Shown here: piece after piece, positions 1 to 64,000 of the stretch
How positions within the stretch are numbered: position 1 is the stretch's first letter
How the letters are laid out: every line of letters starts with the position of its first letter
From: a virus
Taxonomy: Duplodnaviria; Heunggongvirae; Uroviricota; Caudoviricetes
Length of the DNA stretch: 64,000 nt
Reading direction: 5' to 3' (one strand)
Virus record (IMG/VR): IMGVR_UViG_3300032167_000002
Location: 216,286 to 280,285 of that record
Notes under the pieces: model-generated
Database searches by the model: none
The model's input: the letters and a program-made list of their open reading frames with translations, nothing else
What the model was told of the DNA's origin: nothing
Made by a program: the position numbers and the translations under genes

Positions 1-55
1 AACCGCCGACGCTAGGAGCTTCAATCCTACGCTCTACCAACTGAGCTACCGGGGC
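1..55 (-). tRNA. tRNA-Phe (GAA), 5' portion, truncated by window edge
   Basis: Reverse complement gives acceptor GCCCCGG, D-arm GCTCAGTTGGTAGAGC and anticodon stem-loop TAGGA-TTGAAGC-TCCTA. Confidence 0.6.
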
Positions 56-74
56 ATAAACTAGGCGCATAAAG

Positions 75-147
75 AAAAGATTGAGGGAATTGAACCCACT
101 ACACATTGTTTAACAGACAATTGCTCTACCAAATGAGCTAAATTTTT
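75..147 (-). tRNA. tRNA-Asn (GTT), AT-rich
   Basis: T-arm GTGGGTTCAATTCCC, D-arm GCTCATTTGGTAGAGC and anticodon loop CTGTTAA. Confidence 0.6.
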
Positions 148-218
148 TCTAAAAGAAAAATTGCTGTGTGCGCCTAAATATATCACCTAAAGGAGAGTTG
201 CCTATGCACAACCCTGGT

Positions 219-291
219 TGCGGTGGGTGGGACTCGAACCCACGATTTCCAGCTTATGAGGCTGGCGACTTAGCCACTTGTCTACCCCGCA
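219..291 (-). tRNA. tRNA with CAT anticodon (Met, fMet or Ile2)
   Basis: T-arm GTGGGTTCGAGTCCCAC and anticodon stem CCAGC/GCTGG around loop CTCATAA. Confidence 0.55.
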
Positions 292-295
292 ATGG

Positions 296-369
296 ATGCA
301 GAGGGTGGATTCGAACCACCGTTCTCCAGCTTATGAGGCTAGCGAGATCGGCCTCTTCTCTACTCTGCA
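296..369 (-). tRNA. tRNA with CAT anticodon (Met, fMet or Ile2)
   Basis: Perfect acceptor TGCAGAG/CTCTGCA with CCA encoded, T-arm GGTGGTTCGAATCCACC, loop CTCATAA. Confidence 0.65.
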
Positions 370-636
370 ATATACAAGGGGGAATATTTTTCCGGTCGGA
401 GCCCCCACGACCGCACATGAAAGGAAATGAAAACCGCAATCAGCGGTTGGTAAATAATTACAAATATTTTTCCGTTACAGCTGATTGGAAAAATACCTAC
501 TCGGTGGTCAGCCTTTTGGAAGAAGTGTGTATAGAGATTGTCGCGATCCACTTCAGCTCTCTACTGCCTCATCGCTCTTAGTCTATGCCCCACCACAGAA
601 CATAGAACCCACGGTATCTCATTGTAATTATTCTGG

Positions 637-710
637 TCCCTCTGAGTGGGCTCGAACCACTGACCTGCCGGGTATGAACCGGCCGCTCTGACCAACTGAG
701 CTACATAGGG
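637..710 (-). tRNA. tRNA with CAT anticodon (third copy)
   Basis: D-arm GCTCAGTTGGTCAGAGC, anticodon stem GCCGG/CCGGC around loop TTCATAC, T-arm AGTGGTTCGAGCCCACT, CCA encoded. Confidence 0.65.
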
Positions 711-883
711 ATATGAAAATGTTGGGTAGCTGCCCTTGTAAGCACGGTACGTCGGCTAAGGCACACATTGAGTACCTACAACAGTTTATAACCAAAAAAC
801 CGTTGCCAAACAAAGCGATTCTTTCGTCTCCTCTTCCACGCCCGATTTTTCCGCTACGAGGTATCGGGAACATACCTTTATGG

Positions 884-957
<74 letters not shown>

Positions 958-1028
958 ATATAAGTGGTGAGATTGGTGCAAGGCTCTCACCAAGCCCCAG
1001 TATGGGTTATATACCACGGAGGTATTGG

Positions 1029-1101
1029 CAGCTTCGACGGGGATCGAACCCGCGATCTCCAGTGTGACAAACTGGCGAGCACTCCGCTGCTCCACGAAGC
1101 T
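1029..1101 (-). tRNA. tRNA-Asp (GTC), second copy
   Basis: Acceptor AGCTTCG/CGAAGCT, loop TTGTCAC, T-arm GCGGGTTCGATCCCCGT, CCA encoded. Confidence 0.65.
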
Positions 1102-1382
1102 ATATGTAAGATACTAAAGGCTAAGCGGATACATTTTTCAGAACCACTTTAAAGGCGTAGGAAACCCAACCTCACTTACCTCACCTACTTAGCCGGGCGA
1201 TTGGACCTGACCCGTTTCAGTATCTTTTTAGTGTAAGTTTACTTTGCTTCTTTATATAGCGTTTTCCACTAAGCCACATATCTAACGCTGTTTGTCTATG
1301 ACGCACATTGTTTTGCCGGTGGTAGTTTAACTTACAAATCCATGTTAACGCTTTTATCAATGCCGCCCAAGAGGGCTGCTGG

Positions 1383-1455
1383 TGACCCCACGGAGAATCG
1401 AACTCCGGTTTCGAGCTTGAGAGGCTCGCGTCCTAGACCGCTAGACGACGGGGCC
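1383..1455 (-). tRNA. tRNA-Glu (CTC)
   Basis: Glu-type D-arm GTCTAGCGGTCTAGGAC, anticodon stem CGAGC/GCTCG around loop CTCTCAA, T-arm CGGAGTTCGATTCTCCG, CCA encoded. Confidence 0.65.
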
Positions 1456-2083
1456 ATAAAGGAGGGCGACTTTGTCTTCTGTCCTCGGAGCGCGACTCCG
1501 GTGGGATTTCAACCCACGATTCCCTCTATAAAAATGTTTTTCGACAGCTTCTTCATCTTCTACGGCTTCCTACTTCATTATAGCCGGAATTCTGCGCTTA
1601 GGTACTGTTGTATCTACCCACGTAGCCCTCTTGCTTGAGGGGAGAAGAAATATGGACTATTCCAACTTATCCACTTTACTATCTAAAGCCTTTTTGTCAA
1701 AGGGCAGTTGGCTACCCAAAGTCCGGGACAAGGGAACGAGGACCCAGCTTTTTACGATGTCCCATATCTGCAGGATTCTACCTTAACCTGCCGGTAGTTG
1801 TGATTTCAGCTGACACAACCAGCTACGGGGAATATCCCCGATCCTCCTTGGTGGACCCGTCCTATGAGTAGCGATCTCATAGTCAATCTCCTCTTTCCAG
1901 TTGCGGAGCCAGCCCAGATGGGAATGCAGGCGATACTCGCGATTATCGCTCTAACGGGTCTGCTTTATAATTGTTTTCGCACCCGGCGCATAATAAGGAC
2001 CATGCACTGAAACCCACGACTCATTGTGCAGGTAATCGCTCCTGCCGGTCTGTTGTTAGTCAGGCTAACCGCAACCTCAATGG

Positions 2084-2157
2084 TGACCCCAGGGAGGCTC
2101 GAACTCCCATTTACAGCGTGAAAGGCTGTTGTCACTGACCTATTAGACGATGGGGCC
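2084..2157 (-). tRNA. tRNA-Glu (TTC)
   Basis: D-arm GTCTAATAGGTCAGTGAC, anticodon stem ACAGC/GCTGT around loop CTTTCAC, T-arm GGGAGTTCGAGCCTCCC, CCA encoded. Confidence 0.65.
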
Positions 2158-2291
2158 AAATTACTCTTCGTCTTGGTAGCGAGGATCTTCAAACTGGTCA
2201 TTGTAGTTGATAATCTCTGCCAATTCATCGGATTGGATTTGAGTATCGAAATCATCAATCTTTTTCATTTTGATTACCTCTCTTCCTTTAT

Positions 2292-2331
2292 CTTACATAT
2301 ATATTATAACATATTTTTTTATAAAAATCAA
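2292..2331 (-). promoter_or_regulatory. AT-rich early promoter copy (TTGATT-N17-TATAAT on the minus strand)
   Basis: Plus strand reads CTTACATATATATTATAACATATTTTTTTATAAAAATCAA. Confidence 0.6.
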
Positions 2332-2366
2332 GGAAGATTTTTTTTACTAGACACCATTTTTGCTAC

Positions 2367-2445
2367 GGCACGGACTGGGGACTCGAACCCCAATCTTCTC
2401 CTTTGAAGGGAGATGCTCTCACCCTTTGTTGACCGGTAAAGCGAT
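2367..2445 (-). ncRNA. tRNA-like element with a clean T-arm and a clean anticodon arm (loop CTTCAAA, i.e. UCA) but no acceptor or D-arm pairing; pseudo-tRNA or part of a larger RNA
   Basis: T-arm TGGGGTTCGAGTCCCCA and anticodon stem TCTCC/GGAGA; the 3' side GTCCGTG has no 5' partner. Confidence 0.3.
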
Positions 2446-2539
2446 CTCGGGTCTATATCCAGTTAAGCTAGTCTGCGAATCACAATTTCTTGCGGTCGAT
2501 GTCTAAATGGTTTGGAAAAGGAGGTCTAAATAGACCTGG

Positions 2540-2615
2540 TGGACCGTATCGGATTTGAACCGATCTGCCGTCCTGTCTGCCAGACAGGTGACCACCCCAA
2601 GCAGTCCCACAGCCC
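2540..2615 (-). tRNA. tRNA, probably Ala (GGC), with a non-standard D-loop
   Basis: Acceptor GGGCTGT/ACGGTCC with CCA, anticodon stem CCTGT/ACAGG around loop CTGGCAG, T-arm ATCGGTTCAAATCCGAT. Confidence 0.45.
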
Positions 2616-3135
2616 AAATATTGCCCTCCAATAGTCTGCGCAGTATTATTGGAGGATGAGGGTTTTGAGTCTTATACGCCCACAACTATATTGGTGAGTG
2701 CGACGGGATCCTCCCCCGCAAGCCAAGCGTCCAGGCCCGGCACCCCGTTGTCCGGAGCGCGTTTAGTTTTATTTTTCGCCACACACTCTGTGATAAATCA
2801 CACATACCTCAACAAGTCCTGCTTGCGCTTCACAGGTTTATATGTCGCGAGTAGGGGCGTACCGAACTCCGCATATCCAGGACTCTACTTTCCTGCCATC
2901 TTGTTTTGATAAAAAATCAGAGAACCGGACCAAACTCTGCGTGTGCCCCTCAGCTAGGCGGTGATTGAGCCTTTCCGCTTTACTCACACACTTTATATCA
3001 CTCTTATACCTCGGTTTTTGCCGTGCATACCACGGTGGTTAGTATAATACCGTTCCCGAACCCTCATGCATTTTTTACGAGCTCTCAGTTTTTTATAGGC
3101 CAGCCAGGAGTTAGCTACCGGATATTATACTATGG

Positions 3136-3219
3136 TGCCCTCGGCGGGACTTGAACCCGCACGCCCTTTCGGACCTTAGATTCTGAGTCTAAGAAGTCTA
3201 CCAGTTCCATCACAAGGGC
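3136..3219 (-). tRNA. tRNA-Leu (CAG), type II with long variable arm
   Basis: Acceptor GCCCTTG/CGAGGGC with CCA, anticodon stem TTAGA/TCTAA around loop CTCAGAA, T-arm GCGGGTTCAAGTCCCGC. Confidence 0.65.
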
Positions 3220-3254
3220 ATATGAACCAAGAGCGTTCTGGACCTGCCTAAACT

Positions 3255-3340
3255 ACTCGGCCGAAGGAAGGATTTGAACCTCCGTCTCTCTTGGTGCGAG
3301 TGAAAAAAGAGGGTTGCAACTAATCCGCATCTGCCTGCTG
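3255..3340 (-). ncRNA. tRNA-like element, unresolved (T-arm present, acceptor pairing not found)
   Basis: T-arm GGAGGTTCAAATCCTTC; the rest does not fold as a canonical tRNA. Confidence 0.25.
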
Positions 3341-3429
3341 CCGTACGCGCGTTGCCTGGTATTGGTAGCTACACTCACAGGTCGCCTACTGTCGCTCCAC
3401 ATTCTTTATTTTTCGGATTCCTCTTATGG

Positions 3430-3513
3430 TGCCTCTGGCGAGACTCGAACTCGCACACCCTTGCGGATACCAGATTCTTAGTCTGGGATGTCTACCAATT
3501 CCATCACAAAGGC
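3430..3513 (-). tRNA. tRNA-Leu, type II; anticodon reads AAG as written, which is atypical
   Basis: Acceptor GCCTTTG/CAGAGGC with CCA, D-arm GATGGAATTGGTAGAC, anticodon stem CCAGA/TCTGG around loop CTAAGAA, T-arm GCGAGTTCGAGTCTCGC. Confidence 0.55.
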
Positions 3514-3647
3514 AAATATAAAAGTAACTAATCGGCTAGGGACTGGTCGTGTCAGTGTGCCGCGGCATAAAGCCCTACTTTCGGTGTCTCGCTCTTAGGA
3601 CTCACGCACTTACGATTGCGTTTTCAATTTCCTTAGTTACCTTTTGG

Positions 3648-3731
3648 TGGGGATAGTGGGACTCGAACCCACACGACCTCTCGGTCACCAGATTTTGAGT
3701 CTAGCGCGTCTACCGATTCCACCATATCCCC
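3648..3731 (-). tRNA. tRNA-Leu (CAA), type II
   Basis: Acceptor GGGGATA/TATCCCC with CCA, anticodon stem CTAGA/TCTGG around loop CTCAAAA, T-arm GTGGGTTCGAGTCCCAC. Confidence 0.65.
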
Positions 3732-4104
3732 ATATGGCGGTTTTTTAGAGGCTCCGCGAAACCTCGATCTAAAACGCATTTCGAGGGCGTGCACTCCCTC
3801 TCCGGCAGCTTCACCGAACAACTCTCACTTACGGCTGGTCGTTGTCACCATCATACACCCGTGCATTCTTAGCGCCCCACACAAGGCCGTCAACTCAATC
3901 CGACTAGTCTCCAATCGTCTGGTTTTTCTAGCTTTACCAGCAAACTTCCCTTTCTCGTCTTGAGATTGTAGTTATCGGTCAAACCTCGGGAGTCAGTAAG
4001 GGAAAAACCATCTCACAAAAAGACCTATTTAGTGGGCTTCTTTGTATGTAACAGGCCACTTATTAGTATGGCTCTGGCCCCGATTCTCGAAACCCCTAGA
4101 GTAC

Positions 4105-4190
4105 GAGGACTTTTTCCGGACAGGAATCGAACCTGCATCACTCCTATTACTGCGAGCGTTCTTGCCTTGTTGAACTACCGGATCTTTTAG
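4105..4190 (-). ncRNA. Atypical tRNA-like gene; 5' half is canonical but the anticodon arm and acceptor 3' strand pair poorly
   Basis: 5' half GATCCGG-TA-GTTC...GAAC-G and T-arm GCAGGTTCGATTCCTGT are canonical; no CCA. Confidence 0.3.
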
Positions 4191-4195
4191 TAATA

Positions 4196-4269
4196 AGCCA
4201 ATGGACGGACTCGAACCGCCGGCCTGTCCCCTCCTACAGGGACCGCTCTCCCGACTGAGCTACATCAGC
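4196..4269 (-). tRNA. tRNA with an 8-nt anticodon loop (TGTAGGAG) closed by a GTCCC/GGGAC stem
   Basis: Acceptor GCTGATG/CATTGGC, D-arm GCTCAGTCGGGAGAGC and T-arm GGCGGTTCGAGTCCGTC are otherwise canonical. Confidence 0.45.
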
Positions 4270-4275
4270 ATATGG

Positions 4276-4350
4276 TGGAGCCAGTGGGACTCGAACCCAC
4301 AACCTACTGCTTGCAAGGCAGTCGCTCTCTCCAGTTGGAGCTATGACCCC
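4276..4350 (-). tRNA. tRNA-Ala (TGC)
   Basis: Acceptor GGGGTCA/TGGCTCC with CCA, loop CTTGCAA, T-arm GTGGGTTCGAGTCCCAC. Confidence 0.7.
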
Positions 4351-4356
4351 ATAGAC

Positions 4357-4421
4357 GACCGTCTGGAGAGTTGAACTCCTGTTTCTTACGGGGCGCCATT
4401 GCCCCTGCCACCCGGACAGCC
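4357..4421 (-). ncRNA. Short tRNA-like element (about 65 nt), not canonical
   Basis: T-loop-like AGGAGTTCAACTCTCC and acceptor-like GGCTGTC/GACGGTC pairing, but too short for a full tRNA. Confidence 0.2.
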
Positions 4422-4567
4422 ATATGGAAATGCAACTTATTTATGTACTGATGGAGTTGCCAACCACCCGCATACATCATATTTTTTTGACTCAAGCTCG
4501 TGCTATATGCCCGTAGAGCTGTTTAGTGATTTTTTTCTTCGCACAGGAAAAACCTACAAACCTGTGG

Positions 4568-4647
4568 TCCGGGTAGAGGGACTCGAACCCATCACGCGGA
4601 GCATCGGAACCTAAATCCGACGTGTCTACCAATTCCACCATACCCGG
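4568..4647 (-). tRNA. tRNA-Leu (TAG anticodon, reads CUN), type II
   Basis: Perfect acceptor CCGGGTA/TACCCGG with CCA, D-arm GTGGAATTGGTAGACAC, anticodon stem TCGGA/TCCGA around loop TTTAGGT. Confidence 0.55.
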
Positions 4648-4918
4648 AGATGGAACTGTGATTATGGCAGCCACAGGCCCACATCTACCACAGTGGCTTT
4701 TAAGGGATTTTTCTCAGATGATAACCCACCATCTACTCCATGCGAATGAAAGGAGTAGTGTTTAGCTTTGGGTCAGCTAACCGCACATTTGTTGATTGCT
4801 GGAATTTTTGCTTTTCCAATAGTTATGGCTTATATTATACAGAGAAGCTACATAACTGGAACCTCTGGAGGTTGGTTTAGTTTAAGGTCTCTCGTCACTC
4901 CAACAAACTCGACCTTGG

Positions 4919-4991
4919 CTGCCCCGGTGGGGCTCGAACCCACGACATCCAGATTAACAGTCTGGCGCTCTACCGACTGAGCTACAGGGCA
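4919..4991 (-). tRNA. tRNA-Asn (GTT), second copy
   Basis: Acceptor TGCCCTG/CGGGGCA with CCA, D-arm GCTCAGTCGGTAGAGC, loop CTGTTAA, T-arm GTGGGTTCGAGCCCCAC. Confidence 0.7.
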
Positions 4992-5300
4992 ATATTTAGT
5001 TGCCATTTTGGGATGGGTATTCCCCGGTTACATGAGTCCATGGCTAGACCCGGATACTTCTCGCTTGCATCTGCCGTCGTACTTTTGGTCCCACCCAAGG
5101 TATACGAGATTCTACCTTTCTGTGTTGATATAACACATATGTAAGGTGAGAAGATGATCGAAGTCCCGGACCAGCTGCTACCTGCGTCAACTTGATGAGA
5201 GCTTCTCAGAAATGGATCTTATTCTCAAGTACTTCACCCTCGAGGCATTAGCAGAATGTCGAGTCATTTCTCTTGAGGAGAGTTTTCACATTTCCTTTAC

Positions 5301-5340
5301 CTTACATATATATTATATCATATTTTTTTATAAAAATCAA
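5301..5340 (-). promoter_or_regulatory. AT-rich early promoter copy
   Basis: Same 40-bp consensus; lies inside the tRNA array. Confidence 0.6.
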
Positions 5341-5366
5341 ATAAGCACTTTTGCCCTTGATTTTTA

Positions 5367-5420
5367 TTTTGCCAAGACGGAATTTGACATACGCTGCTCT
5401 ATCCAGCTGAGCTACGCCCC
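5367..5420 (-). ncRNA. tRNA 5'-half-like fragment with no T-arm following
   Basis: Sequence GGGGCGTAGCTCAGCTGGATAGAGC; a GC hairpin GGGACCTTCGGGTCCC lies just upstream on the minus strand. Confidence 0.25.
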
Positions 5421-5477
5421 TCATATCAGGGACCCGAAGGTCCCCTTAGTAGTTCACCTACGCCACCTTGCCAGGTG

Positions 5478-5540
5478 ATGGGAGGGACGGTTGGACTCGA
5501 ACCAACGACCTGCGGCACCACAAGCTCGTCATAATTGCTG
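5478..5540 (-). ncRNA. tRNA 3'-half-like fragment (T-arm, acceptor 3' strand and CCA) with no matching 5' half
   Basis: T-arm GTTGGTTCGAGTCCAAC, acceptor 3' strand CGTCCCT, then CCCA. Confidence 0.25.
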
Positions 5541-5611
5541 TTACCGTCTTTTTTACAATGGAAAAGGTTGTATGGAGAAAGAAAGCAATCCGTGCATATC
5601 ACTTTCTTTAC

Positions 5612-5651
5612 CTTACATATATATTATAACATATTTTTTTTGAAAAATCAA
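5612..5651 (-). promoter_or_regulatory. AT-rich early promoter copy
   Basis: Same consensus. Confidence 0.6.
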
Positions 5652-5662
5652 GAAAGATTTTT

Positions 5663-6058
5663 TTATTCAGCAGGATTTTCAGAAGCCTCAGTCAAAAATG
5701 CGCCGACCTTATCAATCTCGTCTTCGAACATCATCTGCTCGTAACCAACGACTTTTACGGTCTCCACGATCCCAGGATTCTCTTCGCTGTCGCTGAACTG
5801 TAATCCTTCCGGAAGCACGCCGCCGCAAATATCATCGGTCAGATCGCTCCAATCCTCATACAGATAAAAAGGATTGACGACGCCGTCTTCCGCAGCGGTC
5901 TTCACCACTTCATCGATCTCGAATACGCCACCACAACAGGAGCAAATTACCTCATCACGGTATGCGATACCACACAGCCAATCTCCCGGATTTTCCGGGT
6001 CGGCAAAAACAACTTGCTTTGGTTTATCGAAGTAATATCGTTTTTCCATCGCTATCAT
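5663..6058 (-). CDS. Hypothetical acidic early protein (131 aa)
   Basis: ORF with upstream AT-rich promoter and Shine-Dalgarno-like AAAGGAAAGG; starts MIAMEKRYYF. Confidence 0.6.
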   Translation of the reverse strand: MIAMEKRYYFDKPKQVVFADPENPGDWLCGIAYRDEVICSCCGGVFEIDEVVKTAAEDGVVNPFYLYEDWSDLTDDICGGVLPEGLQFSDSEENPGIVETVKVVGYEQMMFEDEIDKVGAFLTEASENPAE

Positions 6059-6073
6059 TTCCTTTCCTTTATC

Positions 6074-6111
6074 TTACATAAATATTATAACATATTTTTT
6101 TATAAAAATCA
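6074..6111 (-). promoter_or_regulatory. AT-rich early promoter copy driving 5663..6058
   Basis: Consensus followed on the minus strand by AAAGGAAAGG then ATG. Confidence 0.6.
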
Positions 6112-6249
6112 AGAAAGACTTTTTAATGGCGATAGTGTCGCTCCGAACGACATCTTTCATTGAGTGTTTCACCCTACAAAGGACTACTCGTTCAATTACT
6201 TCCTCCTCGATCCACGGAGGTGGTTTTACCTTAAACTAACTACCGGTGG

Positions 6250-6321
6250 CAGGGGAGTAGGGATTCGAACCCCAATACACAGTTTTGGAGACTGTAGTCC
6301 TAGCCGTTAGACGACTCCCCT
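6250..6321 (-). tRNA. tRNA-Trp (CCA)
   Basis: Perfect acceptor AGGGGAG/CTCCCCT with CCA, anticodon stem ACAGT/ACTGT around loop CTCCAAA, T-arm TGGGGTTCGAATCCCTA. Confidence 0.7.
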
Positions 6322-6340
6322 ATATTTATCTTTCATTCTT

Positions 6341-6378
6341 TACATATATATTATATCATATTTTTTTATAAAAATCAA
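6341..6378 (-). promoter_or_regulatory. AT-rich early promoter copy upstream of tRNA-Trp
   Basis: Same consensus. Confidence 0.55.
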
Positions 6379-6452
6379 ATGCGTAAAAAATGGGGAATGT
6401 AATTATTCTAAAAATTACATTCCCCATATTGAATAGATTCGCCCAGCCGATC

Positions 6453-6788
6453 TTATAGGTCAAGCATCTTCATCAGATCATTGACTCTCGCGCGCTCTTC
6501 AGGTGAAATCTCTGCAGGCTGATAAGCACCAGCCGCAACCACCACATTGGGTGTATCATCTTCAAAATTGAAGTCGCCGGTCACGGGGGCCGCACTTACT
6601 TCAACGGGGACTTTAGGGCAGGTCAAAGAAATGGCGATCTGAACGGTTTCACCACCATCATTAGCCCATACATAAATTTTCTTATCGTATTCACCGATAT
6701 AATTATCTCCAAAAGCCTGTGCAATTCGCTTCTGGACTTCGATCTTTGCATTAGCACCCTTTGCCATTTCATTTTTCTCCTTTATCAC
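6453..6788 (-). CDS. Hypothetical protein (111 aa)
   Basis: ORF; overlaps the upstream gene start by ATGA. Confidence 0.55.
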   Translation of the reverse strand: MIKEKNEMAKGANAKIEVQKRIAQAFGDNYIGEYDKKIYVWANDGGETVQIAISLTCPKVPVEVSAAPVTGDFNFEDDTPNVVVAAGAYQPAEISPEERARVNDLMKMLDL

Positions 6789-8047
6789 TTATATTGTTCG
6801 TAACAATGAGGACACACCATTGCATCATCCCCATCTTCATATGTTATATAATTTGCATCTTCTTTGAAATATGCACTGCCGCAACTATCACAGACAAAAC
6901 ATCTTTCTTGGAAACAGCTGTCACATACGGGTTCATCATATCGACCGACATATGGAGCATCGTCTAAATAGATGCGTCGACCGCAACAAGAGCATGAGCC
7001 GTATACATCATTTTCTTCATACCCATATTCCATTTCACAATCATCGCAGCGCATTGTTTCAGGATTCCGAACGACAGCCTGGCCGCAGTGCAAACAAGTG
7101 ATTTCACCGCCTACAACAATTGGATTATGTCTCAGTCGTTCGGGACTTTCATAGCACCAAGTATCATAAACAGCATAGTATGGAAATTCGTAACAAGTGG
7201 AACAAAGAATATCATTGTAATTCATTGCTCCTGGACCCTGTTTCACTACATCATGCAATCCGACTAATTGATTATTGAAAACGATATACTTATCATCAAG
7301 AGGTACAGGTTCTGTATCATATGCAGCATCATAAGGCACATAACCATTGACATAATCAGCTCGCCAATTATTATACCTAAATCGACTATATCCTCCAAAA
7401 GGATTATCGGAAGGCTGTTGCATTAGATTATTATAAATATTGAGGACTTGCGTAATACCATCAAATGAAGAGAATGGATACTGGCGTCCCGCAAACATAA
7501 TCTTATCATCTTCAGCAGTATGAATCAACATACGCCATTTCTTCGAGTTCCATTTCACTTCTGGACCGAAGCCCGCAAGAATAACATCATCTGCGCCTTT
7601 GAGATATACCATAAATGTGGTAGTATCAACCATATAGCTTAAATTGCCAGCTCGATATTCTCCATCGAGAGCGTGACAACTGCGCCAGTTATATGTATTC
7701 TCACTACTACTCAGAAAATCGAGCGGATGAACGGAGAAACACAAAGTACCAACAACCTTATTCTCTTGGATAAGAATACTTGCCATATCTTGCAGATTAC
7801 GCAATACTTTCTTATCATCCTCAAAAAACTTGAAAGCCTTGATGAGCTTCATACCTTCTGGAATCTGTCTACCAGTAGTATTAGAAACTCGATTATCAAA
7901 AAATGAGTCTAAATTTTCATCAATAAAGTGCGCCAAATCGGGATTATGATATGTATCATTTACCTGATTCGCAAACTCCATAATGCGATATTTTTTCGTT
8001 TGAGAGTCCAAATGGAACTCAATAGGATTGGGCCATTCATAAATCAA
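6785..8047 (-). CDS. Large Cys-rich (multi-CxxC) early protein, paralog of 10716..12473
   Basis: 420-aa ORF; shares the segment LCFSVHPLDF...KWNSKKWRMLI with the 585-aa protein. Confidence 0.6.
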   Translation of the reverse strand: MIYEWPNPIEFHLDSQTKKYRIMEFANQVNDTYHNPDLAHFIDENLDSFFDNRVSNTTGRQIPEGMKLIKAFKFFEDDKKVLRNLQDMASILIQENKVVGTLCFSVHPLDFLSSSENTYNWRSCHALDGEYRAGNLSYMVDTTTFMVYLKGADDVILAGFGPEVKWNSKKWRMLIHTAEDDKIMFAGRQYPFSSFDGITQVLNIYNNLMQQPSDNPFGGYSRFRYNNWRADYVNGYVPYDAAYDTEPVPLDDKYIVFNNQLVGLHDVVKQGPGAMNYNDILCSTCYEFPYYAVYDTWCYESPERLRHNPIVVGGEITCLHCGQAVVRNPETMRCDDCEMEYGYEENDVYGSCSCCGRRIYLDDAPYVGRYDEPVCDSCFQERCFVCDSCGSAYFKEDANYITYEDGDDAMVCPHCYEQYK

Positions 8048-8142
8048 ACCGCCAAATCGCTCAATAAACTTTGCCTTAGACGATTCCCAAAGAGTAAATA
8101 AATCATCAATCTAAGGACTGGAAATACACTGAGAATAAGCGA

Positions 8143-9126
8143 TTACTTCTCGGAATTGGGATTTGATGTCTTCATACATACTTCTTTTTCGCACTCCTTG
8201 CATAATTTCGTAGTAGTCGGAGAAGCGATTTCGAAGGCCTCGCCGCACTCTTCGCACCACTCCACGTTGCCAACAATGCAATCGGGGCAGTAGTATTTTA
8301 CTTTTCCATCAATTCCCATCACGGGGAATAGTTCATATTCAGAATGAAGTTTCTTGCATTTGCTGCAATGCTGACCGAAGATACTCTGTCTCCACCAAGC
8401 AGAGGTAGAAGCAACCACTTCGTCATATACAAAATCTGGAATATCTTTCTCAGATAACATCTTTTTGACTTTACGGATAGTATCAAAAAGCGGATTGACA
8501 TTCAAAATTTCAGTATGACTATGTTCGTCTTCATAGCCAACAGACAGATTCACACCGACGATCTGCCATTCCGGCATCAAGAAACTAATGTCGGTAAAAG
8601 AACCCCATCGTTCACAGAACCCAAAACTCTCAACATAATCCACAAATTCGGGGCAATAACAATCATAGAACACACAATCATTTGTGCCTCGACGATCTAA
8701 CTGAATCATATATTTAAGTCCTGGAATCGGACAATCGGGATATTTATCACAGATAGCGCAAGCGCCTACGCCGCCATCTTCTTCACCTGTGGTGAGGATA
8801 ATGGACGGCCGCAAGCCCTCCTGCAATATTTTAATAATGGCGAAAATGCCAGCCCGGTCATCGGCACCAAGACCCTCCGGACTCCACAATACACCTTTAC
8901 GCTGGTCATAATATAAATCAGATACAGGAGTTTTGAATACAGTATCCATATGAGCGACCAAGGCAATGGGAATATCTCCAATAGCAATAATGTAATCCTT
9001 TGTGATAATTACATTCTTGTCATACTTATCTTTGAGATATTGAGACATCGCTCGAACCATTTCTTTCTCAGTCAGAGATACTAATCGTTCAAATAGTCTA
9101 TAATCTTTTTCACTCAAGACTCGCAC
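8143..9126 (-). CDS. M20/M42-type metallopeptidase-like protein with C-terminal zinc-ribbon region
   Basis: Motifs ALVAHMDTV, GADDRAGI and TGEEDGGVGA, plus C-terminal CxxC pairs. Confidence 0.45.
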   Translation of the reverse strand: MRVLSEKDYRLFERLVSLTEKEMVRAMSQYLKDKYDKNVIITKDYIIAIGDIPIALVAHMDTVFKTPVSDLYYDQRKGVLWSPEGLGADDRAGIFAIIKILQEGLRPSIILTTGEEDGGVGACAICDKYPDCPIPGLKYMIQLDRRGTNDCVFYDCYCPEFVDYVESFGFCERWGSFTDISFLMPEWQIVGVNLSVGYEDEHSHTEILNVNPLFDTIRKVKKMLSEKDIPDFVYDEVVASTSAWWRQSIFGQHCSKCKKLHSEYELFPVMGIDGKVKYYCPDCIVGNVEWCEECGEAFEIASPTTTKLCKECEKEVCMKTSNPNSEK

Positions 9127-9145
9127 AAAGTTTCCTCCTTTTATT

Positions 9146-9185
9146 TCTTATATTATATTATACCATTTTTTTTTATAAAAATCAA
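9146..9185 (-). promoter_or_regulatory. AT-rich early promoter copy driving 8143..9126
   Basis: Same consensus. Confidence 0.55.
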
Positions 9186-9991
9186 TCTTTATCTTCTTGG
9201 TTGCGGCGAAGCTTCTCTTTACGCACATTGTCGGCGAAGCGGAAGGCGCTCTCGCACAAACGGCACCCTGAGGTAGACCAGCACCGCTGGCCGCAATCCA
9301 TTCGAGCTTCTCCCAGCTCTTCTGGAATTGCTCTGTTGTCTACATTGAAATTCAGGTTTTGAATCAATAAGTTCAGGTTGCCAGGCCATGTTTGATTTTC
9401 CTTGTAAACATGAAGCAATACTTCTTCTTGCTTCAAATCTACATTTTCAAATTCAAAACATTGTACGCGGGTAGAATACAACTTTGCATCTTCTGGACGC
9501 ACCCATTGACCGCGTAATCCAGTGCCTACTCCCTGGGCGGCCAAATATGAAGGCTTTGCATTATTGACTACCATACGCACAGGACACTGATCGGTACTAC
9601 CGTCATAATAGGTATTATTAAACACCTGATCTAAATCAAAGCTCAAAGGTGGACCAACCATCACATATGAAGGATCCAAATCCATAATCATACCTAATTC
9701 ATAGAATGAGGTAATGGGATAAGGCCAATACCATTTGATATTGTGCTCTTGGAAATCCTTGAAGCGGTCAAGTCTGTGAGAAGCGATGTAAAATTCACTA
9801 AACTTCTCACTATACATTTCCCAGGTAGACCACTCATATTCAGCATCTCCTGGCAATTCCAAAATAATTACTTTATCGGGTAACTTCTCAACAAAGTCGA
9901 GAATGCGGTCCCGATCGGCATATGCAACCTTGATTTCATCAGCTCGTTTGAGAACTGAATAAGGTTGTCTACCAGATACACAGTAACGCAT
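9182..9991 (-). CDS. Hypothetical protein (269 aa)
   Basis: ORF with upstream promoter. Confidence 0.55.
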   Translation of the reverse strand: MRYCVSGRQPYSVLKRADEIKVAYADRDRILDFVEKLPDKVIILELPGDAEYEWSTWEMYSEKFSEFYIASHRLDRFKDFQEHNIKWYWPYPITSFYELGMIMDLDPSYVMVGPPLSFDLDQVFNNTYYDGSTDQCPVRMVVNNAKPSYLAAQGVGTGLRGQWVRPEDAKLYSTRVQCFEFENVDLKQEEVLLHVYKENQTWPGNLNLLIQNLNFNVDNRAIPEELGEARMDCGQRCWSTSGCRLCESAFRFADNVRKEKLRRNQEDKD

Positions 9992-10000
9992 ATAATCACA

Positions 10001-10040
10001 CTCCTTTATTATATTATAACATTTTTTTTCAAGTTTTTCA
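10001..10040 (-). promoter_or_regulatory. Degenerate AT-rich promoter (TTGAAA-N18-TATAAT) driving 9182..9991
   Basis: Reads GTTGAAAAACTTGAAAAAAAATGTTATAAT on the minus strand. Confidence 0.4.
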
Positions 10041-10144
10041 ACTTTTGGAACAAAAAATTTCTAAACCGATTTTCTATTTGGGCGTTTCGGACTTTGCGCG
10101 CGTCGCCGGCCGGAGCAGGCTTGTGGAACATTATGTTAGACAAT

Positions 10145-10182
10145 AAAAAAGCCGCCCCTCTCAGCGCTTGTGAGAGGGGCGG
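10145..10182 (-). terminator. Rho-independent terminator after 10205..10621
   Basis: Hairpin CCGCCCCTCTCA...TGAGAGGGGCGG followed by a T-run on the minus strand. Confidence 0.6.
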
Positions 10183-10204
10183 GAAGTATTACATCAGACC
10201 GAGA

Positions 10205-10621
10205 TTAGTCAGTCACAACGGCACGGTAGGCCTGAACCTTACGAGCCTTGGAAGTCTCGGTAGCGGGAATGGTGACCTGGGTCTTCTCGGCAACACCGGC
10301 TTCGACCAGCTTACCCAGACGGTAGGTAACCTTGGATACGGTAGCGTCGGGATTCACGCCGGCGACAGTAGCGGCGATATCGGCGATGACCTGGTACTCA
10401 TCGGTCAGAGCGTCCTCAACCTGGCCCATCAGAATATCGGCTTCAGCCTTCTTGGCAGCAGCGCGCTCCTTAGCCTTGGCAGCCTTGGCGTCCAGGGCGG
10501 CGATCTCCTTGTCGCAGAACGCAGTCACAGTGGCAGCATCGTACTTGCAGGAACCGGTCTCGAAAGTCTCCTTGATAGCTTCATACATTTCACGCTTGGT
10601 AATCTTTTCCATAGTTTGCAC
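10205..10621 (-). CDS. Hypothetical Ala/Lys-rich helical protein (138 aa)
   Basis: ORF flanked by a promoter and a strong terminator; GC-rich codons. Confidence 0.6.
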   Translation of the reverse strand: MQTMEKITKREMYEAIKETFETGSCKYDAATVTAFCDKEIAALDAKAAKAKERAAAKKAEADILMGQVEDALTDEYQVIADIAATVAGVNPDATVSKVTYRLGKLVEAGVAEKTQVTIPATETSKARKVQAYRAVVTD

Positions 10622-10678
10622 CTATACCTTTCAAAAATTCTTTTTTTATTTTTTTTCTGCAAGGTTTTTCTCTCTTTA

Positions 10679-10719
10679 CCTTACATATATATTATAACAT
10701 ATTTTTTTTGAAAAATCAA
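10679..10719 (-). promoter_or_regulatory. AT-rich early promoter copy driving 10205..10621
   Basis: Same consensus. Confidence 0.6.
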
Positions 10720-12473
10720 TCAATGTACTGCCGAATCAAGGCAATCCTCTCTTCGATGCTCTTTGCATCTCTGATTTTGGTGAGTACATTGAAGACATCG
10801 TCGGGAAGGTCTCCACGACTAAGTCCCTCATCATTGATATTTTCAATTCGGGCAACGACTCTAATGCGACCCCACATATCGGCAGTTTCTTTCAACTCGC
10901 CGAGAGTAACCTCATAGTCTTCGGGGCGACGCATACAACAGTCACACATCGGGATTTTATAAGTCCAGTTATAACAAACCAGATCTTCGGGGCACTTACC
11001 TGCGGGAATCAGCTCGATAAATACATTGTTGATGTGCTCCACTCGGTCTCCGCAGACTTCACATTCGTGCAGTTCGTGTGAATAACAATATTCACAGTAG
11101 TTGCGGTCAGTATCTGCCGCATAGTAGGGTTCTCCATAATGCCAGTCACCACATTTGGCACACTGCCACATACCATTACAGTCGCGGCAAGTGGTCCAGC
11201 TGGATTCGACATCTTGACTGGGAATAATGTCGCCGCAGGAAGTACACACGGCAGGTCCGCACAGATCAATACTCAGATCAGTGCCATCCCAGTTGCTCTT
11301 CATAAAGCCCATCCGCAAATCATAAATGTCGTTATACATATAACCACCCATATACAGGTTGAAACGCACACGACGATTGCCGATGGTATTGGTATTCTGG
11401 TTGCTAATCTGGACGCTCTCCTCATCATAGGGGCCGTAGCTCATATAAGGAGTGCCAGAGAAATCGGTGCCGGCCGCAAGATCTCTGATCCATCTAAGTG
11501 CGGTGCCCTGCACCACATCATTGAAGTATGGATACTGCTTGTTGCCGAGAACGAGTTCGGGGGTAACAATGATTAACTGACGCCAGCGTTTATTGTTCCA
11601 CTTATCGTCAGCGTTGCAAATACACATATCTTCTTTCGCCTCAATATAGGCGATGATGACACTTTCAGAGTTCATCATTTCGATAGTGCCAAGGCGGTAA
11701 TCACCCGCCTCTTCCATCCAGCTCATACAGGAGCTCCAGCCGCACTCATTGTCGGACATAGTGATAAAGTCCAGCGGATGGATACTCAGACACAGATTGC
11801 CACGAACGGTCTTCTGGTTCAATGCCAGAGAATGGGCTCGGCGGAATGACTCATAGCCATCAAATTCTTTCAACGGCTTGTCACTACCGCAATGGCATTT
11901 ACCGGGCTGGCGGTACAGATCCCAGTAACCGCAATCCTCACAGTAGTACATCTTGACGGAAAAATCCAAAGCAGAGCAAATCTTGCCAAGCATCTTGATA
12001 GCCTTGGCACCAGAATTGATTTGCAGAGGATGTCCATTCTTGGTAAACTGACTCGGAATTACGATGGGATCGCCGTCATATACATTTCTGACGAGCATAG
12101 AGGTATCATTGACGAAACGCTTCAGTTGATAGCGCAGTTCAAAAGACATATCGTAATGATTCTCGATGAAAGCGATATACTCACGGCGGAAAGTCAGAGT
12201 AGGAACATCTGCACTCCGACGCAGGATATCATCCATTTCCTCTTCGAGGTCGTCGGTATTTTTGGTGAAGGAGATTTCTCTCTTGAGAATAAACTTCTCA
12301 CCGAACATTTTGTAGAAGGGTGCCTTGGCGGTCGCCCAATACCGGAGGAAGTAGTCCATACGGTTGCGATTGATTACGCAATAGTCGGTCTCACAATCAC
12401 CGCCGCCATACCAGGCAATATAGCGGTGAATCAAATCCTTATCTTCTTCCGGAAGTCTTGCCAATAAATCCAT
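10716..12473 (-). CDS. Large Cys-rich early protein (585 aa), paralog of 6785..8047
   Basis: ORF; many CxxC pairs; shares conserved core LCLSIHPLDF...KWNNKRWRQLI. Confidence 0.6.
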   Translation of the reverse strand: MDLLARLPEEDKDLIHRYIAWYGGGDCETDYCVINRNRMDYFLRYWATAKAPFYKMFGEKFILKREISFTKNTDDLEEEMDDILRRSADVPTLTFRREYIAFIENHYDMSFELRYQLKRFVNDTSMLVRNVYDGDPIVIPSQFTKNGHPLQINSGAKAIKMLGKICSALDFSVKMYYCEDCGYWDLYRQPGKCHCGSDKPLKEFDGYESFRRAHSLALNQKTVRGNLCLSIHPLDFITMSDNECGWSSCMSWMEEAGDYRLGTIEMMNSESVIIAYIEAKEDMCICNADDKWNNKRWRQLIIVTPELVLGNKQYPYFNDVVQGTALRWIRDLAAGTDFSGTPYMSYGPYDEESVQISNQNTNTIGNRRVRFNLYMGGYMYNDIYDLRMGFMKSNWDGTDLSIDLCGPAVCTSCGDIIPSQDVESSWTTCRDCNGMWQCAKCGDWHYGEPYYAADTDRNYCEYCYSHELHECEVCGDRVEHINNVFIELIPAGKCPEDLVCYNWTYKIPMCDCCMRRPEDYEVTLGELKETADMWGRIRVVARIENINDEGLSRGDLPDDVFNVLTKIRDAKSIEERIALIRQYID

Positions 12474-12502
12474 TGGACTACTACCTCACATTCTTTTCAT
12501 AT

Positions 12503-12541
12503 CTTGTATATATATTATACAATATTTTTTATGAAAAATCA
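12503..12541 (-). promoter_or_regulatory. AT-rich early promoter copy driving 10716..12473
   Basis: Same consensus. Confidence 0.55.
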
Positions 12542-12576
12542 AATAAGGCTCTCTGCTCTCAGCAAGAGAGCCTTAT
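12541..12576 (-). terminator. Hairpin terminator after 12590..13843
   Basis: Hairpin AAGGCTCTC...GAGAGCCTT. Confidence 0.45.
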
Positions 12577-12589
12577 TGCGGATCAGTTA

Positions 12590-13843
12590 TTAGCCCTGGG
12601 TGTGGTTATCGGTGCAGTGACCGCCGCAGGTGCAACCCTGGGAAGGAACATTGGGAACGGGATGCTGAGCGTTCAGCATCATCAGCATAGGCAGGATATT
12701 ATCCTTGCTGCCGTCCTTGGTATTGGACAGTGCCATAAACATCAGTACATTGTTGTCAATGCCGGGGGTGGCATTGTTCAGCATCAGGAAGGGCAGAATG
12801 TCATTCATATCCTTGTTCTCACCGGACATAGCCATCAGCATCCACATATTGCCGAAGGGATTCTCGGCGGTGGCGCTGGTATTGAAGGCGTTACCCAGGA
12901 AGTTGACAACCTTGGTAGCGAAGTTGAAGCCGAAGGGAGACTTGGGCAGCATAATGTCCTTACGCTCGCCGTTGATGGGGTCGACCGCAGTGATGTAGGC
13001 GCCGCTGGTAGCGATGGCGATGACGAACATGGGGATACCATTGTGGATTACAACATCGCCGATAGCGATATCCTTGATGGCAACAGGCATCTTGTACAGG
13101 AACTTGGCGCCGTCGAAGTTGAGGATGTCGACATCCATAATGTCGCCAGCCTTGGCGTCATAGGAAACCCAGGTGCCGGCCTTGTTCTTCACAGCCAGAC
13201 CATACAGGGACATACGAACCATAGAGGAATTGACGGGGCCGAAATCGAAATTGAACTTCATAGCAAAACTCTCCTTATTAGTTTTATTGTTGTTGTTTTC
13301 ATTTTTCAGCGGGGCTGCGAGAGCCGCAGACTCGCATAGCTTACTGATGGTATCATTTGTACGCTCGAGGTCATAAGCCTCAGCCTTGGTAGCCAGTGCA
13401 CTTTCATACTCTGACTTAGTTCTGTGAGCCAGTTCTTCGTAGATGGTAGATTTACCAGTACGAGAATCATAGTACTCGTAATACTGACGACCTTCTTGGT
13501 CGGTGTAATAATCGGAGGGATACTCACGACGCATTTCATCTTCAACTCCAAATAGTAGATTTTTATAAATGAAATCACCAAAGGAGTTGTCTCCGGTATT
13601 AAACGACCACGCTACTCGATTACTGTCATAGAAAATGTCGATGATAGTTTCATATCCATCGCTTTCCCATTCGATTTCAAACAGAGCCCAATCATCTGCT
13701 GTAGCCCTAATCATATCGCGCCAATAGGCATAAGGCATTTTCTTTGCCTTATCTTCATATACGCGATTCTGGAAGTCTGTTAGCAAATCATGCAGTTCTT
13801 TGTAATCGATGACGTGGCTATAACGCTTTTTTATCCTCGCCAC
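12590..13843 (-). CDS. Hypothetical protein (417 aa)
   Basis: Long ORF followed by a hairpin. Confidence 0.55.
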   Translation of the reverse strand: MARIKKRYSHVIDYKELHDLLTDFQNRVYEDKAKKMPYAYWRDMIRATADDWALFEIEWESDGYETIIDIFYDSNRVAWSFNTGDNSFGDFIYKNLLFGVEDEMRREYPSDYYTDQEGRQYYEYYDSRTGKSTIYEELAHRTKSEYESALATKAEAYDLERTNDTISKLCESAALAAPLKNENNNNKTNKESFAMKFNFDFGPVNSSMVRMSLYGLAVKNKAGTWVSYDAKAGDIMDVDILNFDGAKFLYKMPVAIKDIAIGDVVIHNGIPMFVIAIATSGAYITAVDPINGERKDIMLPKSPFGFNFATKVVNFLGNAFNTSATAENPFGNMWMLMAMSGENKDMNDILPFLMLNNATPGIDNNVLMFMALSNTKDGSKDNILPMLMMLNAQHPVPNVPSQGCTCGGHCTDNHTQG

Positions 13844-14082
13844 CTTTTGGCAACCTCTCTTTCAACATATTCTCGCTCATCGCGAGTAAGGGAACTTATA
13901 TTTAGATTGGCGGCCAAGGCAGCATCTGCCTGTGCCGATATATCGTTCGGATCATCGGCGGCCGCAAGTGCGTTGATAAAATTTTCAATTCTCTGCTGAG
14001 AATAAGCATATGCATTGAATGCTGTATGCTCTACTGGATCTTGATACCAGGGAGGAGTAATTCCGATCATGCGTGCCACCAC
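13831..14082 (-). CDS. Hypothetical protein (83 aa)
   Basis: ORF in operon context. Confidence 0.4.
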   Translation of the reverse strand: MVARMIGITPPWYQDPVEHTAFNAYAYSQQRIENFINALAAADDPNDISAQADAALAANLNISSLTRDEREYVEREVAKRWRG

Positions 14083-14372
14083 TCAGAACTGTACTGCCAC
14101 AGAGTTTCAAACACAGCTCGCCATTCGTTTTCGGGAACTGTGATAAAGCCCAAAGCAATATCAAACAGACGAATAACATCATCTTCGCTAATGCCGGGAA
14201 TCTCATCGTGGTCGCAAATGTGAAAACCACGGACTTCATAACTGTCCGTATGCGGCTGAGCCAAGCGGTGGGTAATGAAAGAGCAGGCATTAGAGTAGGT
14301 ATGCCAGTCCTCGGTTACAAATTGGGCGTCGTGATTATCGTCGTCCATACAAAGAACGCGAACCTTTTCCAT
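14067..14372 (-). CDS. Hypothetical protein (101 aa)
   Basis: ORF immediately downstream of a promoter copy. Confidence 0.5.
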   Translation of the reverse strand: MEKVRVLCMDDDNHDAQFVTEDWHTYSNACSFITHRLAQPHTDSYEVRGFHICDHDEIPGISEDDVIRLFDIALGFITVPENEWRAVFETLWQYSSEWWHA

Positions 14373-14404
14373 AAATCAGTATCAGTCCTTTCCTCTTTCT
14401 TTAT

Positions 14405-14444
14405 CTTACATATATATTATATCATATTTTTTTATAAAAATCAA
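14405..14444 (-). promoter_or_regulatory. AT-rich early promoter copy driving 14067..14372
   Basis: Same consensus. Confidence 0.6.
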
Positions 14445-14474
14445 ATAAGTCTTATGGCGCCAGGAGAGTAGCTT

Positions 14475-14768
14475 TCACAGTTTCAAGATGCGATTACATT
14501 GTTCTAACAGAGTGATGCGACTATCACGAGTTCTTACTTCCTGACGCAGCTTTTCACACTCTCGCTGCCACAACTGCACGCCGGCAAGGACAAGCGCATG
14601 ATTTTTTCTCTCAATATCCAGCTCAGTATCGAGCTTAGCATTTTTCTGCTTTAACTCCATCACCTGGTCGCGTAGTGAGACCAACTCCGCAGACATAGAG
14701 TCCATCTGCTCTTGAGTATATAACTTAGGAGAAGAAACCTTTGCTTTCACTCGAACAACTTTCATATT
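14475..14768 (-). CDS. Coiled-coil protein (about 97 aa); track ORF start trimmed
   Basis: The N-terminus MIFIKKYDIIYIE in the ORF track is a translation of the promoter repeat; the real start MINMKVV follows AAAGGAAATG. Confidence 0.5.
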   Translation of the reverse strand, partial: NMKVVRVKAKVSSPKLYTQEQMDSMSAELVSLRDQVMELKQKNAKLDTELDIERKNHALVLAGVQLWQRECEKLRQEVRTRDSRITLLEQCNRILKL

Positions 14769-14789
14769 TATCATTTCCTTTCTTTCACT

Positions 14790-14828
14790 TTCTATATATA
14801 TTATATCATATTTTTTTATAAAAATCAA
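14790..14828 (-). promoter_or_regulatory. AT-rich early promoter copy driving 14475..14768
   Basis: Same consensus; the terminator hairpin abuts its -35. Confidence 0.6.
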
Positions 14829-14861
14829 AGAAGCCTCTCTGCGTCCATGCAGAGAGGCTTC
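14829..14861 (-). terminator. Hairpin terminator after the lipoprotein gene, abutting the next promoter
   Basis: GAAGCCTCTCTGC-GTCCAT-GCAGAGAGGCTTC followed by TTTGATTTTT on the minus strand. Confidence 0.55.
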
Positions 14862-14865
14862 TGTC

Positions 14866-15552
14866 TTATTTGAGGATAGATGTATCTATGATAGAGAAAT
14901 TGGATCTGTGGATATATATAACCTTACCATCAATCATCAATTCGGTGGTTTTAGGTAAGTTACGAGATACCGACCAGGTAACTTCCTCGCCGGCAAACAT
15001 ACAAATCGGATCGCCATTCTGAGACTGAATAACCACAACTCTAGATGCCGGAGTAGTATTTGCCTGTTTCTCAGTCTGCCAATACCAATACATCAAACCC
15101 CAGCGATCATTGGACCAGCTATAGCCATCATAGGGTGTTTCAATAGTAGCAGAATCACCGGTAGAAGATGTAATTTCCTTTGGAATATCAATTTCCAGCG
15201 GTGTCAGACGGGTATCATAGAACAATACGGTAGAACCACAGGACTCAATATGCTGGTCGTCAATGGTAATAGACATAACCGAAGAAGTCGTCCACTTGGA
15301 AACCCAGGAACCATCACTGTCATATGCGTATTCCTTGACCTTGTTCGGTTCGATATTGAAGCTAGTACCCTCAACAGAGAGCCACTGAGCGCCGTAGTTA
15401 TCATAAAACTCGGCGACATATGAAATCTTGATGGGTTCACCATTTTCATCAGTTGTGGCAACATTCATACCACCGCTCGGATAAGGGGCGCCGCACGCAC
15501 ACAGGGACAGAAGCAGAGCCAAAGCTAACAGAATTGCATAAAGTCGTTTCAT
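14866..15552 (-). CDS. Secreted or lipoprotein-like protein (228 aa)
   Basis: N-terminus MKRLYAILLALALLLSLCACG is a signal peptide with a lipobox-like Cys. Confidence 0.55.
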   Translation of the reverse strand: MKRLYAILLALALLLSLCACGAPYPSGGMNVATTDENGEPIKISYVAEFYDNYGAQWLSVEGTSFNIEPNKVKEYAYDSDGSWVSKWTTSSVMSITIDDQHIESCGSTVLFYDTRLTPLEIDIPKEITSSTGDSATIETPYDGYSWSNDRWGLMYWYWQTEKQANTTPASRVVVIQSQNGDPICMFAGEEVTWSVSRNLPKTTELMIDGKVIYIHRSNFSIIDTSILK

Positions 15553-15564
15553 ATTTTTCCTCCA

Positions 15565-16281
15565 TTATTTCATTTGCTCCAAACACCGTGTAAGCACAGT
15601 GGTTTGAATATTGTTGATGATTTTATGTTCCTTGACAGAACCACGGATAGTCTTAATGGAACCCTCAGCCCAGAACTTGGCGCCGGTATCCCATGCATAA
15701 TGATTACCATTGGCATCTTCAAAGATATGATGGGCAGTCTTACCGAAATGATTTTCAGTTTGATGAGACTTGATAACTGTGATTTTCAGCTCGAGACGAT
15801 CGCCGATATGACCCTGGAAAACACTTGGATGCGTGCCATATAGCAGCGAACTTACCGCCGCCCGCACTTCCTCATCATTTTTCAGAGTGGTACCGCAACC
15901 AACCATTTCCCACTTCAACTCTACTGGCTCTAATCCAGCAGGTAAATCAAATGGGATAGTATCCTCAGATACTACATACCAACCCCAATGGCGGCAATAT
16001 CTTGCGATGGAGCGACCGAACCAGTCTTCATGTTCCTCTTGGTTGCCTTTGAAGATAGTTATGTATCCCTCCTGGAAACCGAGAATATTCTTCTGATTGA
16101 CGAACATTTCGGGTTCAACGAATTCACCGGGATACATTTTTGCATATTCTTCGGCATTATACCAGCGAACTTCTCGCTCGCTGCCGCCTTTCATCAGAAC
16201 CTTGACATAGAGCTTACCGTTAGCCTTGGCATAGGGTTCATCAGACAACATTTTCAGCTTTTGATACGATTTCGCAACCAA
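15565..16281 (-). CDS. Hypothetical protein (238 aa)
   Basis: ORF. Confidence 0.5.
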   Translation of the reverse strand: MVAKSYQKLKMLSDEPYAKANGKLYVKVLMKGGSEREVRWYNAEEYAKMYPGEFVEPEMFVNQKNILGFQEGYITIFKGNQEEHEDWFGRSIARYCRHWGWYVVSEDTIPFDLPAGLEPVELKWEMVGCGTTLKNDEEVRAAVSSLLYGTHPSVFQGHIGDRLELKITVIKSHQTENHFGKTAHHIFEDANGNHYAWDTGAKFWAEGSIKTIRGSVKEHKIINNIQTTVLTRCLEQMK

Positions 16282-16960
16282 CTAACGGCACCTCCTTGAT
16301 GAAATAATTACAGTCTGCGGGAGAGATATGATAGATGCCATCTTCATTACTGAAACCGTAATAAAAAACATCATTCAAATAACTCTCATAATCTTGCTCT
16401 TGGAAAAGAGCCAGGCAAATATCTTGCAGTAAGCCCAAATCAGGGCTTGCCATAATGAAATCATACCACGAATCATCGTAGTCGATTTCGCATAAAACAT
16501 ACATAATAGGCATAGCTATACCTCTCCTTATGCAACAGAGATTTCCAGGTCGTTATGATAAATATCGGCCATATGAGTGATATGGTCGGTGATCTCTTCC
16601 ATCTTCGCTTCAGCAGCAGCTTCCAATTCTTCATTCGTTGCGTCGTCCGGCAGACCGAGATCCGCACGAGTAAAGCTCCACAAATAAGTTACAGAGCAGT
16701 ATGCGGTTTCACCTCTCTGGCGTCCATCTTTTGTTCCGATCATATTACAGTCCCTCCAATACGCTTTTACGACGAGCTAATTCCGCCTGCATCGCAGGTA
16801 ACATCTGCTTCTCATAGAAGAAATTGACATCGCCCTCAAAGTTGACGATAACTTTCTCGATCTCATCCATAAACAACTCAAAATCGTCAATATCTTGCAG
16901 AGTTCTTGCGACGATGTTCGCCTTCTCTCGTGTCATACCTATCATTTCCTTTCCTTTACT

Positions 16961-16998
16961 TTCTATATATATTATATCATATTTTTTTATAAAAATCA
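16961..16998 (-). promoter_or_regulatory. AT-rich early promoter copy
   Basis: Same consensus. Confidence 0.6.
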
Positions 16999-16999
16999 A

Positions 17000-17031
17000 A
17001 GAAGCCTCTCTGCGCTAAACAGAGAGGCTTC
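17000..17031 (-). terminator. Hairpin terminator abutting a promoter
   Basis: GAAGCCTCTCTG...CAGAGAGGCTTC. Confidence 0.5.
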
Positions 17032-17036
17032 TATCT

Positions 17037-17228
17037 TCAATCCCATGGGGAACTAAATTCGATAACGGTAACTATGATTGCAATTATTGCAGCGATTACG
17101 ACAATCAAAACGACTATGCCGAGTGCAACATTGATGGCAAATGATAGGATTGTGCCAAAAATTGCTACTCCCAACCCAGCGAGAATCGCAACCATAATGC
17201 CGAATACTTTTAAGAAGTATTTTAGCAT
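17037..17228 (-). CDS. Small hydrophobic membrane protein (63 aa)
   Basis: Almost entirely a transmembrane segment. Confidence 0.5.
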   Translation of the reverse strand: MLKYFLKVFGIMVAILAGLGVAIFGTILSFAINVALGIVVLIVVIAAIIAIIVTVIEFSSPWD

Positions 17229-17237
17229 ATATCCTCC

Positions 17238-17765
17238 TTACTGAAAATCAATGGTAAAGTCATCAATGATATTGGCGCCCTCGGGCAGATAAAACACATA
17301 TTCTGTCTTAGTAAGCCAACCCTCGCCAAAACACCAGCGTAGGATCGGGCTCTCCCAGTCATAGTGCAAAATCTTTACATAGGGGGTGGCCGCAGGATCT
17401 TCCAAATAATTCAAATAGCAGGAAGTCGCCTTAGCACTCTTGAATCCAAAACCTTTGCCCTCAACATTATACATATAGTTGTACTTTAGCTCTTCATCAA
17501 CGCGACTCTGAACCAGGAATACACTACCGGAAACCTTGCCCTCAAACTGCATATTGTCAACTAGGGCGTGAATTTCATGAGTCTCAGTATCAATTACACC
17601 AGCGGGCGCGCCAACGAAGCACATACTGGCTAACAAAACGACCAAAGCCGCAACCGCACCACCCAACAGACCAAACAGGAAACCATAGCCCCATTCACCT
17701 TCAGAGATGCCAATACCCAGGAATACTGCGAAGAATACGATTGCGGGAATAATTACAAACAGCAT
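17238..17765 (-). CDS. Membrane protein (175 aa)
   Basis: Two N-terminal transmembrane helices. Confidence 0.5.
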   Translation of the reverse strand: MLFVIIPAIVFFAVFLGIGISEGEWGYGFLFGLLGGAVAALVVLLASMCFVGAPAGVIDTETHEIHALVDNMQFEGKVSGSVFLVQSRVDEELKYNYMYNVEGKGFGFKSAKATSCYLNYLEDPAATPYVKILHYDWESPILRWCFGEGWLTKTEYVFYLPEGANIIDDFTIDFQ

Positions 17766-18328
17766 ATTACTTTTCCTTTCTCAAATCAACTTTCTTATAG
17801 AAGTAGCGCGGGCACTCTAGCCGCACTTGATATTTGATCTTTGCCAGAGTCATATTACGAGATTGTAATGTTTCCATTGCGCTCTCATAGGCATCTTCAA
17901 AGGCGTATGCCATTACTTGCTCCTGGGCGACCTCTTCATTGATTGTTGCATCAATGGTTTCAAAATTTATACCCTCGTCGTCCCAGACGCAGATTACATA
18001 GAACACATCGGGGATAAAAGCATATCTACTCATTAGAAATAACCCCCTCTCTCCCATCCCATAATGAAGCTGGCCATCTCGCCGATTTTAGCGGCAGACC
18101 GCAAATTTGCAATAGCTTCATCGGGAGTCATTTTACCGTCAGTGAGCTTTGTAATAACCTCTTCCAGCTCATGGACTCGATTTGCCAGAACCAGATTTTG
18201 ACGCTTCTGCTCTTGGATAGTAATTTCTTTTTCAGCACACTTGCCAATCCAGTTTTGAACTTCGCTTTGTAAGCGAGTGCGCTCGCGATCCCATGCTTTA
18301 TCCTTGGCAGTTTTTTCATATTTCGGCA

Positions 18329-18787
18329 TTAGTCTGCCTCCTTTTTCACCAGTTCATATGGCCATCGAGGTTTAGTTTCTTCCTTGTATTCAGCCTCGGA
18401 AATTTCTTCAACGGTAGCACCGCAGCCGCCATAATAAGCTTCCTGCCACTCGTCCTCAGATTCATAGCCCTCTTCTTCGTAGTCCACCCAACAGGGTTCC
18501 CACTCAGCCGCGCAGTCCTCAATGAGGTTCTGCTTGAAGGCTTCCAGTTCATCTTTACTACTGGTGGCAATGAAGTCTTCCAGATGCTCGCCGCAGTAAG
18601 GAGTATAGGCAGTAACGCGATAATATTTGACCGGAGTGGAGGATTCCGGCTCGTCGCTCTCTTTAGGAGCAAAACACTTCTCTACTGCTTCTTTGACCGC
18701 GTCAGAGAGAGCGGAACCCTGTCCGCAGGCGATAGCGACATAGCCACTCTTAGGAATATCTCCCATAATGATAACATTCGTACTCAT
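18329..18787 (-). CDS. Hypothetical acidic protein (152 aa)
   Basis: ORF immediately downstream of a promoter copy. Confidence 0.5.
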   Translation of the reverse strand: MSTNVIIMGDIPKSGYVAIACGQGSALSDAVKEAVEKCFAPKESDEPESSTPVKYYRVTAYTPYCGEHLEDFIATSSKDELEAFKQNLIEDCAAEWEPCWVDYEEEGYESEDEWQEAYYGGCGATVEEISEAEYKEETKPRWPYELVKKEAD

Positions 18788-18823
18788 ATCAACACTCCAT
18801 TCCGTTTTTTCTTTTCTCTTTAC

Positions 18824-18862
18824 CTTACATATATATTATATCATATTTTTTTATAAAAATCA
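18824..18862 (-). promoter_or_regulatory. AT-rich early promoter copy
   Basis: Same consensus. Confidence 0.6.
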
Positions 18863-18865
18863 AAA

Positions 18866-18892
18866 AACCTTCCTGTCGTTAGATAGGAAGGT
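18866..18892 (-). terminator. Hairpin terminator abutting a promoter
   Basis: AACCTTCCT...AGGAAGGTT. Confidence 0.45.
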
Positions 18893-19295
18893 TATAAAAC
18901 ACCGTCAAGGCTTTGTATCTCTCACTATATCCTTGGGCGTAGGAGTCATCGGCGGTAAATTTGATTATATGTTCCGCAAGGATCTTCTTGAATGATTCGA
19001 TCTGAGTTTCAGCGCCCTTACCATCATTATGAGAGAGCGTCCATACCATATCGTCATAAGACTGTTCGAGTGTACGGCACGACAGTTGATATTCCATTTC
19101 CATAGCTTCGTTGAAGTCTTTGCGGGCAGTGATATATGTAACCAGAAGTATACCTACTATTATCAGAATAATGGCGCCCCAGGTTCCAGACAAAGCAAGG
19201 AGTTTGAGACATCCCACCAGCACTGCAAAGATGCCAAACGCCGCACCTAAGACAGATAGAATATACAGTAGATTGCGGAAAAATAATTTTACCAT
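18879..19295 (-). CDS. Membrane protein (138 aa)
   Basis: N-terminal transmembrane helices. Confidence 0.5.
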   Translation of the reverse strand: MVKLFFRNLLYILSVLGAAFGIFAVLVGCLKLLALSGTWGAIILIIVGILLVTYITARKDFNEAMEMEYQLSCRTLEQSYDDMVWTLSHNDGKGAETQIESFKKILAEHIIKFTADDSYAQGYSERYKALTVFYNLPI

Positions 19296-19589
19296 AGAAA
19301 CCTCCTTAGTAGGTTACATCAATGAGAATGCTCTCCCAGTCGGGGAAGCAATCTTCCAGCATTGTGATGACACAGTTTTCGATGGTACGATCGGGATCCT
19401 CGGAGTCCGCAACTATCGGACCGTCACCATAGAAGTATTCTTTGTGGCAATCATTACCAGGCGGTTCATACCACAGAATATTTCTGAGCTGCTTGAAGCC
19501 AACATCAATGTCATATTGAAGTTTCAGCTCTTCAACCAAAGTTGCCAGCGAAACCACTGGCATCATTGTATATTTCATAAACTGCCTCC

Positions 19590-19868
19590 TTAGAAAGATG
19601 GTCCCAAATACCAGATAGCATTACATCCAGAACAAATAAATTCTGCATCTCCACTATCAGTAATACGATTGCGGGTCATATGAGTGCCGCAATCACAAGT
19701 GTACTCCATAGGTAGATCTTCTGGTCTTGGCTCATACTTTTTGGCGAACTGATAGATAACATCTTCAATTTCGCCCATTAGCTCCAGGTCCTCATCACTA
19801 CACTCGCCATAATTAGCAAGTGCATCGAAAAAACCGTCGAGCTTTTCCAAAGCCTCATAGATATCCAT
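19590..19868 (-). CDS. Small zinc-ribbon protein (92 aa)
   Basis: CDCGTH...CSGC motif. Confidence 0.45.
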   Translation of the reverse strand: MDIYEALEKLDGFFDALANYGECSDEDLELMGEIEDVIYQFAKKYEPRPEDLPMEYTCDCGTHMTRNRITDSGDAEFICSGCNAIWYLGPSF

Positions 19869-19877
19869 ATATCCTCC

Positions 19878-20228
19878 TTACCAGCTGACCCAGACTAGGA
19901 TTTCGTAGCGGATACCATATTCTTTCCGCAGACGCTCAACCAGCTTGATCTGATTCCGCAAACGAGCGGCGTAACAATGCTTAGCCTTCCATTCGTATTC
20001 TTCGGGATCATCATAATCCTCGGGACGAGGTTCATTGCCCTTGCGAACCTCCCAGTCCAGATACTCATACAGCTCTTCCAGGCCATAGTCAGAGCAGTCC
20101 AGACGCACATAGCTGTCATTCTCAGCCATCTGTGCGAACTCACAGTCGTTCCAACGGGCCGGCGCAATCAGCTGATCCACATCTTCAGTGTCGATATAGG
20201 TAATATTTTTCAGTTTGACAGATACCAT
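19878..20228 (-). CDS. Hypothetical protein (116 aa)
   Basis: ORF. Confidence 0.45.
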   Translation of the reverse strand: MVSVKLKNITYIDTEDVDQLIAPARWNDCEFAQMAENDSYVRLDCSDYGLEELYEYLDWEVRKGNEPRPEDYDDPEEYEWKAKHCYAARLRNQIKLVERLRKEYGIRYEILVWVSW

Positions 20229-20450
20229 TATTCTTCCTCCTCTTTCATAGCTTCTCTTAAAAAGTAGCTCATCCAGCGCTTTCCATCGGGATCGCTCTTG
20301 GCATCAACTAACAGAGCAATAATATCCATATCTCCATCCCAGCCAGCATCAGCAGGTGGATGTTCTCGCAGGTATTTACATGTCTTGAGAAAGGCTTTAC
20401 GCATAATCTCGACTTTATCCATATTTCTCATTTCCTTTCTCTCTCACTTT

Positions 20451-20487
20451 CTATATATATTATATCATATTTTTTTATAAAAATCAA
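20451..20487 (-). promoter_or_regulatory. AT-rich early promoter copy
   Basis: Same consensus. Confidence 0.6.
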
Positions 20488-20488
20488 A

Positions 20489-20512
20489 GAAGCCTCCTAG
20501 GGACTAGGAGGC
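20489..20512 (-). terminator. Hairpin terminator abutting a promoter
   Basis: GAAGCCTCCTAG-GGAC-TAGGAGGCTC. Confidence 0.45.
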
Positions 20513-20592
20513 TCGGTCGATCAGTCGCCGCGATGACTTGATTTTTCTGATTTATTTTGTTATAATATATGTAGAAAGGAGTGATTCAATGT

Positions 20593-21012
20593 TTAGTCAT
20601 CGGTATAACAGTCAGCGTCATCGTCATCATAAGCATCGTCTTCATCACAATCTGAGTCGCACATTCGCCCAAATGGTATAGGTACTGCTTTGTATTCTAG
20701 CCAACCTTCCATTTGTTCGATATAGGCATCATCAACAATGCCCTCGATTTCAGCTTCACTTTGAGCGCCAGGCTCAATCCACTCAGATTCCAACAGGTCC
20801 TCATAAACACCATCCCAATCCAGCAATCCATGATTGCCACCATAGGACTCATACTCCTCGACCGCCAAATCATACGCAAATTTATCTGCTTCCTTTTGGC
20901 TGGCGAATTCATATACGCCTTGGAAGATGGCGCCACCGAAGGAGCCATTCAAACCTGCGTAGATTTTATACAGTCTCTTCAGCATCGGGAATCTCCATTT
21001 CTGTGCCCACAT
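20593..21012 (-). CDS. Very acidic small protein (poly-Asp C-terminus); candidate DNA-mimic or anti-restriction protein (inference)
   Basis: Estimated pI about 3.5; C-terminus CDSDCDEDDAYDDDDADCYTDD. Confidence 0.4.
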   Translation of the reverse strand: MWAQKWRFPMLKRLYKIYAGLNGSFGGAIFQGVYEFASQKEADKFAYDLAVEEYESYGGNHGLLDWDGVYEDLLESEWIEPGAQSEAEIEGIVDDAYIEQMEGWLEYKAVPIPFGRMCDSDCDEDDAYDDDDADCYTDD

Positions 21013-21137
21013 AAGGGCAATTCATATATTTCTTGCAGGCCTCGACAACCTGCTCCATTGTGTCGAGGCCAGAGCCCTCTTCAAATGCGGCCAGCCATAT
21101 GGAGCAGCTGCCGCAATATTGACAGGGTGCTGTTACC

Positions 21138-21566
21138 TTAGCCATATGTGCCGGTATGCAGCGTGAAGTCGATGGGCGCGCACTCAGTCAATACAGTTTC
21201 ATCATACAGCCAACTGGTCCAAGGATTCTCAATGGCTTCCTGGTAGGCTGCATAGAAATGGTTGTATTCTTTTACCCTGTCGTAGAAGTCATAGCGCACA
21301 TATTCGTTATCAGAATATACGATGGTATTGTAATAAAGTTGGATGTCAGCAGACTCATTCTTCAGCCAAGCGGCGTCATTACGAGCACCATTACCAACGC
21401 ATACGCAGCTCGCACCGAAGACAATGCAGATAGCCAAGCCAACGCATACAGCACAGTGCAGCCACTTAGATCTGTAATGGAACAGTGCGGGGACGATGAT
21501 GGCTGCGGCGGTCAGAATGAGTGCGATCAAAAGTACAGTAATCAAAATCATTTCGTGTTCCTCCAA
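21138..21566 (-). CDS. Membrane protein (142 aa)
   Basis: N-terminal transmembrane helices. Confidence 0.45.
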   Translation of the reverse strand: MEEHEMILITVLLIALILTAAAIIVPALFHYRSKWLHCAVCVGLAICIVFGASCVCVGNGARNDAAWLKNESADIQLYYNTIVYSDNEYVRYDFYDRVKEYNHFYAAYQEAIENPWTSWLYDETVLTECAPIDFTLHTGTYG

Positions 21567-22024
21567 TTTGTTTTATAGTTTTTACAGCCACATCCCACTG
21601 TACTCAAACAGAAGAATCCATCTTCCAGACCCTCTGGATTGTAACAGGGACAACCTTGCGCGCAGGTGGCTTCAACGCGCTTGGGGTTCAGTGCTTGCGT
21701 TTGAATAATTGCATTACCTTGCCTTTGTTGAACCATTACGTAAGGCGGCTCGGTGCAGGATTGATCGTTATTGAATCTGCACTCTTTGCGCTGACATACA
21801 TTGCAGGGTGATGCAGCAGCGCATTTCTGACACATTTCATGCCAGATATCTCCATCGGCTTCAAGAACCCCTGCGCCGAGTATCACAGACCCGCAGATAT
21901 GGCAGGTCCGCAGTTCAGTGGTGAAGTAGGGACAACCGTCTTTCTCACTCATATCAGCATTGAAGATCGGGCACATCCCACCTTTTAGCGCCTTTAGGGC
22001 GCACTGGCCGCATTTATGTTCCAT
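21548..22024 (-). CDS. Cys-rich protein (158 aa)
   Basis: Multiple CxxC pairs. Confidence 0.45.
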   Translation of the reverse strand: MEHKCGQCALKALKGGMCPIFNADMSEKDGCPYFTTELRTCHICGSVILGAGVLEADGDIWHEMCQKCAAASPCNVCQRKECRFNNDQSCTEPPYVMVQQRQGNAIIQTQALNPKRVEATCAQGCPCYNPEGLEDGFFCLSTVGCGCKNYKTNWRNTK

Positions 22025-22822
22025 ATGCTTACCTCACCATAGTTGATTTATCAGATATAGTTTAGGTGGTCCCCAGTCATCGAGATTGAGGGCCTGGCCG
22101 CAAACACGAAGAATTTCTGTATATTTTCGCATAAAATCTTCATCATCGAAGTTATCAGAAAAGCCTTCCAAATCCTCCCACTCGCCAGCATCGACTGAAC
22201 TCAGCCATTCGCCGAGGAAATAGTCGGAATCATCGGTATAGCCATTGATAAAATGGAATTCGTCTTCCACATATACATCTTCTGAAGCATTGGCTAGGGC
22301 GGCCTCAATCATTTCTTCTCTCTGCTCGGCTGTGACTATCCATCCGATACCAATACGAGCAGTGATATCTACGCCCATTAGTTATTATTCAGCTCCTTCT
22401 TCATAATTTCCCAAGTTTCCTTGGTGAAGATGGGGCAGGTGTCGAGCAATTCCATATGAGTAATTTCAACCAGATCCTCGCCATAGAGAACCTTTTCCAG
22501 GTACTCAGCTGCGCTGGCAAAGGAGTCGGCAAAAATCATACCGAAGTCCTCTTTATTCTCTCCGCTATCATCGTGATAGATAACGGAATATAAACAGATA
22601 TAAGTTCCGTCCATTATTTGATTGCACCTCCATCATCGGGATCGAACAAATCAAGAATATGTTGAATGTTACGCAGTGCAGTTTCTTCGCTGTCGCAGGA
22701 GAATGTGACTGACTCGCCATCTTCATATTTGACTTCGATCTTACTTTGATTTTCATTGGATAGGCCAAGATATTTGACCTTAGATAAATTGATAATCCAT
22801 CGACCGTTAACTCTTACAAACA

Positions 22823-23290
22823 TCACTGTGCCACCTCCACGGGGTGGTAGCCGCACTTGCAGGGGTCGTCCCAGTCGACGGGAGAGTTATCTATGTCGCA
22901 GATTAAATTGCCAAAATCATCTTCGTAGCCATAGGGACAAATCCCACAGGTCAACAAATCGTGGGGAATTTTCCATATACAATCTCTGCGAATGCGTGCG
23001 GTTTCCTTGAGGTCGTTCAGCCAATACGAGGCCCAGTATTCAAACTTGTAAGCAGGATTATCAGTAATGTCGCCAGTAATGTCATAGATATGATCGCCGA
23101 TCTTCGTGGCGAAATGGTTGACTACTGGATCGTACATGACCTGGTTTTCCATGCCGAAGCGTCCGCGCAGAACCATTGTGAAATGCCAGCACATACCGTT
23201 GCTGAAACAATCTTTGACTGCGTCGCCGAATGCGCGGAACTGTTCGATGAAGTTGAGGACAACTTCGTGCTTATTAGTAATCTTCGTCAT
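22823..23290 (-). CDS. Hypothetical protein (start trimmed to MTKITNKH, ATGA overlap with upstream gene)
   Basis: Resolves the overlap with 23274..23558. Confidence 0.4.
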   Translation of the reverse strand: MTKITNKHEVVLNFIEQFRAFGDAVKDCFSNGMCWHFTMVLRGRFGMENQVMYDPVVNHFATKIGDHIYDITGDITDNPAYKFEYWASYWLNDLKETARIRRDCIWKIPHDLLTCGICPYGYEDDFGNLICDIDNSPVDWDDPCKCGYHPVEVAQ

Positions 23291-23945
23291 CGAGATTGTC
23301 CTCCACATATGATGCAACATTCTCGCAGTCCGCATCAGCGCAACTGGCGATAGCATCTTGGATGCTTGCGGAGATGGCCTCTCGGGTGAGAACAGGAAGC
23401 TCAGAAATCTCACTGGCATGGGTATCGAGGCGAATAGTTTCTACTCGATCCGGGTAAATGACCTGGATAGCGATCTCAGAGTTACTGGGTTGTAGGACGC
23501 GTATATGCAAGGCCTGCCGCAGGTTGATAAAATCGTGATTGATACGAATATAGTTCATGGGTTGGTCTCCTTAGTACTTGAGATTGAGTACAATGTGATG
23601 GAGGTAGCCGGTCTCAATCCAGCAAATGGAAAGGGATGCACCCGTCATATCGGGATAAGGATCTTCGATCATATTGAACTGTACGGAACAGTCCTCAAGA
23701 TATTCCATAATTGCAGGACCGATAGTACGATCGTATTCACTGGACGACACGGTATGCTCTTCAGTGTTGATTATATCATAGATGTGATTTTCGATTGCTG
23801 AGGGGTGAAAATCATTGCCAACGCCGTTCATAATCTTTTACCTCCAAATGGCTTTTTTTGTGGGTTTGTCGGACGTTGTCAGACATTTCCGAAAAACGGA
23901 TTTTGATAATTCTGACGGTTACTTGTCTTTTTCTTTTTCTTTATC

Positions 23946-23984
23946 TTACATATATATTATATCATATTTTTTTTATAAAATCAA
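23946..23984 (-). promoter_or_regulatory. AT-rich early promoter copy, first of the minus-strand early block
   Basis: Same consensus. Confidence 0.6.
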
Positions 23985-24094
23985 TTAGATAGATTTAGTT
24001 GGGCTTATTTACAATAAGAAAGGTAAGACAGCGTAGGACAGGGTAAGACAATTTTATTAGTTAGATTTTTATAATAAGTATAGGAGGTGATTCT

Positions 24095-24232
24095 GTGACC
24101 TCAATTACTATAAAAATTGATGATATTGAGAAACAGTTATTACAAGAATATGCTGAAGATAATGATCTCACCATATCTTAGGTTATTCGCCGTCTAATTA
24201 AAGAGTTATTAGACGAAAAATTTGATAGATAA
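24095..24232 (+). CDS. Small DNA-binding protein, ribbon-helix-helix-like, with one in-frame TAG
   Basis: AGGAGG then GTG start; ...DLTIS-TAG-VIRRLIKELL...; TAA stop. Confidence 0.45.
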
Positions 24233-24429
24233 GGAGCCAATATTAATGCTAAATACGAAGACTAAAATAGTTTATTCATTGCGACTCCATGTTGCGCTAT
24301 AGCAATAGGGATTCGTACATATTACGGAAATGAAAAATCCGCAAAATCCGCACCTAAATTGTTGGGTATACGAGGCTACTCCGCGCTTTACAGCTGCCTT
24401 TGAGGCGCTTATGGGGGAGGTCGGCCGCA

Positions 24430-25014
24430 GTGATTGAGAATTTCAAAGATTTAGAAGTTAGACAAAGTGGTGTTATTTATTAGAGCACTTTTGAATAGAT
24501 AAAGAAATTATATGCTGTTGATCCAGAGAAAGCCGGAGAGTTGGCTATTAGTGCCATTGAAATGGTTTTATGTGGATAGATTAGCAGTGATGATATGATT
24601 GTTGAATTGATGTTAGAACCTACAAAGGTTGTGGCGGGGAAGGATCATGTTAAGTATGATTAGAAAGTGGAAACGCAGAGACAAAAGAAAATTTTGGATC
24701 AAAAATTGGATCAGATTGCGGACTTGCATCTGCGAGGCATGCGCCAGCGTGAAATTGCGGAGAGACTGGGCTTGACGCAGCAAATAGTGAGCTATCGGCT
24801 GGGGGTTATCCGTTCTACTTATCCAGAACTTTTACAAAAAGATTCACAAAATTTACAAACAAATTTACCAAATAATTACAAAAATACAAATGATACAAAA
24901 GTTACAAAAAATACAAAAGTTTGTACTGATGGTGAGTTTGGTAAAATTGGTGAAGTTTGTAAAGTAGATGAAACATCTGCGCTTGTTGACGGCCAAAAAC
25001 CGTGGAATTTCTAA
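24430..25014 (+). CDS. Sigma-factor region-4 or LuxR-type HTH protein with four in-frame TAG codons
   Basis: HTH LHLRGMRQREIAERLGLTQQIVSYRL; GTG or TTG start after GGGGGAGG; TAA stop. Confidence 0.45.
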
Positions 25015-25130
25015 AATTTTTACAAACATTTTACAAATAAAAGTAGATTTTACAAACGATTTTACCAAATGATTACAAAAATACAAATAATACAAAACTT
25101 ACAAATGTATGATAATGTTAATGATAATGA
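24838..25130. repeat. TTACAAA-type direct-repeat tract (about 25 copies) followed by a GATAATG microrepeat
   Basis: Runs of TTTACAAA, ATACAAA and TTACAAAC. Confidence 0.6.
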
Positions 25131-25217
25131 TAATGTAAATGATAATAGGTGCGTTTGGTGCCGTTGGCACCAATCCGCTTGCGCCTACCGGCGATGAAGT
25201 GATAAAGGAGTGCGATT

Positions 25218-25418
25218 ATGAGATATTTTAAAGCGCCTAAGGGCGATGTAAAATTTAAGATAGGTAGTATAGAGGATTTACCATATGATGCTGAAGAGAT
25301 TAAATTATATATGGTAAGTGGAGATCCTGCTATTTATATAGTACCAGTTTCTGAAATACCTTATGACTATACTAAAGTTAAAGAAGAGGGCGAAGAAAAT
25401 TCCCATTTGATTTTTTAA
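25218..25418 (+). CDS. Hypothetical protein (66 aa)
   Basis: AAGGAG Shine-Dalgarno. Confidence 0.45.
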   Translation: MRYFKAPKGDVKFKIGSIEDLPYDAEEIKLYMVSGDPAIYIVPVSEIPYDYTKVKEEGEENSHLIF

Positions 25419-25437
25419 TTATTTTTTGATATAATAA

Positions 25438-25530
25438 TTGTAGGAAAAAATGAAATGAAAAAATGAATTGAAAAAATGATTTTTCATTTGAAAAAATGAA
25501 ATGAAAAACGAAAGGAAAATTGAAATGAAA
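25438..25530. repeat. Tandem GAAAAAATGA(A/T) repeats with a central palindrome GAAAAAATGATTTTTC
   Basis: At least 8 copies, immediately upstream of 25525..25989. Confidence 0.55.
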
Positions 25531-25989
25531 TTTTCATATAGTAATTTGAAAAGTGCAGATCAAGGTGGAAATAGAGTCGGCAACTGGCACGGAGTGCCGG
25601 TGTTCGCTTCTTCTCAGCATGGACTGAAGAATAAGAGTAGCGGAGTCTATTATATTGTCTATGATGACAATAATAAGATTGTACGTTACAAGAATGGCGA
25701 CTGGTTTGAATATGGTACTGTAAGTGAAGCCGGCAATGTGGACGAGTATCGCAGTCCCAGATCTTACGTGCAGGAATACCAGAGTCCGCAGTATTACAAG
25801 GAACAGGCTCATGCAGTATGCGGAAAGACTGCAAGTCAGTGTGACGGAACAGCAGCGGCCGCAGATTGTGGGCCTATTGGAGATGTCAAGATTGGCATTG
25901 ATGTAGATGCCGTATTGAAGAATGCGAGAGAGATGACCGTTGACTCTCTCTTGGATGGATTCAACTATGGACTGGAAGCTAAGGGATGA
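25525..25989 (+). CDS. Hypothetical protein (about 154 aa)
   Basis: ORF; start MKFSYSNLK. Confidence 0.45.
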   Translation: MKFSYSNLKSADQGGNRVGNWHGVPVFASSQHGLKNKSSGVYYIVYDDNNKIVRYKNGDWFEYGTVSEAGNVDEYRSPRSYVQEYQSPQYYKEQAHAVCGKTASQCDGTAAAADCGPIGDVKIGIDVDAVLKNAREMTVDSLLDGFNYGLEAKG

Positions 25990-26073
25990 TTGAATTCATA
26001 ATTGGCTGGTGCATTGGTTATGCTCTTGGCATTGTGGCAATACATTTAATATTGAGAAGGAGAGGGTAAAACC
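25990..26073 (+). CDS. 27-aa transmembrane peptide
   Basis: MIEFIIGWCIGYALGIVAIHLILRRRG; ATGA overlap with upstream gene; followed by a terminator. Confidence 0.35.
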
Positions 26074-26088
26074 TCTCCTTTTTTTTGT
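26058..26088 (+). terminator. Rho-independent terminator
   Basis: GGAGAGG-GTAAAAC-CCTCTCC then T8. Confidence 0.7.
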
Positions 26089-26302
26089 TTTATATGGTAC
26101 AAAGTTAGTGGAGTGTGGTGGCCGATCGGGGCCTAGACTCATCGATCAATTTGCCCGTCATCGTTATCGTCACCCTATCAGTTTCCAAACATAAAAAATC
26201 CCGGGGACCATGGAAAGTCCTCGGGATTGAAATCATATTGCGCTAGCTCTTCTCTTGGTAGCTACGCTCTTAGTTATAGCCTTCTTGTGAGAGTTTCTTC
26301 AC

Positions 26303-26755
26303 TTAGACCAAACTCTTGATGAAATTGGCTAATACTTCATCATCGCTCTTGGAAGCGTGGGTGGCGGGAGTAATGTGGCTCTTGGTCTGGGGCTTCTCTT
26401 CCAAGGCGGCGCGCATCTGAATTGCAAACTGAAGTAGATTGAACATCTGATCGATTGCGGCGATCATTTCGTCCAGGTCTTCATCGGTGTACTCAGACAG
26501 AATGTCACGACTGCCGGGACAAACCAGGTCACCGTATCTCTGCATAAGATGAATAAACTCCTCGGCCAGCTCGCGCTTCTGGGTAGCCAGAGCGTTTGCG
26601 GCCTCGGCCTTCTTGGTGGCCTCAACCTCAGCATCATAGGCACTCTGAGCGGCGTTCAGCACGTCGGCAATAGACTGCCCGATAGTATCCATAGACTCAC
26701 CGTTGCGCAGACGGGCCAGGATATCCTTTTCACTAATCATTGGTATATACCTCAT
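26303..26755 (-). CDS. Hypothetical helical protein (150 aa)
   Basis: ORF with promoter copy and Shine-Dalgarno. Confidence 0.55.
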   Translation of the reverse strand: MRYIPMISEKDILARLRNGESMDTIGQSIADVLNAAQSAYDAEVEATKKAEAANALATQKRELAEEFIHLMQRYGDLVCPGSRDILSEYTDEDLDEMIAAIDQMFNLLQFAIQMRAALEEKPQTKSHITPATHASKSDDEVLANFIKSLV

Positions 26756-26769
26756 TTCTTCTTTATTGT

Positions 26770-26804
26770 ATTATTATTATATCATATTTTTTTTATAAAG
26801 TCAA
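26770..26804 (-). promoter_or_regulatory. AT-rich early promoter copy driving 26303..26755
   Basis: Minus strand reads TTGACTTTATAAAAAAAATATGATATAAT. Confidence 0.55.
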
Positions 26805-26822
26805 TTGCGGTCGGTGCGGCCT

Positions 26823-26850
26823 TGACAAATAAGAATTTTTTTGGTATAAT
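26823..26850 (+). promoter_or_regulatory. Plus-strand consensus promoter TTGACA-N16-TATAAT at the junction region
   Basis: TTGACAAATAAGAATTTTTTTGGTATAAT. Confidence 0.5.
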
Positions 26851-26867
26851 ATTAAAAAAAACTAAAT

Positions 26868-27130
26868 TTCCCGATCGGGTTGATTTTTATAAAAAAATAT
26901 GTTATAATTATAATGGAAGAGAATAATAATAAGCCGATCGGCTTTATACAAATAGATCGGCCATATGCGGATTCCCGATCGGCCCTGCGGGGACTTGGTT
27001 TTCGGGAAAAATTGAGGCCATATAGAGGTCGCTAGAAGTAGCAGAAAATTTGCATATGGGGTGTACCGATCGGAAAATCGGGCCAGTACTGGCGTCCTCG
27101 GCCCGTCGAGTTTCGGGAATCCGAACGGAT
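26868..27130. repeat. Non-coding junction with at least 5 copies of the GC-rich palindromic motif CCGATCGG
   Basis: CCCGATCGGG, GCCGATCGGC, AGATCGGCC, CCCGATCGGCCC and ACCGATCGGAAAATCGGGCC in otherwise AT-rich sequence. Confidence 0.5.
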
Positions 27131-27236
27131 GTTCGCCCCGGCCGCATTTTGTGAAAAAATACTTGAAATCACTTGACAAATCGAAATTCGGGCCGGAAGC
27201 GCTAGTGTACGGCCCGCCAAAAAATGACCCCATGAC

Positions 27237-27408
27237 TCAATAATGAGCCATGGGGTTTGTTACTACATAGGGGTCATCCTCGTTGTAAGGGTCTTCGACG
27301 GGGTCGAAGAAGTCCCAACACTCGTCACCCTCTTCACACAGATTGCAACAGGCCACATCGTCCGTGGTTTCCTGTCCCACATGGGAGCAACGCCAACATC
27401 TACTCATA
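27237..27408 (-). CDS. Small Cys-rich acidic protein (about 56 aa)
   Basis: MSRCWRCSHVGQ...; its start overlaps the upstream gene's TAG stop (ATGAGTAG). Confidence 0.4.
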
Positions 27409-27570
27409 GTCCTCGTCCTCCTCTGCAGGTTCGGCATCCCAGTCATCTTCTTCACAGGGGGCGGGGAAAGGGCTATCGCTGGGGTAGTGGCAGGAAGGGT
27501 GGTCTTCCCCTTCATCTTGCCAGTAGTAGCCACAGTTGCTATCGGCACAGCCGAGATGCTTTTTAGCCAT
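27400..27570 (-). CDS. Small acidic Cys-containing protein (56 aa) that stops with TAG
   Basis: MAKKHLGCADSNCGYYW...EEDEDYE. Confidence 0.4.
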   Translation of the reverse strand: MAKKHLGCADSNCGYYWQDEGEDHPSCHYPSDSPFPAPCEEDDWDAEPAEEDEDYE

Positions 27571-27688
27571 TGTTCTTGTCCTCGCTTTCCTTAGGGTCTG
27601 CGGTCGGCTGTTCTTGCGTTCCGCACTGGTCGCACTTGGTTTCGTCAATGTCGGTTTTCCAGTAGTTAGGGCACTTCAAGCAGTTCAT
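27563..27688 (-). CDS. 41-aa zinc-ribbon peptide
   Basis: MNCLKCPNYW...CDQCG; preceded by a consensus promoter. Confidence 0.4.
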   Translation of the reverse strand: MNCLKCPNYWKTDIDETKCDQCGTQEQPTADPKESEDKNNG

Positions 27689-27712
27689 AATCTGCACCTC
27701 ACTTTCTGAATG

Positions 27713-27742
27713 TATTATAGCATACCTTGGGGGTTTTGTCAA
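27713..27742 (-). promoter_or_regulatory. Consensus sigma70 promoter (TTGACA-N17-TATAAT) embedded in the palindrome GGGGGTT...AACCCCC
   Basis: Minus strand reads GGGGGTTGACAAAACCCCCAAGGTATGCTATAAT. Confidence 0.6.
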
Positions 27743-27760
27743 CCCCCTTTTTCGTTTTTT

Positions 27761-28366
27761 TTAGAAAGGCAGTTCGTGGTTTTGAGCCGCCCATTCGCAC
27801 GCAATCGTGCTGTATTCCTCGCTGATTGCAGGAATGTCGATGAAAGAACGGCTTGCCATGTAGTCCGCCATGTGAACACATCTGTCTACGGAAGTAAAAG
27901 GTCTGTCCTCTCTGTCGGTAGACCACTGCCCCATGTGGCTTGCAACCGCATTTGTCAGCAAGAAATGGGGAGTAAATCCGTACTGTTCCTCGCACCAATG
28001 GGTGAAACTCTCGGCGGCGTTTCGTGCATGGTCTGCGTACTGGGACTTGTCAAAGTCCTTGATGCCGTACTTGTTCGTGTCGTGGATAAGGCAGGCGACA
28101 ATGACATAATCCTTGTACTCTGCTCTCATGTACGCATAGGAACTCATGCGGAGCAACTCTTCTGCAAACATCACAACTGCCTTGGTGTGGCGAATAGTAC
28201 CGCCGATGCCGTGGGCGAACTTCGGATGATACTTGCCGGAACTGGATGCGCCGTCCGTCCAAAAGTAGTCAGGTGTGGCTTCTTCCAGATAAGACTTGGT
28301 AGCCATGCGCAGGTCTTCATTTACGATGAGCGCCAACTCACGCTCGAAAAGTTTAATGTTTCTCAT
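27761..28366 (-). CDS. HD-domain phosphohydrolase
   Basis: Motifs GKYHPKFAHGIGGTIRH and ACLIHDTNKYG (H...HD); AAGGAG Shine-Dalgarno. Confidence 0.6.
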   Translation of the reverse strand: MRNIKLFERELALIVNEDLRMATKSYLEEATPDYFWTDGASSSGKYHPKFAHGIGGTIRHTKAVVMFAEELLRMSSYAYMRAEYKDYVIVACLIHDTNKYGIKDFDKSQYADHARNAAESFTHWCEEQYGFTPHFLLTNAVASHMGQWSTDREDRPFTSVDRCVHMADYMASRSFIDIPAISEEYSTIACEWAAQNHELPF

Positions 28367-28396
28367 GGGTATCAATCTCCTTCATTTGATGAACTT

Positions 28397-28425
28397 ATTA
28401 TAGCATACTTTGTGCCATTTGTCAA
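28397..28425 (-). promoter_or_regulatory. Consensus sigma70 promoter driving the HD hydrolase gene
   Basis: TTGACAAATGGCACAAAGTATGCTATAAT. Confidence 0.65.
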
Positions 28426-28438
28426 GCACTTTTTTTGG

Positions 28439-28532
28439 TGGAGATGGGGGGAATCGAACCCCCTTGCACACCCTCGGCAGGATGAAGGCTTAGACCAAAG
28501 CATCCTCTGACTTTCCTAGCCAGCCCATCCCC
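28439..28532 (-). tRNA. Type-II tRNA-like gene (94 nt) with a 16-nt anticodon loop containing UCUAA; amber-suppressor candidate, speculative
   Basis: Acceptor GGGGATG/CATCTCC with CCA, D-stem CTGG/TCAG, anticodon stem GGATG/CATCC enclosing CTTTGGTCTAAGCCTT, 16-nt variable arm, T-arm GGGGGTTCGATTCCCCC. It has its own promoter (TTGCAT-N16-TATAAT) at 28540-28585. Confidence 0.45.
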
Positions 28533-28704
28533 ATCGGACAATAGTATTATACCATAATTGCGGGACAATGCAAGTGGTAATAGTGCACAAAAATTCGATT
28601 TGAAAAAATGCCTGGGTTGTGCAAAATGCTAAATAACGCCCGCGACATTTGTCTGCGGGCGGCCGAAAATTATGTAAACCGCACAAAAAATTACACAAAA
28701 ACGC

Positions 28705-28732
28705 GAAAAACCGCCCATTTTAGGCGGTTTTT
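28705..28732. terminator. Bidirectional rho-independent terminator
   Basis: AAAAACCGCC-CATTTTA-GGCGGTTTTT. Confidence 0.6.
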
Positions 28733-28733
28733 C

Positions 28734-29102
28734 TCAACTTTTCGGCTTGCGTTTAGCGATTAGCGTCAATTCGTAGGCATCTTCACCAATTTTGAAGGCG
28801 ATTTGCCGTGTTTTGTTGGTGATTTCGACGGAATTGTAGCCATTTTCGGTCAAAAACTCCGCAATTTTAGCAATTACACCCTCTTTTGTGGGGTTTTCTG
28901 GTGCTTTTCGTGCGGTTTTGCCCTCTTTGGCGGTGCGTGTGCCTGCGTTGGCGTTCTTCATAGCCTGCTTGTGTTGCTCGTCGGTCAAGTCAAAATCGAC
29001 CTTTTCCCCTCGGTCTATCTTCTTGTCCTCGGCAAGTACGGCTTCGGCTTCCTCTCGGCTACAACGCAGATTTTTCATAATGCGGTCAACTTGCGTTTCC
29101 AT
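28734..29102 (-). CDS. Cassette gene A (122 aa), hypothetical; paralog of 32558..32911
   Basis: Shared N-terminus ...SREEA..L.EDK.IDRGEK. Confidence 0.55.
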   Translation of the reverse strand: METQVDRIMKNLRCSREEAEAVLAEDKKIDRGEKVDFDLTDEQHKQAMKNANAGTRTAKEGKTARKAPENPTKEGVIAKIAEFLTENGYNSVEITNKTRQIAFKIGEDAYELTLIAKRKPKS

Positions 29103-29200
29103 AGTGGTTGCCCCCTTTCATTACATAGTACAGCACACTTGGGGCAGGTTGTCAAGAGGGAGTTTTGAGGGGGCGATTGCCCCCTCGACCCTCGGCAGGG

Positions 29201-29575
29201 TTAGACAAGGGAGAAGTATGCCTTTCTCTTGTCCTCGGTACGCTTGACCTTGCCAGCCTCGACCAACTGGCGGAGCAGGGCGGACACCCTCTGATTGGTC
29301 AGGTCAGCACACGCAGGGATGGACTTGATGACCTCGGTAACGGTGTACAGACGGTTGGGTTCCATACCCTCGACGATGGCGGTGGCGATACCTGCGTTCT
29401 GCACCTGCTGTGCGGTGGGCTTCTTGTCAGCGGAGTTCTTCTTGGTCAGCAACTCGACCTCGTGGTCGATAAACTCGACCAGCATTGCGTTCTCCGCAAC
29501 GGCAGGGATGGCACGGAGCATAGCAAACTTCTGTGCCTTGGTCAGCTTGGGGGTAGAGGTAGTGTTAGTAGCCAT
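29201..29575 (-). CDS. Cassette gene B (124 aa), winged-helix DNA-binding protein; paralog of 33021..33404
   Basis: TNTTSTPKLTK...YTVTEVIKSIP..LTNQRVSALLRQLVEAGKV.RTEDKRKAYF. Confidence 0.6.
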   Translation of the reverse strand: MATNTTSTPKLTKAQKFAMLRAIPAVAENAMLVEFIDHEVELLTKKNSADKKPTAQQVQNAGIATAIVEGMEPNRLYTVTEVIKSIPACADLTNQRVSALLRQLVEAGKVKRTEDKRKAYFSLV

Positions 29576-29639
29576 AGTATCGACTTCCTTTCGGTTTTTA
29601 CGACTTGAACCTGTCGGTAATATTCACAAGAGGTTTCCC

Positions 29640-29900
29640 TCTTTGTGTTCTTATTATAGCACATTCAGTGCGGTTTGTCAAGAGGTTTTTTGAAGTTTTT
29701 TCAACTTTTTTTCAACCGCTTGGCTTGGGGTGTTCCCCTCATTGCTCTTACATTGTATCACATCTTGGGGCATTTGTCAAGAGGTTTTTCAACTTTTTTT
29801 TCGCTCGGCTCGCTCTGTCCTGCGTTGTTGCTCACCCTCATTGCTCCTTAATTGTACCACATCGCACCGCAAATTGCAAGTAGTAATTTGCACAAATAAC
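29640..29900 (-). promoter_or_regulatory. Tandem array of three sigma70-type promoters with A-tract UP-like elements upstream of cassette B
   Basis: Three TTGACA or TTGCAA -N17- TATAAT or TACAAT units, each 5'-flanked by GAAAAAAAGTTGAAAAAACC, with a CCTCTTGACA ... TGTCAAGAGG inverted pair. Confidence 0.6.
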
Positions 29901-29938
29901 GGGATTTTACAGAATGATTATTTGTGCAAAATTTCCTC

Positions 29939-29967
29939 TTGACAAATTGCTGGGGGTCTGTTATAAT
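29939..29967 (+). promoter_or_regulatory. Conserved plus-strand (antisense) promoter CTTGACAAATTGCTGGGGGTCTGTTATAAT, copy 1 of 3
   Basis: Perfect -35 and -10 with 17-bp spacer; convergent with minus gene 30040..30252. Confidence 0.55.
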
Positions 29968-30036
29968 GGAATTTCTGCCCGCGCACATACGTCCGCGGGC
30001 CGCCAAATCTTAATGGGAAAAGCGAGGGTTTCCCCT
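29960..30036 (-). terminator. Pair of GC-rich hairpin terminators after gene 30040..30252
   Basis: GCGAGGGG-AAA-CCCTCGC then TTTTCCC; GCCCGCGGACGTATGTGCGCGGGC. Confidence 0.5.
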
Positions 30037-30039
30037 CGC

Positions 30040-30252
30040 TCAAAATGTGTCGTATCCCATTGCTTCCGTTTGTGCGTCGGTGTACTCACCGAGATAGTCG
30101 TACCAGTCGGGAACATCGGAACACCCCATCACCAAGCCGGAATGTTCGCAAGCGATTTCTTCCCAAATGATTTCGTAAGCCTCTTCTACACTGTTGCACT
30201 GTACAAAGAAGAAACCACCATCGATGGTATCTTCAAATAAGAAATTCATCAT
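30040..30252 (-). CDS. Hypothetical acidic protein (about 70 aa); track ORF start trimmed
   Basis: The upstream residues in the ORF track are promoter-derived; AAAGGAAGTG then ATGATGAAT. Confidence 0.45.
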   Translation of the reverse strand: MMNFLFEDTIDGGFFFVQCNSVEEAYEIIWEEIACEHSGLVMGCSDVPDWYDYLGEYTDAQTEAMGYDTF

Positions 30253-30313
30253 TTCATTCACTTCCTTTCTGTGGTTATTATAGCACAGATTATTGAGTTT
30301 GTCAAGACCCTTT

Positions 30314-30786
30314 TTACAGGGTCTTGCTTTCACTCACAAAGTACTTGGCTTCGTACTGATTGATAATGTCACGGACTTTCGCACTCTCGGCTTGGGTCGC
30401 ACAGTAGAAGTTGAATAAGGTGTAGTTGCCGACACCCTCAATGTAGTTGTGGGGAATGTCTTTCAAATCGAAATGCACCGCACCTTGGTACTTGGCAGGA
30501 ACGGTTGCTTCCACTTTCCACAGTTTATCCTTTCGTGCCTTTTCCTCAATCAGTTTTACCACATAGACACCGACAAGGTTACACAAGGCAACAATACCTG
30601 CTTTGAGATAAAGGTCAAGTTCACACATCAAATAGACAGTGACGATAGTATACAGACCGTAGGCAACTGCATTGACAACTGCGGCGGTTGCCTTTCCGCA
30701 CTTGACAGTGGCGATAGATTTTACAGTTTGAATGATGACATTGGCGATGTTCAGTACAACGAACACTAAGAGCAGTTTTGTATTCA
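30314..30786 (-). CDS. Membrane protein (about 157 aa)
   Basis: Start MNTKLLLVFVV; several transmembrane helices. Confidence 0.5.
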
Positions 30787-30978
30787 TTCTATTTACCTCA
30801 CTTTCTGTTAGTATTATACCACAAATACGGGAAATGTCAAGTGTCAATTTACACAAAAGATTTACCCAAAAAATTGTTGAAACTGGTTATTTTGCCGAAA
30901 AACCGGCCCGCGCGTACGTGAAGGGCCGGCCAAAAAATGTCCCCCACCCGCGAACACGGATGGGGGTTGTGGGGGATG

Positions 30979-31404
30979 TTACTCCCCCTTGCCAATGCGG
31001 AACTCACCCTCGGGAACACTCGGCTCATCAATCACAATCAACACAGGGTCGTGAGCGATTGCGGTTCTCGGTTTGGCAATTCGCACAAGGAACAGCTTGT
31101 TGCAAAATGCTCTTGCCTTTTGGTCGTAGCAGATGTAGAGGTTGCCAATCTTGAAATACTTCTCAATCTTGACCCTATCCCAAGCCTCTTGGGTTACTGG
31201 CTTGACTGCGTTGCGGATGAACTTCCAAATCAGCATAAACGGATACCAGATGATGATGAAGATACCCGTCAGCACCACCCACGGCAGAGAGATGGCATAG
31301 TCCAAAATGTTCCACAGAGTGTTGTTGCAGGTTTCCTCTTTCCAAGTGTAGAGGGCACCCATTACCATCCAAGTAATGAGTACAGAGAGCAGGATTTCTA
31401 ACAT
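30979..31404 (-). CDS. Membrane protein (141 aa)
   Basis: N-terminal transmembrane helices. Confidence 0.5.
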   Translation of the reverse strand: MLEILLSVLITWMVMGALYTWKEETCNNTLWNILDYAISLPWVVLTGIFIIIWYPFMLIWKFIRNAVKPVTQEAWDRVKIEKYFKIGNLYICYDQKARAFCNKLFLVRIAKPRTAIAHDPVLIVIDEPSVPEGEFRIGKGE

Positions 31405-31461
31405 AGTATCATTTCCTTTCGTCTTTTGGTACTTTGATTATAGCACACTTTGGGGGATTTG

Positions 31462-31905
31462 TCAAGCGTTTTCTGCGAGAAAACGCTTGAACTTTTCCAC
31501 ATTGAAACGGAAGATGTTACGCTCGCAGGCGTGTTCCACAGGCTCTTCGTGGTAAGGCAGAGTGTAGATAGAACCCCATCTGTCTACAAAGTCCGGGCGG
31601 TCAAACAGAGTGGCGATGGCTCTGCGGTCAAACAGACCCATTTCCTCTTCGTTGTACTTGCGACCCTTGGAGTCAACCCACACACTCTCTTCCTTGGTGT
31701 AGGTGGCAGGCTCGGTGCGAGCTACAACGATGAAGCCATACTCGCGGCAGGTCTGCAGGCTCAGCGGATGTTCCTTGCAACTCTTACGCAGTTCGTCAAA
31801 CTGCTTCTTGGTGAACTCGGCAGGCAGGCTCTGCAGAAACTGCTCGGTTACCTTTGCCAGTGCGAACATGGTGGGGACAGTGTGAGAAAAAGTGTTACGA
31901 TACAT
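31462..31905 (-). CDS. Hypothetical protein (147 aa) with a conserved 5' leader
   Basis: ORF; its leader is shared with the exonuclease gene. Confidence 0.5.
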   Translation of the reverse strand: MYRNTFSHTVPTMFALAKVTEQFLQSLPAEFTKKQFDELRKSCKEHPLSLQTCREYGFIVVARTEPATYTKEESVWVDSKGRKYNEEEMGLFDRRAIATLFDRPDFVDRWGSIYTLPYHEEPVEHACERNIFRFNVEKFKRFLAENA

Positions 31906-32005
31906 AGTAGTTACCTCATTTCATTTTTGTATTGGGGGTTTGCCATCGCTCCCCCAACCGTGATTACATTATAGCATACTTTGTGGGGTTTGTCAACCCC
32001 TTTTT

Positions 32006-32221
32006 TTAGATTTTGAAAACTATTTTTTCAAAAGCAGGTTTGTAGGTTTCGTTCCACAGCTGTTCATACTTGGCACAGTTGTTGGGGTCGTAGGCACAAG
32101 CCATCAGTAACATACCAAAAGCTTGGTCGAAGTAGGTGCGGGCGGTGGGGAAGTGGTTCTCACCGAACTTTTTGCAGTTATGCAGGTGCAGGTCGAGTTG
32201 GTTGATTAAGCAGTTCATCAT
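32006..32221 (-). CDS. Hypothetical protein (71 aa)
   Basis: ORF with upstream promoter. Confidence 0.45.
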   Translation of the reverse strand: MMNCLINQLDLHLHNCKKFGENHFPTARTYFDQAFGMLLMACAYDPNNCAKYEQLWNETYKPAFEKIVFKI

Positions 32222-32398
32222 AGGTCATTACCTCCTTGGTTTGTATCTAAATTATAGCACACCTTTCGGGATTTGTCAAGGGGTTTTGTAAAACTTTTTT
32301 TCTGAATAAAAATTTGTGTGGGATGTATAATAATGCAAATTCCGGGCGCCACGCACGTCAGCGCCCGGCCAAATTTTTCGTCAAAATGCACAAAACCG

Positions 32399-32436
32399 CT
32401 CCCCAGTGCCGTGGTCAAACACTGGGGAGTTTTTTC
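32399..32436 (+). terminator. Rho-independent terminator on the plus strand
   Basis: CTCCCCAGTG...CACTGGGGAG then T6. Confidence 0.55.
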
Positions 32437-32557
32437 GGAGTTTGATTCGGTTGGCTAGGCTCTACGACCACAGTAAAACCCCCTTGCCGCAGTTGGGCAG
32501 TCTTCTTTCTGCCCCGCTGGGATGGGGGTCGATAGGCTCGACCCCACTCAGAGAGCC

Positions 32558-32911
32558 TTAGGAACGGGGGCACGCAAGGGTGACCTTGTACTTCGTGCCG
32601 TTGTGGGTGAATAGGAACTCTCGCTCGGGGTTGGTGATGTTGAAATCAGCCACACCCAGTTCCGCAAGTCCTGCCATCATAGCGGAGCAGATTTCAGCCT
32701 TTTCGGGTTTCGGCTTTCGCTCTCTCTTGGTGGGAGTGTCGGACTTCTTGCGGTCGGCTTGTCTTGCCTTTTTCGCACCCTTTTCCAGTTCGGGGTCAAG
32801 TTCGTACAACTTTTCGCCCCTGTCGATTCGCTTATCTTCTTCGATGAGGTCGATTGCCTCTTCTCGGCTGATGTTCAGCGACTTCATCAGCTTTTGGATT
32901 TTCTCTTCCAT
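32558..32911 (-). CDS. Cassette gene A' (117 aa)
   Basis: Paralog of 28734..29102. Confidence 0.55.
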   Translation of the reverse strand: MEEKIQKLMKSLNISREEAIDLIEEDKRIDRGEKLYELDPELEKGAKKARQADRKKSDTPTKRERKPKPEKAEICSAMMAGLAELGVADFNITNPEREFLFTHNGTKYKVTLACPRS

Positions 32912-33020
32912 CGGGGTTCACTTCCTTTCTGTACTTACAGTATAGCACAGTTTACCCCGATTGTCAAGCACTTTTTTCGGGGTGGGTGGGGGAGATTTCT
33001 CTCCCCCTTGGGCGGTCGGC

Positions 33021-33404
33021 TTAGCCTACCTTGGTAAAGTAGGCTTTCCGCTTGTCCTCGGTACGCACCACCGCACCGCTCTCCACCATCTGACGCATCA
33101 GAGCGGAAACACGCTGGTTGGTGAGGTCGGCACACTCGGGAACGGACTTGATGATCTCGGTGACGGTGTACGCCTTACCGCTCTCCATGCCGTTCAGAAT
33201 GGCGGTCTTGATGCCCTCGTTGGCAGTCTGCTGAGCGGTGGGCTTCTTCTCAGCGGAGTTCTTCTTGTTGAGCAGTTCCACCTCATGGGCGATGAACTCG
33301 CTCAGCATGGGATTGGACTTGACCTCGGGCAGTTCGGCGATGATAGCGAACTTCTGAGTCTTGGTCAGCTTGGGGGTAGAGGTAGTGTTAGCCATAGTTA
33401 TCAA
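33021..33404 (-). CDS. Cassette gene B' (127 aa), winged-helix protein
   Basis: Paralog of 29201..29575; conserved leader GACAGGTTCAAGTC...AAACCGAAAGGAA. Confidence 0.6.
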   Translation of the reverse strand: MITMANTTSTPKLTKTQKFAIIAELPEVKSNPMLSEFIAHEVELLNKKNSAEKKPTAQQTANEGIKTAILNGMESGKAYTVTEIIKSVPECADLTNQRVSALMRQMVESGAVVRTEDKRKAYFTKVG

Positions 33405-33439
33405 TTCCTTTCGGTTTTAGGGACTTGAACCTGTCCTTG

Positions 33440-33960
33440 ATTACATTTAGATTATACCACAAGTGGTTGAATTTGTCAAGAGGTTTTCTGAAAAAATTCC
33501 GGACTTTTTTCATTATACAACAGACCTCATGCCGTCATTGGGATTGTATTCTGTCCTTACTTGCCCTGAGTCTACCGCACCATTCTGCCGTTCGTTCTAC
33601 CCTTTGGCGAACATACTTGGTCAATGGGTCTTGGTTTCAATCCGCAGTGTTTCCGTTTCCACCAATCCATAGGGGAGTATCTCGATGTGTTCCCCTCTTG
33701 ACACACTCATTATACCACACTTTGTGGGGTTTGTCAAGAGGTTTTTTCAACTTTTTTTCGTTTCGGTCTGTCCATCAACTTGACCCGACCTACCGAGTGG
33801 AGTTGCTGTCCCCTCTTGACATACTCATTATAGCACATCTTGTGCCGTTTGTCAAGAGGTTTTTTCAACTTTTTTTCGCCATTCTGTGGCTCAACCTCAC
33901 GGCTGTGGGGAGTTGCTGTCCCCTCTTGACAATAGTATTCTATCACATCTTGAGCCAAAA
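33440..33960 (-). promoter_or_regulatory. Tandem array of at least four sigma70 promoters (about 115-bp units) upstream of cassette B'
   Basis: Repeated units ...GTTGCTGTCCCCTCTTGACA...TATAGCACA...TTTGTCAAGAGGTTTTTTCAACTTTTTTTCG. Confidence 0.6.
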
Positions 33961-34024
33961 TGCAAGTGGTAATGTTGCACAATTATGGGAGATTTTGCGC
34001 TGATTTATTTGTGCGGTTTGCCTA

Positions 34025-34054
34025 TTGACAAATTGCTGGGGTCTGTGGTATAAT
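34025..34054 (+). promoter_or_regulatory. Conserved plus-strand antisense promoter, copy 2
   Basis: ATTGACAAATTGCTGGGGTCTGTGGTATAAT. Confidence 0.5.
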
Positions 34055-34227
34055 AAAATTTCGGCTCGCGCGCCCGTGAGCGAGTCGCCGAAAAAGCCGA
34101 CAATCCGCCACCCCATTTTGGAGTGGCGGACCGCCAGAAAGGAGATTATGAATTGTCTAATCCGCAAGCACCACCAAGCGGATTTTCAAGTGGGATGGGG
34201 TCGATTGGCTCGACCCCTCAAGAGCCA

Positions 34228-34719
34228 TTAGGAGGGCAGATCCTTGGGAATGGGGAGTAAGCAAGGGGACACATCCAAGTCCCTGCCGGGCAGGGGGATA
34301 ACCTCAACCCCCAGCTCGTCAGCCATCTGCTTGGCAAGAGCAACCATTACCTCACCAATGTAGGGGATGCGTTCGGTGTAGGGTTCGACCTTGCGACCGC
34401 AGAACTCACAGACCCCATTAACCACATCACCACCGCACATTCCGCAGGTGGGCAGGTTGCTGTCCTCGTCCTCTTCTTCCTCGGCACCTGCCTGCTCGAC
34501 CACAAAGCCGAGCATCATCAGTGCCATTTCATCGGTACACCACGGCTCTTCACCATTGTGGTACAGAACCTCGCCCGTGTAGCCGTTGCAAATGCAGATG
34601 TGAGCGTCCTCGAAGTCGCACTCAAACACGGCTCGGATTGCCTCACGCACATCATTCGTTTCGTAGGTGAAGCGGTTGTCCTCGGTAGTGATGATGACAG
34701 AGTAGTTGAAGTTTTTCAT
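34228..34719 (-). CDS. Acidic protein with zinc ribbon (about 163 aa)
   Basis: Real start MKNFNYSV after AAAGGAA; GAEEEEDEDSNLPTCGMCGG...CEFCGRK. Confidence 0.5.
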   Translation of the reverse strand: MKNFNYSVIITTEDNRFTYETNDVREAIRAVFECDFEDAHICICNGYTGEVLYHNGEEPWCTDEMALMMLGFVVEQAGAEEEEDEDSNLPTCGMCGGDVVNGVCEFCGRKVEPYTERIPYIGEVMVALAKQMADELGVEVIPLPGRDLDVSPCLLPIPKDLPS

Positions 34720-34816
34720 AGTTATCAGTTCCTTTCCTTTGATGAACTCATTATAGCACACTTTTGGCGGTTTGTCAAGAGGTTTTTTCAACTTTTTTTT
34801 GGGGGTTGGGCGGTTG

Positions 34817-35479
34817 TTACACCGCCCACTTGGGGAATACCTTGTTTCGCTCGGTGCAATCCCAACAATGCACATTCTTTGTATAGTGCTTGTGGGTGCG
34901 GACACACCGCACAAAGATTGCCATTTCAATCAGTGCGTCAGCCAGTGCGGTGTGTTCCTCGATGTACTCACCATTTCCGCTGATGTATGCGTACACACTT
35001 TCGGCAGAGGTGGCACAAGTCTTTCCACCCTTGGACTTGTAGCCATTCTCTCGACAGAACTTGGCATAGCCTTTCTGATGAGTAATGGTCTGCAATGCCA
35101 TCAACCAAAGGTCGATGAACTGGAACTCGTCAGCCAACTCACGGCAACAGGTCTTGCAGAGGTCAAAAGCGGAATTGTAAGCACAGATGTACTTGACATT
35201 ATAAAAACGCAGGAGATTTCGCACGATGTTGAGTGCTTCGGCTTCGGTGGCAACTGCGGAGATTTCGCCCCTTGCCAGTCGCTCGGCATAGATGTGGAAA
35301 TTCTTCTTTGCGTAGTCGTCGTTCTTGATTTCGTCATAGAACTCCATCACCAACAGAGAAGTGGTCGCACAGATGTTGCCCTCTCTATCGTGGATAACCA
35401 CACCCACATTGTAAAATCCCTTGGGGTGGTCGATACCGCCAACTGTTTCGGTATCAAGGGTTGCGTACATTGTTTTCAT
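34817..35479 (-). CDS. DnaQ-like DEDD 3'-5' exonuclease
   Basis: Exo I YATLDTETVGG, Exo II ICAYNSAFDL, Exo III HTALADAL. Confidence 0.65.
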   Translation of the reverse strand: MKTMYATLDTETVGGIDHPKGFYNVGVVIHDREGNICATTSLLVMEFYDEIKNDDYAKKNFHIYAERLARGEISAVATEAEALNIVRNLLRFYNVKYICAYNSAFDLCKTCCRELADEFQFIDLWLMALQTITHQKGYAKFCRENGYKSKGGKTCATSAESVYAYISGNGEYIEEHTALADALIEMAIFVRCVRTHKHYTKNVHCWDCTERNKVFPKWAV

Positions 35480-35901
35480 TGGTCTTTACCTCGTTTCATT
35501 AGTGTGTTGTGGGTTTGCCGTCGCTCCCTCAACTGTGAGTACATTGTATCATAGATTTAACGGTTTGTCAAGCACTTTTTTTCAATTTCTTCCGCACTTG
35601 CGTAAAAAGTTTCGCTTGAGTTCCACACCCTCATAATGTATTTACCGCTGGTATCATCGTAACTGGACACCACGCACACACCGTAAGGGGCAATGCGGAA
35701 CTTAGTTCCTCGTTTCAGCATTCTTCTCGCCTCACTTTCTGATAGTATTCTATCACACATTGCGGGAAATGTCAATTGTGAATATTGCACAAAGTTTTGC
35801 CTAAAATAATTGCCTGGGTTGTTTATTATGCCAAATTCCGAGCGCGTGGGCCGTGCGCGCTCGGCTCAAAAGTCAATAGGCAAAATGCACAAAAAAAATT
35901 C

Positions 35902-36360
35902 TCAGATTTCTCTGAGAATTTCCAAGATGTTTTCAACTCCATAGGCTCTGCCCGTCCAGTTGTTTCTGTTGCGTTCTTCATCGTCAAACAGAATGTCAAG
36001 GGGGTTGTGGCAGAAATTTTCTTTCGGAGTGCCATAGGGAACGATTGTGATTTCGTCCCAGTTGACGCTCGGCAGGTGCTTTGCAAGCCATTCCAGTTTT
36101 GCATTGGTAACGGCTTCATCATACTCGGCAGTGCTTTCCTTGCTGAGCCAGCTGATTACCGCAATGCGGTAGCCGTTTCTCTGGAGAGTATTCAGCTTGC
36201 GGGCGAGGTCGCACAAGCGGAGCAGAGGCTTTGCCGTTGCGTAGGGAGTGGGGTCGTAGGCTCGGAGCAGGGGCAACCAGTTGGGGTTTGCGTACAGGTC
36301 AGCGATTGTTCCGTCCATATCGAAGTTGATGGTGATGTTCATAGTCTTCATAGTTTTCAT
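35902..36360 (-). CDS. HAD-superfamily 5'(3')-deoxyribonucleotidase-like protein
   Basis: Motif I FDMDGTIADL. Confidence 0.55.
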   Translation of the reverse strand: MKTMKTMNITINFDMDGTIADLYANPNWLPLLRAYDPTPYATAKPLLRLCDLARKLNTLQRNGYRIAVISWLSKESTAEYDEAVTNAKLEWLAKHLPSVNWDEITIVPYGTPKENFCHNPLDILFDDEERNRNNWTGRAYGVENILEILREI

Positions 36361-36749
36361 TTCCTTTCCTTTTTGTACCTTAATTATAGCACATCATTTA
36401 CTATTTGTCAAGGGGTTTTTAGAAATAAAATCCGCCAATTATTGCAACTGGTACAAGCACCGCAAGGGTGTAGCCAACGAAGCCAAGCAGAATGTTGTGC
36501 TTGACATTATTCTCTTGATTATAGCTAATGCATCCTAAGCCAAGAATGGCACTAATTACTGCGAAAATCCACATAGTTTGCATCTCCTTTGTTCTTTGTG
36601 TCTTAATTATAACACGCATTATGGGATTTGTCAATAATCAATTTGCACAAATTATTCCCCAAAATAAATCCTGGGGTTGGTTATTCTGACGAAAATCGGC
36701 GCGCCAGGACCGATAGCGCGCCGCCGAATTTTGAGCTGAAAATTGCGCC

Positions 36750-36989
36750 CTAATGATAGGGCGCTTCGATTTCCAGTATGTCGGTTTGAATGAGTGCAAA
36801 GCGTGCCGAAAACCGACACCCGCACCCGCAAATGTATTCGTCTGTTTTGTCTTTGTGGTTGCTTGTTGAGTCCAGGTATACCAGTTCCGCTTGGGCGCTA
36901 CTTCCGCAGTTAGGGCAACGAATGCGCGGGTCTCTCAACTGCGCTTGCCACTCTTGGGCGATTTGAGCCGCTGTTTTCATTGTTCTCAC
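36750..36989 (-). CDS. Zinc-ribbon protein (79 aa) that stops with TAG
   Basis: RCPNCGS...CGCGCRF. Confidence 0.45.
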   Translation of the reverse strand: MRTMKTAAQIAQEWQAQLRDPRIRCPNCGSSAQAELVYLDSTSNHKDKTDEYICGCGCRFSARFALIQTDILEIEAPYH

Positions 36990-37038
36990 CTCTTGGCATT
37001 ATTATAGCAGATTGTGGGGGTTTTGTCAACCCCCATTT

Positions 37039-37446
37039 TCAGATAATCCGCACAAACTTGATGATGGGAACGAGGATTTCTTCGTCCTTGTAAGGAGAGG
37101 AAACGCCCCTCTTCCAACCAACCCACCGCTGAATGGTAACCTTTTCGACTTCATCGGTTTTCTGCCGTTCGACCACACCAGCCCACACCAGAGCCTTGAG
37201 TGCGGCGGCGACTTTCTGCACCGAGTAGTCGTCAACTTTGCCGTTGCGTGCTTGGATTTCCTTTACACGCAGAGGCACACCGAGGGGCATTGTTGCGAGA
37301 ATGTCGGAGCGCAGTTCGTAGTCTCTGTCGATGCGACCTCTTGTGTTGAAGCCGAGGGAAACCAGTGCGGAGAGTTCACGCACCTGCGAGGGAGAGAGTT
37401 CCACACCTGCGGAAACATTGTAGAGAATAGTTTGTAAGCTGTCCAT
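37039..37446 (-). CDS. Hypothetical protein, possible winged-helix (start trimmed)
   Basis: Start MDSLQTILYN after the promoter-derived region. Confidence 0.4.
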   Translation of the reverse strand: MDSLQTILYNVSAGVELSPSQVRELSALVSLGFNTRGRIDRDYELRSDILATMPLGVPLRVKEIQARNGKVDDYSVQKVAAALKALVWAGVVERQKTDEVEKVTIQRWVGWKRGVSSPYKDEEILVPIIKFVRII

Positions 37447-37515
37447 AGTATTCAGTTCCTTTCCTTTTGGTACTGTTATTGTATCATAGATTTGGGAGTT
37501 TGTCAAGCCTTATTT

Positions 37516-38133
37516 TTAGAAAATCGTTGCCAAAATTTCAGCCTTGCGGTTGAGTTCTGCCACATCTTCTGCGGTGATTTCTCGCAGTTCGGGGAAGCGG
37601 TCATTGCCCAAGAGGGTCAGACCTTTTTTCTCGAAGTGGTCACGGATAACATCTTCCATAGCGAGTGCGTGATTTTTATTTTTGCAGGGATACCAACCAA
37701 GCACCACACCGCTGTCAGCTTCGTTTGCGTAGTCAACTGTGAAATGCTGATTTAGTCTGCGGATTGCATCGTCAGCCTTTCCGCATTTAATCCACAGGTG
37801 CTTGCCTTTCTTGTTGAAATGCTGAACGATGTAAGCACCGCAACCCTCTGCCGGAACATTAAAAATCAGATTGTGATTGACAAGAGTGGCAGGATTTGGG
37901 ATGCGACCTCTGCCCAACTTTTTCAGCTCTCGCTTGATGGGGTCAAGGATGAAGTATTTTGCCCAGGCGGTGCAGGCATTGAAAATGTCCTCGACTACTT
38001 TCCACCAACGACCTTGCCAATTCTTAGTGGCTGACTGGTATCTCTTGTATGCACCAACAAGGTCATTTCCATTGCGGTAGTCCTGCATTGTGAGGGTGGG
38101 GGTGGGGTGAATTGCGTGTACCATTTCAATCAT
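37516..38133 (-). CDS. Hypothetical protein with a GIY-YIG-like segment
   Basis: GAYIVQHFNKKGKHLWIKCGKADDAIRRLNQH. Confidence 0.3.
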   Translation of the reverse strand: MIEMVHAIHPTPTLTMQDYRNGNDLVGAYKRYQSATKNWQGRWWKVVEDIFNACTAWAKYFILDPIKRELKKLGRGRIPNPATLVNHNLIFNVPAEGCGAYIVQHFNKKGKHLWIKCGKADDAIRRLNQHFTVDYANEADSGVVLGWYPCKNKNHALAMEDVIRDHFEKKGLTLLGNDRFPELREITAEDVAELNRKAEILATIF

Positions 38134-38199
38134 TTCCTTTCGGCTTCCTTTGATGCTCTAATTATAGCACAACTTGATTTGTTTGTCAAGCATTTTTTT

Positions 38200-38760
38200 T
38201 GCCAAGTCTTATATTTTTCCGAGAAGATACTTGGCGAGAACCTCGTGGTTTTCCGGGGTAGTTTTCCTTCTCCCGCAGTAGGGGTGGTGGCTTTTGTATC
38301 CTGCGTATCCCCAACATTTTTTCAGCCTGTGGGGTCTGGTTCACATTTGTATACCGCAAACAGGAACACCTTGCGGTCGGGTCATCGGGTAATGGTCTTA
38401 CATACTCTCGTGGGAATCCGCCATCTTCGCGGTTGCCTTACCCTCGCCTTTTGTACCCTTATTGTATCACACTCTAAGGGATTTGTCAAGGGGTTTTCCC
38501 AACTTTTTCTCACCTTTTCGCGAGGGAGCTACTGGGGAGGATACTCGATTGGGGTTTCCCTCCCCCTTGACACCCTTATTGTATCACAACTTGGGTGATT
38601 TGTCAAGAGGGAAATTGAAATTTTTTCAACTTTTTTCGCTCTGTTATTGTCGGTACCGCTTCTCCTGAATCGGGCGCTACATTCGCGCCACAGTTTGCGT
38701 TCCCTCTTGACAATGATAGTATACCACAGACCGCACACAAAGTCAACTGGTAATGTTGCA
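38200..38760 (-). promoter_or_regulatory. Third tandem promoter array (at least four TTGACA-N17-TATAAT or TACAAT units)
   Basis: Repeats of ATTGTATCACA...TTTGTCAAG(A/G)GG with CCCTCTTGACA inverted partners. Confidence 0.55.
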
Positions 38761-38805
38761 CAAATTCGGGATTTTGTGGGATGATTATTTTGTTGAAATT
38801 GCCTA

Positions 38806-38834
38806 TTGACAAATTGCTGGGGCTGTGGTATAAT
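38806..38834 (+). promoter_or_regulatory. Conserved plus-strand antisense promoter, copy 3
   Basis: ATTGACAAATTGCTGGGGCTGTGGTATAAT. Confidence 0.5.
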
Positions 38835-38909
38835 GGAAATTCGCGCCCATGACAATCGTGGGCGCGCGGCCGAAAATTCAATAGAAAAAGCGAGGGTTTG
38901 ACCCCTCGC

Positions 38910-39146
38910 TCAGTTGAAGATTTTGATTTCTGCGTGACACGGCTCAACGATTTCGGTCGGCTCAATGCCGTAGATACTGCCCTCGGACAGGCTGACCGCA
39001 TTTACAAAGCCGTCGCACTCATCGCAACCGCACTCTTCAATTTTCAGCATGAAGCAGAGGTAAGTAGGAGACCAAAAGGTCTGCCCCTTACTTATCTCGC
39101 TGAAGCGGATACCGCGCTCTTGGCGCTGGTCGAGTATCTTCACCAT
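38910..39146 (-). CDS. Hypothetical protein (78 aa)
   Basis: ORF. Confidence 0.45.
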   Translation of the reverse strand: MVKILDQRQERGIRFSEISKGQTFWSPTYLCFMLKIEECGCDECDGFVNAVSLSEGSIYGIEPTEIVEPCHAEIKIFN

Positions 39147-39436
39147 TGTTCTTCCTCCTTCTTCTGTTTCTTCAGCAGGAGAACTACCCGTTCAAGTGCC
39201 ATCCGCACTTCATCACGGCAGGGTGCGTCTGCGTCGAGATAGCAGACCACATTCTCCAAAAGGGAGTTAGCCTCACCAACGAGGTCAACCCCGTACTTCT
39301 TGAACACAACCGCATCCCTTTCGGTATAAATCTCAAGGGGGTCGCCCTCTTTGATTTTCAGAGTTCTGCGGATTTCCTTGGGGATAACCACTCTGCCGAG
39401 GTCATCCACTCTACGAATGATACCAGTTGCTTTCAT
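39140..39436 (-). CDS. AbrB/MazE (SpoVT-AbrB) family DNA-binding protein
   Basis: GIIRRVDDLGRVVIPKEIRRTLKIKEGD. Confidence 0.7.
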   Translation of the reverse strand: MKATGIIRRVDDLGRVVIPKEIRRTLKIKEGDPLEIYTERDAVVFKKYGVDLVGEANSLLENVVCYLDADAPCRDEVRMALERVVLLLKKQKKEEEQW

Positions 39437-39492
39437 CTTCATCATTTCCTTTCGTTTTTGTACCTTGATTATAGCATAGAATTGGGGATTTG

Positions 39493-39771
39493 TCAATCCC
39501 CAATTTCACATTTTTCTACGAAATCGCTTGGCACGATGTAGTCCATTAAATCAATTTCGCCTGCGGTGGTTTTGGTCAATGGCAGTTTAGAGTTGGGGAA
39601 CTCTTCGAAAATTACATCGAGATACATCTTGACCTGTCCGCACAGATACTTGAAGCGGTCGAGCCGTTCTGTCATTCGGTCTTCTGTGGCGGTTAGCAGA
39701 CCTGCCAACTGGGCTTGGCTCATTTCTCCCAGTTTATCCAGTAGGTCTGCATAGCGGACTTCATTCATCAT
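39493..39771 (-). CDS. Hypothetical protein (92 aa)
   Basis: ATGA overlap with the next gene. Confidence 0.45.
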   Translation of the reverse strand: MMNEVRYADLLDKLGEMSQAQLAGLLTATEDRMTERLDRFKYLCGQVKMYLDVIFEEFPNSKLPLTKTTAGEIDLMDYIVPSDFVEKCEIGD

Positions 39772-39920
39772 TCTTTATCACCTCTCTTGAACTTTTGGCG
39801 GTTGTACTTCTTACCGCTTTCGACTTTGCTACCTCTGCGAGTGAAGATAAGCCATTGCTGTAATTCTTCACCAGTTTTCTTGAAGGCTCTGCGGTCGACT
39901 TTCTTATTCTTCTTAGCCAT
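39768..39920 (-). CDS. Small basic protein (50 aa)
   Basis: MAKKNKKVDRRAFKK... Confidence 0.35.
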   Translation of the reverse strand: MAKKNKKVDRRAFKKTGEELQQWLIFTRRGSKVESGKKYNRQKFKRGDKE

Positions 39921-40240
39921 TTTCAATCACTCCTTGTTCTTTGTACTTGTATTATACCACAACATTTACTATTTGTCAAGGACTTTTTTAGTCCCAAACA
40001 AAAGTATTTATCAGCTTGCCTTCGCCATCAAATTCCAGTTCCAGTTCTGCGTTGGGGTCAAGCAGAGTATCGACAGGGATGTGAATGCTTTTGGATGTGG
40101 GGAAATCGTAGATTTCTACATCTGCTCTTACTCTTGCCAGTGCTTTCTTAATGATTTCAAATTCAGTCATTGCTCTGTACCTCTTTCTTTTTTGTACCTT
40201 AATTATAACATGGGTTGGGGGTTTTGTCAACCCCCATTTT

Positions 40241-40549
40241 TTACATTTTCAGAAGAAATGCGTATTTCTTTTCGTTGCGGACAACAACCTTTTTCAGACC
40301 AGTAGGAACATTGCCGTTGAAGATTGCGGTCAGCTTCTTGATGGTAGCCATGTAGCCAGTTACCACTGTTCCATCATCTGCCCCCCGCACAAGAATAATG
40401 CCAGTGTCGGTGATGGTGTAGATGTGGCTGGGAGACCGAGGGTCGGGGATTTCGTAGGCAAACTCATTGTAGCCGATGTGGGTCATGCAAGCAACCAGTC
40501 GGTCCAGTCGCTCAACTCTTGCGTGGTAGCTCATTTTCATAGTAGTCAT
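40241..40549 (-). CDS. Hypothetical protein (102 aa)
   Basis: ORF. Confidence 0.45.
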   Translation of the reverse strand: MTTMKMSYHARVERLDRLVACMTHIGYNEFAYEIPDPRSPSHIYTITDTGIILVRGADDGTVVTGYMATIKKLTAIFNGNVPTGLKKVVVRNEKKYAFLLKM

Positions 40550-40826
40550 TTTATTTACCCCCTTATTTCATCCACCATCTTTTGGAGATGGTCACACAGC
40601 AGTTGTTCTTTACTTCGACTTTATACTTCTCTTTGCGGAAGTGGTTTGCTACATACTCGGCATTGTCATCATTGTCCGTGCAGTAGATTGCGGTGCGTTG
40701 CTCACGCAGTTGCTTGTAAATGTTCTGTAAAGTCTTGTACATGGTATTCATTTCCTTTCCTTTTTGTACCTTAATTGTATCACAGATGTTTTATTTTGTC
40801 AAGAGTTCTTTTTGGAAACTGGCAAT

Positions 40827-41027
40827 TTATTTTGCCAGTTTCCAGAGGATGTAACTCTCACCCTGTACGAAGTTATTCACTCCGATACCAGTGATGACAC
40901 CCGCCTTTTTCAACTCATCAAGCAGGTTGATGAGGGAGAAGCGATTGACCTGCAGGTACATCGCAATCTCACGCAGGCGAAGTCCGTTGGGATGGTGGGC
41001 GAGGAGTTCTCTAATCTGTTCTTTCAT
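40827..41027 (-). CDS. Winged-helix transcription regulator-like protein (start trimmed)
   Basis: GLRLREIAMYLQVNRFSLINLLDELKKAGVI. Confidence 0.5.
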   Translation of the reverse strand: MKEQIRELLAHHPNGLRLREIAMYLQVNRFSLINLLDELKKAGVITGIGVNNFVQGESYILWKLAK

Positions 41028-41187
41028 GGTAATCAATTCCTTTCTTGTTTGTATCTGTATTATAGCACAGGTTTCGGGATTTGTCAATACCTTTTTATAA
41101 ATTATTTTGCAGAATTTTATTTTTCTGTAGGTTTTATTTAGCGCAAATAACGCGCGCCAGATCCGTGGGCGCGCGTAGCAAAAAGGC

Positions 41188-41496
41188 TTAGCAGTACGCT
41201 AAGCCCATAGTCTTCCAGCAAAGGACGCTTATCTGATTGTGTGCTCTACCAATGGACATTGCCTCTCTCTTGGTGTTTACTCGGTAGCTGTGGTCGATGT
41301 AGTACACGCCATCACTGTACCATACACCGCAGTTGCCCTTCATCATACGCACTGCCTTGATGCACTCTTCTGCTGTGTGTGCTTCTACACCATAGTCAGC
41401 GACCTGCCAGCCGCTCTTGTATGTGATGACTTTGCCTGCCTTAATGGTCAAGCCTTCATTGTTAGCGAGCTTCTTGATTGTTCTTACATTGATCAT
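41188..41496 (-). CDS. Hypothetical protein (102 aa)
   Basis: ORF. Confidence 0.45.
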   Translation of the reverse strand: MINVRTIKKLANNEGLTIKAGKVITYKSGWQVADYGVEAHTAEECIKAVRMMKGNCGVWYSDGVYYIDHSYRVNTKREAMSIGRAHNQISVLCWKTMGLAYC

Positions 41497-41576
41497 TGTG
41501 TCTTACCTCTCTCTCTTTGTGTCTTTATTATAACACACAAAGATTTATTTGTCAAGCATTTTTTTTATTTATTTAC

Positions 41577-41699
41577 TAAAATAATTGTAGTAATTGTGGC
41601 AATAATAAAAAGCGCTACCAGACCAATCAAAGTCCAGCCAAGCCAAGCGGGACAAGTAGTTCCTTCGTAAACAAGTTCATTCATCCAGTAAGCATTCAT
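41577..41699 (-). CDS. 40-aa membrane peptide
   Basis: MNAYWMNELVYEGTTCPAWLGWTLIGLVALFIIATITTIILVNK. Confidence 0.35.
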
Positions 41700-42535
41700 T
41701 GTGTTTCTCTCCTCTCTCTTTGTACCTTTATTATAGCACAAGAGTGATTATTTGTCAAGCTTTTTTTTATTATTTATTCAATGACTTGTACTATCTCACA
41801 GTGGCAAGCCTTTACTGCACAACCATTGATCACCAATGTATTGTGTCTGCCAGAAGGATAGTATTGCACATACTCTCTCTCTACGATGTGCCAGCCTGCG
41901 CCAATGCGCTTGGCTGTGTAGTCTGTGGTGTACTTGTATCTTGCGTAAGTCTTCATTGTCTTGTGTCCTTTCTGTGGGGATTAATTCCACTGTCTGCTGT
42001 CTTGGTAATCTCTCACTGCATCCCAGATTTTATCATAGCTGTAATTGGCAGGTTCTCTTGCACCATCTGCGTTCTCTGCCCACTGTCTACCAGTAGTGAT
42101 GACCTTACCATTCCATCTCTTCTTCTGTGCCTTGTGTTCTCTTTCAATCTCTGCCTGCCATTCGTACATTTTGTGTACCTCTCTCTCTTCTTTGTATCTG
42201 TATTATAGCACAAAGACAGCGAGTTGTCAAGAGGTTTTGGGAAATTTTTTTATTTATTTTCTTCGTCATTTTGCACAAAAATTTTTTCGTAAGCAGATTA
42301 TTTATGCAAACTACGGCCTCGCCGCCTGTCAGCGGCTCGCTGATTGTGTGGGGGTGGAGGCCTTCACCAGCGTTTTCTCAGAAATTTCACAGACTATAGA
42401 CTTTGTGTTTTTCCTCAGATAGAAAACATAAACCGGGGGTGTATTTCGGGAAAAAAATTTTTTTATTTGGTCAAATTGTTTTTGTCTGGGCATAACAATC
42501 CCAGAATCGATTTTAGATTTCGGATTACGGGCAAA

Positions 42536-42577
42536 ATAAAACCGATAGGCCATTTCGACCTATCGGTAATTTTTTTT
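42536..42577. terminator. Bidirectional rho-independent terminator
   Basis: AAAACCGATAGG-CCATTTCGA-CCTATCGGT then T8. Confidence 0.65.
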
Positions 42578-43151
42578 ATCGGATGCTCGCATTAGTTACC
42601 GTATCACTACTTCCTACGTACTTCTCGACCATACCAATGATTCTATCTAAATCAACTTTATAATTATGATATGTATCTGTACTGATTGTTCCAGTACATG
42701 CAGTGGAAATGGTTGGATCATAAGCCAATTTATCACTTACTAAATTATCAATCGCTGTATTACCATCACAGCTAATTGAAATTGTGTATGGACTATATGG
42801 CTATGCAGTAGTTTCCAATGCTGCAACTTTATCGGCCGGGTTCACATACTTAAATGTAGCGTCCTCAGTCCAACGATCGGAAGACCGGGTCGCCGCAAAG
42901 TAATGCCAAACATATCCTGCGCCATCTTCTGCCGTGCCCCAGTAGTCAGTTTCAAAATAAACATCATCAGGTAACGGCCAACCAGTACCCCATGCCACGA
43001 CTTCAGTCTCTTGGACTTTATCAGTATCCACTACCGCCCATAATGTAGGCCATCCATCTTGCGTGCCGATGTACAGAACCTCAATGATATATTCTGCAAT
43101 TGTAATTGTTTGACCATCTCTTGGAAGTTTATACTTATAAATAGTTCTCAT
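42576..43151 (-). CDS. Hypothetical protein with one in-frame TAG (read-through of the track ORF 42801..43151)
   Basis: ...ALETTA-TAG-PYSPYTISI...NASIR then TAA. Confidence 0.5.
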
Positions 43152-43378
43152 TTTTTTTCATCCTCAGCTTCTTCTCCTGGCACTGGAATATGTTGAGTTA
43201 CACACATAAACCACTTACCATCAACAAAAGTAGTATAATAATCCATATCTTCTCCAAGGGCAATACCAAATTTTGCACGAATATGTGCAGGTAATGCAAT
43301 ACGACTTGCACTATCAATTTTATAAGTTTTACCCTCTGGAATTAACTATGCATTATCAATCCATTTACTTTGTGGCAT
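43148..43378 (-). CDS. AbrB/MazE-like protein with in-frame TAG
   Basis: MPQSKWIDNA-TAG-LIPEGKTYKIDSASRIALPAHIRAKFGI; TGA stop overlaps the next ATG. Confidence 0.5.
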
Positions 43379-43673
43379 TTAACATACACCCCTTTTCAAA
43401 ATCATATTTGTGGCAAAACATTGTACATTGACAATCATCTGATATTTTTTTACAAGGAACATAATCATCTAAGAGATGATGGATGTGCGGACACCGGTCA
43501 ATGAATCGGCGGAACCATTCATATCCATATAAATCAAAAATACGCTGTGCTTTGTAAAAATCTCTATCAATGCGATACTATTCTGTCATTGGATATTCTG
43601 CGGCCACCATGCGCTCACGCGACTCTTCCCACATATGCTCTACAGTCAATAAAATACTTATCCATTTATCCAT
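43365..43673 (-). CDS. Cys-rich hypothetical protein with in-frame TAG
   Basis: MDKWISILL...YPMTE-TAG-YRIDRDFY...; TAA stop. Confidence 0.45.
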
Positions 43674-43865
43674 GCAATCACCTTTTCTTTTCTAATATGC
43701 GGCGGCCAGTAGATCGGATAGACCAGTTCATCGTAGAACTCAACGAGGTTCATAATCTCTTCTGCGAGTTCCCATTCAGAGATATCTTCAGGATAACAAT
43801 ATACATGATATTCTTTTTCTTTTATTGTATGTGGAAAATATTCTCCAATTTCTATATATGCTTTT

Positions 43866-44093
43866 TTAACCTGGTCCATTTTCATCCCATCCTTCTGGTA
43901 AGAAATAATTAAGAATAGCTTCAAGGACATTGGCAATGGTAAAAATGGGTCCACCAATTATAAAAATGATACCAACAATTAATTGTTCGCTTGGCTTTAA
44001 ATCTTTACAATATGGTGCATAGTCAATCATTACCAAGAGTGACATTGCAGTCCACAGTATTATAATAATTATTCCACTGATTTCCAAAACCAA
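43866..44093 (-). CDS. Small membrane protein (75 aa)
   Basis: Two transmembrane helices. Confidence 0.45.
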   Translation of the reverse strand: MVLEISGIIIIILWTAMSLLVMIDYAPYCKDLKPSEQLIVGIIFIIGGPIFTIANVLEAILNYFLPEGWDENGPG

Positions 44094-44497
44094 TCATCCT
44101 CCCTTACTGCATAAACTAATGCATTTTTGATTATTACAGGTTTGAGAAGCTCTTCTAATTCTTCTTCTTCCAAATTTTCAATAAATTCTTTTCCATAATA
44201 ATCTTCCGGCTTATCTGTTGTAAGCATAAAAAATCCGATTATTTTCTTTTTTTCATATAGCGACCAATCAACAACTTTACCTTCGCTTGGTTGACCAAAT
44301 TTAACTTGTGCGATTACTGTTGCTGGATAATATTTTCCATCATAAGCTTCTTTCATTGCGCGAGGAGGTTTACCTTGTACTATATTTACTAGATTTTCCG
44401 TAACTACAAAGGTATTTTTTAGTACCTTTAATAACCAAAAAATAAATGCGGCCGCTCCGAGTAGTAGCACCGCGAGGATAGCTATAACAATGCCCAT
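44069..44497 (-). CDS. Membrane-anchored protein (142 aa), first gene of the minus operon
   Basis: N-terminal transmembrane helix; consensus promoter upstream. Confidence 0.5.
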   Translation of the reverse strand: MGIVIAILAVLLLGAAAFIFWLLKVLKNTFVVTENLVNIVQGKPPRAMKEAYDGKYYPATVIAQVKFGQPSEGKVVDWSLYEKKKIIGFFMLTTDKPEDYYGKEFIENLEEEELEELLKPVIIKNALVYAVREDDWFWKSVE

Positions 44498-44532
44498 AGT
44501 CTATACTCTATTCCTTTCTTTTTTCTTATAAT

Positions 44533-44561
44533 TATTATACCAAAAAATTTTTTCGTTGTCA
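44533..44561 (-). promoter_or_regulatory. Consensus sigma70 promoter (minus), divergent from the late promoter
   Basis: TTGACAACGAAAAAATTTTTTGGTATAAT. Confidence 0.6.
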
Positions 44562-44643
44562 AGTGATGTGCACCAGGGCAGAATTGGTTTATCCGATTGT
44601 TAGAAATTTTATATATAAGTTGGGAAAATTTTTTCGCTACGAC

Positions 44644-44672
44644 TTGACAAAAGAAAATTTTTCTGGTATAAT
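44644..44672 (+). promoter_or_regulatory. Consensus promoter (plus) at the head of the late module
   Basis: TTGACAAAAGAAAATTTTTCTGGTATAAT, then GGAGGT and ATG at 44701. Confidence 0.6.
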
Positions 44673-44700
44673 AGTAGTATCAAAGACTGGAGGTAAAGTG

Positions 44701-45753
44701 ATGATAAAATTAGATTACACTTTAGAATCTCCAGAAGAGAGAAAGGAATTGGTTGAGAAAATTCTCGCAGAGGTCGAGAATCCTTCCGAAGCTTATTTGG
44801 AAACTCTCGCTGATTACTTAGTTCTTTGTATGGAGAAACAAGAGAAAAAGGAGCGCAAACTACTGACTGATAACCGAATGGCTACCGTCAATAAGCGTGA
44901 AACATCCTATGAAGGTCTTGTTTCCCAACTGGAGAATGGCGAAGACGGCATATATAATATGATAACTAATAATAAGAATACTATTTTCCAACCGAAAGTA
45001 ATGATAACTAAACAAGATGTAGAAGAAATCCCTGGGATGAAGCAATTAAGAGAAGCCATCAAAATGTGGGAAACAAAATTGAAAAGTGCCTCCGGACGTG
45101 AAGCGTATATTATTAAGAGTGCAATTATTGAATTACGAAAGGATTAGTATGTATTAAAAAATGCATATCGCAAACCTATCGTATGTACTCAAGTTACTCG
45201 TTCAAGACATTTTATTCCTTTAGATGATGATTTTGATTTTGACGATGATGGTTTTGTAATTCCATAGGGAGTTTCTTTATGTGATCCAAAAGTTGTAGAA
45301 GCAATCTTATGTAACTATTCCTTATGCAAATAGGAAAGCTGGGGAGAGTTTGAAAAAGATCTATGGTATTTGATGGATGATTTTGATAGGGTTGCGGACG
45401 CCGCACTAAAGGAGTATCCTTTATATGAGCGTATTGTAGAATATAAAATTGATGGATTACAAAACATTGACATTCAAGAGAAAATTCAAATGGAATTTGG
45501 TATCAAGCATAGTTTAGAATATATTTCCAGTTTATGGCGAAATAAAATTCCTAAGCTAATTGCTTCTGAAGCTGAAGATCGTTTATTAGATTGGTACTTC
45601 CTGAACGAAATGAAAGGGAAGTATAAAAAATGCAGTAGATGCGGCCAGGTCAAACTGGCACACAACAAGTACTTTAGCAAGAATAAGACAAGCCGGGATG
45701 GTTTTTATAGCATCTGTAAGTGCTGCCGAAATGCTAAGGCCAAAAGTTCATAA
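44701..45753 (+). CDS. Hypothetical late protein with C-terminal zinc finger and three in-frame TAG
   Basis: Merges track ORFs 44563..45147 and 45370..45753 across TAGs at 45145, 45265 and 45331; C-terminus CSRCGQ...CKCC. Confidence 0.5.
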
Positions 45754-45796
45754 TTCTTGCCTGCTATTTTTATCTAAATAAAAAGGAGGAAAAATT

Positions 45797-46993
45797 ATGG
45801 CTGAAAGTTATTACTGTGAAAAATGTAATAGAACAATGGACGCTTCTTAGTTTTATAGTTCAAATAACTTAGAAAAATATCCTGATGGTAAATTAAGACA
45901 ATGTAAAAAGTGTATTACAATGCATGTTGATAATTTCAATCCTGATACTTATTTATGGATTTTACAAGAATGTGATGTCCCATATGTACCAGATGAGTGG
46001 AATAAATTATTAGTTAGTTATGCGAAAGATAAATCTAAATTAACTGGTATGACTATTCTTGGTAGATATTTATCAAAGATGAAATTAAAACAATATCGTG
46101 ATTATCGTTGGAAAGACACTGAGTTTTTGCAAGAAGTTGCAAATAAAAAAATTGAAGAAACTATGAAGCGTTAGGGATATGAAGCTGCGGAAATCGCTCA
46201 AGCGATCGCCACATCTACAATCCCCGTACCTACGGCTCCGTTACAAGAGCCGGTTTATGTTGAAGAAAATCCATTCTTAGCTCAAGGTAATGAAGATTAT
46301 TTTGGAGAAATTAATGGCGGTCAAGATGACTTTGTTGATGATTTGACTGAGGAAGATAAAACTTATCTTCGTTTGAAATGGGGTAAAACCTATAAACCAG
46401 AAGAGTGGATTAGATTAGAATAGCTATATGAGGAAATGATGGCCTCATATGATATTCAAGGTGCCGGACACATTGATACTTTGAAATTAGTATGTAAGAC
46501 ATCTTTAAAGGCGAATCAATTAATCGACATTGGCGACATTGAGGGCTTCCAAAAGATGAGTAAAGTTTATGACAGTTTGATGAAGTCTGGTAAATTTACA
46601 GCAGCTCAAAATAAAGCGGAATCTGGTGATTTCATTGATTCAATTGGCGAGCTGATTGAAATGTGTGAAAAAGAAGGATATGTTGAAAGATACTATGTTG
46701 ATTCTCCAAAAGATAGAGTTGACTTGACTATCGCGGATATGCAAAGATATACAAGAACTCTGATTGAAGAGGAAACTAATCTACCAAACATGGTTGAAAA
46801 GGCTCTTCGTGAAATTGATAAAGAAGATAAAGATAACGCGGCTAATGATGAGACCGATATTATTGATGATGTTGAAATCAGCTTAGATGACTTAGAGGCT
46901 ACATTGAAAGATTAGGATTTCTCTGATTTTGATGATTTCTTAGATGAAGAAGCTGCGGCCGACGCTTCATTTCTGAATGGAGGCGGAGCATAA
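45797..46993 (+). CDS. Late protein with N-terminal zinc ribbon and four in-frame TAG; possibly a terminase small subunit or packaging-associated protein (positional guess)
   Basis: MAESYYCEKCNRTMDAS-TAG-FYSS...; TAA stop overlaps the TerL ATG. Confidence 0.4.
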
Positions 46994-48732
46994 TGGCTCT
47001 ACAAGACTTATTGAATTTATCCACGCAACGGCGAAAGATTGGTCTTTCGCCCGAGCGTGTTGAGGCAGTAATGCCAGAGATCCGCAAATATGTTGCTTGG
47101 TGGAGAGAATATCCTGACTTATTCGTTGATTTTATGGTGCGTGGAACTCGCACTGAACCCAAAGATGGAGAGTTCCAATTTTATTTTTATCAAAGAGTTT
47201 TCTTGCGCTCAGTTATGAGATATTAGTATGTATATGCGGTTTTCCCTCGTGCATATTCTAAATCATTCCTAACTGTTATGGCATTGATGTGTAGATGTAT
47301 TCTATATCCAGATGCACACTTGTTTGTTACCTCTGGCGGTAAGGAACAGGGTGCAAGTATCTTATAGAGCAAAGTTGAAGAAATCTGTAGATTGATTCCA
47401 AGCTTCTCTCGTGAGATTGATTGGGGTCGTGGTAAAACTCTAACCGGTAAAGATAAGGTTCGATATGTTTTCAAAAATGGCTCTGTTCTTGATAACCTTG
47501 CGGCCCGTGAATCTACGCGTGGTCAGCGTCGTCATGGCGGCGTTATGGAGGAATGTGTTGGTATTGATGACCAAATCCTTCGAGAGGTTATTATTCCAGT
47601 TATGGCTATTTCTCGTCGTGCTAAAGATGGTACCACAAATGAGGGCGAACCGCTCAATAAATCACAGATTTATATTACCACTGCTGGTTATAAGGGAACA
47701 TTCCCATATGATAGATTAATTGGTTTCTTAGTGCGTATGGTTACTCAGCCTGACCGTTGTATGGTCTTAGGTGGCACTTGGCGCACACCAGTTGGTATGG
47801 GATTACAGAGTAAAACCTTTATTACCGACCAGAAGAATGAAGGTACTTACAATGAAGCTTCATTCGATCGAGAGTATGAGAGTAAGTGGTCTGGAACAGT
47901 TGAAGATGCATTCTTTAACGGAGAACATTTTACAAGAAATAGAAAATTATTACAACCTGAATACGAACATTCTGGTCGAAGTGCGGCCGGTGCTTACTAT
48001 ATACTATCAGTTGACGTAGGCCGTAAAGGATGCGATTCAGTTATTTGTGTCTTCAAAGTAACGCCATAGGCGCAAGGACCCGCAATCAAATCACTTGTAA
48101 ATATTTATACAATGTCTGATACTCATATGGAAGAACAAGCTATTATGATAAAGAAGTTGTATTATAGATACAAGGCTCGCACTGTTGTAATTGATGGTAA
48201 TGGTGTTGGTTTAGGTCTTGTTGACTATATGGTAAAATCTCAAGAAGATGAAAATGGCGATTTCTATGCAGATTTCGGTGTTGAAAATGATGATGAAGGC
48301 TATTATAAAAAGTATAGAACTAATAATACTGAATATGATGCTATGTATATTATCAAAGCAAATGCGCCGATCAATACTGAGTGTCACACCAATGCGCAAG
48401 TACAATTGCAAGCAGGTAAGGTAAAATTCTTGATTGATGAACGTGCGGCTAAGGAAAAATTATTAGGTACAGCTAAAGGTTAGAAAATGAAGCCTGAGGA
48501 AAGGGCAGAATATCTTAAACCATTTACCTTAACTTCCATATTGAAAGAGGAAATGATGAATTTGCGTGAAGAAAATGAAGGTATAAACATCATTTTGAAG
48601 CAGGCAAATCGTGGTATTAGGAAGGATAAATTTTCCGCTTTTGAATATGGATTATACTATATCAAACAAGAAGAAGATAGAAAGAAAAAGAAGAAGAAGT
48701 TTAACGTTGCTGATTATGCGTTTTACAATTAA
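46993..48732 (+). CDS. terL: Terminase large subunit with four in-frame TAG
   Basis: ATPase region ...AVFPRAYSKSF... and C-terminal RNase-H-like nuclease (ILSVDVGRKG, VVIDGNGVGLGLVD); 579 codons ending TAA. Confidence 0.65.
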
Positions 48733-48744
48733 GGAGGGTGAATT

Positions 48745-49101
48745 ATGAGAGCTTCGAGAGGCGAAATCAAGATCGAAGAAATCTTGAAGGAAGCAGAACT
48801 CCCTTTCAAAATGGAGTATACTTTCCAAGACTTAAGGAGTCCAAATGGTCGCCCTTTGAGATTTGATTTTGTTGTTTTTGATGATGATGGAAGAATTGAT
48901 TTTATTATCGAATATCAAGGTAAATAGCATTATGAGCCAAGCGCAAAATTCGGTGGTAAAAAAGGCTTCTTCCAACAATAGTATAATGATAACATGAAAC
49001 GACGTTTTTGTGCTATACATGATTTCAAATTAATAGAAATTCCATATACTGACGAGAATTTAATTTCCTATGATTATATTATGAATTTAGCAGGATATTA
49101 A
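48745..49101 (+). CDS. PD-(D/E)xK nuclease-fold protein (DUF559 or Vsr-like) with two in-frame TAG
   Basis: FDFVVFDDDGRIDFIIEYQGK. Confidence 0.4.
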
Positions 49102-49114
49102 AGGAGGTGGAGTT

Positions 49115-50764
49115 TTGGAAGAATTGACTAGACAAGAAGAAATCCGTGCCAAAGGTTTTGATATGGGTGGAACAACTTATGGTAAGATCAAGATTGGAAC
49201 AAAGCAACTTGAAGATGCTGTCCTAAATCTCGGCTCCATCCAAAGAGAAGGTAAAAATCAAATCAATAAGGCAGTTATTTATCGTGCGCTTGCTGATAAT
49301 GATGTCGAAAAATTGAGAGAGATTTCTAATTACTTCTATAAAACTAGCGGTATTTATCAAAGAGTATGTAATTATTTTGCTACGATGTATAGATATGATT
49401 GGTATGTTGTACCAGAGGTTTATGATACAACAGTTAAGGAAGATAAGATTGTTGGTGATTTCCATAAGGTTTTGAATTATTTAGATAATTCGTATATCAA
49501 GAAAGTTTGTGGTGATATGGCTCTTGGCGTTATCAAGAATGGCGCTTATTATGGTTATATTGTTCCAACTGCAAATGGTATTGTTATCCAGGAGTTGCCA
49601 GTAAATTTCTGTCGTTCTCGTTTTAGTGTAGGTAATTTACCTGCGGTCGAGTTCAATATGAAGTTTTTTGATGTTATGTTCCCAGACACTAATGAGAGAA
49701 TCAAAGTATTGAATTTGTTCCCCGACGAATTTAAGAAAGGATATATCGCTTATAAAAATGGTAAGCTAAATCCTTATCGTACCAATGGTGAACCAACAAG
49801 CACTGGTGGTATTATGGCTCGTCGTTGGATTGATGAATCTGGATGGTATCTTTTGGAAACTGAGCGAACTGTAAAGTTTAGTTTTAGTAATGGTGGTTTT
49901 GGTGGCGCAGACATTCCTTTGTTTGTAAATGCCATTCCTGCTATTTTGGATTTGGATGCTGCTCAAGATCTAGATCGTCGTAAGCAAATGCAGAAATTAT
50001 TGAAAATTGTAGTTCAGAAATTGCCAATGGATAAAAATGGTGATTTGATTTTTGACGTAGATGAAGCAAGAGATATTCATAATAATGCGGTTCAAATGTT
50101 GAGACGTGCGGTCGGCGTTGACGTACTGACTACTTTTGCGGATATTGATAGCATTGATATGTCAGATAAAAATACTACTACTTCCCAAGACGACTTGATG
50201 AAGGTTGAACGTACTGTATATAATGCTTTTGGTGTTTCCAGTAATATGTTCAATACTGATGGTAACTTATCATTAGAAAAGTCTGTTTTGAATGATGAGG
50301 GTAGTGTACGAACTCTATTATTACAATTTGGTGTGTTCTTTGATAGACTGACCCAGGCTTGCGGAGCTAATAAAAAGAAATATAATTTCAGATTATATAT
50401 GTTAGAAACTACTCAATATAACTATAAAGAGTTATCAAAGTTATATAAGGAGCAAGTTCAAATTGGATATTCCAAGATGCTTCCATAGATTGCTCTTGGA
50501 CATTCTCAAAGCTCTATTTTGAATACTGCTTATTTTGAGAATGAAGTTTTACATCTGAGTGAGATTATGATTCCTCCCGTTATGTCTTCTACAATGAAAA
50601 TGGAAGATTTGAAGGGCAATTCTCAACAGACTCAAACTAACAAAACTCAAAGTAATACAGGAGGATAGAAAGTTGCTTCTGGTGATAAGCCTGCGGGCCG
50701 GCCGGAGAAACCCGACGATCAGAAGAGTACTAAGACTATCCAAAATAAAGAATCTATGAGTTAA
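49115..50764 (+). CDS. Probable portal protein (549 codons) with two in-frame TAG
   Basis: Large ORF immediately after TerL; TTG start after AGGAGG; TAA stop. Confidence 0.4.
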
Positions 50765-50772
50765 GGAGGACA

Positions 50773-52320
50773 ATGATGCATACAAGTATTAAATTAGATA
50801 CTCCTATCGAGTTTATCAACATCACTCCTCTAAATCCTTTGATTTCAAAATGTCAAATTAAAGTATGTTATGTAGGTGATGAACCCAATAGAAATAGAAG
50901 TATCATCACTAAGGAAACTGCTAAGCAAATGGCAAATTCTTTGCCAGGTTGCCCCATCGTTGGTTTCTATAATGAAGAGACCAAGGATTTTGAAGAGCAT
51001 AATCGCATTATTGATATTTCAAATGGCAAATTTGAAATCAAGGATACTACAAGACCTTATGGTTTTGTTGATTTGAATGCGAAGGTCTGGTTCCAGAAGT
51101 TCCTGGATGATGGAATGAACGAGCGCGAGTATTTGATGACTGAAGGTTGGTTATGGATCGGTCAGTATCCCGAGTGCCGTAGAATTTTATCCCAGGGTAA
51201 TAATCACTCCATGGAGCTGGATGAAGATACAATTGACGCTCATTGGACAAAAGATGGTAATGGAAATCCCAAGTTTTTTATTATCAATGAAGCAATTATT
51301 TCTAAACTTTGCACTCTTGGTGTAAATAATGAACCCTGTTTCGAGGGATCTCAAATCACTGCACCAATTATTCAATTCGCTTTTGAAGATGGTTTTAAAG
51401 AGCAGTTATTCTCTATGATGAACGAATTGAAAGAATATTTGAATAAGGAGGAGAAAAAAGTGTTTACTAGATATGCTGTTGAAATCGGTGACGCTTTATG
51501 GACCGCTCTTTATAGCCATGTAGAAGGTACTTACGGCATCGAGAGCGTTTGTGAGGATGGCGAGCAGAAGTTCGCAGTTCTGACTTCCGATGATAAGTAT
51601 TACCGTTTAGACTTCTCCATCAACGAGGAAAATGTAGTTGAGTTTGCGGCCGAGGCTACCTTACTGGAAGAATATGCCCCAGAGGAAGAGCCCCAGTTCG
51701 ACCCAGCTGCTGTCGCAGAGTATAAGGCCAAGAAGGATGAGGAAAAGAATCCTCCCAAGAAGGACGACGACGACGATGATGACAATGACGATGATGAGGA
51801 GAAATGCCCCAAGTGCGGCAAGCCTAAGGACGAGTGCACATGCGACGACGAAGGCGATGATGACGATGATGATGACAAGAAAAAGGGCAAGAAAGCAAAA
51901 TACAATCTTGATGAAATTCAAGAATATGTAGAGCTAAGCGAAAAATATTCTGCTATGGAAACTGATTACAGTGCCGCACAGCAGAAGATTGCCGATCTGG
52001 AAGCCCAGGTCAGCGCTTTGACTGAATTCAAGAATAAGGTTGATCGTGCTGAAAAGCAGAAGATGATTGATAGCTTCTCTGTTCTTTCTGATGAAGAGAA
52101 GAAAGATGTTATCGACAACATTGACACTTATTCTGTTGATGAAATTGAAGCTAAGCTAGCAGTTATTTGTGTTCGCAACAAGGTCAGTTTCAGCCTTGAT
52201 GATGATGATAAGGGCGAAAAGAAAGACCCAACCACTTTCAATTTAAATGGTGGCGTACCAGGTGACGAGACCGTACCTGCTTGGGTAAAAGTTCTTCGTT
52301 CTGTTGCGAGTGAAATGTAA
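50773..52320 (+). CDS. Acidic coiled-coil protein with poly-Asp tract and CxxC pair; scaffold-like candidate
   Basis: KKDDDDDDDNDDDEEKCPKCGKPKDECTCDDEGDDDDDDD followed by a coiled coil. Confidence 0.35.
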   Translation: MMHTSIKLDTPIEFINITPLNPLISKCQIKVCYVGDEPNRNRSIITKETAKQMANSLPGCPIVGFYNEETKDFEEHNRIIDISNGKFEIKDTTRPYGFVDLNAKVWFQKFLDDGMNEREYLMTEGWLWIGQYPECRRILSQGNNHSMELDEDTIDAHWTKDGNGNPKFFIINEAIISKLCTLGVNNEPCFEGSQITAPIIQFAFEDGFKEQLFSMMNELKEYLNKEEKKVFTRYAVEIGDALWTALYSHVEGTYGIESVCEDGEQKFAVLTSDDKYYRLDFSINEENVVEFAAEATLLEEYAPEEEPQFDPAAVAEYKAKKDEEKNPPKKDDDDDDDNDDDEEKCPKCGKPKDECTCDDEGDDDDDDDKKKGKKAKYNLDEIQEYVELSEKYSAMETDYSAAQQKIADLEAQVSALTEFKNKVDRAEKQKMIDSFSVLSDEEKKDVIDNIDTYSVDEIEAKLAVICVRNKVSFSLDDDDKGEKKDPTTFNLNGGVPGDETVPAWVKVLRSVASEM

Positions 52321-52346
52321 AAAACTAATAAGGAGGAAATATAGAA

Positions 52347-53174
52347 ATGCTTAGAGAAATTTTGAAAAAGCATATTAAGTCTCAGGCTAAGTATGTTGAA
52401 GTTGGCTATGGCCAGGTTGAGCCTAACCATCTGTCCGCACAGCGTACCGCCCAGATTTATGCTCAGTTACCTGCTGATCCCTCTATTGAGATTTTAGAGC
52501 AGGGACAGTTTGTTAAGTATGACTATGCAGCTGGCCTTGTAAACTTTACTGGTGCAGGCGAATGGATGTTGGTCTACAACGAAACCAAGCTGTATCGTGA
52601 GCATCAGTTAGATTGCGAGTTCGCAATGATTAAGGGCAACTATCAGGCCCGTGTTTACAGCCCTCTGGATGGCAATAAGTCCGCTGAGGAGATGTATGGT
52701 CCCACTCGTTTGCTGCAGGGACGCCGCGAGAAGTGGGATGGCGAGAAGTTCGTTGAGTTGGCAGAGGTAAAGGATCCTCAGGGTGACGGTTCTGTTGCTG
52801 ACTATAGTGTAGCTTCTGAAGTATATGATTACTATGAGATGGGCGATATTAATAATCCCGATATTGAGGAAGATTATCGCAAGCGTTTGTTTATGAAGCT
52901 TCGTGCTGTTAAGCATCCTGAAGCTATGATGCCCGCAGGTACCACTATGGTTCCTCGTGTATTCAAGACCAATGTTGGTGACCACTACACTACTAACATG
53001 GTAAATGAAGATGTATTGGCTGTTAACGATCTGTTGACTCCTCAGCCTGGTGCAGAGGGCAAGGGTATCTTGGCTAAGGCCGGTGCCGATTCTGCTGATA
53101 TGCAGTGGCAGGTTGTTAAGGTTTACACTATGCCTGACCATCAGCGCGGTGTAAAGATCTTGAGAATTAAGTAA
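52347..53174 (+). CDS. Structural protein candidate (275 aa) with GC3-rich codons
   Basis: Codon usage differs from the flanking AT-rich genes. Confidence 0.4.
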   Translation: MLREILKKHIKSQAKYVEVGYGQVEPNHLSAQRTAQIYAQLPADPSIEILEQGQFVKYDYAAGLVNFTGAGEWMLVYNETKLYREHQLDCEFAMIKGNYQARVYSPLDGNKSAEEMYGPTRLLQGRREKWDGEKFVELAEVKDPQGDGSVADYSVASEVYDYYEMGDINNPDIEEDYRKRLFMKLRAVKHPEAMMPAGTTMVPRVFKTNVGDHYTTNMVNEDVLAVNDLLTPQPGAEGKGILAKAGADSADMQWQVVKVYTMPDHQRGVKILRIK

Positions 53175-53193
53175 TTGAAAGGAGAGAAGAATA

Positions 53194-54303
53194 ATGGCTT
53201 TAGATAAGAAAAACTTAGTACAGCTAGCAAAGACTGTAGCAAAAGCTGATCCTTCTGCTTCCGTTTCTTACAGCTTCAACGGAGAGAACTTCTCCTACGA
53301 GGCATTGAACGAGACTCTGCGTCGTGAGTTCAATGAGATTGCTGGCACTTATTCTCTGTATCGTGAGAACAAGAATCTGATCTTCGCAGTTATCGAAGAG
53401 ACTTTAGACGAGGTTCTGCCTAAGAAGGTCGAGCAGGCTTATATGCAGTTCGCTGAGACCAAGCAGTTCGCTCAGGGCGACAAGCCCATCTTCCGTCGTA
53501 AGAGAGATGTACGTAGCCGCGCAAAGCAGTTCATCACTCGCGTTGGCTTGGCTGGTATTTACGAAGTCTTCAAGCTGGGTCCTGCTGAGGACGAGAGCTT
53601 CGAAGTTCGTACTAGCGCTATCGGTGGAGCCGCTCAGATCGGCTTCGAGGAGTTCCTGGATGGTCGTGTTGACTTCGCTGAAGTAACTGCTATCGTTATG
53701 GAAGGCATGGACGAGTTGATCTTCCGTGAGGTTGGTCATGCTCTGGCCGCTTCTGTAAATCAGTTGCCTCCTGCAAACATCGTTGTTGCTAACGACTTCG
53801 ACGAGAAAGAGTTCGATCGTTTACTGGTTATCGCTTCCGCTTACGGTGAGCCCACTATCTACTGCACTTACGAGTTCGCAGTAAAGATGGTTCCTACCGA
53901 GGGTTGGAGATACACTGAGTCCATGAAGCAGCAGTTGTGGGATACTGGTCATCTGGCTACCTACAAGGGCCGCAAGGTTGTTATCCTGCCTCAGGGCTTG
54001 GAAGACGAGACTAACACTCGCAAGGTAATCAATTCTGGTTACTGCTACATCATTCCTTCTGGCGCTGACAGCAAGCCTGTCAAGATTGCTTTCGAAGGCG
54101 GCACTATTGTTGATGAATACACTAATGCCGATCGTTCTCGTGAGATTCAGGTTTATAAGAAGGTTGGCGTTGTTGCTATGTTGGCTAACAACATTTGCGC
54201 TTACTGCGACACTTCTTTGATGAGCTTGGAGTTGGCTGATTCTATCTGGGATAGCTCCAACTACATTACTGAGGTAAAGGCTTATCATACCGAGAACGCC
54301 TAA
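53194..54303 (+). CDS. Major capsid protein candidate (369 aa)
   Basis: Highly biased codons, strong Shine-Dalgarno, and a strong terminator immediately downstream. Confidence 0.35.
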   Translation: MALDKKNLVQLAKTVAKADPSASVSYSFNGENFSYEALNETLRREFNEIAGTYSLYRENKNLIFAVIEETLDEVLPKKVEQAYMQFAETKQFAQGDKPIFRRKRDVRSRAKQFITRVGLAGIYEVFKLGPAEDESFEVRTSAIGGAAQIGFEEFLDGRVDFAEVTAIVMEGMDELIFREVGHALAASVNQLPPANIVVANDFDEKEFDRLLVIASAYGEPTIYCTYEFAVKMVPTEGWRYTESMKQQLWDTGHLATYKGRKVVILPQGLEDETNTRKVINSGYCYIIPSGADSKPVKIAFEGGTIVDEYTNADRSREIQVYKKVGVVAMLANNICAYCDTSLMSLELADSIWDSSNYITEVKAYHTENA

Positions 54304-54330
54304 TTTAGATATAATATAATATATACTTTT

Positions 54331-54370
54331 AGGGGAGGCGGGGACATCCCCACCTCCCCTTATTTTTATT
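54331..54370 (+). terminator. Strong rho-independent terminator
   Basis: AGGGGAGGCGGGG-ACAT-CCCCACCTCCCCT then a T-run. Confidence 0.7.
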
Positions 54371-54391
54371 TGAGAAAAAGGAGATAATAAT

Positions 54392-54991
54392 ATGAGCAAG
54401 AATACTTGTTTAGTAAAGAATAGAGGCGCAGGTCATGTGTCTTATAAGATTCCAGAAGATGGAGTTCGTCGTTCCTTCGCTCCTGGTGAGACTAAGGAAA
54501 TTAGCTACGCTGAGCTTGAGAAGCTGACCTTCCAGCCCGGTGGTATGGTTATTTTGACTAACTATTTGCAAATTATGGAGCAGGATGCTCTGAAGTCTTT
54601 CGGCATTCATGCTGAGCCTGAATATCATATGAGTGAGCGCGATGTTGCTAACTTGATTAAGACTGGTTCTTTGGATGCTTTCTTGGATGCTTTGGATTTC
54701 GCTCCCACTGCTGTAATTGATCTTATTAAGAAACTGAGTGTTGATATTCCTCTGGTCGATATGAATAAGCGCAAGGCTTTGAAGGAAAAGACTGGTTTTG
54801 ATGTTGACGCCGCTCTTCGTCACATTGAGGAAGAGAAGGAAGATAACCAGACTACTATCTTGAAGCAGACTGGCGAGCGCCGCGTAAAGGCGGAAGCTGC
54901 ACCTGCGGGCCGCAGAACTAATCCAGAGTATACCGCACCTGCCGCTCCTAAGTATAACGTTATCAAGAAGGCTGAAGAGGCCACTGAATAA
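54392..54991 (+). CDS. Hypothetical structural-module protein (199 aa)
   Basis: ORF. Confidence 0.45.
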   Translation: MSKNTCLVKNRGAGHVSYKIPEDGVRRSFAPGETKEISYAELEKLTFQPGGMVILTNYLQIMEQDALKSFGIHAEPEYHMSERDVANLIKTGSLDAFLDALDFAPTAVIDLIKKLSVDIPLVDMNKRKALKEKTGFDVDAALRHIEEEKEDNQTTILKQTGERRVKAEAAPAGRRTNPEYTAPAAPKYNVIKKAEEATE

Positions 54992-55013
54992 TATAAGATA
55001 AGGAGGCAATTAT

Positions 55014-55589
55014 ATGGCTGAGACACAATTTTCGGCTGTTTATAATCGCTTTCTTGGACAAATTACCGATGATTTGTATCTAGAATTAACGCCAGAAGAT
55101 ACTTTAAAAGATTTATAGAATCTTTTAATTAATGCTATCCCAGGTTTTGAGTTTCCTCGTTAGAATTTATATGATTATACAATTGAAGTTAAAGAAATTC
55201 CCGAGGATGATATCACTCCTGACGATTTTATTCTTGGTGTTGTATGGGGAGATATCATAGATACATCATTAACTCCTAATGTAATGGTAGATAAGTCTCG
55301 TTTTAACGTTGAACTTACTCCAGAAGAAATCAATATTTTGGCGCTTTTAATGAAACAAGGTTGGGTTTAGCGTCAAGTTACTTCCATTGAAAATACTAGA
55401 ATGAAATATAGCGGTTCTGATTTTAAAATGACTTCTTAGGCAAATCATTTGTCTAAATTGTTAACTTTATTAGAAGAGAGCCGTAGAGATTCATTCCATA
55501 TGCAAAGATTGTATAAGCGTAGAAAATTTGCGGATGGCAGTTACAAGAGTAACTGGTCCAGTCTAATGGAGGTAAGTGCCATTGACTAA
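55014..55589 (+). CDS. Hypothetical late protein with four in-frame TAG
   Basis: ATG after AGGAGG; TAA stop. Confidence 0.45.
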
Positions 55590-55884
55590 ATATAATTTTG
55601 AATTCAGTGGAGAAAGTATTGATGTAAATATTCGTCGTTTAACCAACCAATTATGGAAATTAATTCCAATGCGAGAGCACGACGAAGATTGGCCTAAACA
55701 ATTAGATACTGTTATTATTGAAATTGCGGGGTTAAATGAAATTTTTATGGCCCCGCATTTCTTGTAGCTGTTATGTAAATTAGAGGGACTAAAGATCTAG
55801 GAAACAGATTTTGAGCTATATAGAAAGACTGTGTTTGAAAGCATTAGTCTTTTACAGGAGCTAAACCATGGCATCAGGTTATGA
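55576..55884 (+). CDS. Small late protein; reads through the TAG at 55765 to a TGA stop
   Basis: GTG start; overlaps the next gene's ATG. Confidence 0.3.
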
Positions 55885-56920
55885 TTTAAGTAGTCGAGTC
55901 CCTTTTAGATTAATGCAAGGTCGATTGGGAGTTTATGATAAAAGACCGTTTGATGTAGATAAAACACCTGTTGAAGGTGTAGCTGATTAGGCTATTCGTT
56001 TACAACAAGCGGGCGGTAATAGATAGCAAGAACGCATGATTAAAGATAAACGTCGTTCTTTAGATCACGCAGTTTGGAATTCTTACCAAGCGGCGGAGGT
56101 CGTTAAAATTGATGCAGAGGATCGTAAACCGGTTCGCGCACTTATTAATCCGAATAAGCTGAAACAAGATTATGATGATAAGATTATTTCAGTTGGATTT
56201 GAATATAATTTTCACTGTGGTGATGTTTTTGAATGGTTAGGAACTAAAACTAAGTGGTTAATCTATTTACAAGATTTAACTGAGTTGGCATATTTTAGGG
56301 GAGATATTCGTAAGTGTTCTTATGAAATTATATGGAAAGATGAAGATGGCGAACATAAAACTTATGCTGCTATTCGAGGTCCAGTAGAAACTAAAATAAA
56401 TTTTATTCAAAAACATGGTATCAGTGTAGATACTCCTAATCACTCATTGAGTATTTTGATGCCAAAAAATGATTATGCAATGAATTATTTCAAACGATAT
56501 AGTAAATTCTATTTACAAGGTTGTGATACTTGTTGGAGGGTTGAAGCAACCGATTGGATTTCTACTCCTGGCATTTTAGAAGTTGTTGCTGTAGAATACT
56601 ACGCCAATGAAACCGAAGATGATATTGAAGCCGGTATTATTGGTGGTCTAATAGAAGAACCAAAAGATCCAAATATCGAACAAGGTAGAATGGAAATTTT
56701 AGGTGATACTTTTATTAAAATTAAAAAATCTTATGATTTTAATTTTGACGGAACTTTAGCTGCTGAGTGGAAAGTTGATAGTAGATATCCAGTTATATTA
56801 ACGCCAGATCCTCAAGATGCAAGACACATTTCTTTAAAATGGATTAGTTCTTATAGTGGTCAATTTGATTTATGGTATGGTACTTATAAGAAGACTATTA
56901 TTGTGGAATCATTGTTTTAA
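55868..56920 (+). CDS. Hypothetical late protein (about 351 aa) with two in-frame TAG
   Basis: Extends track ORF 56036..56920 upstream to the ATG at 55868. Confidence 0.45.
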
Positions 56921-56948
56921 TATGTGAGAGATAAAGGAGTGTATTAAA

Positions 56949-57542
56949 TTGAAGATTGAAACTTATAGTTATCCAAAATCTAGTTTTTTATCAGCTGAAA
57001 AAGATATGAATATTATCGTTCAAATGATTATGAAAAATGAACGTTTGAAAAAAATGCTTCATTATACAACTAGAGATTGTTTAAGTAAGCCAAATTTAAC
57101 AGAGGATGAAACTTTGGATTTATTTGGTAAGAATATTAAAATTGTCCCAAAACTTTATGTTGATGGTTCAGTATTAAATTATATTATTGTTAGTTTTGAT
57201 AATTTTACTACTAATACTACGAATCCAGAATTTAGGGATAATATTGTTGAATTTGATATTATATGTCATTTTGATCAATGGCATATGAGAGATTTTGAAT
57301 TGCGTCCATATAAAATTGCTGCTGAATTGGATTCTATGTTTAATGAAAAAAGATTGACAGGAATTGGTAAGTTAGAATTTTTAGGAGCAAATCAAATGAT
57401 TTTAACTGATGAATATGCTGGTTTATGTGTTATGTATCAAGCAATTCATGGAGATGAAGATAAACAAAAAATGCCTAATCCTAATACTGAAGCCGATATG
57501 GTTGCAAACTTTGATGCGATGTTTAATCCACAGAGAGCTTAA
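56949..57542 (+). CDS. Hypothetical protein (197 aa)
   Basis: ORF. Confidence 0.45.
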   Translation: MKIETYSYPKSSFLSAEKDMNIIVQMIMKNERLKKMLHYTTRDCLSKPNLTEDETLDLFGKNIKIVPKLYVDGSVLNYIIVSFDNFTTNTTNPEFRDNIVEFDIICHFDQWHMRDFELRPYKIAAELDSMFNEKRLTGIGKLEFLGANQMILTDEYAGLCVMYQAIHGDEDKQKMPNPNTEADMVANFDAMFNPQRA

Positions 57543-58267
57543 TGGATACTCGATTAAGTTTAATGTGTGGTACTGATTATCCAGTTCCGCAATGTTAGAT
57601 TATCATTCATTAGCCTCGCATTAAAGAAATTGCTTTTATCGGCGAATAGGATTTTTTTACAGGTGTTTAGTGTTTGTGTTTAAATAAATCAATGTTCGTT
57701 AAGGACGAAAGTGATTTATCAAATGTGAATAACTTTTAGATATTTATGACGATAATGTCAGAAAAAGAAGCAATAGATAAAAAAATTGCTGTATAGCAAG
57801 TTTGTACTTTATTTTTCCCAAAGTATAAAGTTGTATTCACTCCACGCTCTGTGCTTATTAGTGGAGAGGGATAGACCATGTAGATTGATGAAAGTAATTT
57901 TGAATATTTACAAACAGCAATTTCAAATATCTGTTGTATGAAAACTGGCCCTATGGATTAGACAGCTTTTAATCCCGCAAACTCAAAGGCAAGAGAAATC
58001 GCGGAAAAACTTATGCGTGGGCGCGCAAAAGTAGCTGCTGAAAAGGGGCAATCTAATACTAGTATATTTAGCCAATATCTTTCAATACTAACAGTGGGAT
58101 TGGGTTCAATGTCACTTTAGGATGCGATGGATTTAACCATGTTCCAATTATATGATCTAGTTGAAAGATATATGCTATATATTAATTGGGATATGGACGT
58201 TCGGTGCCGTTTGGCTGGCGGAAAACCAGATAGCTAGCCTGACAACTGGATGAAAAATATTCACTAA
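57542..58267 (+). CDS. Hypothetical late protein with eleven in-frame TAG
   Basis: Every internal stop is TAG; TAA terminates. Confidence 0.4.
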
Positions 58268-58293
58268 ATGAAAATTTAAGGAGGATATAAACC

Positions 58294-59289
58294 ATGAAAT
58301 TTGGTGTTCGCGAAATTTGTGATGTTGTTTTGAAGGCAAAGGCCGCACAGAAGATTGGTAACAAAATCTTCTATAAAAATGAGCCTGTTATTTACTTCGA
58401 CACTTTGAAGACCTCTAGCATGGAAGGCGCAGCTACCACTGTTTATGCACAGGGCGGTCGTGGTAACTCTCGTCTAGTTGCTTGGGAAGGTGAGCGTACT
58501 ATCACCTTCACTATGGAAGATGCTTTGATTTCTCCCGCTGGCTTTATGATTCTGTCTGGCGCAGGCTTGATTGAGGCTTCTGAGGCAACTCCTATTAAGG
58601 TTCATACTACTGAGCAGACTGACAATGTTGCTGTTGATCCTGATAGCGGTGTTGTTACCATTACTCTGAAAGAAGCTGCTTACAATGTAGCTGACGATGC
58701 TGAGGATTATGTTTATGTTATGCTGATGGAGAACGGCGAAGTTGTTTCTGAGCCTTTCATTCCCAGTGCTGTTGAGGGCAAGGTTTTAACTCTGTCTCCC
58801 GCTTGGGAAGATGAGGGTCGTACCGGCAATATCAAGCCTCGTGGCAATGATTTGTCTGGTTTCTACAACCATTGTGTTGTAATGGTTGATTACTATGTTG
58901 AGCGCAAGGGTAAGGCTCAGGAGATTACTATTACTCCCGATAAGTTCGGTGGTAACTACTACCTAGAGGCTTCTACTCTGTTCCGCACTCAGGATGGTGT
59001 CGATATGCCTGCAGAGTTTGTAATTCCTAACTGCAAGATTCAGTCTAACTTCACTTTCACTATGGCTTCTTCTGGCGATCCTTCCACCTTCACTTTCACT
59101 ATGGACGCATTCCCTGACTATACTCGTTTCGACAGAACTAAGAAAGTCTTGGCTGCTATCCAGATTATCGAAGGCGGTAATGAAGCTGAAGACATCATGC
59201 GTGTAAGCACTCATTCTTTGGACTATGCTGACGCAAATGGTATGATTACTGGCGCTCGTCCTTTCGCAGGATTTAACGCTGTTGAGTAA
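58294..59289 (+). CDS. Abundant structural protein candidate (major tail or capsid-associated, 331 aa)
   Basis: GC3-rich biased codons; strong terminator downstream. Confidence 0.4.
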   Translation: MKFGVREICDVVLKAKAAQKIGNKIFYKNEPVIYFDTLKTSSMEGAATTVYAQGGRGNSRLVAWEGERTITFTMEDALISPAGFMILSGAGLIEASEATPIKVHTTEQTDNVAVDPDSGVVTITLKEAAYNVADDAEDYVYVMLMENGEVVSEPFIPSAVEGKVLTLSPAWEDEGRTGNIKPRGNDLSGFYNHCVVMVDYYVERKGKAQEITITPDKFGGNYYLEASTLFRTQDGVDMPAEFVIPNCKIQSNFTFTMASSGDPSTFTFTMDAFPDYTRFDRTKKVLAAIQIIEGGNEAEDIMRVSTHSLDYADANGMITGARPFAGFNAVE

Positions 59290-59309
59290 TTGACAATTAA
59301 ATAAATTTA

Positions 59310-59350
59310 AGGGGAGAGGTTTTAAATAACCTCTCCCCTTTTTGTCGTTT
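59310..59350 (+). terminator. Strong rho-independent terminator
   Basis: GGGGAGAGGTTTTAAATAACCTCTCCCC then T5. Confidence 0.7.
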
Positions 59351-59369
59351 TGAGAGAAAGGAGAAAAAT

Positions 59370-60563
59370 ATGTTAGAAAGTTGGCAAAGTTTATTAAATA
59401 CTCCTATTGATACGTCTGGCTATGATTAGGCCATGCTTCATTATAAAAATTTAAAAGAAAAAATGTTAGATTAGATTACTAATTCAGCAAAAGTTAAATT
59501 AAAAAATGAAGAATATAAAAAATTTATTAATGATATAGATATGTTAATTTTACAAAACGCAAGTGGATGGGGAGAAGGCTATGAAAATGCTCAACGCACA
59601 TTAAATAATATTGAAGCAGCAGTAGTAAATTTAATTGAAAGTGGTTCAACTGCAGGAGCTAAAGAATTGTTGGAATCAATTCATAAACAAGTTTATGATA
59701 AAAAAGATAAAATTAAAAATGCCCAACAAACTTTTAAATAGAAATTAAATTTAAATAAAGATTTAATTTTTGCTGAATTAGGTATTAATAATCAATTTAT
59801 TGAAAATATGCTTAGTGTTCAAGGAACTTCTGGAGATACTGCTGATATTGTTGCACAAGCATCTTCATATTTTATTCGTTATTTATATAGTAAATTATTT
59901 AATGAGAAATCATTTGCTGAAGGCTCTCGTTTTAAATATGCGATGTCTTTAGGTGGTTATTATAAAGAGTTGCATGAGTATGAAGCTTTAGAAAAAGTAT
60001 TAAATAATTTTTTAAATGTTTATCATACTGGTGGTACAAAAATGAGCGGACGCGATACTGAAATGGATATTTTTATTTCAACATTAGATAACTTAGAAAA
60101 TGGATTAACGCAAAATGTAAAAGTTACTTAGATGATATCTTCTCTTTAGGAACCACCAGGGATTGAGGATATATTATTATCTTTGTCTCAATAGATTGAT
60201 AGTTTTGGTGAGTAGGTAAAATCTAAAAGTCTAGGGAAAAGTGATACATTTGAAATTGGTAATAGAGCAGATTTGTATTCTGCATTTTTAAGCGAAGGTG
60301 GAAATGAATATAGTTCTTTATAGGCTTTACATTTCTTAGCACGTTTTAAAAATATTTTATTAAGTTTAGGTGTATCTAATGTTTTATTTAGTTCTAATAA
60401 TAAAAGACAATGGATGGTTGATTTTATTGAAGATTTTAGAAGATAGTCATATTTACTGTCTTTTGTAAGACCAACAAATAAAGATAAATTAACTTCTAAA
60501 GTCGGATTAGAACAGTTATATACTTCATCCAGAAATTCTATTAGAAGTAGATTTTCAAATTAA
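59370..60563 (+). CDS. Hypothetical late protein with about nine in-frame TAG
   Basis: Merges track ORFs 59541..59741 and 59808..60131 (same frame). Confidence 0.4.
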
Positions 60564-60566
60564 AAT

Positions 60567-60595
60567 TTGACAACTAAGAAATTTTTTGGTATAAT
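60567..60595 (+). promoter_or_regulatory. Consensus promoter TTGACA-N17-TATAAT (plus)
   Basis: TTGACAACTAAGAAATTTTTTGGTATAAT, then AAGGAGG and ATG at 60630. Confidence 0.55.
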
Positions 60596-60629
60596 AATAT
60601 AAAAAGTGAGATAAAGGAGGAGTTTGACT

Positions 60630-61154
60630 ATGGCAAAAATTCCATTTTCCAAACTTGGTGTAAAAGTAAATTCTGAAATTGCTTTATTAACATGGGGGGA
60701 ATATAATATTGAAATTCGTAAATATTTACCCATGGAAGAAAAGGCAAATTTGATTACAAATGTTTTAAATGCTTCTGCAGATGATAATAAATTTTATAAT
60801 CCTTTGCGAGTAAAAGTATTTTTAACCTTGGAAGCTTTGTACGCATATACTAATTTAAGTTTTACTGAAAAAGCTAAAGAGAATTATTTAAAACTTTATG
60901 ATTCTGTTGTAAGTTCCGGTTTATTTGAACAGGTAATTAGTAATATTCCCAAGAGTGAATGGGATGATTTAGTATCTGCAATGTGGGAAACTATTTCTAA
61001 AGTTTATGAATATAATAATTCTGTATTGGGATTATTAGACAATATTTCTAATGATTATAGTAGCTTATCTTTGGAGGCTGCAGAAATTCAAAAAAAGTTA
61101 GCTGAAGGCAATGGTGTAGAATTTTTATAGGATGTAATGAGTAAGCTGGGCTAA
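60630..61154 (+). CDS. Hypothetical tail-module protein with one TAG
   Basis: MAKIPFSKLG... Confidence 0.45.
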
Positions 61155-61202
61155 TTAAGTTATTTTTATAGGAAAACTTTTCAAATTATCATAGGAATAG
61201 TC

Positions 61203-61242
61203 GAGGGATGAGATAAGTGATTATTCTCATCCCTCTTTTTTA
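61203..61242 (+). terminator. Rho-independent terminator
   Basis: GAGGGATGAGA...TCTCATCCCTC then T6. Confidence 0.65.
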
Positions 61243-61283
61243 TTTTATAAAATAAAAATGGAGAGAAAGGAGATAGCTTTTAT

Positions 61284-64000
61284 ATGGCAAAGAATTTAAA
61301 TGTTAGTTTATCTTTTTCTGCTGATTCATCAAAAGTTAGAGCTGAACTAAATAGTTTAAAAAAGTCTTTGAATGAATTATCTAACAGTATTGCTTTAAAG
61401 ATTCCGCATTTTGAATTTACTAAAGACCTTCAAGAAGCGAGTCGTGCAGCAGCTCAATTAAAAGTTCAATTAGATGCTGCAGTTAATACAAAAACTGGAA
61501 ACTTGGACTTGACTAAGTTCAGCGAGTCAATGAAAAAAAGTGGTATGTCTTTAGAGAAATACCAAAATCAATTATACTAGCTTGGACCTGCCGGTGAAAA
61601 AGCTTTTGCGGACTTAGCAAAGGCTATTACTATGGCGGATGTACCTTTGAGACGCAGTAGTAAATTATTAGATGAATTATGGACTACTATGAAAAATACT
61701 GCTAGATGGCAGCTAACTTCTAGCGCAATGCATGGATTCATGGGTGCAGTATCAAGCGCTTATGGGTATGCAAAAGATTTAAATGCATCTTTAAATGATA
61801 TCAGAATTGTTACTGGCGCAAGTACTGAAAAGATGGCTGAGTTTGCGAAAGAGGCAAATAATGCCGCAAAAGCGCTAAGTACAACTACAACAGATTATAC
61901 TAAAGCTTCTTTGATTTTCTATCAATAGGGTTTAAGTGATGAATAGGTTAAAGAGCGTACTGATGTTACTATAAAAATGGCTAATGCTGCGGGCGCAAGT
62001 GCCCAAGAAGTTTCTGATTAGTTAACCGCTGTTTGGAATAACTTTTATGATGGTACTAAATCTTTAGAGTATTATGCTGATGTCATGACTGCTCTCGGTG
62101 CGGCAACTGCTTCTAGTACTGATGAGATTGCTGGCGGATTAGAGAAATTTGCAGCCATCGGTAAAACAATTGGTTTAAGTTATGAATATGCTGCATCAGC
62201 CTTGGCAACAATTACTTCAAATACTCGCTAGAGTGAAGAAGTTGTTGGTACTGCCTTAAAGACTATTTTTGCTCGTATTCAAGGTTTGAATTTAGGTGAA
62301 ACTCTTGATGATGGAGTTACTTTAAATAAATATTCTCAAGCACTTGAAAAAGTTGGAATTAGTATATTTGATAGTACTGGAGAATTGAAGAATATGGATA
62401 ATATTCTTGATGAAATGGCTGCAAAATGGGATGTCTTAAATAACTCTTAGCAAGTAGCATTGGCACAGACTGTTGCTGGTGTTCGTCAATATAACCAATT
62501 AATTGCCCTAATGAATAACTGGGATAGTGGTGACAGTGATAGTATGGTCGCAAACTTAACTACTGCGACTAATTCTACAGGAACCTTACAGAATCAAGCA
62601 GATATTTATGCTGAATCTTGGGAGGCTGCAAACAAGAGAGTAAAGGCTTCTACTGAAGCAGTTTATTCTGCTATTTTAAATGATGAGTTCTTTATTGATT
62701 TAACTAATAGTTTTGCTGATCTTATAGATGGAGTTAAAACTTTTATTGATAGTTTAGGTGGTATTAAAGGTGTTTTATTAGCTATTGGTAGTATTGTAAC
62801 AAGTGTTTTTTCTAAGCAAATTAGTTAGAGTATTCAAAATGCTGCTTTTAGTATTAAAGGATTTTTAAATCCAAAGGCTATTTTGGAGGCAGAAGTTAAA
62901 TAGAAGGAAAAGGCCAATAAATTATTAGTTAGTGGTTTAAAGGATTAGGGAACTACTTCTAGTGGTTATAGCGCAGAAGCTTATAAAGCTTTAGGTGAAA
63001 ATCAATTAACTTATATTCAAAATATTGAAAGAATGAGTGAAGAAGAGTAGGCTATTAATTAGATTTTAATGGATAGAAATCGAGCCTTAGTAGATAATGC
63101 GATTAAAGCTGGCGAAGAATTAGAAATAATTGAAGAAAAAATTGCTGCTGAAAGAAATATCCTTGTATTTTAGGCTCAAAAAGCTGGAAAAGGATCTTCA
63201 GATCAAATCGCTCAAGTTCGAACATTGTCTAAACAGTATGAAGACTTATCAAAAAATGCTTCTAAATTCCAAGCAGTAGCAAATACTGCTTTTAAATCTA
63301 TCGGCATGAATGAATAGGCTGAAGATGCTAAAGAATTAAAAAAGGAATTGTCAGAGACTGTTCAAGAAATGTTAAAACTAAAAAATGTTAATAAATTAAC
63401 AGATGCTCAAGGTATTGAAAAATTAAAAACTTCATTAAAAACGTTATTGCCGGAAGTTAATCTTACAACAACAGAAGTTAATGAATTATGGCAAACTATT
63501 AAAAATAGTGAAAATGTTTCTTTTGAATAGATTACTGCTGTATTTAATAGATTATCAACTGCAAGTACAGCTGCTGGAACAAGTATCCAATCAAAATTAA
63601 AAGTTGCGATGGAAGCTTGTGGTATGACAAGTGAAGAAGTAGAAAATGCTATTCGAGAGTATAATGCAGTTTTAGAATAGTTTGAAAATAAAAACGAAGG
63701 TGCTGAAGTTGCATTAAGAAAAGTAATTGTGGCGATGAAAGAGCATAATAAAAGCATGGAAGAGGCAAAATAGAAACCTATTCCAATGGCTGAAGCTTTT
63801 TCTAAAGCTGCCGGGGCAGCTATGGCATTGGGACAAGCCATTACTACTATTACTGGTATTATTGATGTATTTAATAATGAAGAAGCCACTACTAAAGATA
63901 AAATTATGGCTTTAATATCTGGTATTGGAATGCTAACTGTTACTATAACATCTATTGTACCAGCATTTAGCACTGCAGAAGTTGCTGTGACTGCATTTGG
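61284..64000 (+). CDS. Tail tape measure protein (5' part, continues beyond the window) with many in-frame TAG
   Basis: Tape-measure core ALGAATASSTDEIAGGLEKFAAIGKTIGLSYEYAASALATITSNTR-TAG-SEEVVGTALKTIFARIQ; coiled-coil rich; four track ORFs lie in one frame. Confidence 0.65.

Follow-up and report, generated by a model that had tools for sequence, protein, structure and literature searches.

Promoter families along the leftward genes

The leftward genes of this phage are served by promoters of two types that keep to separate blocks, which raises the question of whether the two types mark successive classes of expression. Within the 64,000-nucleotide stretch analysed here (the window), an earlier sequence-only reading had described mutually exclusive families, i.e., TTGATT-N17-TATAAT at 5200–26800 (family A) and textbook TTGACA-N17-TATAAT at 27200–44561 (family B), and had proposed either temporal separation or acquisition from different ancestors. 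When hexamer matches were counted with spacers of 15–19 nt (the 17-nt spacer being a feature of the families), TTGATT/TATAAT pairs occurred 17 times in the window (0.14 expected; 0 of 100 shuffles reached 17) and TTGACA/TATAAT pairs 30 times (0.11 expected). The 14 A copies (2303–23984) and about 35 B copies (27714–42230) of the minus strand showed zero interleaving, and 14 A and 30 B copies would segregate perfectly by chance with a probability of 1.7e-11. With motif counts this far above chance and segregation this complete, the two promoter types are real. The two non-overlapping regimes therefore stand, but the families number three: 26 exact TTGACA/TATAAT copies do lie within 27200–44561, whereas four copies previously taken as textbook members belong to a third family (family C). 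The absence of mixing likewise holds inside the window, but relatives carry a few AT-spacer promoters among their B copies, so that exclusivity is a tendency rather than a rule.

The earlier count of 16 A copies in 5200–26800 was about right, since this interval contains 13 minus-strand copies, two plus-strand A-like copies (20538 and 25407), a degenerate TTGAAA copy (–10 ending at 10013) and a hybrid with TTGACT and an A-type spacer (26776–26804). The consensus was also as previously written (TTGATTTTTATAAAAAAATATGwTATAAT followed by ATATATGTAAGrTAAAG). Family A is not limited to that interval, however, as one copy is situated at 2303–2331 and at least four more in the 7.8 kb past the left end, on a contig (L045) identical to window positions 1–12268. 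Neither does each copy precede a small gene: downstream genes range from 35 to 585 aa, and three copies (6350, 5312 and 2303) lead to tRNA genes.

Specifically, the minus-strand copy at 2303–2331 is followed by a 35-aa ORF (2161–2268), tRNA-Glu and further tRNAs, while that at 5312–5340 (–) has no ORF and extends through a leader of about 300 nt into tRNA-Asn (4916–4991). The copy at 5623–5651 (–) has a tiny ORF and tRNA-like remnants downstream, that at 6084–6112 (–) precedes gene 5663–6058 (131 aa), and that at 6350–6378 (–) is located directly before tRNA-Trp (6247–6321), with a terminator hairpin upstream (6390–6427). Family A promoters are thus interspersed in the minus-strand tRNA array (1–6321), of which 17–19 tRNA genes fall in the window and which totals 33 on the identical contig. 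Further minus-strand copies are located at 9157–9185 (genes 8143–9126, matching a peptidase-like PHROG, 6785–8047 and 6453–6767), 10691–10719 (gene 10205–10621), 12514–12542 (585-aa gene 10716–12473), 14416–14444 (genes from 14372 down to 12590), 14800–14828, 16971–16999, 18835–18863, 20459–20487 and 23956–23984, the last being the first promoter of block A and heading the operon from 23831 down to 20593. The degenerate copy (10013–10041, –; TTGAAA-N17-TGTTATAAT) precedes gene 9182–9991. Of the plus-strand A-like promoters, the one at 20538–20566 is antisense to operon 20593–23831, and the one at 25407–25435 lies in a low-GC island and is followed by GAAAAAATGA-type repeats.

The terminator–promoter cassettes seen earlier proved real. 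Six of the 14 A copies (6350, 12514, 14800, 16971, 18835 and 20459) have a strong hairpin (dG –15 to –27 kcal/mol) on the upstream side of the –35, at a distance of 0–12 nt, and in 6 of 14 the T-rich –35 is at the same time the U-tract of the preceding terminator. At 14800 the promoter is fused to the hairpin at 14829–14862, with TTGATTTTT as the U-tract, and equivalent fusions occur at 16971 (hairpin 17000–17032) and 20459 (hairpin 20490–20514). At 12514 the hairpin (dG –20.9) stands 2 nt ahead of the –35, and at 18835 (dG –15.2) it ends 2 nt before it. Block A as a whole extends from 24 kb to past the left end, i.e., over at least 30 kb, with a cassette roughly every 1.5 kb, and its organization is polycistronic and terminator-insulated, with larger genes, running into the tRNA array.

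Block B is built differently. Its 35 minus-strand promoters (27714–42230) have –10 hexamers ending at 27714, 28397, 28546, 29653, 29752, 29851, 30277, 30813, 31437, 31968, 32251, 32939, 33451, 33709, 33827, 33937, 34750, 35543, 35747, 36383, 36606, 37001, 37478, 38161, 38461, 38578, 38718, 39468, 39951, 40202, 40774, 41059, 41527, 41730 and 42202. Family B totals about 38–40 copies when –10 variants (TACAAT, TAGAAT or TATACT) and –35 variants (TTGCAT, TTGCAA or TTGACT) are included, which amounts to about one promoter per 400 bp, or about 40 in 15 kb (42.2 down to 27.2 kb). The genes in between are small (median 76 aa) and mostly without known function. Tandem triplets of B promoters with short non-coding leaders occur, as do antisense promoters, and some –35 boxes are situated in the loop of opposite-strand terminators. 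Three B copies are oppositely oriented, on the plus strand, one in each copy of a composite repeat of ~190 bp: 29939–29967, which is followed by a GC hairpin and may yield an antisense or small RNA, 34025–34054 and 38806–38834.

Anatomy of the two main families

Family A is conserved over about 46 nt, with 85% mean pairwise identity from –35 to +17, and combines a TTGA –35, a 17-nt spacer holding the palindrome TTTTTATAAAAA, and a TRTGnTATAAT extended –10. Family B (A-tracts, cTTGACAAA, a 14-nt free spacer, TgTGcTAtAAT, 6 nt, ACAAA) carries the TG at –15/–14 in all copies and conserves only the polymerase contacts and the upstream A-tracts, so that spacer identity is 90% in A vs. 51% in B. The 17-nt spacer and the TG at –15/–14, common to all three families, suggest that they are sigma-A (sigma-70-type) promoters recognized by the host polymerase. 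Judged by its sequence, family A is a good sigma-A promoter that demands no phage factor for its recognition. Since it is predicted to be strong for the host polymerase alone, A and B could also fire together.

The families differ further in composition, with a spacer G+C of 0.08 in A vs. 0.43 in B and a discriminator G+C of 0.00 vs. 0.37. Moreover, the seventh base after the –10, i.e., the predicted start, is G in 9 of 14 A copies (A in four) and A in 25 of 30 B copies. The initiating nucleotide reportedly controls promoters in Firmicutes (Krasny and Gourse), and host physiology might set the timing with no phage factor at all if the all-A/T spacer and discriminator and +1 G of family A responded differently to supercoiling, GTP/ATP or (p)ppGpp than the GC-containing B promoters with their +1 A. 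We nevertheless regard this as improbable, because four A copies and the corresponding cassette of the related phage phAss-1 are predicted to start with A, and because composition alone demands no fixed spacer sequence.

Block boundaries and the late operon

Family C, with four copies and an A-tract/T-tract spacer, is found at the block boundaries and heading the late operon. Between blocks A and B lie a distinct low-GC island and a multi-promoter boundary region (24.0–26.9 kb), where the hybrid promoter (26776–26804, –; gene 26303–26740) is accompanied by a plus-strand C copy (TTGACAAATAAGAATTTTTTTGGTATAAT; 26822–26850) in tandem with a plus-strand A copy (26880–26908) that reads antisense into block B. 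At the other end, the C copy at 44534–44562 (–) is the first promoter of the leftward arm and serves four low-GC genes (44497 down to 42801), while a divergent C copy (44644–44672, +) heads the rightward, TAG-recoded late operon; the fourth (60567–60595, +) lies within the late region, before gene 60624–61154. Because this sigma-A-type family heads both early-side and late operons, promoter type does not simply map to time.

The late structural operon (44698–61154, +; TerL, portal and virion proteins) follows code 15: its genes contain 37 in-frame TAG codons, read as glutamine, while the genes of both leftward blocks follow the standard code. Its first gene (44698–45753, +) encodes a sigma-like protein of 351 aa, and codons 150, 190 and 212 of this gene are in-frame TAGs. 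This protein, instead of host sigma-A, could in principle recognize family A, which we consider very unlikely. Family A carries canonical sigma-A hexamers and drives standard-code genes and tRNAs, whereas a protein whose gene has three in-frame TAGs and heads the late operon should act late; moreover, phAss-1 has an equivalent cassette, yet tblastn found no homolog of the sigma-like gene in it.

Conservation in related phages

The window phage is a TAG-to-Gln recoded relative of phAss-1, which has the same layout, as do about 100 metagenomic contigs. This bears on the earlier proposal that the blocks derive from different ancestral phages, each with its own promoter style. The sharply different styles and the island and multi-promoter region between them would fit such an origin, but it is contradicted by the presence of both blocks in the same order across the clade (phAss-1, about 25 A-carrying contigs and 80 sigma-like-gene loci), by similar gene G+C (0.45 and 0.48 for A and B, the outlier being the late region at 0.27–0.48) and by GAAAGGAAatgA-type ribosome-binding sites common to both blocks, so that we give it hardly any credence. 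At the 80 sigma-like-gene loci, B promoters lie to the left and a C-type promoter directly before the gene, and sigma-A promoters are almost absent from the 10 kb rightward.

The families are conserved in different ways. The exact 35-nt A core was found at 39 loci in about 25 viral contigs, with flanks that do not align to the window, and proteins encoded beside near-identical cores are only 25–50% identical. Across 92 unique A copies, identity to the window consensus is 78% at the 34 non-hexamer positions, and pairwise identity is 70%, compared with 29–32% for the flanking sequence and a base-composition expectation of 41%. Orthologous B promoters before an HD-domain gene (in L032), by contrast, keep the hexamers but not the spacer. 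In phAss-1, B-like promoters occur only within about 9 kb at the ends of the genome, and an AT-spacer cassette (TTGACAtAAAAAAATTTTTaTGgTATAAT plus ATATATAGAAA, with a predicted start at A) precedes genes for tRNAs (among them Sup-CTA), ribonucleotide reductase, ThyX and NAD salvage.

Such near-identity beside divergent proteins, together with the terminator-plus-promoter composition and predicted host competence of family A, might also mean that promoter type has no temporal meaning. Both families would then be constitutive host promoters, A being a mobile cassette for module shuffling of the promoter-early stem-loop (PeSL) type, maintained by recombination or gene conversion among copies and co-infecting relatives, and B an older, diverged set. 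Three contigs (L010, L017 and L025) indeed carry cassette-bounded modules in another order and combination than the window. However, the tRNA-region indels of three contigs 95–97% identical to the window (L043, L044 and L046) fall away from cassettes, and L010 holds genes of two window cassettes inside one, indicating that shuffling is not strictly cassette-bounded. Recombination also leaves unexplained the clade-wide block separation of A and B, and why phAss-1 retains another cassette, no less rigid, in the corresponding functional region. We therefore rate the mobile-cassette explanation as a minority possibility, albeit the most serious of the alternatives.

A proposed expression programme

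Taken together, the leftward genes probably follow an early/middle timing programme of the classical kind, and a temporal reading of the two regimes is plausible. The explanation we favour by a modest degree is that B is immediate-early and A delayed-early or middle, both transcribed by the host polymerase. Block A functions are mostly without assignment, and hence it is the tRNA genes and phAss-1 that speak for the term middle.

The source is an uncultivated siphovirus-like gut phage of roughly 120–190 kb, distantly akin to phAss-1 and Schiekvirus-like Enterococcus phages; cultured relatives sharing its synteny include Enterococcus phages VRE9_3 and EF1. Its leftward arm begins at the divergent junction (44.5–44.7 kb) and crosses two successive regimes. 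Block B would act as a host-takeover module in which about 40 strong promoters, made up of UP-like A-tracts, TTGACAAA, a spacer free of constraint, TRTGnTATAAT and a starting A, each express a tiny gene or two, or else a short non-coding RNA. In the A cassette (about 46 nt), the T-rich –35 and spacer also serve as U-tract for the intrinsic terminator before it, and transcription is predicted to begin at G or A, behind a discriminator consisting of A/T throughout. That family A is so extremely conserved may then reflect stacked constraints, i.e., terminator tail, promoter, possible operator and initial transcribed sequence, to which homogenisation by recombination may add, as in the PeSL cassettes of T4. 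Family C marks the boundaries and would transcribe the late operon, with TAG decoding as an additional gate on expression.

Discrimination between A and B might depend on a host-polymerase modifier or a spacer-binding protein made early; since both classes have sigma-A hexamers, one of these is expected instead of an alternative sigma factor. Candidates for this factor are two conserved winged-helix paralogs of block B. The 124-aa protein at 29201–29575 (–) is encoded below tandem promoters (29851, 29752 and 29653), and its 68% identical paralog (33021–33395, –) likewise has tandem promoters upstream (33937, 33827 and 33709) as well as a proximal B copy (33451). These early 124-aa paralogs have a winged-helix fold and are strongly conserved. 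No phage factor for family A was identified and no regulator could be linked to A or B, the TTTGTGCAAA box was not enriched window-wide, and no homologs of MotA, AsiA, gp39 or gp76 were detected among the proteins scanned.

Comparison with known systems

Among the closest known systems are phAss-1 with the Caudoviricetes code 15 clade (Babkin et al. 2023, PMC10607447) and the recoding-as-timer model (Borges et al., bioRxiv 10.1101/2021.08.26.457843); promoters are mentioned in neither paper. Both phages have late-gene TAG codons, a standard-code early region, a large tRNA array, related portal proteins (41% identity) and, as our scan of phAss-1 revealed, a two-tier promoter layout. The second-tier cassette of phAss-1 nevertheless has TTGACA and an A7T5 spacer, unlike the TTGATT and T5ATA7 of the window phage. 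Furthermore, phAss-1 carries Sup-CTA, whereas no suppressor tRNA was found among the 33 tRNAs of the array in the available part of the window phage, and tblastn detected no sigma-like gene in phAss-1.

PeSL cassettes of T4-like phages (Arbiol et al. 2010, PMC2839356; Comeau et al. 2014, PMC4122927) resemble family A in that an early-type sigma-70 promoter is joined to an intrinsic terminator. Their near-identical copies likewise punctuate regions of small, variable genes, are conserved beyond their neighbouring genes and accompany modules differently arranged in relatives. Lineage (Firmicutes-type siphovirus-like and TAG-recoding) and sequence are unrelated, however, only 6 of 14 A copies bear the stem-loop, A also heads tRNA and large genes, and cassette recombination is no more than possible in the window phage.

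Block B recalls another arrangement, with dense consensus host promoters before one or two tiny genes each, and its phAss-1 equivalent lies at the ends of the linearised genome. The host-takeover modules of Bacillus phage SPO1 and of T5 are of this kind, with dense, strong consensus host promoters before tiny genes. Block B differs in being denser (about 40 promoters in 15 kb), in its tandem triplets with short non-coding leaders and antisense promoters, and in –35 boxes within the loop of opposite-strand terminators. Finally, T4 separates early from middle transcription by sigma appropriation via AsiA and MotA, and Thermus phage P23-45 switches to extended –10 promoters via gp39 and gp76. In both, as in the window phage, the classes have a host-type –10 in common and diverge in what lies upstream, and the discrimination by small early phage proteins acting on the host polymerase is the likeness we propose for the window phage, although here family A keeps its –35 (TTGA) at canonical spacing and the extended –10 is present in both A and B.

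Promoter families and their distribution

Two mutually exclusive promoter families had been proposed from the sequence alone, and both were found to be real: TTGATT-N15-19-TATAAT (family A) occurs 17 times in the window versus 0.14 expected, and TTGACA-N15-19-TATAAT (family B) 30 times versus 0.11 expected. In a looser scan (–10 box TAyAAT, TAGAAT or TATACT; –35 box any TTGnnn; TG required at –15/–14), family A comprised 14 minus-strand copies from 2303 to 23984, next to three A-like plus-strand copies (20538, 25407 and 26880) and a degenerate copy of which the –10 box ends at 10013. Family B comprised about 35 minus-strand copies from 27714 to 42230 and three plus-strand copies (29939, 34025 and 38806), and a minus-strand hybrid promoter (26776–26804) couples TTGACT to an A-type spacer. 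Four copies of the form TTGACAnnAAgAAAtTTTTTGGTATAAT, located at 26822 (plus), 44534 (minus), 44644 (plus) and 60567 (plus), had been folded into family B as a single "textbook" class, but constitute a separate third family (family C). On the minus strand, the A and B copies do not interleave at all (chance probability of 1.7e-11 for 14 + 30 items), and the claimed absence of mixing within the window thus holds. The left limit originally set for family A was too narrow, since a copy is present at 2303 and at least four more follow in the next 7.8 kb of L045, a related contig that is 100% identical to window positions 1–12268.

All three families carry sigma-A/sigma-70-type hexamers at a spacing within the 17 ± 1 nt expected of such promoters (TTGATT-17-TATAAT in family A, and TTGACA-17-TATAAT or TAyAAT in families B and C), and no family with foreign hexamers was found among them. 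A TGn motif precedes the –10 box (at –15/–14) in 13 of the 14 minus-strand A copies and in all listed B and C copies. Families A and B have the 17-nt spacer and a Gram-positive TRTGnTATAAT extended –10 box in common, but are otherwise unlike. Upstream of the –35 box, B copies display A-tracts (typically AAAAAGTTGAAAAAACCTC) and A copies no conserved element, while the –35 box itself is TTGACAAA in B and TTGATT in A. Spacer identity between copies is 51% in B versus 90% in A, with a spacer G+C content of 0.43 versus 0.08 and a discriminator G+C content of 0.37 versus 0.00, respectively. Pairwise identity from –35 to +17 amounts to 63% in B and 85% in A. Family B thus conserves solely the positions contacted by RNA polymerase. 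For family A, the proposed consensus (TTGATTTTTATAAAAAAATATGwTATAAT, then ATATATGTAAGrTAAAG) was borne out by the printed copies and their flanks. Read directly from the sequences, the A spacer contains a perfect palindrome (TTTTTATAAAAA), and the C spacers are AnTn palindromes. Moreover, in 6 of the 14 A copies a hairpin of –15 to –27 kcal/mol ends 0–12 nt before the –35 box, so that the TTGATTTTT run provides the U-tract of the terminator. The suggested fusion into terminator–promoter cassettes is therefore real in these six copies, but the promoter stands alone in the other eight.

Families A, B and C are thus all compatible with the host sigma-A factor, and their transcription by the host holoenzyme is predicted; for family A in particular, recognition by sigma-A is expected because of its –35 box at canonical spacing. 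A timing difference between A and B would then be expected to come from a polymerase modifier or a spacer-binding protein. The predicted start, being the seventh base after the –10 box, is A in 25 of 30 B copies; of the 14 A copies, nine have G there and four have A. That the families are discriminated physiologically, via supercoiling or the initiating nucleotide, seems quite improbable to us.

Genome layout and recoding

Megablast of the leftward gene blocks A and B, which carry the respective promoter families, yielded no nucleotide match among GenBank phages, tblastn with a 585-aa protein found nothing, and the ten largest standard-code ORFs had zero Pfam matches. The portal protein displays 41% identity to that of phage phAss-1, a member of the "Caudoviricetes code 15 clade" (PMC10607447), and has further matches in large siphoviruses infecting the Firmicutes genera Enterococcus, Lactococcus and Bacillus. 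Strains that are 95–100% identical to the window are present in several metagenome assemblies (ENA contigs ERZ13617401, ERZ28653727, ERZ27248314 and ERZ28593507, i.e., L043–L046; contigs of 30–185 kb).

When TAG is read as a sense codon, the plus-strand ORFs beyond 44.7 kb, otherwise fragmented, merge into full-length genes, including those for TerL, the portal and virion proteins; 17 plus-strand genes together carry 37 in-frame TAG codons. The TAG positions of the first of these genes, encoding a sigma-like protein, align with Q, Q/E and Q in its homologs, as is proper to code 15 (TAG to Gln). In blocks A and B, the minus-strand genes can be read intact in the standard code. The recoded, low-GC late genes lie to the right of a divergent junction at 44.5–44.7 kb, and leftward of it follow block B, a small plus-strand low-GC island (24.0–26.3 kb), block A and a tRNA array. 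Composition splits sharply as well, with a G+C content of 0.43–0.49 in the early arm (1–42000) versus 0.30–0.39 and an opposite GC skew in the recoded late arm (44000–64000).

Block A is polycistronic and terminator-insulated, and continues into the tRNA array, of which 17–19 of the 33 genes lie inside the window. The full array includes tRNA-Gln(UUG) and tRNA-Gln(CUG), but a suppressor tRNA(CUA) is absent among its 33 tRNAs in L043–L046, including the window-identical L045, so that no suppressor tRNA driven by family A was found in this array. An odd tRNA (4196–4269, minus strand), which ARAGORN cannot type and which has a 6-nt anticodon loop and a CUGUAGG region, is kept in all four of these close relatives. 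It was rejected as a suppressor since it has no CUA anticodon.

Block B and local elements

Block B carries approximately one promoter per 400 bp, with UP-like A-tracts, and its genes are short (median of 76 aa) and mostly of unknown function, except for an HD-domain protein, a 5′-nucleotidase-like protein and two winged-helix paralogs. It further contains tandem promoter triplets with short leaders starting GTCAAGAGGGGA, and a composite intergenic unit of ~190 bp in at least seven copies (~28535–28740, 29840–30060, 30800–31000, 32240–32440, 33925–34150, 36595–36790 and 38705–38925). This unit consists of a hairpin (GCCCGCG..CGCGGGCGGCCGAAAAT), an antisense promoter on the opposite strand (intact in three copies and decayed in the rest), a TTTGTGCAA box and a minus-strand promoter. 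Owing to this promoter density, the tiny genes, the A-tracts, the tandem triplets and the composite repeat, block B has the appearance of a host-takeover module of the classical kind.

The triplets form three arrays on the minus strand (29653–29880, 33709–33965 and 38461–38746), in which the promoters are spaced ~100–140 bp apart and the apparently non-coding transcripts begin GTCAAGAGGGGA or GCAATGAGGGG. Two of the three arrays lie upstream of the winged-helix paralogs, and similar units exist in phAss-1 (132.6–132.8 kb); their transcripts could be small RNAs, or the arrays could serve as polymerase sinks. In some B promoters, the –35 box is situated inside the loop of a G4-5...C4-5 hairpin (27729–27747, 31985–32000, 39479–39506 and 40216–40236, plus strand), which has the form of an intrinsic terminator of antisense transcripts because of the T-run that follows it on the opposite strand. 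Most copies of the TTTGTGCAAA box lie within block B and keep a constant distance to promoters, but its 11 occurrences in the window versus 8.9 expected do not amount to window-wide enrichment, and the box was rejected as an operator. A possible activator site near 24.03 kb, the direct repeat GGTAAGACA, was likewise discarded since it is not enriched.

Block B also encodes a 97-nt tRNA-like RNA (28436–28532, minus strand) with its own promoter (–10 box ending at 28546), which looks like a tmRNA reduced to its 5′ and 3′ ends, joined together (38.9 bits against Rfam RF00023, below the gathering score of 47; E-value of 1.3e-12). The RNA has a CCA end and the acceptor pair G3:U70 but lacks an mRNA-like domain, and might act as a decoy of the tRNA-like domain of tmRNA.

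The boundary between blocks A and B (26776–26950) holds four promoters within 130 bp, i.e., the minus-strand hybrid, a C and an A promoter on the plus strand, and the divergent partner of the hybrid, together with small GATC-centred palindromes (CCCGATCGGG and AAGCCGATCGGCTT). The plus-strand promoters aim antisense into block B, and the arrangement is kept in the relative L032. Next to this boundary, gene 26303–26740 showed a faint Pfam match to the C-terminal domain of phage G1 gp67 (E-value of 0.066), but a role as a sigma-A-binding inhibitor of UP-dependent promoters was dropped, the match being too weak and PHROGs giving no support. The plus-strand island at 24000–26300 contains iteron-like repeats of the GAAAAAATGA type (~25440–25500) and a gene (24430–25014) that carries four in-frame TAG codons and encodes a 194-aa HTH protein with weak DUF6291 and HTH matches; as its HTH matches were sub-threshold, it was not retained as a sigma factor.

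Conservation of the promoter families in related phages

The most informative evidence came from conservation elsewhere. A scan of phAss-1 also revealed two tiers of promoters. Its B-like promoters, with A-tracts, TTGACAA, a GC-rich free spacer and TGTGGTAyAAT, are confined to 127.6–135.4 kb and 0.3–0.8 kb, i.e., the ends of the linearised genome. Its rigid AT-spacer cassette (TTGACAtAAAAAAATTTTTaTGgTATAAT and ATATATAGAAAaTGAG) is present in ~25 copies from 55.8 to 125.8 kb, heading tRNA genes (including Sup-CTA) and genes for ribonucleotide reductase, ThyX and NAD salvage. One common layout was found in 80 loci around homologs of the sigma-like gene, gathered by means of an alignment of closer homologs: 5–19 B promoters within 10 kb leftward of the gene, a C-type or AT-spacer promoter directly ahead of it, and nearly no sigma-A-consensus promoter in the 10 kb of late genes rightward. 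As several relatives have one to three AT-spacer promoters among their B copies, segregation is a strong tendency across the clade and not a law. A separate ancestry of blocks A and B is, in our estimation, highly improbable. By analogy to the gene content of phAss-1, and to SPO1, T5 and T4, family B is somewhat more probably than otherwise the immediate-early class and family A a delayed-early or middle class.

The exact 35-nt core of family A was recovered at 39 loci from ~25 IMG/VR contigs of 118–190 kb, mostly with flanks that do not align to the window and with shared nearby genes encoding proteins of 25–50% identity. In 92 unique A copies, the 34 non-hexamer positions are 78% identical to the window consensus, and pairwise identity is 70%, whereas base composition predicts 41% and the flanks reach 29–32%. 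The retention of non-contact positions across these copies indicates that the whole cassette is either under strong constraint or homogenised, and more than recently duplicated within a single genome. In bacterial genomes, the core was found on phage-sized contigs only, in MAGs of implausibly mixed taxa (Methanobrevibacter, Treponema, Alistipes and many Clostridia). These matches were read as mis-binned phage contigs and lend no support to family A imitating a host promoter.

Family A might also be a mobile regulatory cassette like the PeSL cassettes of T4-like phages, a known model for terminator–promoter units (PMC2839356, PMC4122927), conserved by recombination rather than by function. Its composite anatomy and extreme conservation would fit such a cassette, as would the reordering of gene modules in relatives L010, L017 and L025. 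However, indels between near-identical strains lie away from the cassettes, in one relative a single cassette unites genes that belong to two cassettes in the window, and the block structure is not explained by recombination. As the sole explanation, this main rival is possible but doubtful, and it is as much complementary to as competing with the assignment of A and B to temporal classes.

The leftward small-gene block with a phrog_19455 winged-helix gene, followed by the sigma-like gene, phrog_3314 and TerL, is also syntenic in the cultured Enterococcus phage VRE9_3 (PP680569.1, 111599–137748; L149), which has AT-spacer promoters of the TTGATTTTT type as well. VRE9_3 could serve as an experimental model, and cultured Enterococcus phages with this synteny, EF1 among them, would make experiments feasible.

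Candidate regulators and a possible programme

The two winged-helix paralogs of block B (29201–29575 and 33021–33395) are the most visible candidate regulators of A/B timing. The former lies behind three tandem promoters, and the latter downstream of a similar triplet with its own proximal promoter at 33451. Their fold resembles that of the MarR, ArsR and PadR repressors, a gene in the corresponding block of Enterococcus phages shares their PHROG family, and all of the best 120 of 4384 metagenomic matches are homologs of at least 90% identity.

The rightward C promoter is followed first by gene 44698–45753, whose 351-aa product matches phrog_5767 "sigma factor" (E-value of 1.8e-50). Homologs of this product in phages of Enterococcus, Brevibacillus, Staphylococcus (SPbeta-like) and Clostridioides bear the annotation sigma factor or LuxR-type. 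This match and these annotations lend moderate support to the protein being sigma-like. It has an invariant C-terminal four-cysteine zinc ribbon, and its gene contains in-frame TAG codons at positions 150, 190 and 212 (0–7 among relatives). No homolog was found in phAss-1 by tblastn, Foldseek of the model against the PDB gave nothing significant, and a sequence profile search of the PDB nothing relevant. A search of the late intergenic regions and direct repeats for a late-specific promoter motif turned up two C copies alone and no other repeated motif. Gene position and recoding speak for a late role of the sigma-like protein rather than for recognition of family A, and we give very little credence to family A depending on it.

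In a more tentative and rather unlikely scenario, the promoter families would form the transcriptional layer of a three-step programme tied to the switch in genetic code. Host polymerase would fire family B first, yielding takeover proteins and the winged-helix regulators. A shift to the rigid A cassette, controlling the middle step, would then supply the tRNA array along with any function that makes TAG decoding possible. Only then could the sigma-like protein, with three TAG codons in its mRNA from the C promoter, be completed, and redirect or boost late transcription. If true, stop-codon recoding would gate a transcription factor besides structural proteins, and control of the code switch would rest with the invariant A cassette.

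Comparison with known systems

Stop-codon-recoding phages are abundant in human and animal guts, and their code change is thought to time late genes. On their transcription organisation nothing has been reported, with PMC10607447 and the paper on recoding as a timer (Borges et al.) making no mention of promoters. The window, phAss-1 and ~100 related contigs display a conserved and easily recognised promoter grammar, which defines candidate early, middle and late units, predicts transcription start sites, and points to two early winged-helix paralogs and an itself-recoded sigma-like protein as candidate regulators.

Temporal promoter classes and terminator–promoter cassettes are classical. The host-type hexamers of A, B and C set them apart from the SPO1 gp28 and gp33/34-type classes, in which middle and late hexamers are unlike those of the host sigma factor. 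In T4 middle promoters, dependent on MotA/AsiA, the –35 box is replaced by an activator box near –30, whereas family A keeps TTGA at –35 and a 17-nt spacer; no MotA or AsiA domains were detected in ~45 proteins scanned. New are their description in recoded gut phages, an abundant clade that has gone unstudied, the connection with a sigma-like gene that is itself recoded, and the unusual degree to which the A cassette stays rigid over deep divergence. Family A resembles PeSL in its many near-identical copies, conserved far above the flanking genes (85% pairwise in the window; the exact 35-mer in ~25 diverged contigs), although PeSL joins stem-loop and early promoter as one unit, and only 6 of the 14 A copies do so, with the promoter alone in 8. 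As a ~46-nt non-coding element that remains nearly unchanged while surrounding genes diverge to 25–50% protein identity, the A cassette carries the T4 idea of a mobile regulatory cassette over to an unrelated phage lineage.

Follow-up and report, generated by a model that had tools for sequence, protein, structure and literature searches.

Predicted reading of TAG as glutamine in seventeen genes of an uncultivated gut phage with an SPbeta-like virion module

In a 64,000-nucleotide stretch of viral DNA (IMGVR_UViG_3300032167_000002:216286-280285, hereafter the window), many virion genes contain in-frame TAG codons, which raises the question of whether TAG is a sense codon in these genes, which residue it specifies, how it is decoded and whether its placement has a role in infection. 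The window represents about one third of the genome (approximately 185 kb, and at least 181 kb) of an uncultivated siphovirus-type gut phage with an SPbeta-like virion module, of which 77 kb was covered in the analysis (window positions −7839 to 69289). The window sequence recurs with 100% identity on independent contigs from many samples, and intact relatives of this phage number in the thousands. We consider it highly probable that TAG specifies Gln (genetic code 15) in 17 genes of this phage, most likely decoded by a phage suppressor tRNA with a CUA anticodon. Recoding of TAG as Gln is already known from other gut phages, the nearest described cases being the phAss-1 group and the code-15 clades of Borges et al., so that the present case is real but not new.

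Sixty-eight in-frame TAG codons, accompanied by no in-frame TAA or TGA, are distributed over 17 genes (Table 1). The majority of the packaging, tail and minor virion genes belong to this set, as do two small regulator genes and the three genes that make up the distal half of a minus-strand operon. The 18 plus-strand genes from position 44701 onwards amount to 6272 codons with 60 in-frame TAG and no frameshift; among the stop triplets of the two alternative frames, TAG is the least frequent. Treating TAG as sense raised the coding density of the plus strand between 44.5 and 64 kb from 0.775 (code 11) to 0.968, and brought no gain in the two early blocks (0.92 and 0.905 under code 11). Single-stretch matches run across the TAG positions for phrog_5767, the portal (phrog_2739), TerL (phrog_2) and phrog_4051; the first covers residues 78-391 of a longer gene model from 44563 with all three TAG inside, and the last covers residues 1-240 of the YomV-like product. 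A strong ribosome-binding site precedes every gene, and one gene-calling pipeline (ENA records) returned a full-length 579-aa TerL and a 3122-aa tape measure protein on a 100% identical contig, where code-11 calls are fragments. The initial annotation had proposed a sense reading of TAG confined to a defined gene subset, and this is borne out by frames of conserved genes in which only TAG recurs, by PHROG and Pfam homology continuing across it, by sense codons in relatives and by a CUA tRNA in relatives; the observations that it had named as contrary, broken homology at TAG or frequent in-frame TAA and TGA, were not encountered, and the comparison of codes 15 and 11 that it had suggested gave the densities above. 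Its TAG counts for TerL, the gene at 57542-58267 and the tape measure hold, as does its description of late gene stops (16 TAA and one TGA, at 55576-55884), while its statement that every plus-strand gene from 44701 carries TAG applies to 12 of the 18.

Table 1. Features of the window and their in-frame TAG content.
Feature	Coordinates	Strand	Details
Phage tRNA array, part	1-6321	-	17 complete tRNAs and a truncated tRNA-Phe at the window edge (ARAGORN, Rfam)
TAG-free block	5663-23831	-	32 ORFs; stops 23 TAA, 9 TGA, 0 TAG; code-11 density 0.918
RHH (CopG/Arc-type) regulator gene	24095-24232	+	1 TAG, at 24179
HTH DNA-binding protein gene	24430-25014	+	4 TAG, at 24481, 24496, 24577, 24661
TAG-free block	26303-42213	-	~40 small genes, nearly each with its own class A promoter
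Three recoded genes	42576-43673	-	1 TAG each, at 43580, 43348, 42803; the three genes are listed singly in the next rows
DUF7352 gene	42576-43151	-	1 TAG
AbrB/MazE-like gene	43148-43378	-	1 TAG
Recoded minus-strand gene	43365-43673	-	1 TAG
Sigma-70/SigA-type promoter	44644-44672	+	Perfect (TTGACA-17-TGgTATAAT)
phrog_5767 ('sigma factor') gene	44701-45753	+	3 TAG; E 3.5e-52
YonG-like, TerL, HNH homing-endonuclease-like and portal genes	45797-50764	+	4, 4, 2 and 2 TAG, respectively
Four head genes (YonD_N-like; 52347-53174; YonB-type major capsid protein; 54392-54991)	50773-54991	+	TAG-free
Three recoded virion genes	55014-56920	+	55014-55589, 4 TAG; 55576-55884, 2; 55868-56920, 2
YomW-like virion gene	56949-57542	+	TAG-free here; 2-4 TAG in relatives
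YomV-like gene	57542-58267	+	11 TAG in 241 codons
YomU-type tail tube gene	58294-59289	+	TAG-free, CAG only
Gene with 9 TAG	59370-60563	+	9 TAG
YomO-like gene	60624-61154	+	1 TAG; own perfect class A promoter, 60567-60595
Tape measure gene	61284-64000	+	First 905 of 3122 aa; 16 TAG in window

The virion block begins with a recoded gene at ATG 44701, with 17 nt separating the end of the promoter ahead of it from the ribosome-binding site (44690-44694) and 28 nt separating that end from this ATG. The product of this first gene carries a C-terminal zinc-ribbon/HNH-like motif and has no Pfam or PDB match; it is a better sigma factor candidate than the gene at 24430-25014, and is likewise recoded. 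YonG, YonD, YonB, YomW, YomV, YomU and YomO follow in this order and are succeeded by a very long tape measure, as expected of an SPbeta-like module, based on precomputed Pfam matches on the identical contigs L008 and L009 and in relatives; L009 also carries the full-length tape measure call with PhageMin_Tail. The six TAG-free genes (50773-52320, 52347-53174, 53194-54303 for the capsid, 54392-54991, 56949-57542 and 58294-59289 for the tube) include the capsid, scaffold-like and tail-tube genes, and the Gln codons of the head genes are nearly all CAG. Termination signals comprise a hairpin behind the capsid gene, at approximately 54.33 kb, and a strong bidirectional terminator (59309-59340) behind the tail tube gene.

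Outside this block, a ribosome-binding site (AGGAGG) and three direct repeats resembling GGTAAGACA lie upstream of the RHH regulator gene, and Pfam RHH_1, RHH_9 and DUF6290 match residues 2-44 of its product with the TAG inside the match, in agreement with the earlier call. The neighbouring gene at 24430-25014, described initially as a sigma-like recoded regulator, is indeed recoded, but its matches are weak (phrog_3855 HTH, 2.5e-06; DUF6291 under its cut-off) and leave the sigma-like designation unsupported. The three minus-strand genes that had been reported as recoded are the last three of six genes in an operon starting at a class A promoter (44562-44534), and their homologues in relative L023 run on across the TAG, with Y, Q and A opposite.

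The early genes, in contrast, are readable with the standard code: approximately 74 ORFs of at least 45 aa (the initial annotation counted about 90 genes) hold 9637 codons with 297 CAA/CAG and, as had been claimed, no internal TAG. The block at 5663-23831 is served by class B promoters, defined by the near-invariant 29-mer TTGATTTTTATAAAAAAATATGATATAAT, and the class A promoter is a perfect TTGACA-N17-TGnTATAAT; as standard-code genes under host-type promoters, these ORFs should therefore be expressible in a naive cell. Their stops are 43 TAA, 28 TGA and at most three TAG, so the mention of several TAG-terminated early genes was overstated. The TAG stop of 36750-36989 is real, since relative L023 has TAA/TGA at the same position, and one or two more are possible; that of 27400-27570, called by the code-11 pipeline only, is plausible, while 28516-28698 was rejected as a false ORF overlying a tRNA-like RNA. 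Read-through of early TAG stops, which had been suggested, would accordingly be limited to one to three genes, with an extension of approximately 22-23 codons each.

It is conceivable that this distribution has no role in timing or gating, in that the recoding is real but, in an AT-rich phage equipped with a suppressor tRNA, CAG and CAA drifted to TAG where expression demand is low and TAG was purged from highly expressed genes. We give this account some, though limited, credence. It fits with the poor conservation of TAG positions (the relative also has TAG in 46 of 136 comparisons at window TAG codons), with TAG counts that vary per gene among relatives (TerL 0 to 12, YomW 0 to 4), with the low GC3 of TAG-bearing genes (0.16-0.33, against 0.41-0.55 in the TAG-free head genes) and with the lack of any 5' bias of TAG within genes. 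However, TAG occurs in none of the approximately 74 genes with class A or class B promoters and in 12 of the 18 virion genes, which argues for a module-level rather than a purely expression-level pattern; furthermore, regulator genes are recoded, and the capsid gene of relative L029 contains 11 CAG, three CAA and no TAG at a GC3 of only 0.27.

As regards decoding, the tRNA array extends to the left beyond the window, and contigs identical to the window hold 33 tRNAs, including Gln(UUG), Gln(CUG) and Tyr(GUA). No CUA-anticodon tRNA is present in the covered 77 kb of this phage. In nine of nine relatives the array contains a tRNA(CUA), flanked by tRNA-Ser(UGA) and tRNA-Leu(UAA); this phage's array is syntenic with theirs as far as it is covered, that is, at most 540 bp past tRNA-Tyr, the syntenic relatives showing about 75-83% DNA identity to it at the array. 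By this synteny, the phage's own CUA tRNA would be expected approximately 1.7 kb past the last covered base. In relatives, the suppressor always has as its neighbour a Y-RNA-like, permuted tRNA, a tRNA mimic in which the suppressor's acceptor stem is copied.

In the mechanism that we propose, a phage-encoded amber suppressor with a CUA anticodon and a tRNA-Gln-type acceptor end, its gene belonging to the large array that begins in the window, would be charged by the host Gln pathway and would most likely decode TAG. The early genes, which avoid TAG even as a stop, would be translated with the standard code, while full-length products of the TAG-containing genes would appear only when the suppressor, having built up, competes with release factor 1. 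Capsid, scaffold-like and tube proteins, the most abundant in the virion, are encoded without any TAG and with CAG instead. That the switch to suppression comes late in infection we infer from gene content and promoter types, and any regulatory purpose is likewise putative. Since a perfect host-type promoter stands at the start of the recoded virion block and, in two relatives, ahead of the suppressor as well, the code switch may be early, or merely quantitative. A more elaborate version, which we consider doubtful, would have the suppressor tRNA act as a valve for both dosage and timing inside operons transcribed by host RNA polymerase from SigA-type promoters. Without suppression, ribosomes would halt at TAG in the first five genes of the block, and downstream expression, including that of the TAG-free capsid genes, would be low through lost translational coupling or transcriptional polarity. 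Once suppression operates, the TAG content of each gene, which ranges from zero in the capsid and tube genes to at most 4.6% of codons in the YomV-like gene (where TAG makes up 65% of Gln-type codons), would help to set virion protein ratios. The tRNA mimic beside the suppressor could be part of the same control.

A host whose own code has TAG as a sense codon, which the phage would simply mirror so that nothing changes on infection, is very improbable. The clade's contigs are binned into MAGs of many unrelated taxa, and TAG is nearly absent as a stop across the window, both of which would accord with such a host; but the TAG stop of 36750-36989 aligned with TAA/TGA in a relative, the lack of TAG as sense in 9637 early codons despite 297 CAA/CAG, and the suppressor tRNA that relatives carry for themselves all speak against it, and for published code-15 phages the hosts keep to the standard code (Borges et al., bioRxiv 10.1101/2021.08.26.457843).

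The identity of the residue, for which the initial annotation had named Gln as usual but left it undetermined, was addressed by codon alignments of 15 genes with four recoded relatives. Opposite window TAG codons the relatives have TAG 46, CAA 38, CAG 5 and GAA 9 times, and opposite the relatives' TAG the window has CAA 88, CAG 22 and GAA 19 times. The residue aligned with TAG at varied sites is Q in 56% of cases in one set (n=82) and 51% in the second (n=51), close to the rates at which Q is conserved against itself (60% and 68%). Assignment to Q has a log-likelihood of −161 in one set, where the runner-up residue has −264, and of −104 in the second, where the runner-up has −179; the lead of Q over any alternative exceeds 75 units in both of these independent relatives. 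Gln is also found at TAG positions in TerL relatives without TAG, being the most frequent residue at positions 78 and 359, two of the four sites in this protein. These comparisons identify the residue as Gln, and another meaning, whether pyrrolysine, Tyr, Glu or Lys, has only a marginal probability, even though Glu and Lys are the next commonest residues opposite TAG and ARAGORN labels the CUA tRNA 'Pyl', on the basis of the anticodon alone. tRNA-Pyl is atypical in its D loop, its T loop and its fit to the general tRNA model. The CUA tRNA of the relatives forms a canonical cloverleaf (52.6 bits on RF00005) with a normal GG-containing D loop and a TTCGA T loop, and its acceptor end (U1, G2-C71, G3-C70, G73) is Gln-like, resembling that of the phage's own tRNA-Gln genes and of phAss-1 Sup2; pyrrolysine decoding was rejected on the architecture of this tRNA. 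Because five relatives have a U1·C72 or U1·U72 mismatch in place of U1-A72, charging with Gln is deduced from the codon comparison and not from tRNA identity rules. The fragmented appearance of the interrupted genes under code 11 would also suit pseudogenes in a decaying prophage, or assembly errors, an idea that can practically be dismissed given intact frames over 6272 codons, identical independent contigs from many samples, thousands of intact relatives and a strong ribosome-binding site before every gene.

Among described phages, phAss-1 (proposed Phassvirus; GenBank OQ749652; NCBI taxonomy 'Caudoviricetes code 15 clade') is a gut siphovirus-type phage in which 28% of ORFs, those for TerL, portal and tape measure among them, have TAG as a Gln codon; its group carries 28-36 tRNAs including tRNA-Sup-CTA, without report of a dedicated aminoacyl-tRNA synthetase (Babkin et al. 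2023, PMC10607447). Its tape measure protein (approximately 3150 aa) is comparable with that of the present phage (3122 aa), and its 72-nt Sup-CTA has UGGGG...CCCCCG and the GGUCUCUAAAACC anticodon arm in common with this clade's suppressor. In contrast, its suppressor tRNAs adjoin anaerobic ribonucleotide reductase genes, whereas those of this clade occupy the Ser-Sup-Leu position of a long array. The TerL proteins are homologous, but since phAss-1 TerL is only 45.8% identical to that of a close relative (P0117), this phage belongs to a different genus or higher taxon; membership of Phassvirus (about 80% or more nucleotide identity, and synteny) was rejected on the lack of any megablast match to a GenBank phage, on this protein identity and on a genome of at least 181 kb against 136 kb (133-138 kb).

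Borges et al. 2022 (bioRxiv 10.1101/2021.08.26.457843) described code-15 clades including crAss-like, Lak, Jade and Sapphire phages, which, like this phage, concentrate in-frame TAG in structural genes and keep other genes compatible with the standard code. Suppressor tRNAs are phage-encoded in those clades and, here, in this phage's relatives; codes 11, 15 and 4 occur among their close lineages, and the TerL lineage studied here also has unrecoded and TGA-recoded members. Jade and Sapphire phages are reported at approximately 200 kb, their likeness to this phage being one of genome size and mixed codes, by description only. A 'code change module' (tRNA, aminoacyl-tRNA synthetase, release factor) was not seen in the covered 77 kb; accessory code-change genes such as RF2 or GlnRS are common in recoded phages of this type without being obligatory. 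Borges et al. also report a bias towards lysis genes, which in this phage lie outside the window. In crAss-like phages, TAG as Gln has been verified proteomically (Peters et al. 2022, PMC9523058; Yutin et al. 2021, PMC7886860); in these the same reassignment operates in late genes through a phage suppressor tRNA, but they belong to an unrelated, podovirus-like order with Bacteroidota hosts, while the present phage has an SPbeta-like virion module and Firmicutes-like ribosome-binding sites and promoters. Bacillus phage SPbeta and its relatives share the virion gene order and families (Pfam YonB, YonD_N, YonG_N, YomU_Tube, YomV_2nd, YomW and YomO); the cultured SPbeta-type relatives listed use the standard code and are without a comparable tRNA array, and TerL homologues in Enterococcus, Geobacillus and Bacillus phages show 33-47% identity.

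Reading TAG as a sense codon raised the coding density of the 44.5-64 kb region from 0.775 to 0.968 and brought no gain in the two early blocks, which were already 0.92 and 0.905 dense. The 18 plus-strand genes from 44701 onward (6272 codons) contain 60 in-frame TAG codons and neither TAA nor TGA, and in the off-frames of these genes TAG is the rarest of the three stops. One further TAG codon is present in the RHH gene, four in the HTH gene and one in each of the three minus-strand genes at 42576-43673, which brings the window to 68 in-frame TAG codons in 17 genes. Homology was found to continue across these codons: PHROG and Pfam matches span TAG sites in single stretches (portal, the phrog_5767 'sigma factor' family and RHH), phrog_4051 covers residues 1-240 of a 241-aa gene holding 11 TAG codons, and the homologues of the three minus-strand genes in the relative L023 run on across the TAG sites. 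The sigma candidate (44701-45753) had no match in a PDB sequence search or in Pfam.

The TAG recoding is thus real, and the interpretation offered in the initial annotation is essentially correct, as are its TAG counts for TerL (4), the gene at 57542 (11) and the tape measure (16). It was wrong in stating that every plus-strand gene from 44701 carries TAG, six of the 18 late genes being TAG-free, and it overstated the use of TAG as a stop by 'several' early genes, which end with TAA in 43 cases, with TGA in 28 and with TAG in at most three. The TAG stop of 36750-36989 is genuine since L023 has TAA or TGA at the aligned position, and that of 27400-27570 is plausible; both open reading frames are called by a code-11 pipeline and not by a second pipeline. 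The TAG-ending reading frame at 28516-28698 was rejected as an artefact overlapping a structured RNA. Standard code-11 gene calling fragments the virion genes of this phage, as exemplified by the JGI calls, and one public gene-calling pipeline already translates these genes through TAG. Beyond the initial annotation, the present analysis identifies the amino acid, places the suppressor in relatives and corrects the list of recoded genes.

The amino acid inserted at TAG, which had been left to alignment with homologues, was identified as Gln using four fetched relatives that are likewise recoded and whose TerL is 87-89% identical, with 15 late genes aligned codon by codon. Opposite TAG codons of the window the relatives carry TAG (46), CAA (38), CAG (5), GAA (9) and AAA (6), and opposite TAG codons of the relatives the window carries CAA (88), CAG (22) and GAA (19). 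At sites where one side is non-TAG, Gln faces TAG in 56% (n=82) and 51% (n=51) of cases in two independent relatives, a frequency similar to that of Gln opposite Gln in these alignments (60% and 68%). On a likelihood derived from the substitution table observed in the alignments, Gln exceeded the runner-up residue by 103 log-likelihood units in one of these two relatives and by 75 in the other. Among more distant, TAG-free TerL genes, Q is the commonest residue at two of the four TerL TAG sites. TAG is thus read as Gln, corresponding to genetic code 15.

A megablast search with 44 kb of the window as query returned no match among GenBank phages. Many metagenome contigs are 100% identical to the window, including a JGI contig of 110,489 bp and an ENA contig of 181,006 bp (ERZ27248446, k141_1906683), and variants of approximately 96% identity extend to 184,701 bp; the genome is therefore approximately 185 kb, of which the window represents about one third. 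Based on precomputed Pfam hits on contigs identical to the window, the virion module (in the order YonG_N, TerL, portal, YonD_N, YonB (capsid), YomW, YomV, YomU (tube), YomO and a 3122-aa tape measure) is classed as SPbeta-like, and an AAGGAGG-type ribosome-binding site precedes every late gene. More than 7000 homologues were retrieved in a TerL search. Identity is 87-94% for the best 120, and many are located on contigs of 175-213 kb. This is a large clade, frequent in animal gut metagenomes. Clade contigs, some of 154-176 kb, also occur inside GTDB MAGs (contigs L041-L060) assigned to Acutalibacteraceae, Mollicutes, Treponema, Bacteroidales, Lachnospiraceae and others. The unrelated taxa point to phage contigs that were mis-binned as bacterial genome sequence, and host inference from these bins was rejected given their inconsistency. 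TerL genes of approximately 48% identity with 6-7 in-frame TGA codons and no TAG are present on two GTDB MAG contigs (L053, 8679-10421; L059, 10001-11743), and unrecoded members on four other contigs (L042, L045, L047 and L051). The TerL lineage therefore comprises TAG-recoded, unrecoded and TGA-recoded members, in the same manner as some clades of approximately 200 kb described by Borges et al. mix codes.

TAG-to-Gln recoding is already known in phages, and the window phage adds a member. For late genes, such recoding by means of phage suppressor tRNAs is established in crAss-like phages (PMC7886860), for which proteomic proof of the Gln assignment exists (PMC9523058), and Borges et al. found it in eight clades that they surveyed. 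Late genes are also recoded to Gln in the phAss-1 group (PMC10607447), the closest described relative, with a TerL approximately 46% identical, a tape measure of approximately 3150 aa as compared to 3122 aa in the window phage, and 28-36 tRNAs with 2-3 Sup-CTA genes. The window phage lies outside the phAss-1 genus, since it lacks a nucleotide match and its genome measures at least 181 kb. With this phage, the code-15 phages gain an SPbeta-like lineage of Firmicutes type and jumbo size.

The left end of the window falls within a large minus-strand tRNA array. Between window positions -7839 and 69289, no tRNA with a CUA anticodon was detected by ARAGORN, by Rfam or by a dedicated search for a CUA anticodon loop on a 5-bp stem; the 33 tRNAs of this interval include Gln(UUG), Gln(CUG) and Tyr(GUA). 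Position -7839 is the leftmost point reached on the exact phage, via tiny ORFs inside the array. Scans of IMG/VR and JGI metagenomes for leftward contigs with the T4_Y16D-like protein gave nothing or short contigs, the suppressor sequence pattern was not found in IMG/VR or in GTDB genomes, and two homologue searches recovered relatives only and not the exact phage. In these relatives, whose arrays were located via two array-embedded proteins, the order is Tyr, Thr(UGU), Ser(UGA), tRNA(CUA), Leu(UAA), Lys, Lys, Met and Cys, the tRNA(CUA) being present in all nine loci as three sequence variants. It is a canonical tRNA (52.6 bits) with the same acceptor end (U1, G2-C71, G3-C70, G73) as the phage's tRNA-Gln genes, U1-A72 being intact in the 97-nt variant, and it is similar to one of the phAss-1 tRNA-Sup-CTA genes, which were assigned to Gln (PMC10607447). 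The phage's array aligns with that of the nearest of these relatives up to the readable end, 540 bp past tRNA-Tyr, and on this basis its own suppressor copy is expected approximately 1.7 kb further on. The predicted site lies 9.5-10 kb or so to the left of window position 1, flanked by tRNA-Ser(UGA) and tRNA-Leu(UAA); the contigs ERZ27248314 k141_834179 (ENA) and Ga0216339_10004264 (JGI) continue leftwards past the window.

Five of the six TAG-free late genes use 48 CAG and 6 CAA codons for Gln and the sixth, YomW-like, uses mostly CAA (5 CAA, 1 CAG), as compared to 21 CAG, 120 CAA and 60 TAG in the TAG-bearing late genes (Fisher p = 2e-22). The capsid gene and the genes next to it contain 0-1 TAG in two relatives too, with a preference for CAG that holds even where GC3 is 0.27. 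Genes encoding what are presumably the most abundant virion proteins are thus kept clear of TAG. Most simply, suppression would be less efficient than normal decoding, a reading that also leaves room for the TAG load to help set protein amounts.

The transcription context was inferred from sequence patterns, two classes of which were read as promoters. Class A is a perfect TTGACA-N17-TGnTATAAT, with 29 sites in the window, 23 of them on the minus strand at 27.7-44.6 kb at about one per small gene. Class B, distinct from the class A sites, is a near-invariant 29-mer, TTGATTTTTATAAAAAAATATGATATAAT, with 16 copies, of which 13 lie on the minus strand at 2.3-24 kb (2331-23984), some inside the tRNA array, and the others at 20538, 25407 and 26880 (+); the conservation of its spacer suggests that something besides the host sigma factor takes part in its recognition. 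Only two class A promoters occur in the virion block. From the end of the first it is 17 nt to the ribosome-binding site and 28 nt to the ATG (44701) of the recoded phrog_5767 gene; the second lies upstream of the YomO-like gene. The short intergenic spacers were found to hold only strong ribosome-binding sites and three terminators, hairpins located behind the capsid, tube and YomO genes, and no phage-specific late promoter motif. Since class A promoters precede recoded genes and, in two relatives, the suppressor tRNA (231 nt upstream), there is no obvious separation of recoded genes from host-type transcription. Any delay that recoding might impose on these genes would lie at translation, while the suppressor accumulates and competes with release factor 1, in agreement with the model of Borges et al. 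Three direct repeats immediately 5' of the recoded RHH gene probably form an autoregulatory operator.

The proposed regulatory role of recoding could become testable through three details, namely the CAG-only exemption of abundant virion proteins, the recoded regulator genes and the host-type consensus promoters before recoded genes. Of note are the first and last of these together with several unusual small RNAs.

Unusual small RNAs, TAG-free late genes and upstream repeats (window coordinates unless a contig is named)
Feature	Position	Strand	Details
Abnormal tRNA gene	4196-4269	-	47.7 bits; anticodon loop of 8 nt (UGUAGGAG) or 6 nt
Degenerate tRNA-like	4115-4182	-	31 bits, slightly over Rfam cut-off; oversized anticodon loop
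Degenerate tRNA-like	2376-2434	-	CUUCAAA loop, anticodon UCA (would read UGA); without acceptor stem
Drum RNA (RF02958)	contig L002 17060-17170, ~1.0-1.1 kb left of window position 1		78 bits (gathering 43)
Circularly permuted tRNA-like element	5366-5532	-	also in contigs L030 (12544-12667), L031-L034, L061-L064
tmRNA-like or tRNA-like RNA, 97 nt	28436-28532	-	Rfam tmRNA 38.9 bits (gathering 47), E 1.5e-12
Direct repeats (three)	24020-24055	+	GGTAAGACAG, CGTAGGACAG, GGTAAGACAA; just upstream of recoded RHH gene
CAG-using TAG-free genes (five)	YonD-like, 52347-53174, capsid, 54392-54991, tube	+	

ARAGORN assigns only two anticodon bases to the abnormal tRNA gene, which is kept in all array variants and relatives. 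Neither this gene nor the two degenerate tRNA-like sequences has a CUA anticodon, and all three were rejected as candidate suppressors. The drum RNA sits in the tRNA array, flanked by tRNA-Thr and tRNA-Val. In the permuted element the order is T arm, acceptor 3' strand with NCCA, a linker of 5-55 nt, then acceptor 5' strand with D arm; Rfam YrlA (Y-RNA-like) matches are weak (29-39 bits, gathering 69). One permuted copy precedes the suppressor tRNA by 25-45 nt in nine of nine relatives, and its acceptor stem (AGGGGAG/CTCCCCT-G-CCA) is a near-copy of the suppressor's stem. A DUF2828/DUF7788 protein gene is located a few kb from the element in L030 and L061.

The acceptor stem of the 97-nt RNA, GGGGAUG/CAUCUCC, contains G3:U70, the alanine identity pair; the RNA also has a T arm and an encoded CCA, and its own promoter (TTGCAT-17-TATAAT). 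It is much too short for an ordinary tmRNA, with no evident tag reading frame, and its 3' part is identical in L023. At 26822-27256 (+), class A (26822) and class B (26880) promoters aim rightwards towards a hairpin end at 27227-27256; the approximately 350 nt past the promoters contain no convincing ORF on either strand and may harbour the gene of an unannotated RNA. PDDEXK_5 and GIY-YIG nuclease genes are dispersed in the tRNA arrays of the phage and its relatives, and an HNH/homing-endonuclease-like gene (48745-49101, +), itself recoded with two TAG codons, lies between the TerL and portal genes.

Follow-up and report, generated by a model that had tools for sequence, protein, structure and literature searches.

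Stacked promoters in this phage region are joined by a predicted helix in which the start of one transcript, TGTCAAGRGG, pairs with the RNA copy of CCYCTTGACA, the -35 box and flank of the next promoter downstream, and compensatory change over a variable distance shows that this helix is under selection. The mirror symmetry that the two elements lend to a promoter is, from the sequences compared here, best read as a 10-bp helix that would close each untranslated leader segment, and not as an operator spanning the promoter. One 10-bp sequence would then hold two jobs, that of -35 box and flank in the DNA and that of the 3' strand of a leader helix in the RNA. The window, by which is meant the whole 64,000-nt stretch of DNA that was analysed, is read as the early region of an uncultured phage infecting gut Clostridia. 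DNA searches among GenBank phages, near and distant, gave no match to it, protein searches found only unannotated faecal contigs and, at a remote level of similarity, Phass-1 and large Bacillus siphophages, and its related contigs fall into bins of gut and rumen Clostridia. There are 17 tRNA genes in the window.

Promoters of one type are crowded into the part of the window between 27 and 41 kb, where 22 sites match all 12 consensus positions of the form TTGACA-17-(TRTGn)TATAAT and where a scan at a relaxed threshold finds 46 sites, against 13.3 +/- 3.9 in shuffled sequence. Sites with at least 11 of the 12 positions number 42 across the whole window, and the minus strand from 26.8 to 44.6 kb accounts for about 35 of them. 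Read along that strand, a unit consists of an A-rich stretch, CCTC-TTGACA, a 17-bp spacer ending in TRTGn, and TATAAT; information in the promoter set (TTGACA, 17-bp spacer, TATAAT, TRTG/TG extended -10) peaks at the TG and in the A-tracts, and most promoters are followed after 15-27 nt by a strong ribosome-binding site and a small ORF. The interpretation of the array units as complete sigma-70/sigma-A-type promoters with an extended -10 and an UP-like stretch is supported by their sequence, and initiation from them in vivo is predicted. The first-pass annotation had described complete promoters in dense stacks, a description borne out by the 22 full-consensus sites and by cores that are nearly invariant relative to a related locus, L023.

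Three arrays are considered here, and their promoters all lie on the minus strand. They combine at least two same-direction host promoters, an ORF-free interval and an early gene downstream, as in a stacked early cluster. Array 1 leads to gene B, array 2 to its paralogue B' and array 3 to a T5orf172-like gene, with the following elements.

29851 to 29879, minus strand: outer promoter of array 1, TTGCAA-17-TACAAT, with a weak -35, a TTTGTGCAAA-type motif about 9 nt upstream of the -35, and the non-mirror transcript start AGCAATGAGGG
29752 to 29780, minus strand: middle promoter of array 1, CCTC-TTGACA-17-TACAAT, with an A-rich UP-like stretch and transcript start AGCAATGAGGGGAACACCCC, lacking a closing helix
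29653 to 29681, minus strand: gene-proximal promoter of array 1, 12/12 consensus
29625 to 29647, minus strand: local 5'-terminal hairpin of the array 1 proximal transcript, CACAAAGAGG-GAAA-CCTCTTGTG
29201 to 29575, minus strand: gene B, 124 aa, with a predicted C-terminal winged helix
33937 to 33965, minus strand: outer promoter of array 2, TTGCAT-17-TAGAAT, with a weak -35 and transcript start TGTCAAGAGGGG (33931-33920)
33827 to 33855, minus strand: mirror-type promoter of array 2, 12/12 consensus
33709 to 33737, minus strand: mirror-type promoter of array 2, 12/12 consensus
33451 to 33479, minus strand: gene-proximal consensus promoter of array 2, with a 50-nt leader
33021 to 33395, minus strand: gene B', 124 aa, 72% identical to B
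38718 to 38746, minus strand: outer promoter of array 3, TTGACT-17-TATACT, with transcript start TGTCAAGAGGG
38578 to 38606, minus strand: promoter of array 3, CCTC-TTGACA-17-TACAAT, with transcript start TGTCAAGGGG, mismatched to its own CCTC flank
38461 to 38489, minus strand: promoter of array 3, CCCC-TTGACA-17-TACAAT, with a standard transcript start
38190 to 38460, minus strand: untranslated stretch of about 270 nt in the array 3 gap, containing an 80-nt conserved block (38195-38274)
38161 to 38189, minus strand: consensus promoter directly upstream of the T5orf172-like gene (array 3)
37516 to 38133, minus strand: T5orf172-like gene, 205 aa, with a weak Pfam match

Successive promoters are separated by 99 and 99 nt in array 1, by 110, 118 and 258 nt in array 2 and by 140, 117 and 300 nt in array 3, a range of 99 to 300 nt that replaces the uniform spacing of about 110 bp proposed at first; the minimum promoter spacing, about 86-91 nt, is roughly one footprint. 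The absence of ORFs between the units of the three clusters, also claimed earlier, stands: none credible was found in these intervals, where the ORFs are poor in start codons, have no ribosome-binding sites and lose conservation across strains through indels, and the peptide MAKKS is ATGGCGAAAAAAAGTTGA inside the A-rich UP-like stretch. Terminators were looked for between the array units and none was found. The placement of two arrays (1 and 2) directly upstream of winged-helix paralogues was likewise correct, at 72% identity between B and B' and a model confidence for B of pLDDT 82. Relative to L023 the promoter cores, from flank to transcript start and with spacers included, hardly vary, whereas the DNA separating them is beyond alignment, and the 80-nt block in the array 3 gap is 97.5% identical to L023 by BLAST, with every aligned column inside the block matching. 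Beyond the outer promoter of array 1 lie two further elements.

29887 to 29930, no strand assigned: 13-bp inverted repeat TTTGCACAAATAA-N18-TTATTTGTGCAAA between divergent promoters (related motifs, family D16)
29939 to 29967, plus strand: divergent consensus promoter, with paralogues at 34025 and 38806 and no ORF

Transcription from the plus-strand promoter would run into the terminator hairpins that belong to the upstream minus-strand operon, and the inverted repeat is a better candidate for an operator than the mirror.

The exact mirror unit, CCYCTTGACA-N17-TAYAAT-N5-TGTCAAGRGG, occurs three times in the window (33737, 33855 and 38606) and in none of 100 shuffles, and relaxed copies stand at 33965 and 38746. 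All of these are in arrays 2 and 3. The claim that every unit carries the mirror therefore holds at these five positions and fails for array 1 (29640-29900), the stretch that had been flagged, which has none; both of its upstream units have the transcript start AGCAATGAGGG. Elsewhere the exact unit was found in 34 IMG/VR phage contigs, and the pattern of promoter plus TGTCAAGRGG in 69 stretches of GTDB genomes, nearly all of which are MAGs of Clostridia from gut or rumen; in total, at least 190 distinct instances of the motif are spread over uncultured phages of such Clostridia. Three search patterns were used, namely the exact unit, the unit without flank constraints (in IMG/VR, among the matches listed) and the promoter plus TGTCAAGRGG only (in GTDB). 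The position of the motif is fixed: of 329 non-redundant promoters drawn from the loci collected first, 45 have TGTCAAG at offset 5 from the -10, three have it at offset 6 and practically none has it elsewhere; RGG follows it in 44 of the 45 at offset 5, and offset 5 corresponds to the sixth base, which is the predicted transcript start. Mirror-type promoters also keep company, with another promoter following within 200 nt for 27 of 37 of them, against 28 of 254 standard promoters.

The arms of the mirror contain one variable position, the Y of CCYC and the R of GRGG, and this position identifies the pairing partner. In 142 start/next-TTGACA pairs, which are non-redundant and non-identical yet phylogenetically related, and in which the next promoter lies 50-260 nt downstream, R and Y form a Watson-Crick pair with the next promoter's flank in 117 (A-U 84, G-C 29, U-A 4) and with the promoter's own flank in 58, a result that does not bear out the operator-like palindrome across each promoter seen in the first pass. 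Permutation of partners gives a mean of 72.6 and in none of 1000 trials reaches 117; Fisher tests give the association with the next flank p = 1e-9 and that with the promoter's own flank p = 0.005. When the two flanks disagree, the start matches the next one in a ratio of 15:2, and both exceptions are at distances of at least 295 nt. Since no search pattern constrained the next promoter's flank, the result is not an artefact of ascertainment. The helix is exactly 10 bp long, positions beyond it being at chance, and the untranscribed positions -1 and -2 are also at chance and do not extend it, even though AA usually follows TTGACA. Array 3 alternates between GAGGG/CCCTC and then GGGG/CCCC, which is compensation within a single array. 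Some partners are not part of a promoter: 12 of 86 downstream CTTGACA partners lie outside any promoter, as a free-standing CCCCTTGACA. In termite-gut Oscillospiraceae MAGs the mirror motif pairs with its own flank. Because Watson-Crick covariation extends over 50-260 nt, pairing between nucleic acids is indicated, not a pair of protein half-sites, and the helix is assigned to the sense RNA on the grounds of its fixed position at the predicted start, its lack of upstream extension and the consensus promoter directly before it; the wobble counts, 8 G.U against 5 A.C, are uninformative as to strand.

Folding of the predicted transcripts is consistent with such a helix. Four units in the window have a minimum free energy (MFE) structure that includes a closing helix of 10-11 bp, with z-scores from -3.2 to -5.2, and a fifth, larger RNA in array 2 is closed in the same manner.

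33850 to 33931, minus strand: closed leader unit, with 5' arm 33931-33922 and 3' arm 33859-33850 (flank and -35 of the next promoter), z -4.27
33732 to 33821, minus strand: closed leader unit of 90 nt, arms 33821-33812 and 33741-33732, in which the MFE structure closes the 10-bp helix, z -4.39
38601 to 38712, minus strand: closed leader unit of 112 nt with the 11-bp helix TGTCAAGAGGG / CCCTCTTGACA, z -5.16
38484 to 38572, minus strand: closed leader unit of 89 nt in which TGTCAAGGGG pairs with the next promoter's CCCCTTGACA, z -3.18
33474 to 33703, minus strand: conserved RNA of about 230 nt in the 258-nt gap of array 2, closed by a 10-bp helix with arms 33703-33694 and 33483-33474

The mirror arm folds as paired from nucleotide 1 of the predicted transcript, the start being placed from the position of the -10. 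More generally, leaders of at least 50 nt in the region have a stem that begins 0-4 nt from the predicted 5' end, and short leaders show no structure and place a Shine-Dalgarno sequence 10-15 nt in from the 5' end; gene-proximal promoters have a local 5' hairpin or an early Shine-Dalgarno instead of the long-range helix. The comparison of strains, a set of six contigs with a 93%-identical B protein, points in the same direction, as all six keep both array architectures despite spacer indels of 12 nt and 44 nt. In strain L206 the start reads TGTCAGGTGG and the partner CCAC, 249 nt apart (GTGG/CCAC), a double compensatory change together with a G.U pair. The proximal hairpin of array 1 (29647-29625) is TGTAAAGAGG-AACA-CCTCTTACA in sister strains against CACAAAGAGG-GAAA-CCTCTTGTG in the window, a difference of three compensatory pairs. 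The interiors of the short units are not conserved among relatives or strains.

Within the RNA of about 230 nt, two further elements covary, an inner stem (CUC/GAG against ACA/UGU) and an A/U hairpin at its 3' side. Its family, of about 200-230 nt, recurs in L076, L142, L154, L156, L173 and L190 as well as in the six strains (at least eight further contigs), and the genes downstream of it are unrelated in different contigs. Rfam covariance models, applied at gathering and E-value thresholds (E <= 1), gave no matches in the arrays, this RNA included; at least one unclassified structured RNA family has turned up.

The reading that we favour, if tentatively, is that stacked sigma-A promoters would deliver a burst of early RNA whose base-paired 5' ends protect it. 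Two to four promoters, packed 99-140 nt apart at about one RNA polymerase footprint each, would fire in the same direction toward one target, and stacking would multiply initiation. Each mirror-type transcript would begin (U)GUCAAGRGG and pair with CCYCUUGACA, which is the flank and -35 box of the next promoter as transcribed into RNA, and each leader segment would become a closed stem-loop with its 5' end buried in the 10-bp helix. Such a 5'-terminal helix may shield long ribosome-free leaders from 5'-end-dependent decay, which in Firmicutes would involve RppH and RNase J1, and may let leader segments fold independently of one another; the outcome would be a fast and durable burst of B-family proteins and non-coding RNAs. 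Among the roles suggested in the first-pass annotation, short leader RNAs and very high-level expression come close to this reading, and the operator-like palindrome does not fit it. Two points weigh against a stabilising role for the helix: a local hairpin would be a simpler means of 5' protection than a bracket of 50-260 nt, and the two upstream units of array 1 have no helix. If the reading is correct, it amounts to a design rule for very strong and durable expression in Firmicutes, in which consensus promoters are stacked and each transcript is capped by pairing with the next promoter.

Several known systems offer parallels. In phage T7 (A1-A2-A3) and at rrn operons (P1-P2), tandem strong promoters for the host polymerase, with untranslated RNA between them, stand before the first expressed target. 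The arrays resemble these in having several strong same-direction promoters stacked ahead of a target, and differ from them in that there are three arrays in one region, with perfect consensus, extended -10 elements and UP-like stretches, and in that the transcript start is complementary to the next -35 region, a pairing of which we know of no instance in T7 or rrn. The long-range helices that bracket 16S and 23S rRNA, the processing stalks, measure about 20 bp or more and serve as RNase III substrates; here too the flanks of an RNA module pair over a long distance, but the helix has 10 bp, and the predicted transcript begins with its 5' arm. A requirement for at least two unpaired 5' nucleotides is documented for B. 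subtilis RppH (PMC3997798), and 5' stem-loops are reported to act as mRNA stabilisers in ompA, papA and the aprE leader (papers in the reference list of PMC3997798). As in those cases, the helix would begin at or a few nucleotides from the predicted 5' end and the decay enzymes need unpaired 5' nucleotides; unlike those local hairpins, the one proposed here has its 3' arm 50-260 nt away, doubling as a promoter element in the DNA. The host-takeover module of the Firmicute phage SPO1 groups small early genes whose promoters and ribosome-binding sites are of the kind found on highly expressed genes (PMC6873191), and the present region shares with it the clustering of small early genes with strong promoters; no sequence relationship was found, however, and the closing helix and ORF-free stacked units are absent from the SPO1 description consulted (PMC6873191). 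In T4-like phages, PeSL cassettes place a terminator stem-loop before an early promoter and have a proposed role in recombination (PMC4122927, PMC2839356). Like them, the units are short, repeated, conserved early-promoter cassettes with a stem-loop among small variable early genes; unlike them, the helix brackets a transcribed spacer, and the hosts are of Gram-positive type. Some -35 boxes lie in G/C hairpins, but no U-tract follows these on the sense strand. Stacked early promoters, takeover clusters, PeSL cassettes and 5' stem-loop stabilisers are thus already known, whereas pairing between a transcript start and the transcribed copy of the next -35 box turned up nowhere in the literature and database searches made here, and literature searches for the motif strings returned unrelated eukaryotic oligonucleotides only.

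Several other explanations of the same observations merit consideration. The units could be genes for small RNAs, that is, discrete non-coding RNAs with paired 5' and 3' ends like those of tRNA, 6S or Y RNAs, which would be released by processing at or near the helix and would help to take over the host, for instance by acting on a host protein or RNA polymerase as a sponge or decoy, the stacking being simply a gene array. This is possible, if rather unlikely. Its attractions are that 33703-33474 is one member of a conserved RNA family in which inner stems covary and which precedes unrelated genes, that some pairing partners are not promoters, and that mirror-type promoters head tRNA operons, the L023 equivalent of array 3 leading to tRNA-Lys; against these must be set unit interiors of about 70-100 nt without conservation between relatives or strains, the lack of a terminator between units and of any Rfam match, and a 10-bp helix that is short for RNase III. 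A bolder and unlikely extension is that the closed units form a new class of promoter-bracketed phage non-coding RNAs acting in trans, for example to tie up a host RNase, an RNA-binding defence sensor or RNA polymerase, or alternatively that the nascent helix acts on the polymerase as it crosses the next promoter and suppresses sigma-dependent recapture or pausing. Were the former true, each RNA would have its own consensus promoter and the next -35 box as its 3' helix strand, would be either released or retained, and would count the family of about 230 nt at 33703-33474 as one member; were the latter true, dense promoter stacking would become workable. The arrays could also be sinks for RNA polymerase that capture host sigma-A holoenzyme, with transcripts as by-products that the helix keeps inert. 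Some 35 consensus promoters in 18 kb, some with nothing to express, and a minimum spacing of about 86-91 nt, close to one footprint, would suit such a sink, but arrays that stand repeatedly before B-family genes and stable RNAs in many relatives argue for expression of the target, and selection on the helix would be left unexplained; we regard the sink as a slim prospect.

An operator in the DNA that brackets each promoter, with CCYCTTGACA and TGTCAAGRGG as its half-sites, and to which B, B' or a host protein would bind so as to shut off or titrate early transcription, is improbable, although arms over the -35 box and the start site are ideally placed for repression, the winged-helix proteins are encoded directly downstream, and the copies in Oscillospiraceae MAGs do match their own flank. 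The complementarity is with the next promoter and not with the own one, as the 117 against 58 pairs and the 15:2 discordance attest, and the distance to the partner varies from 50 to 260 nt where a dimer operator needs fixed spacing of its half-sites; a homodimer operator predicts conservation and not Watson-Crick covariation of the kind seen in U-A and GTGG/CCAC pairs. Moreover, CCYC is found on 56 of 284 standard promoters that have no downstream arm, and 29887-29930 offers a better operator candidate. A palindrome around a promoter need not, then, be an operator. On the plus strand, CCCCTCTTGACA...TGTCAAGAGG followed by a T-run, the complement of the UP-like stretch, could be an intrinsic terminator directed against antisense transcripts. 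A hairpin with a T-run is indeed present there, other -35 boxes sit in G/C hairpin loops that score as plus-strand terminators, and plus-strand consensus promoters occur at 29939, 34025 and 38806, but such a terminator requires pairing with the own flank, which is not the pairing under selection, it would have a loop of 28 nt, and under next-flank pairing the T-run falls inside the loop; the idea is very improbable. Scarcely any more credence attaches to the view that the units are recombination cassettes, as in PeSL-like gene shuffling, or a site-specific inversion switch, with no role for RNA. Near-identical promoter cassettes do lie among many small early ORFs, gene content beside the promoters varies between strains, and PeSL provides a precedent (PMC4122927). 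However, seven strains show one orientation only and no inverted spacer, 10 bp is too short for homologous exchange, and cassette exchange gives no reason for a start to be complementary to the next -35 flank; the subset of proteins scanned yielded no recombinase domain.

The genes that the arrays precede are of interest in their own right. B is modelled (pLDDT 82) with helices at its N terminus and a winged helix at its C terminus, and a fold search gives generic winged-helix repressor matches only (ArsR/MarR/TubR-like). A profile search of the PDB found nothing for B, its Pfam matches are weak (Penicillinase_R, below the cut-off), PHROGs places it in an unknown family, and none of its 4384 homologues is annotated. 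In relatives, B-family genes of 111-125 aa are present in 2-4 copies per locus, again behind 2-4 stacked promoters. Mirror-type promoters precede tRNA operons as well, for example one of 13 tRNAs in L024, and strain L207 has a gene with a T5orf172 hit at a different position. With 4384 unannotated members predicted to be winged-helix proteins, several copies per phage and a place behind the arrays, the B family is a priority among early functions.

Further features of the promoter set may be recorded here. Because 17 of the 45 mirror-type promoters lack a partner downstream and run directly into mRNAs or tRNAs, TGTCAAGRGG may have a second role. A plus-strand CCTCTTGACA was considered as a -35 box and rejected, as it is the reverse complement of the transcript start and the nearest -10-like hexamer is 5 nt off, not 17. 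Some consensus promoters of the region have nothing to express, and in several others a G/C hairpin scoring as a plus-strand terminator has the -35 box in its loop. Hairpins of the form nCACA-N3-4-TGTGn occur within the 17-bp spacer, confined to a minority of promoters, with 18 five-bp stems observed against 2.3 expected.

Two conserved untranslated elements lie among the stacked minus-strand promoters and recur at related loci (L-numbers) from phage or gut-MAG contigs:

33474-33703, minus strand: structured RNA family, about 200-230 nt, also in L076, L142, L154, L156, L173, L190 and the six strains L204-L209
38195-38274: 80-nt conserved block in the untranslated stretch 3' of array 3, also at L023 6470-6549

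The inner stems of the RNA family covary, and its ends are closed by the 10-bp helix, in which TGTCAAGRGG at a predicted transcript start is complementary to the -35 box and flank of the next promoter. The family has no Rfam match, and it precedes genes unrelated to one another. The 80-nt block is 97.5% identical between the window and L023 by BLAST, with all aligned columns inside the block matching, in phages whose identity elsewhere is about 70%; in L023 it is followed by a tRNA-Lys. The TGTCAAGRGG motif also occurs in termite-gut Oscillospiraceae MAGs (L141, L143, L144, L164, L169, L174, L177, L181, L198 and L200), where the promoter of a small, multi-copy gene of about 100 nt, ending in a strong terminator, bears it as the complement of that same promoter's -35 flank (CCCYCTTGACA...TGTCAAGRGGG). 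Such own-flank pairing is the same palindrome put to a different use.

Other elements surround the promoters (named by -35 start) or lie between and divergent from them:

27742, 31996, 37029, 39496 and 40230, minus strand: G/C hairpin whose loop holds the -35 hexamer
Leaders of promoters 31996 and 35571, minus strand: conserved 5' leader hairpin GTTGRGGGAGCGAYGGCAAACCCNCAA, also in L002, L023 and L031
29939-29967, 34025-34054 and 38806-38834, plus strand: three paralogous consensus promoters divergent from the arrays
29887-29930: palindrome between divergent promoters

The G/C hairpins, exemplified by GGGGGTTGACAAAACCCCC with an A-run before it, score as intrinsic terminators when read on the plus strand, and their stems vary in sequence among the five sites while complementarity is kept. 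Within the 17-bp spacers a small palindrome, nCACA-N3-4-TGTGn, is frequent (promoters 33855, 33737, 29681 and many relatives); its outer pair covaries, and five-bp spacer stems number 18 among 327 promoters, against 2.3 expected. The GTTGRGGGAGCGAYGGCAAACCCNCAA hairpin, which may be a cis-regulatory element, precedes genes of 147-290 aa, several of whose products start M..DRR(K/R).Y..LD.ET. The plus-strand promoters run, without an ORF, into the hairpins that serve as terminators for the minus-strand operon upstream, and their transcripts may be antisense RNAs. Near-palindromes of the TTTGTGCAAA type, a likely regulator site, stand about 9 nt 5' of the -35 box of each divergent promoter; they are also found 5' of promoters 30840, 35775 and 36634.

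Three gene features complete the inventory:

37516-38133, minus strand: gene with a T5orf172 hit (L207 4360-4716)
28436-28532, minus strand: tmRNA-like gene, 97 nt, promoter at about 28542-28570
1-6321, minus strand: block of 17-18 tRNA genes

Because its position differs between closely related strains (window and L207), the T5orf172-hit gene suggests a mobile, homing-endonuclease-like insertion beside the promoters. The likeness of the 97-nt gene is confined to the tRNA-like domain of tmRNA (G3:U70 acceptor pair, T-arm GGGGGUUCGAUUCCCCC, CCA end), the mRNA-like part being absent; its Rfam tmRNA match (38.9 bits, E = 7.7e-13) falls below the gathering threshold of 47, and ARAGORN does not detect the gene. 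The tRNA block contains three tRNA-Met, and at 4196-4269 one ARAGORN call whose anticodon that program left undetermined.
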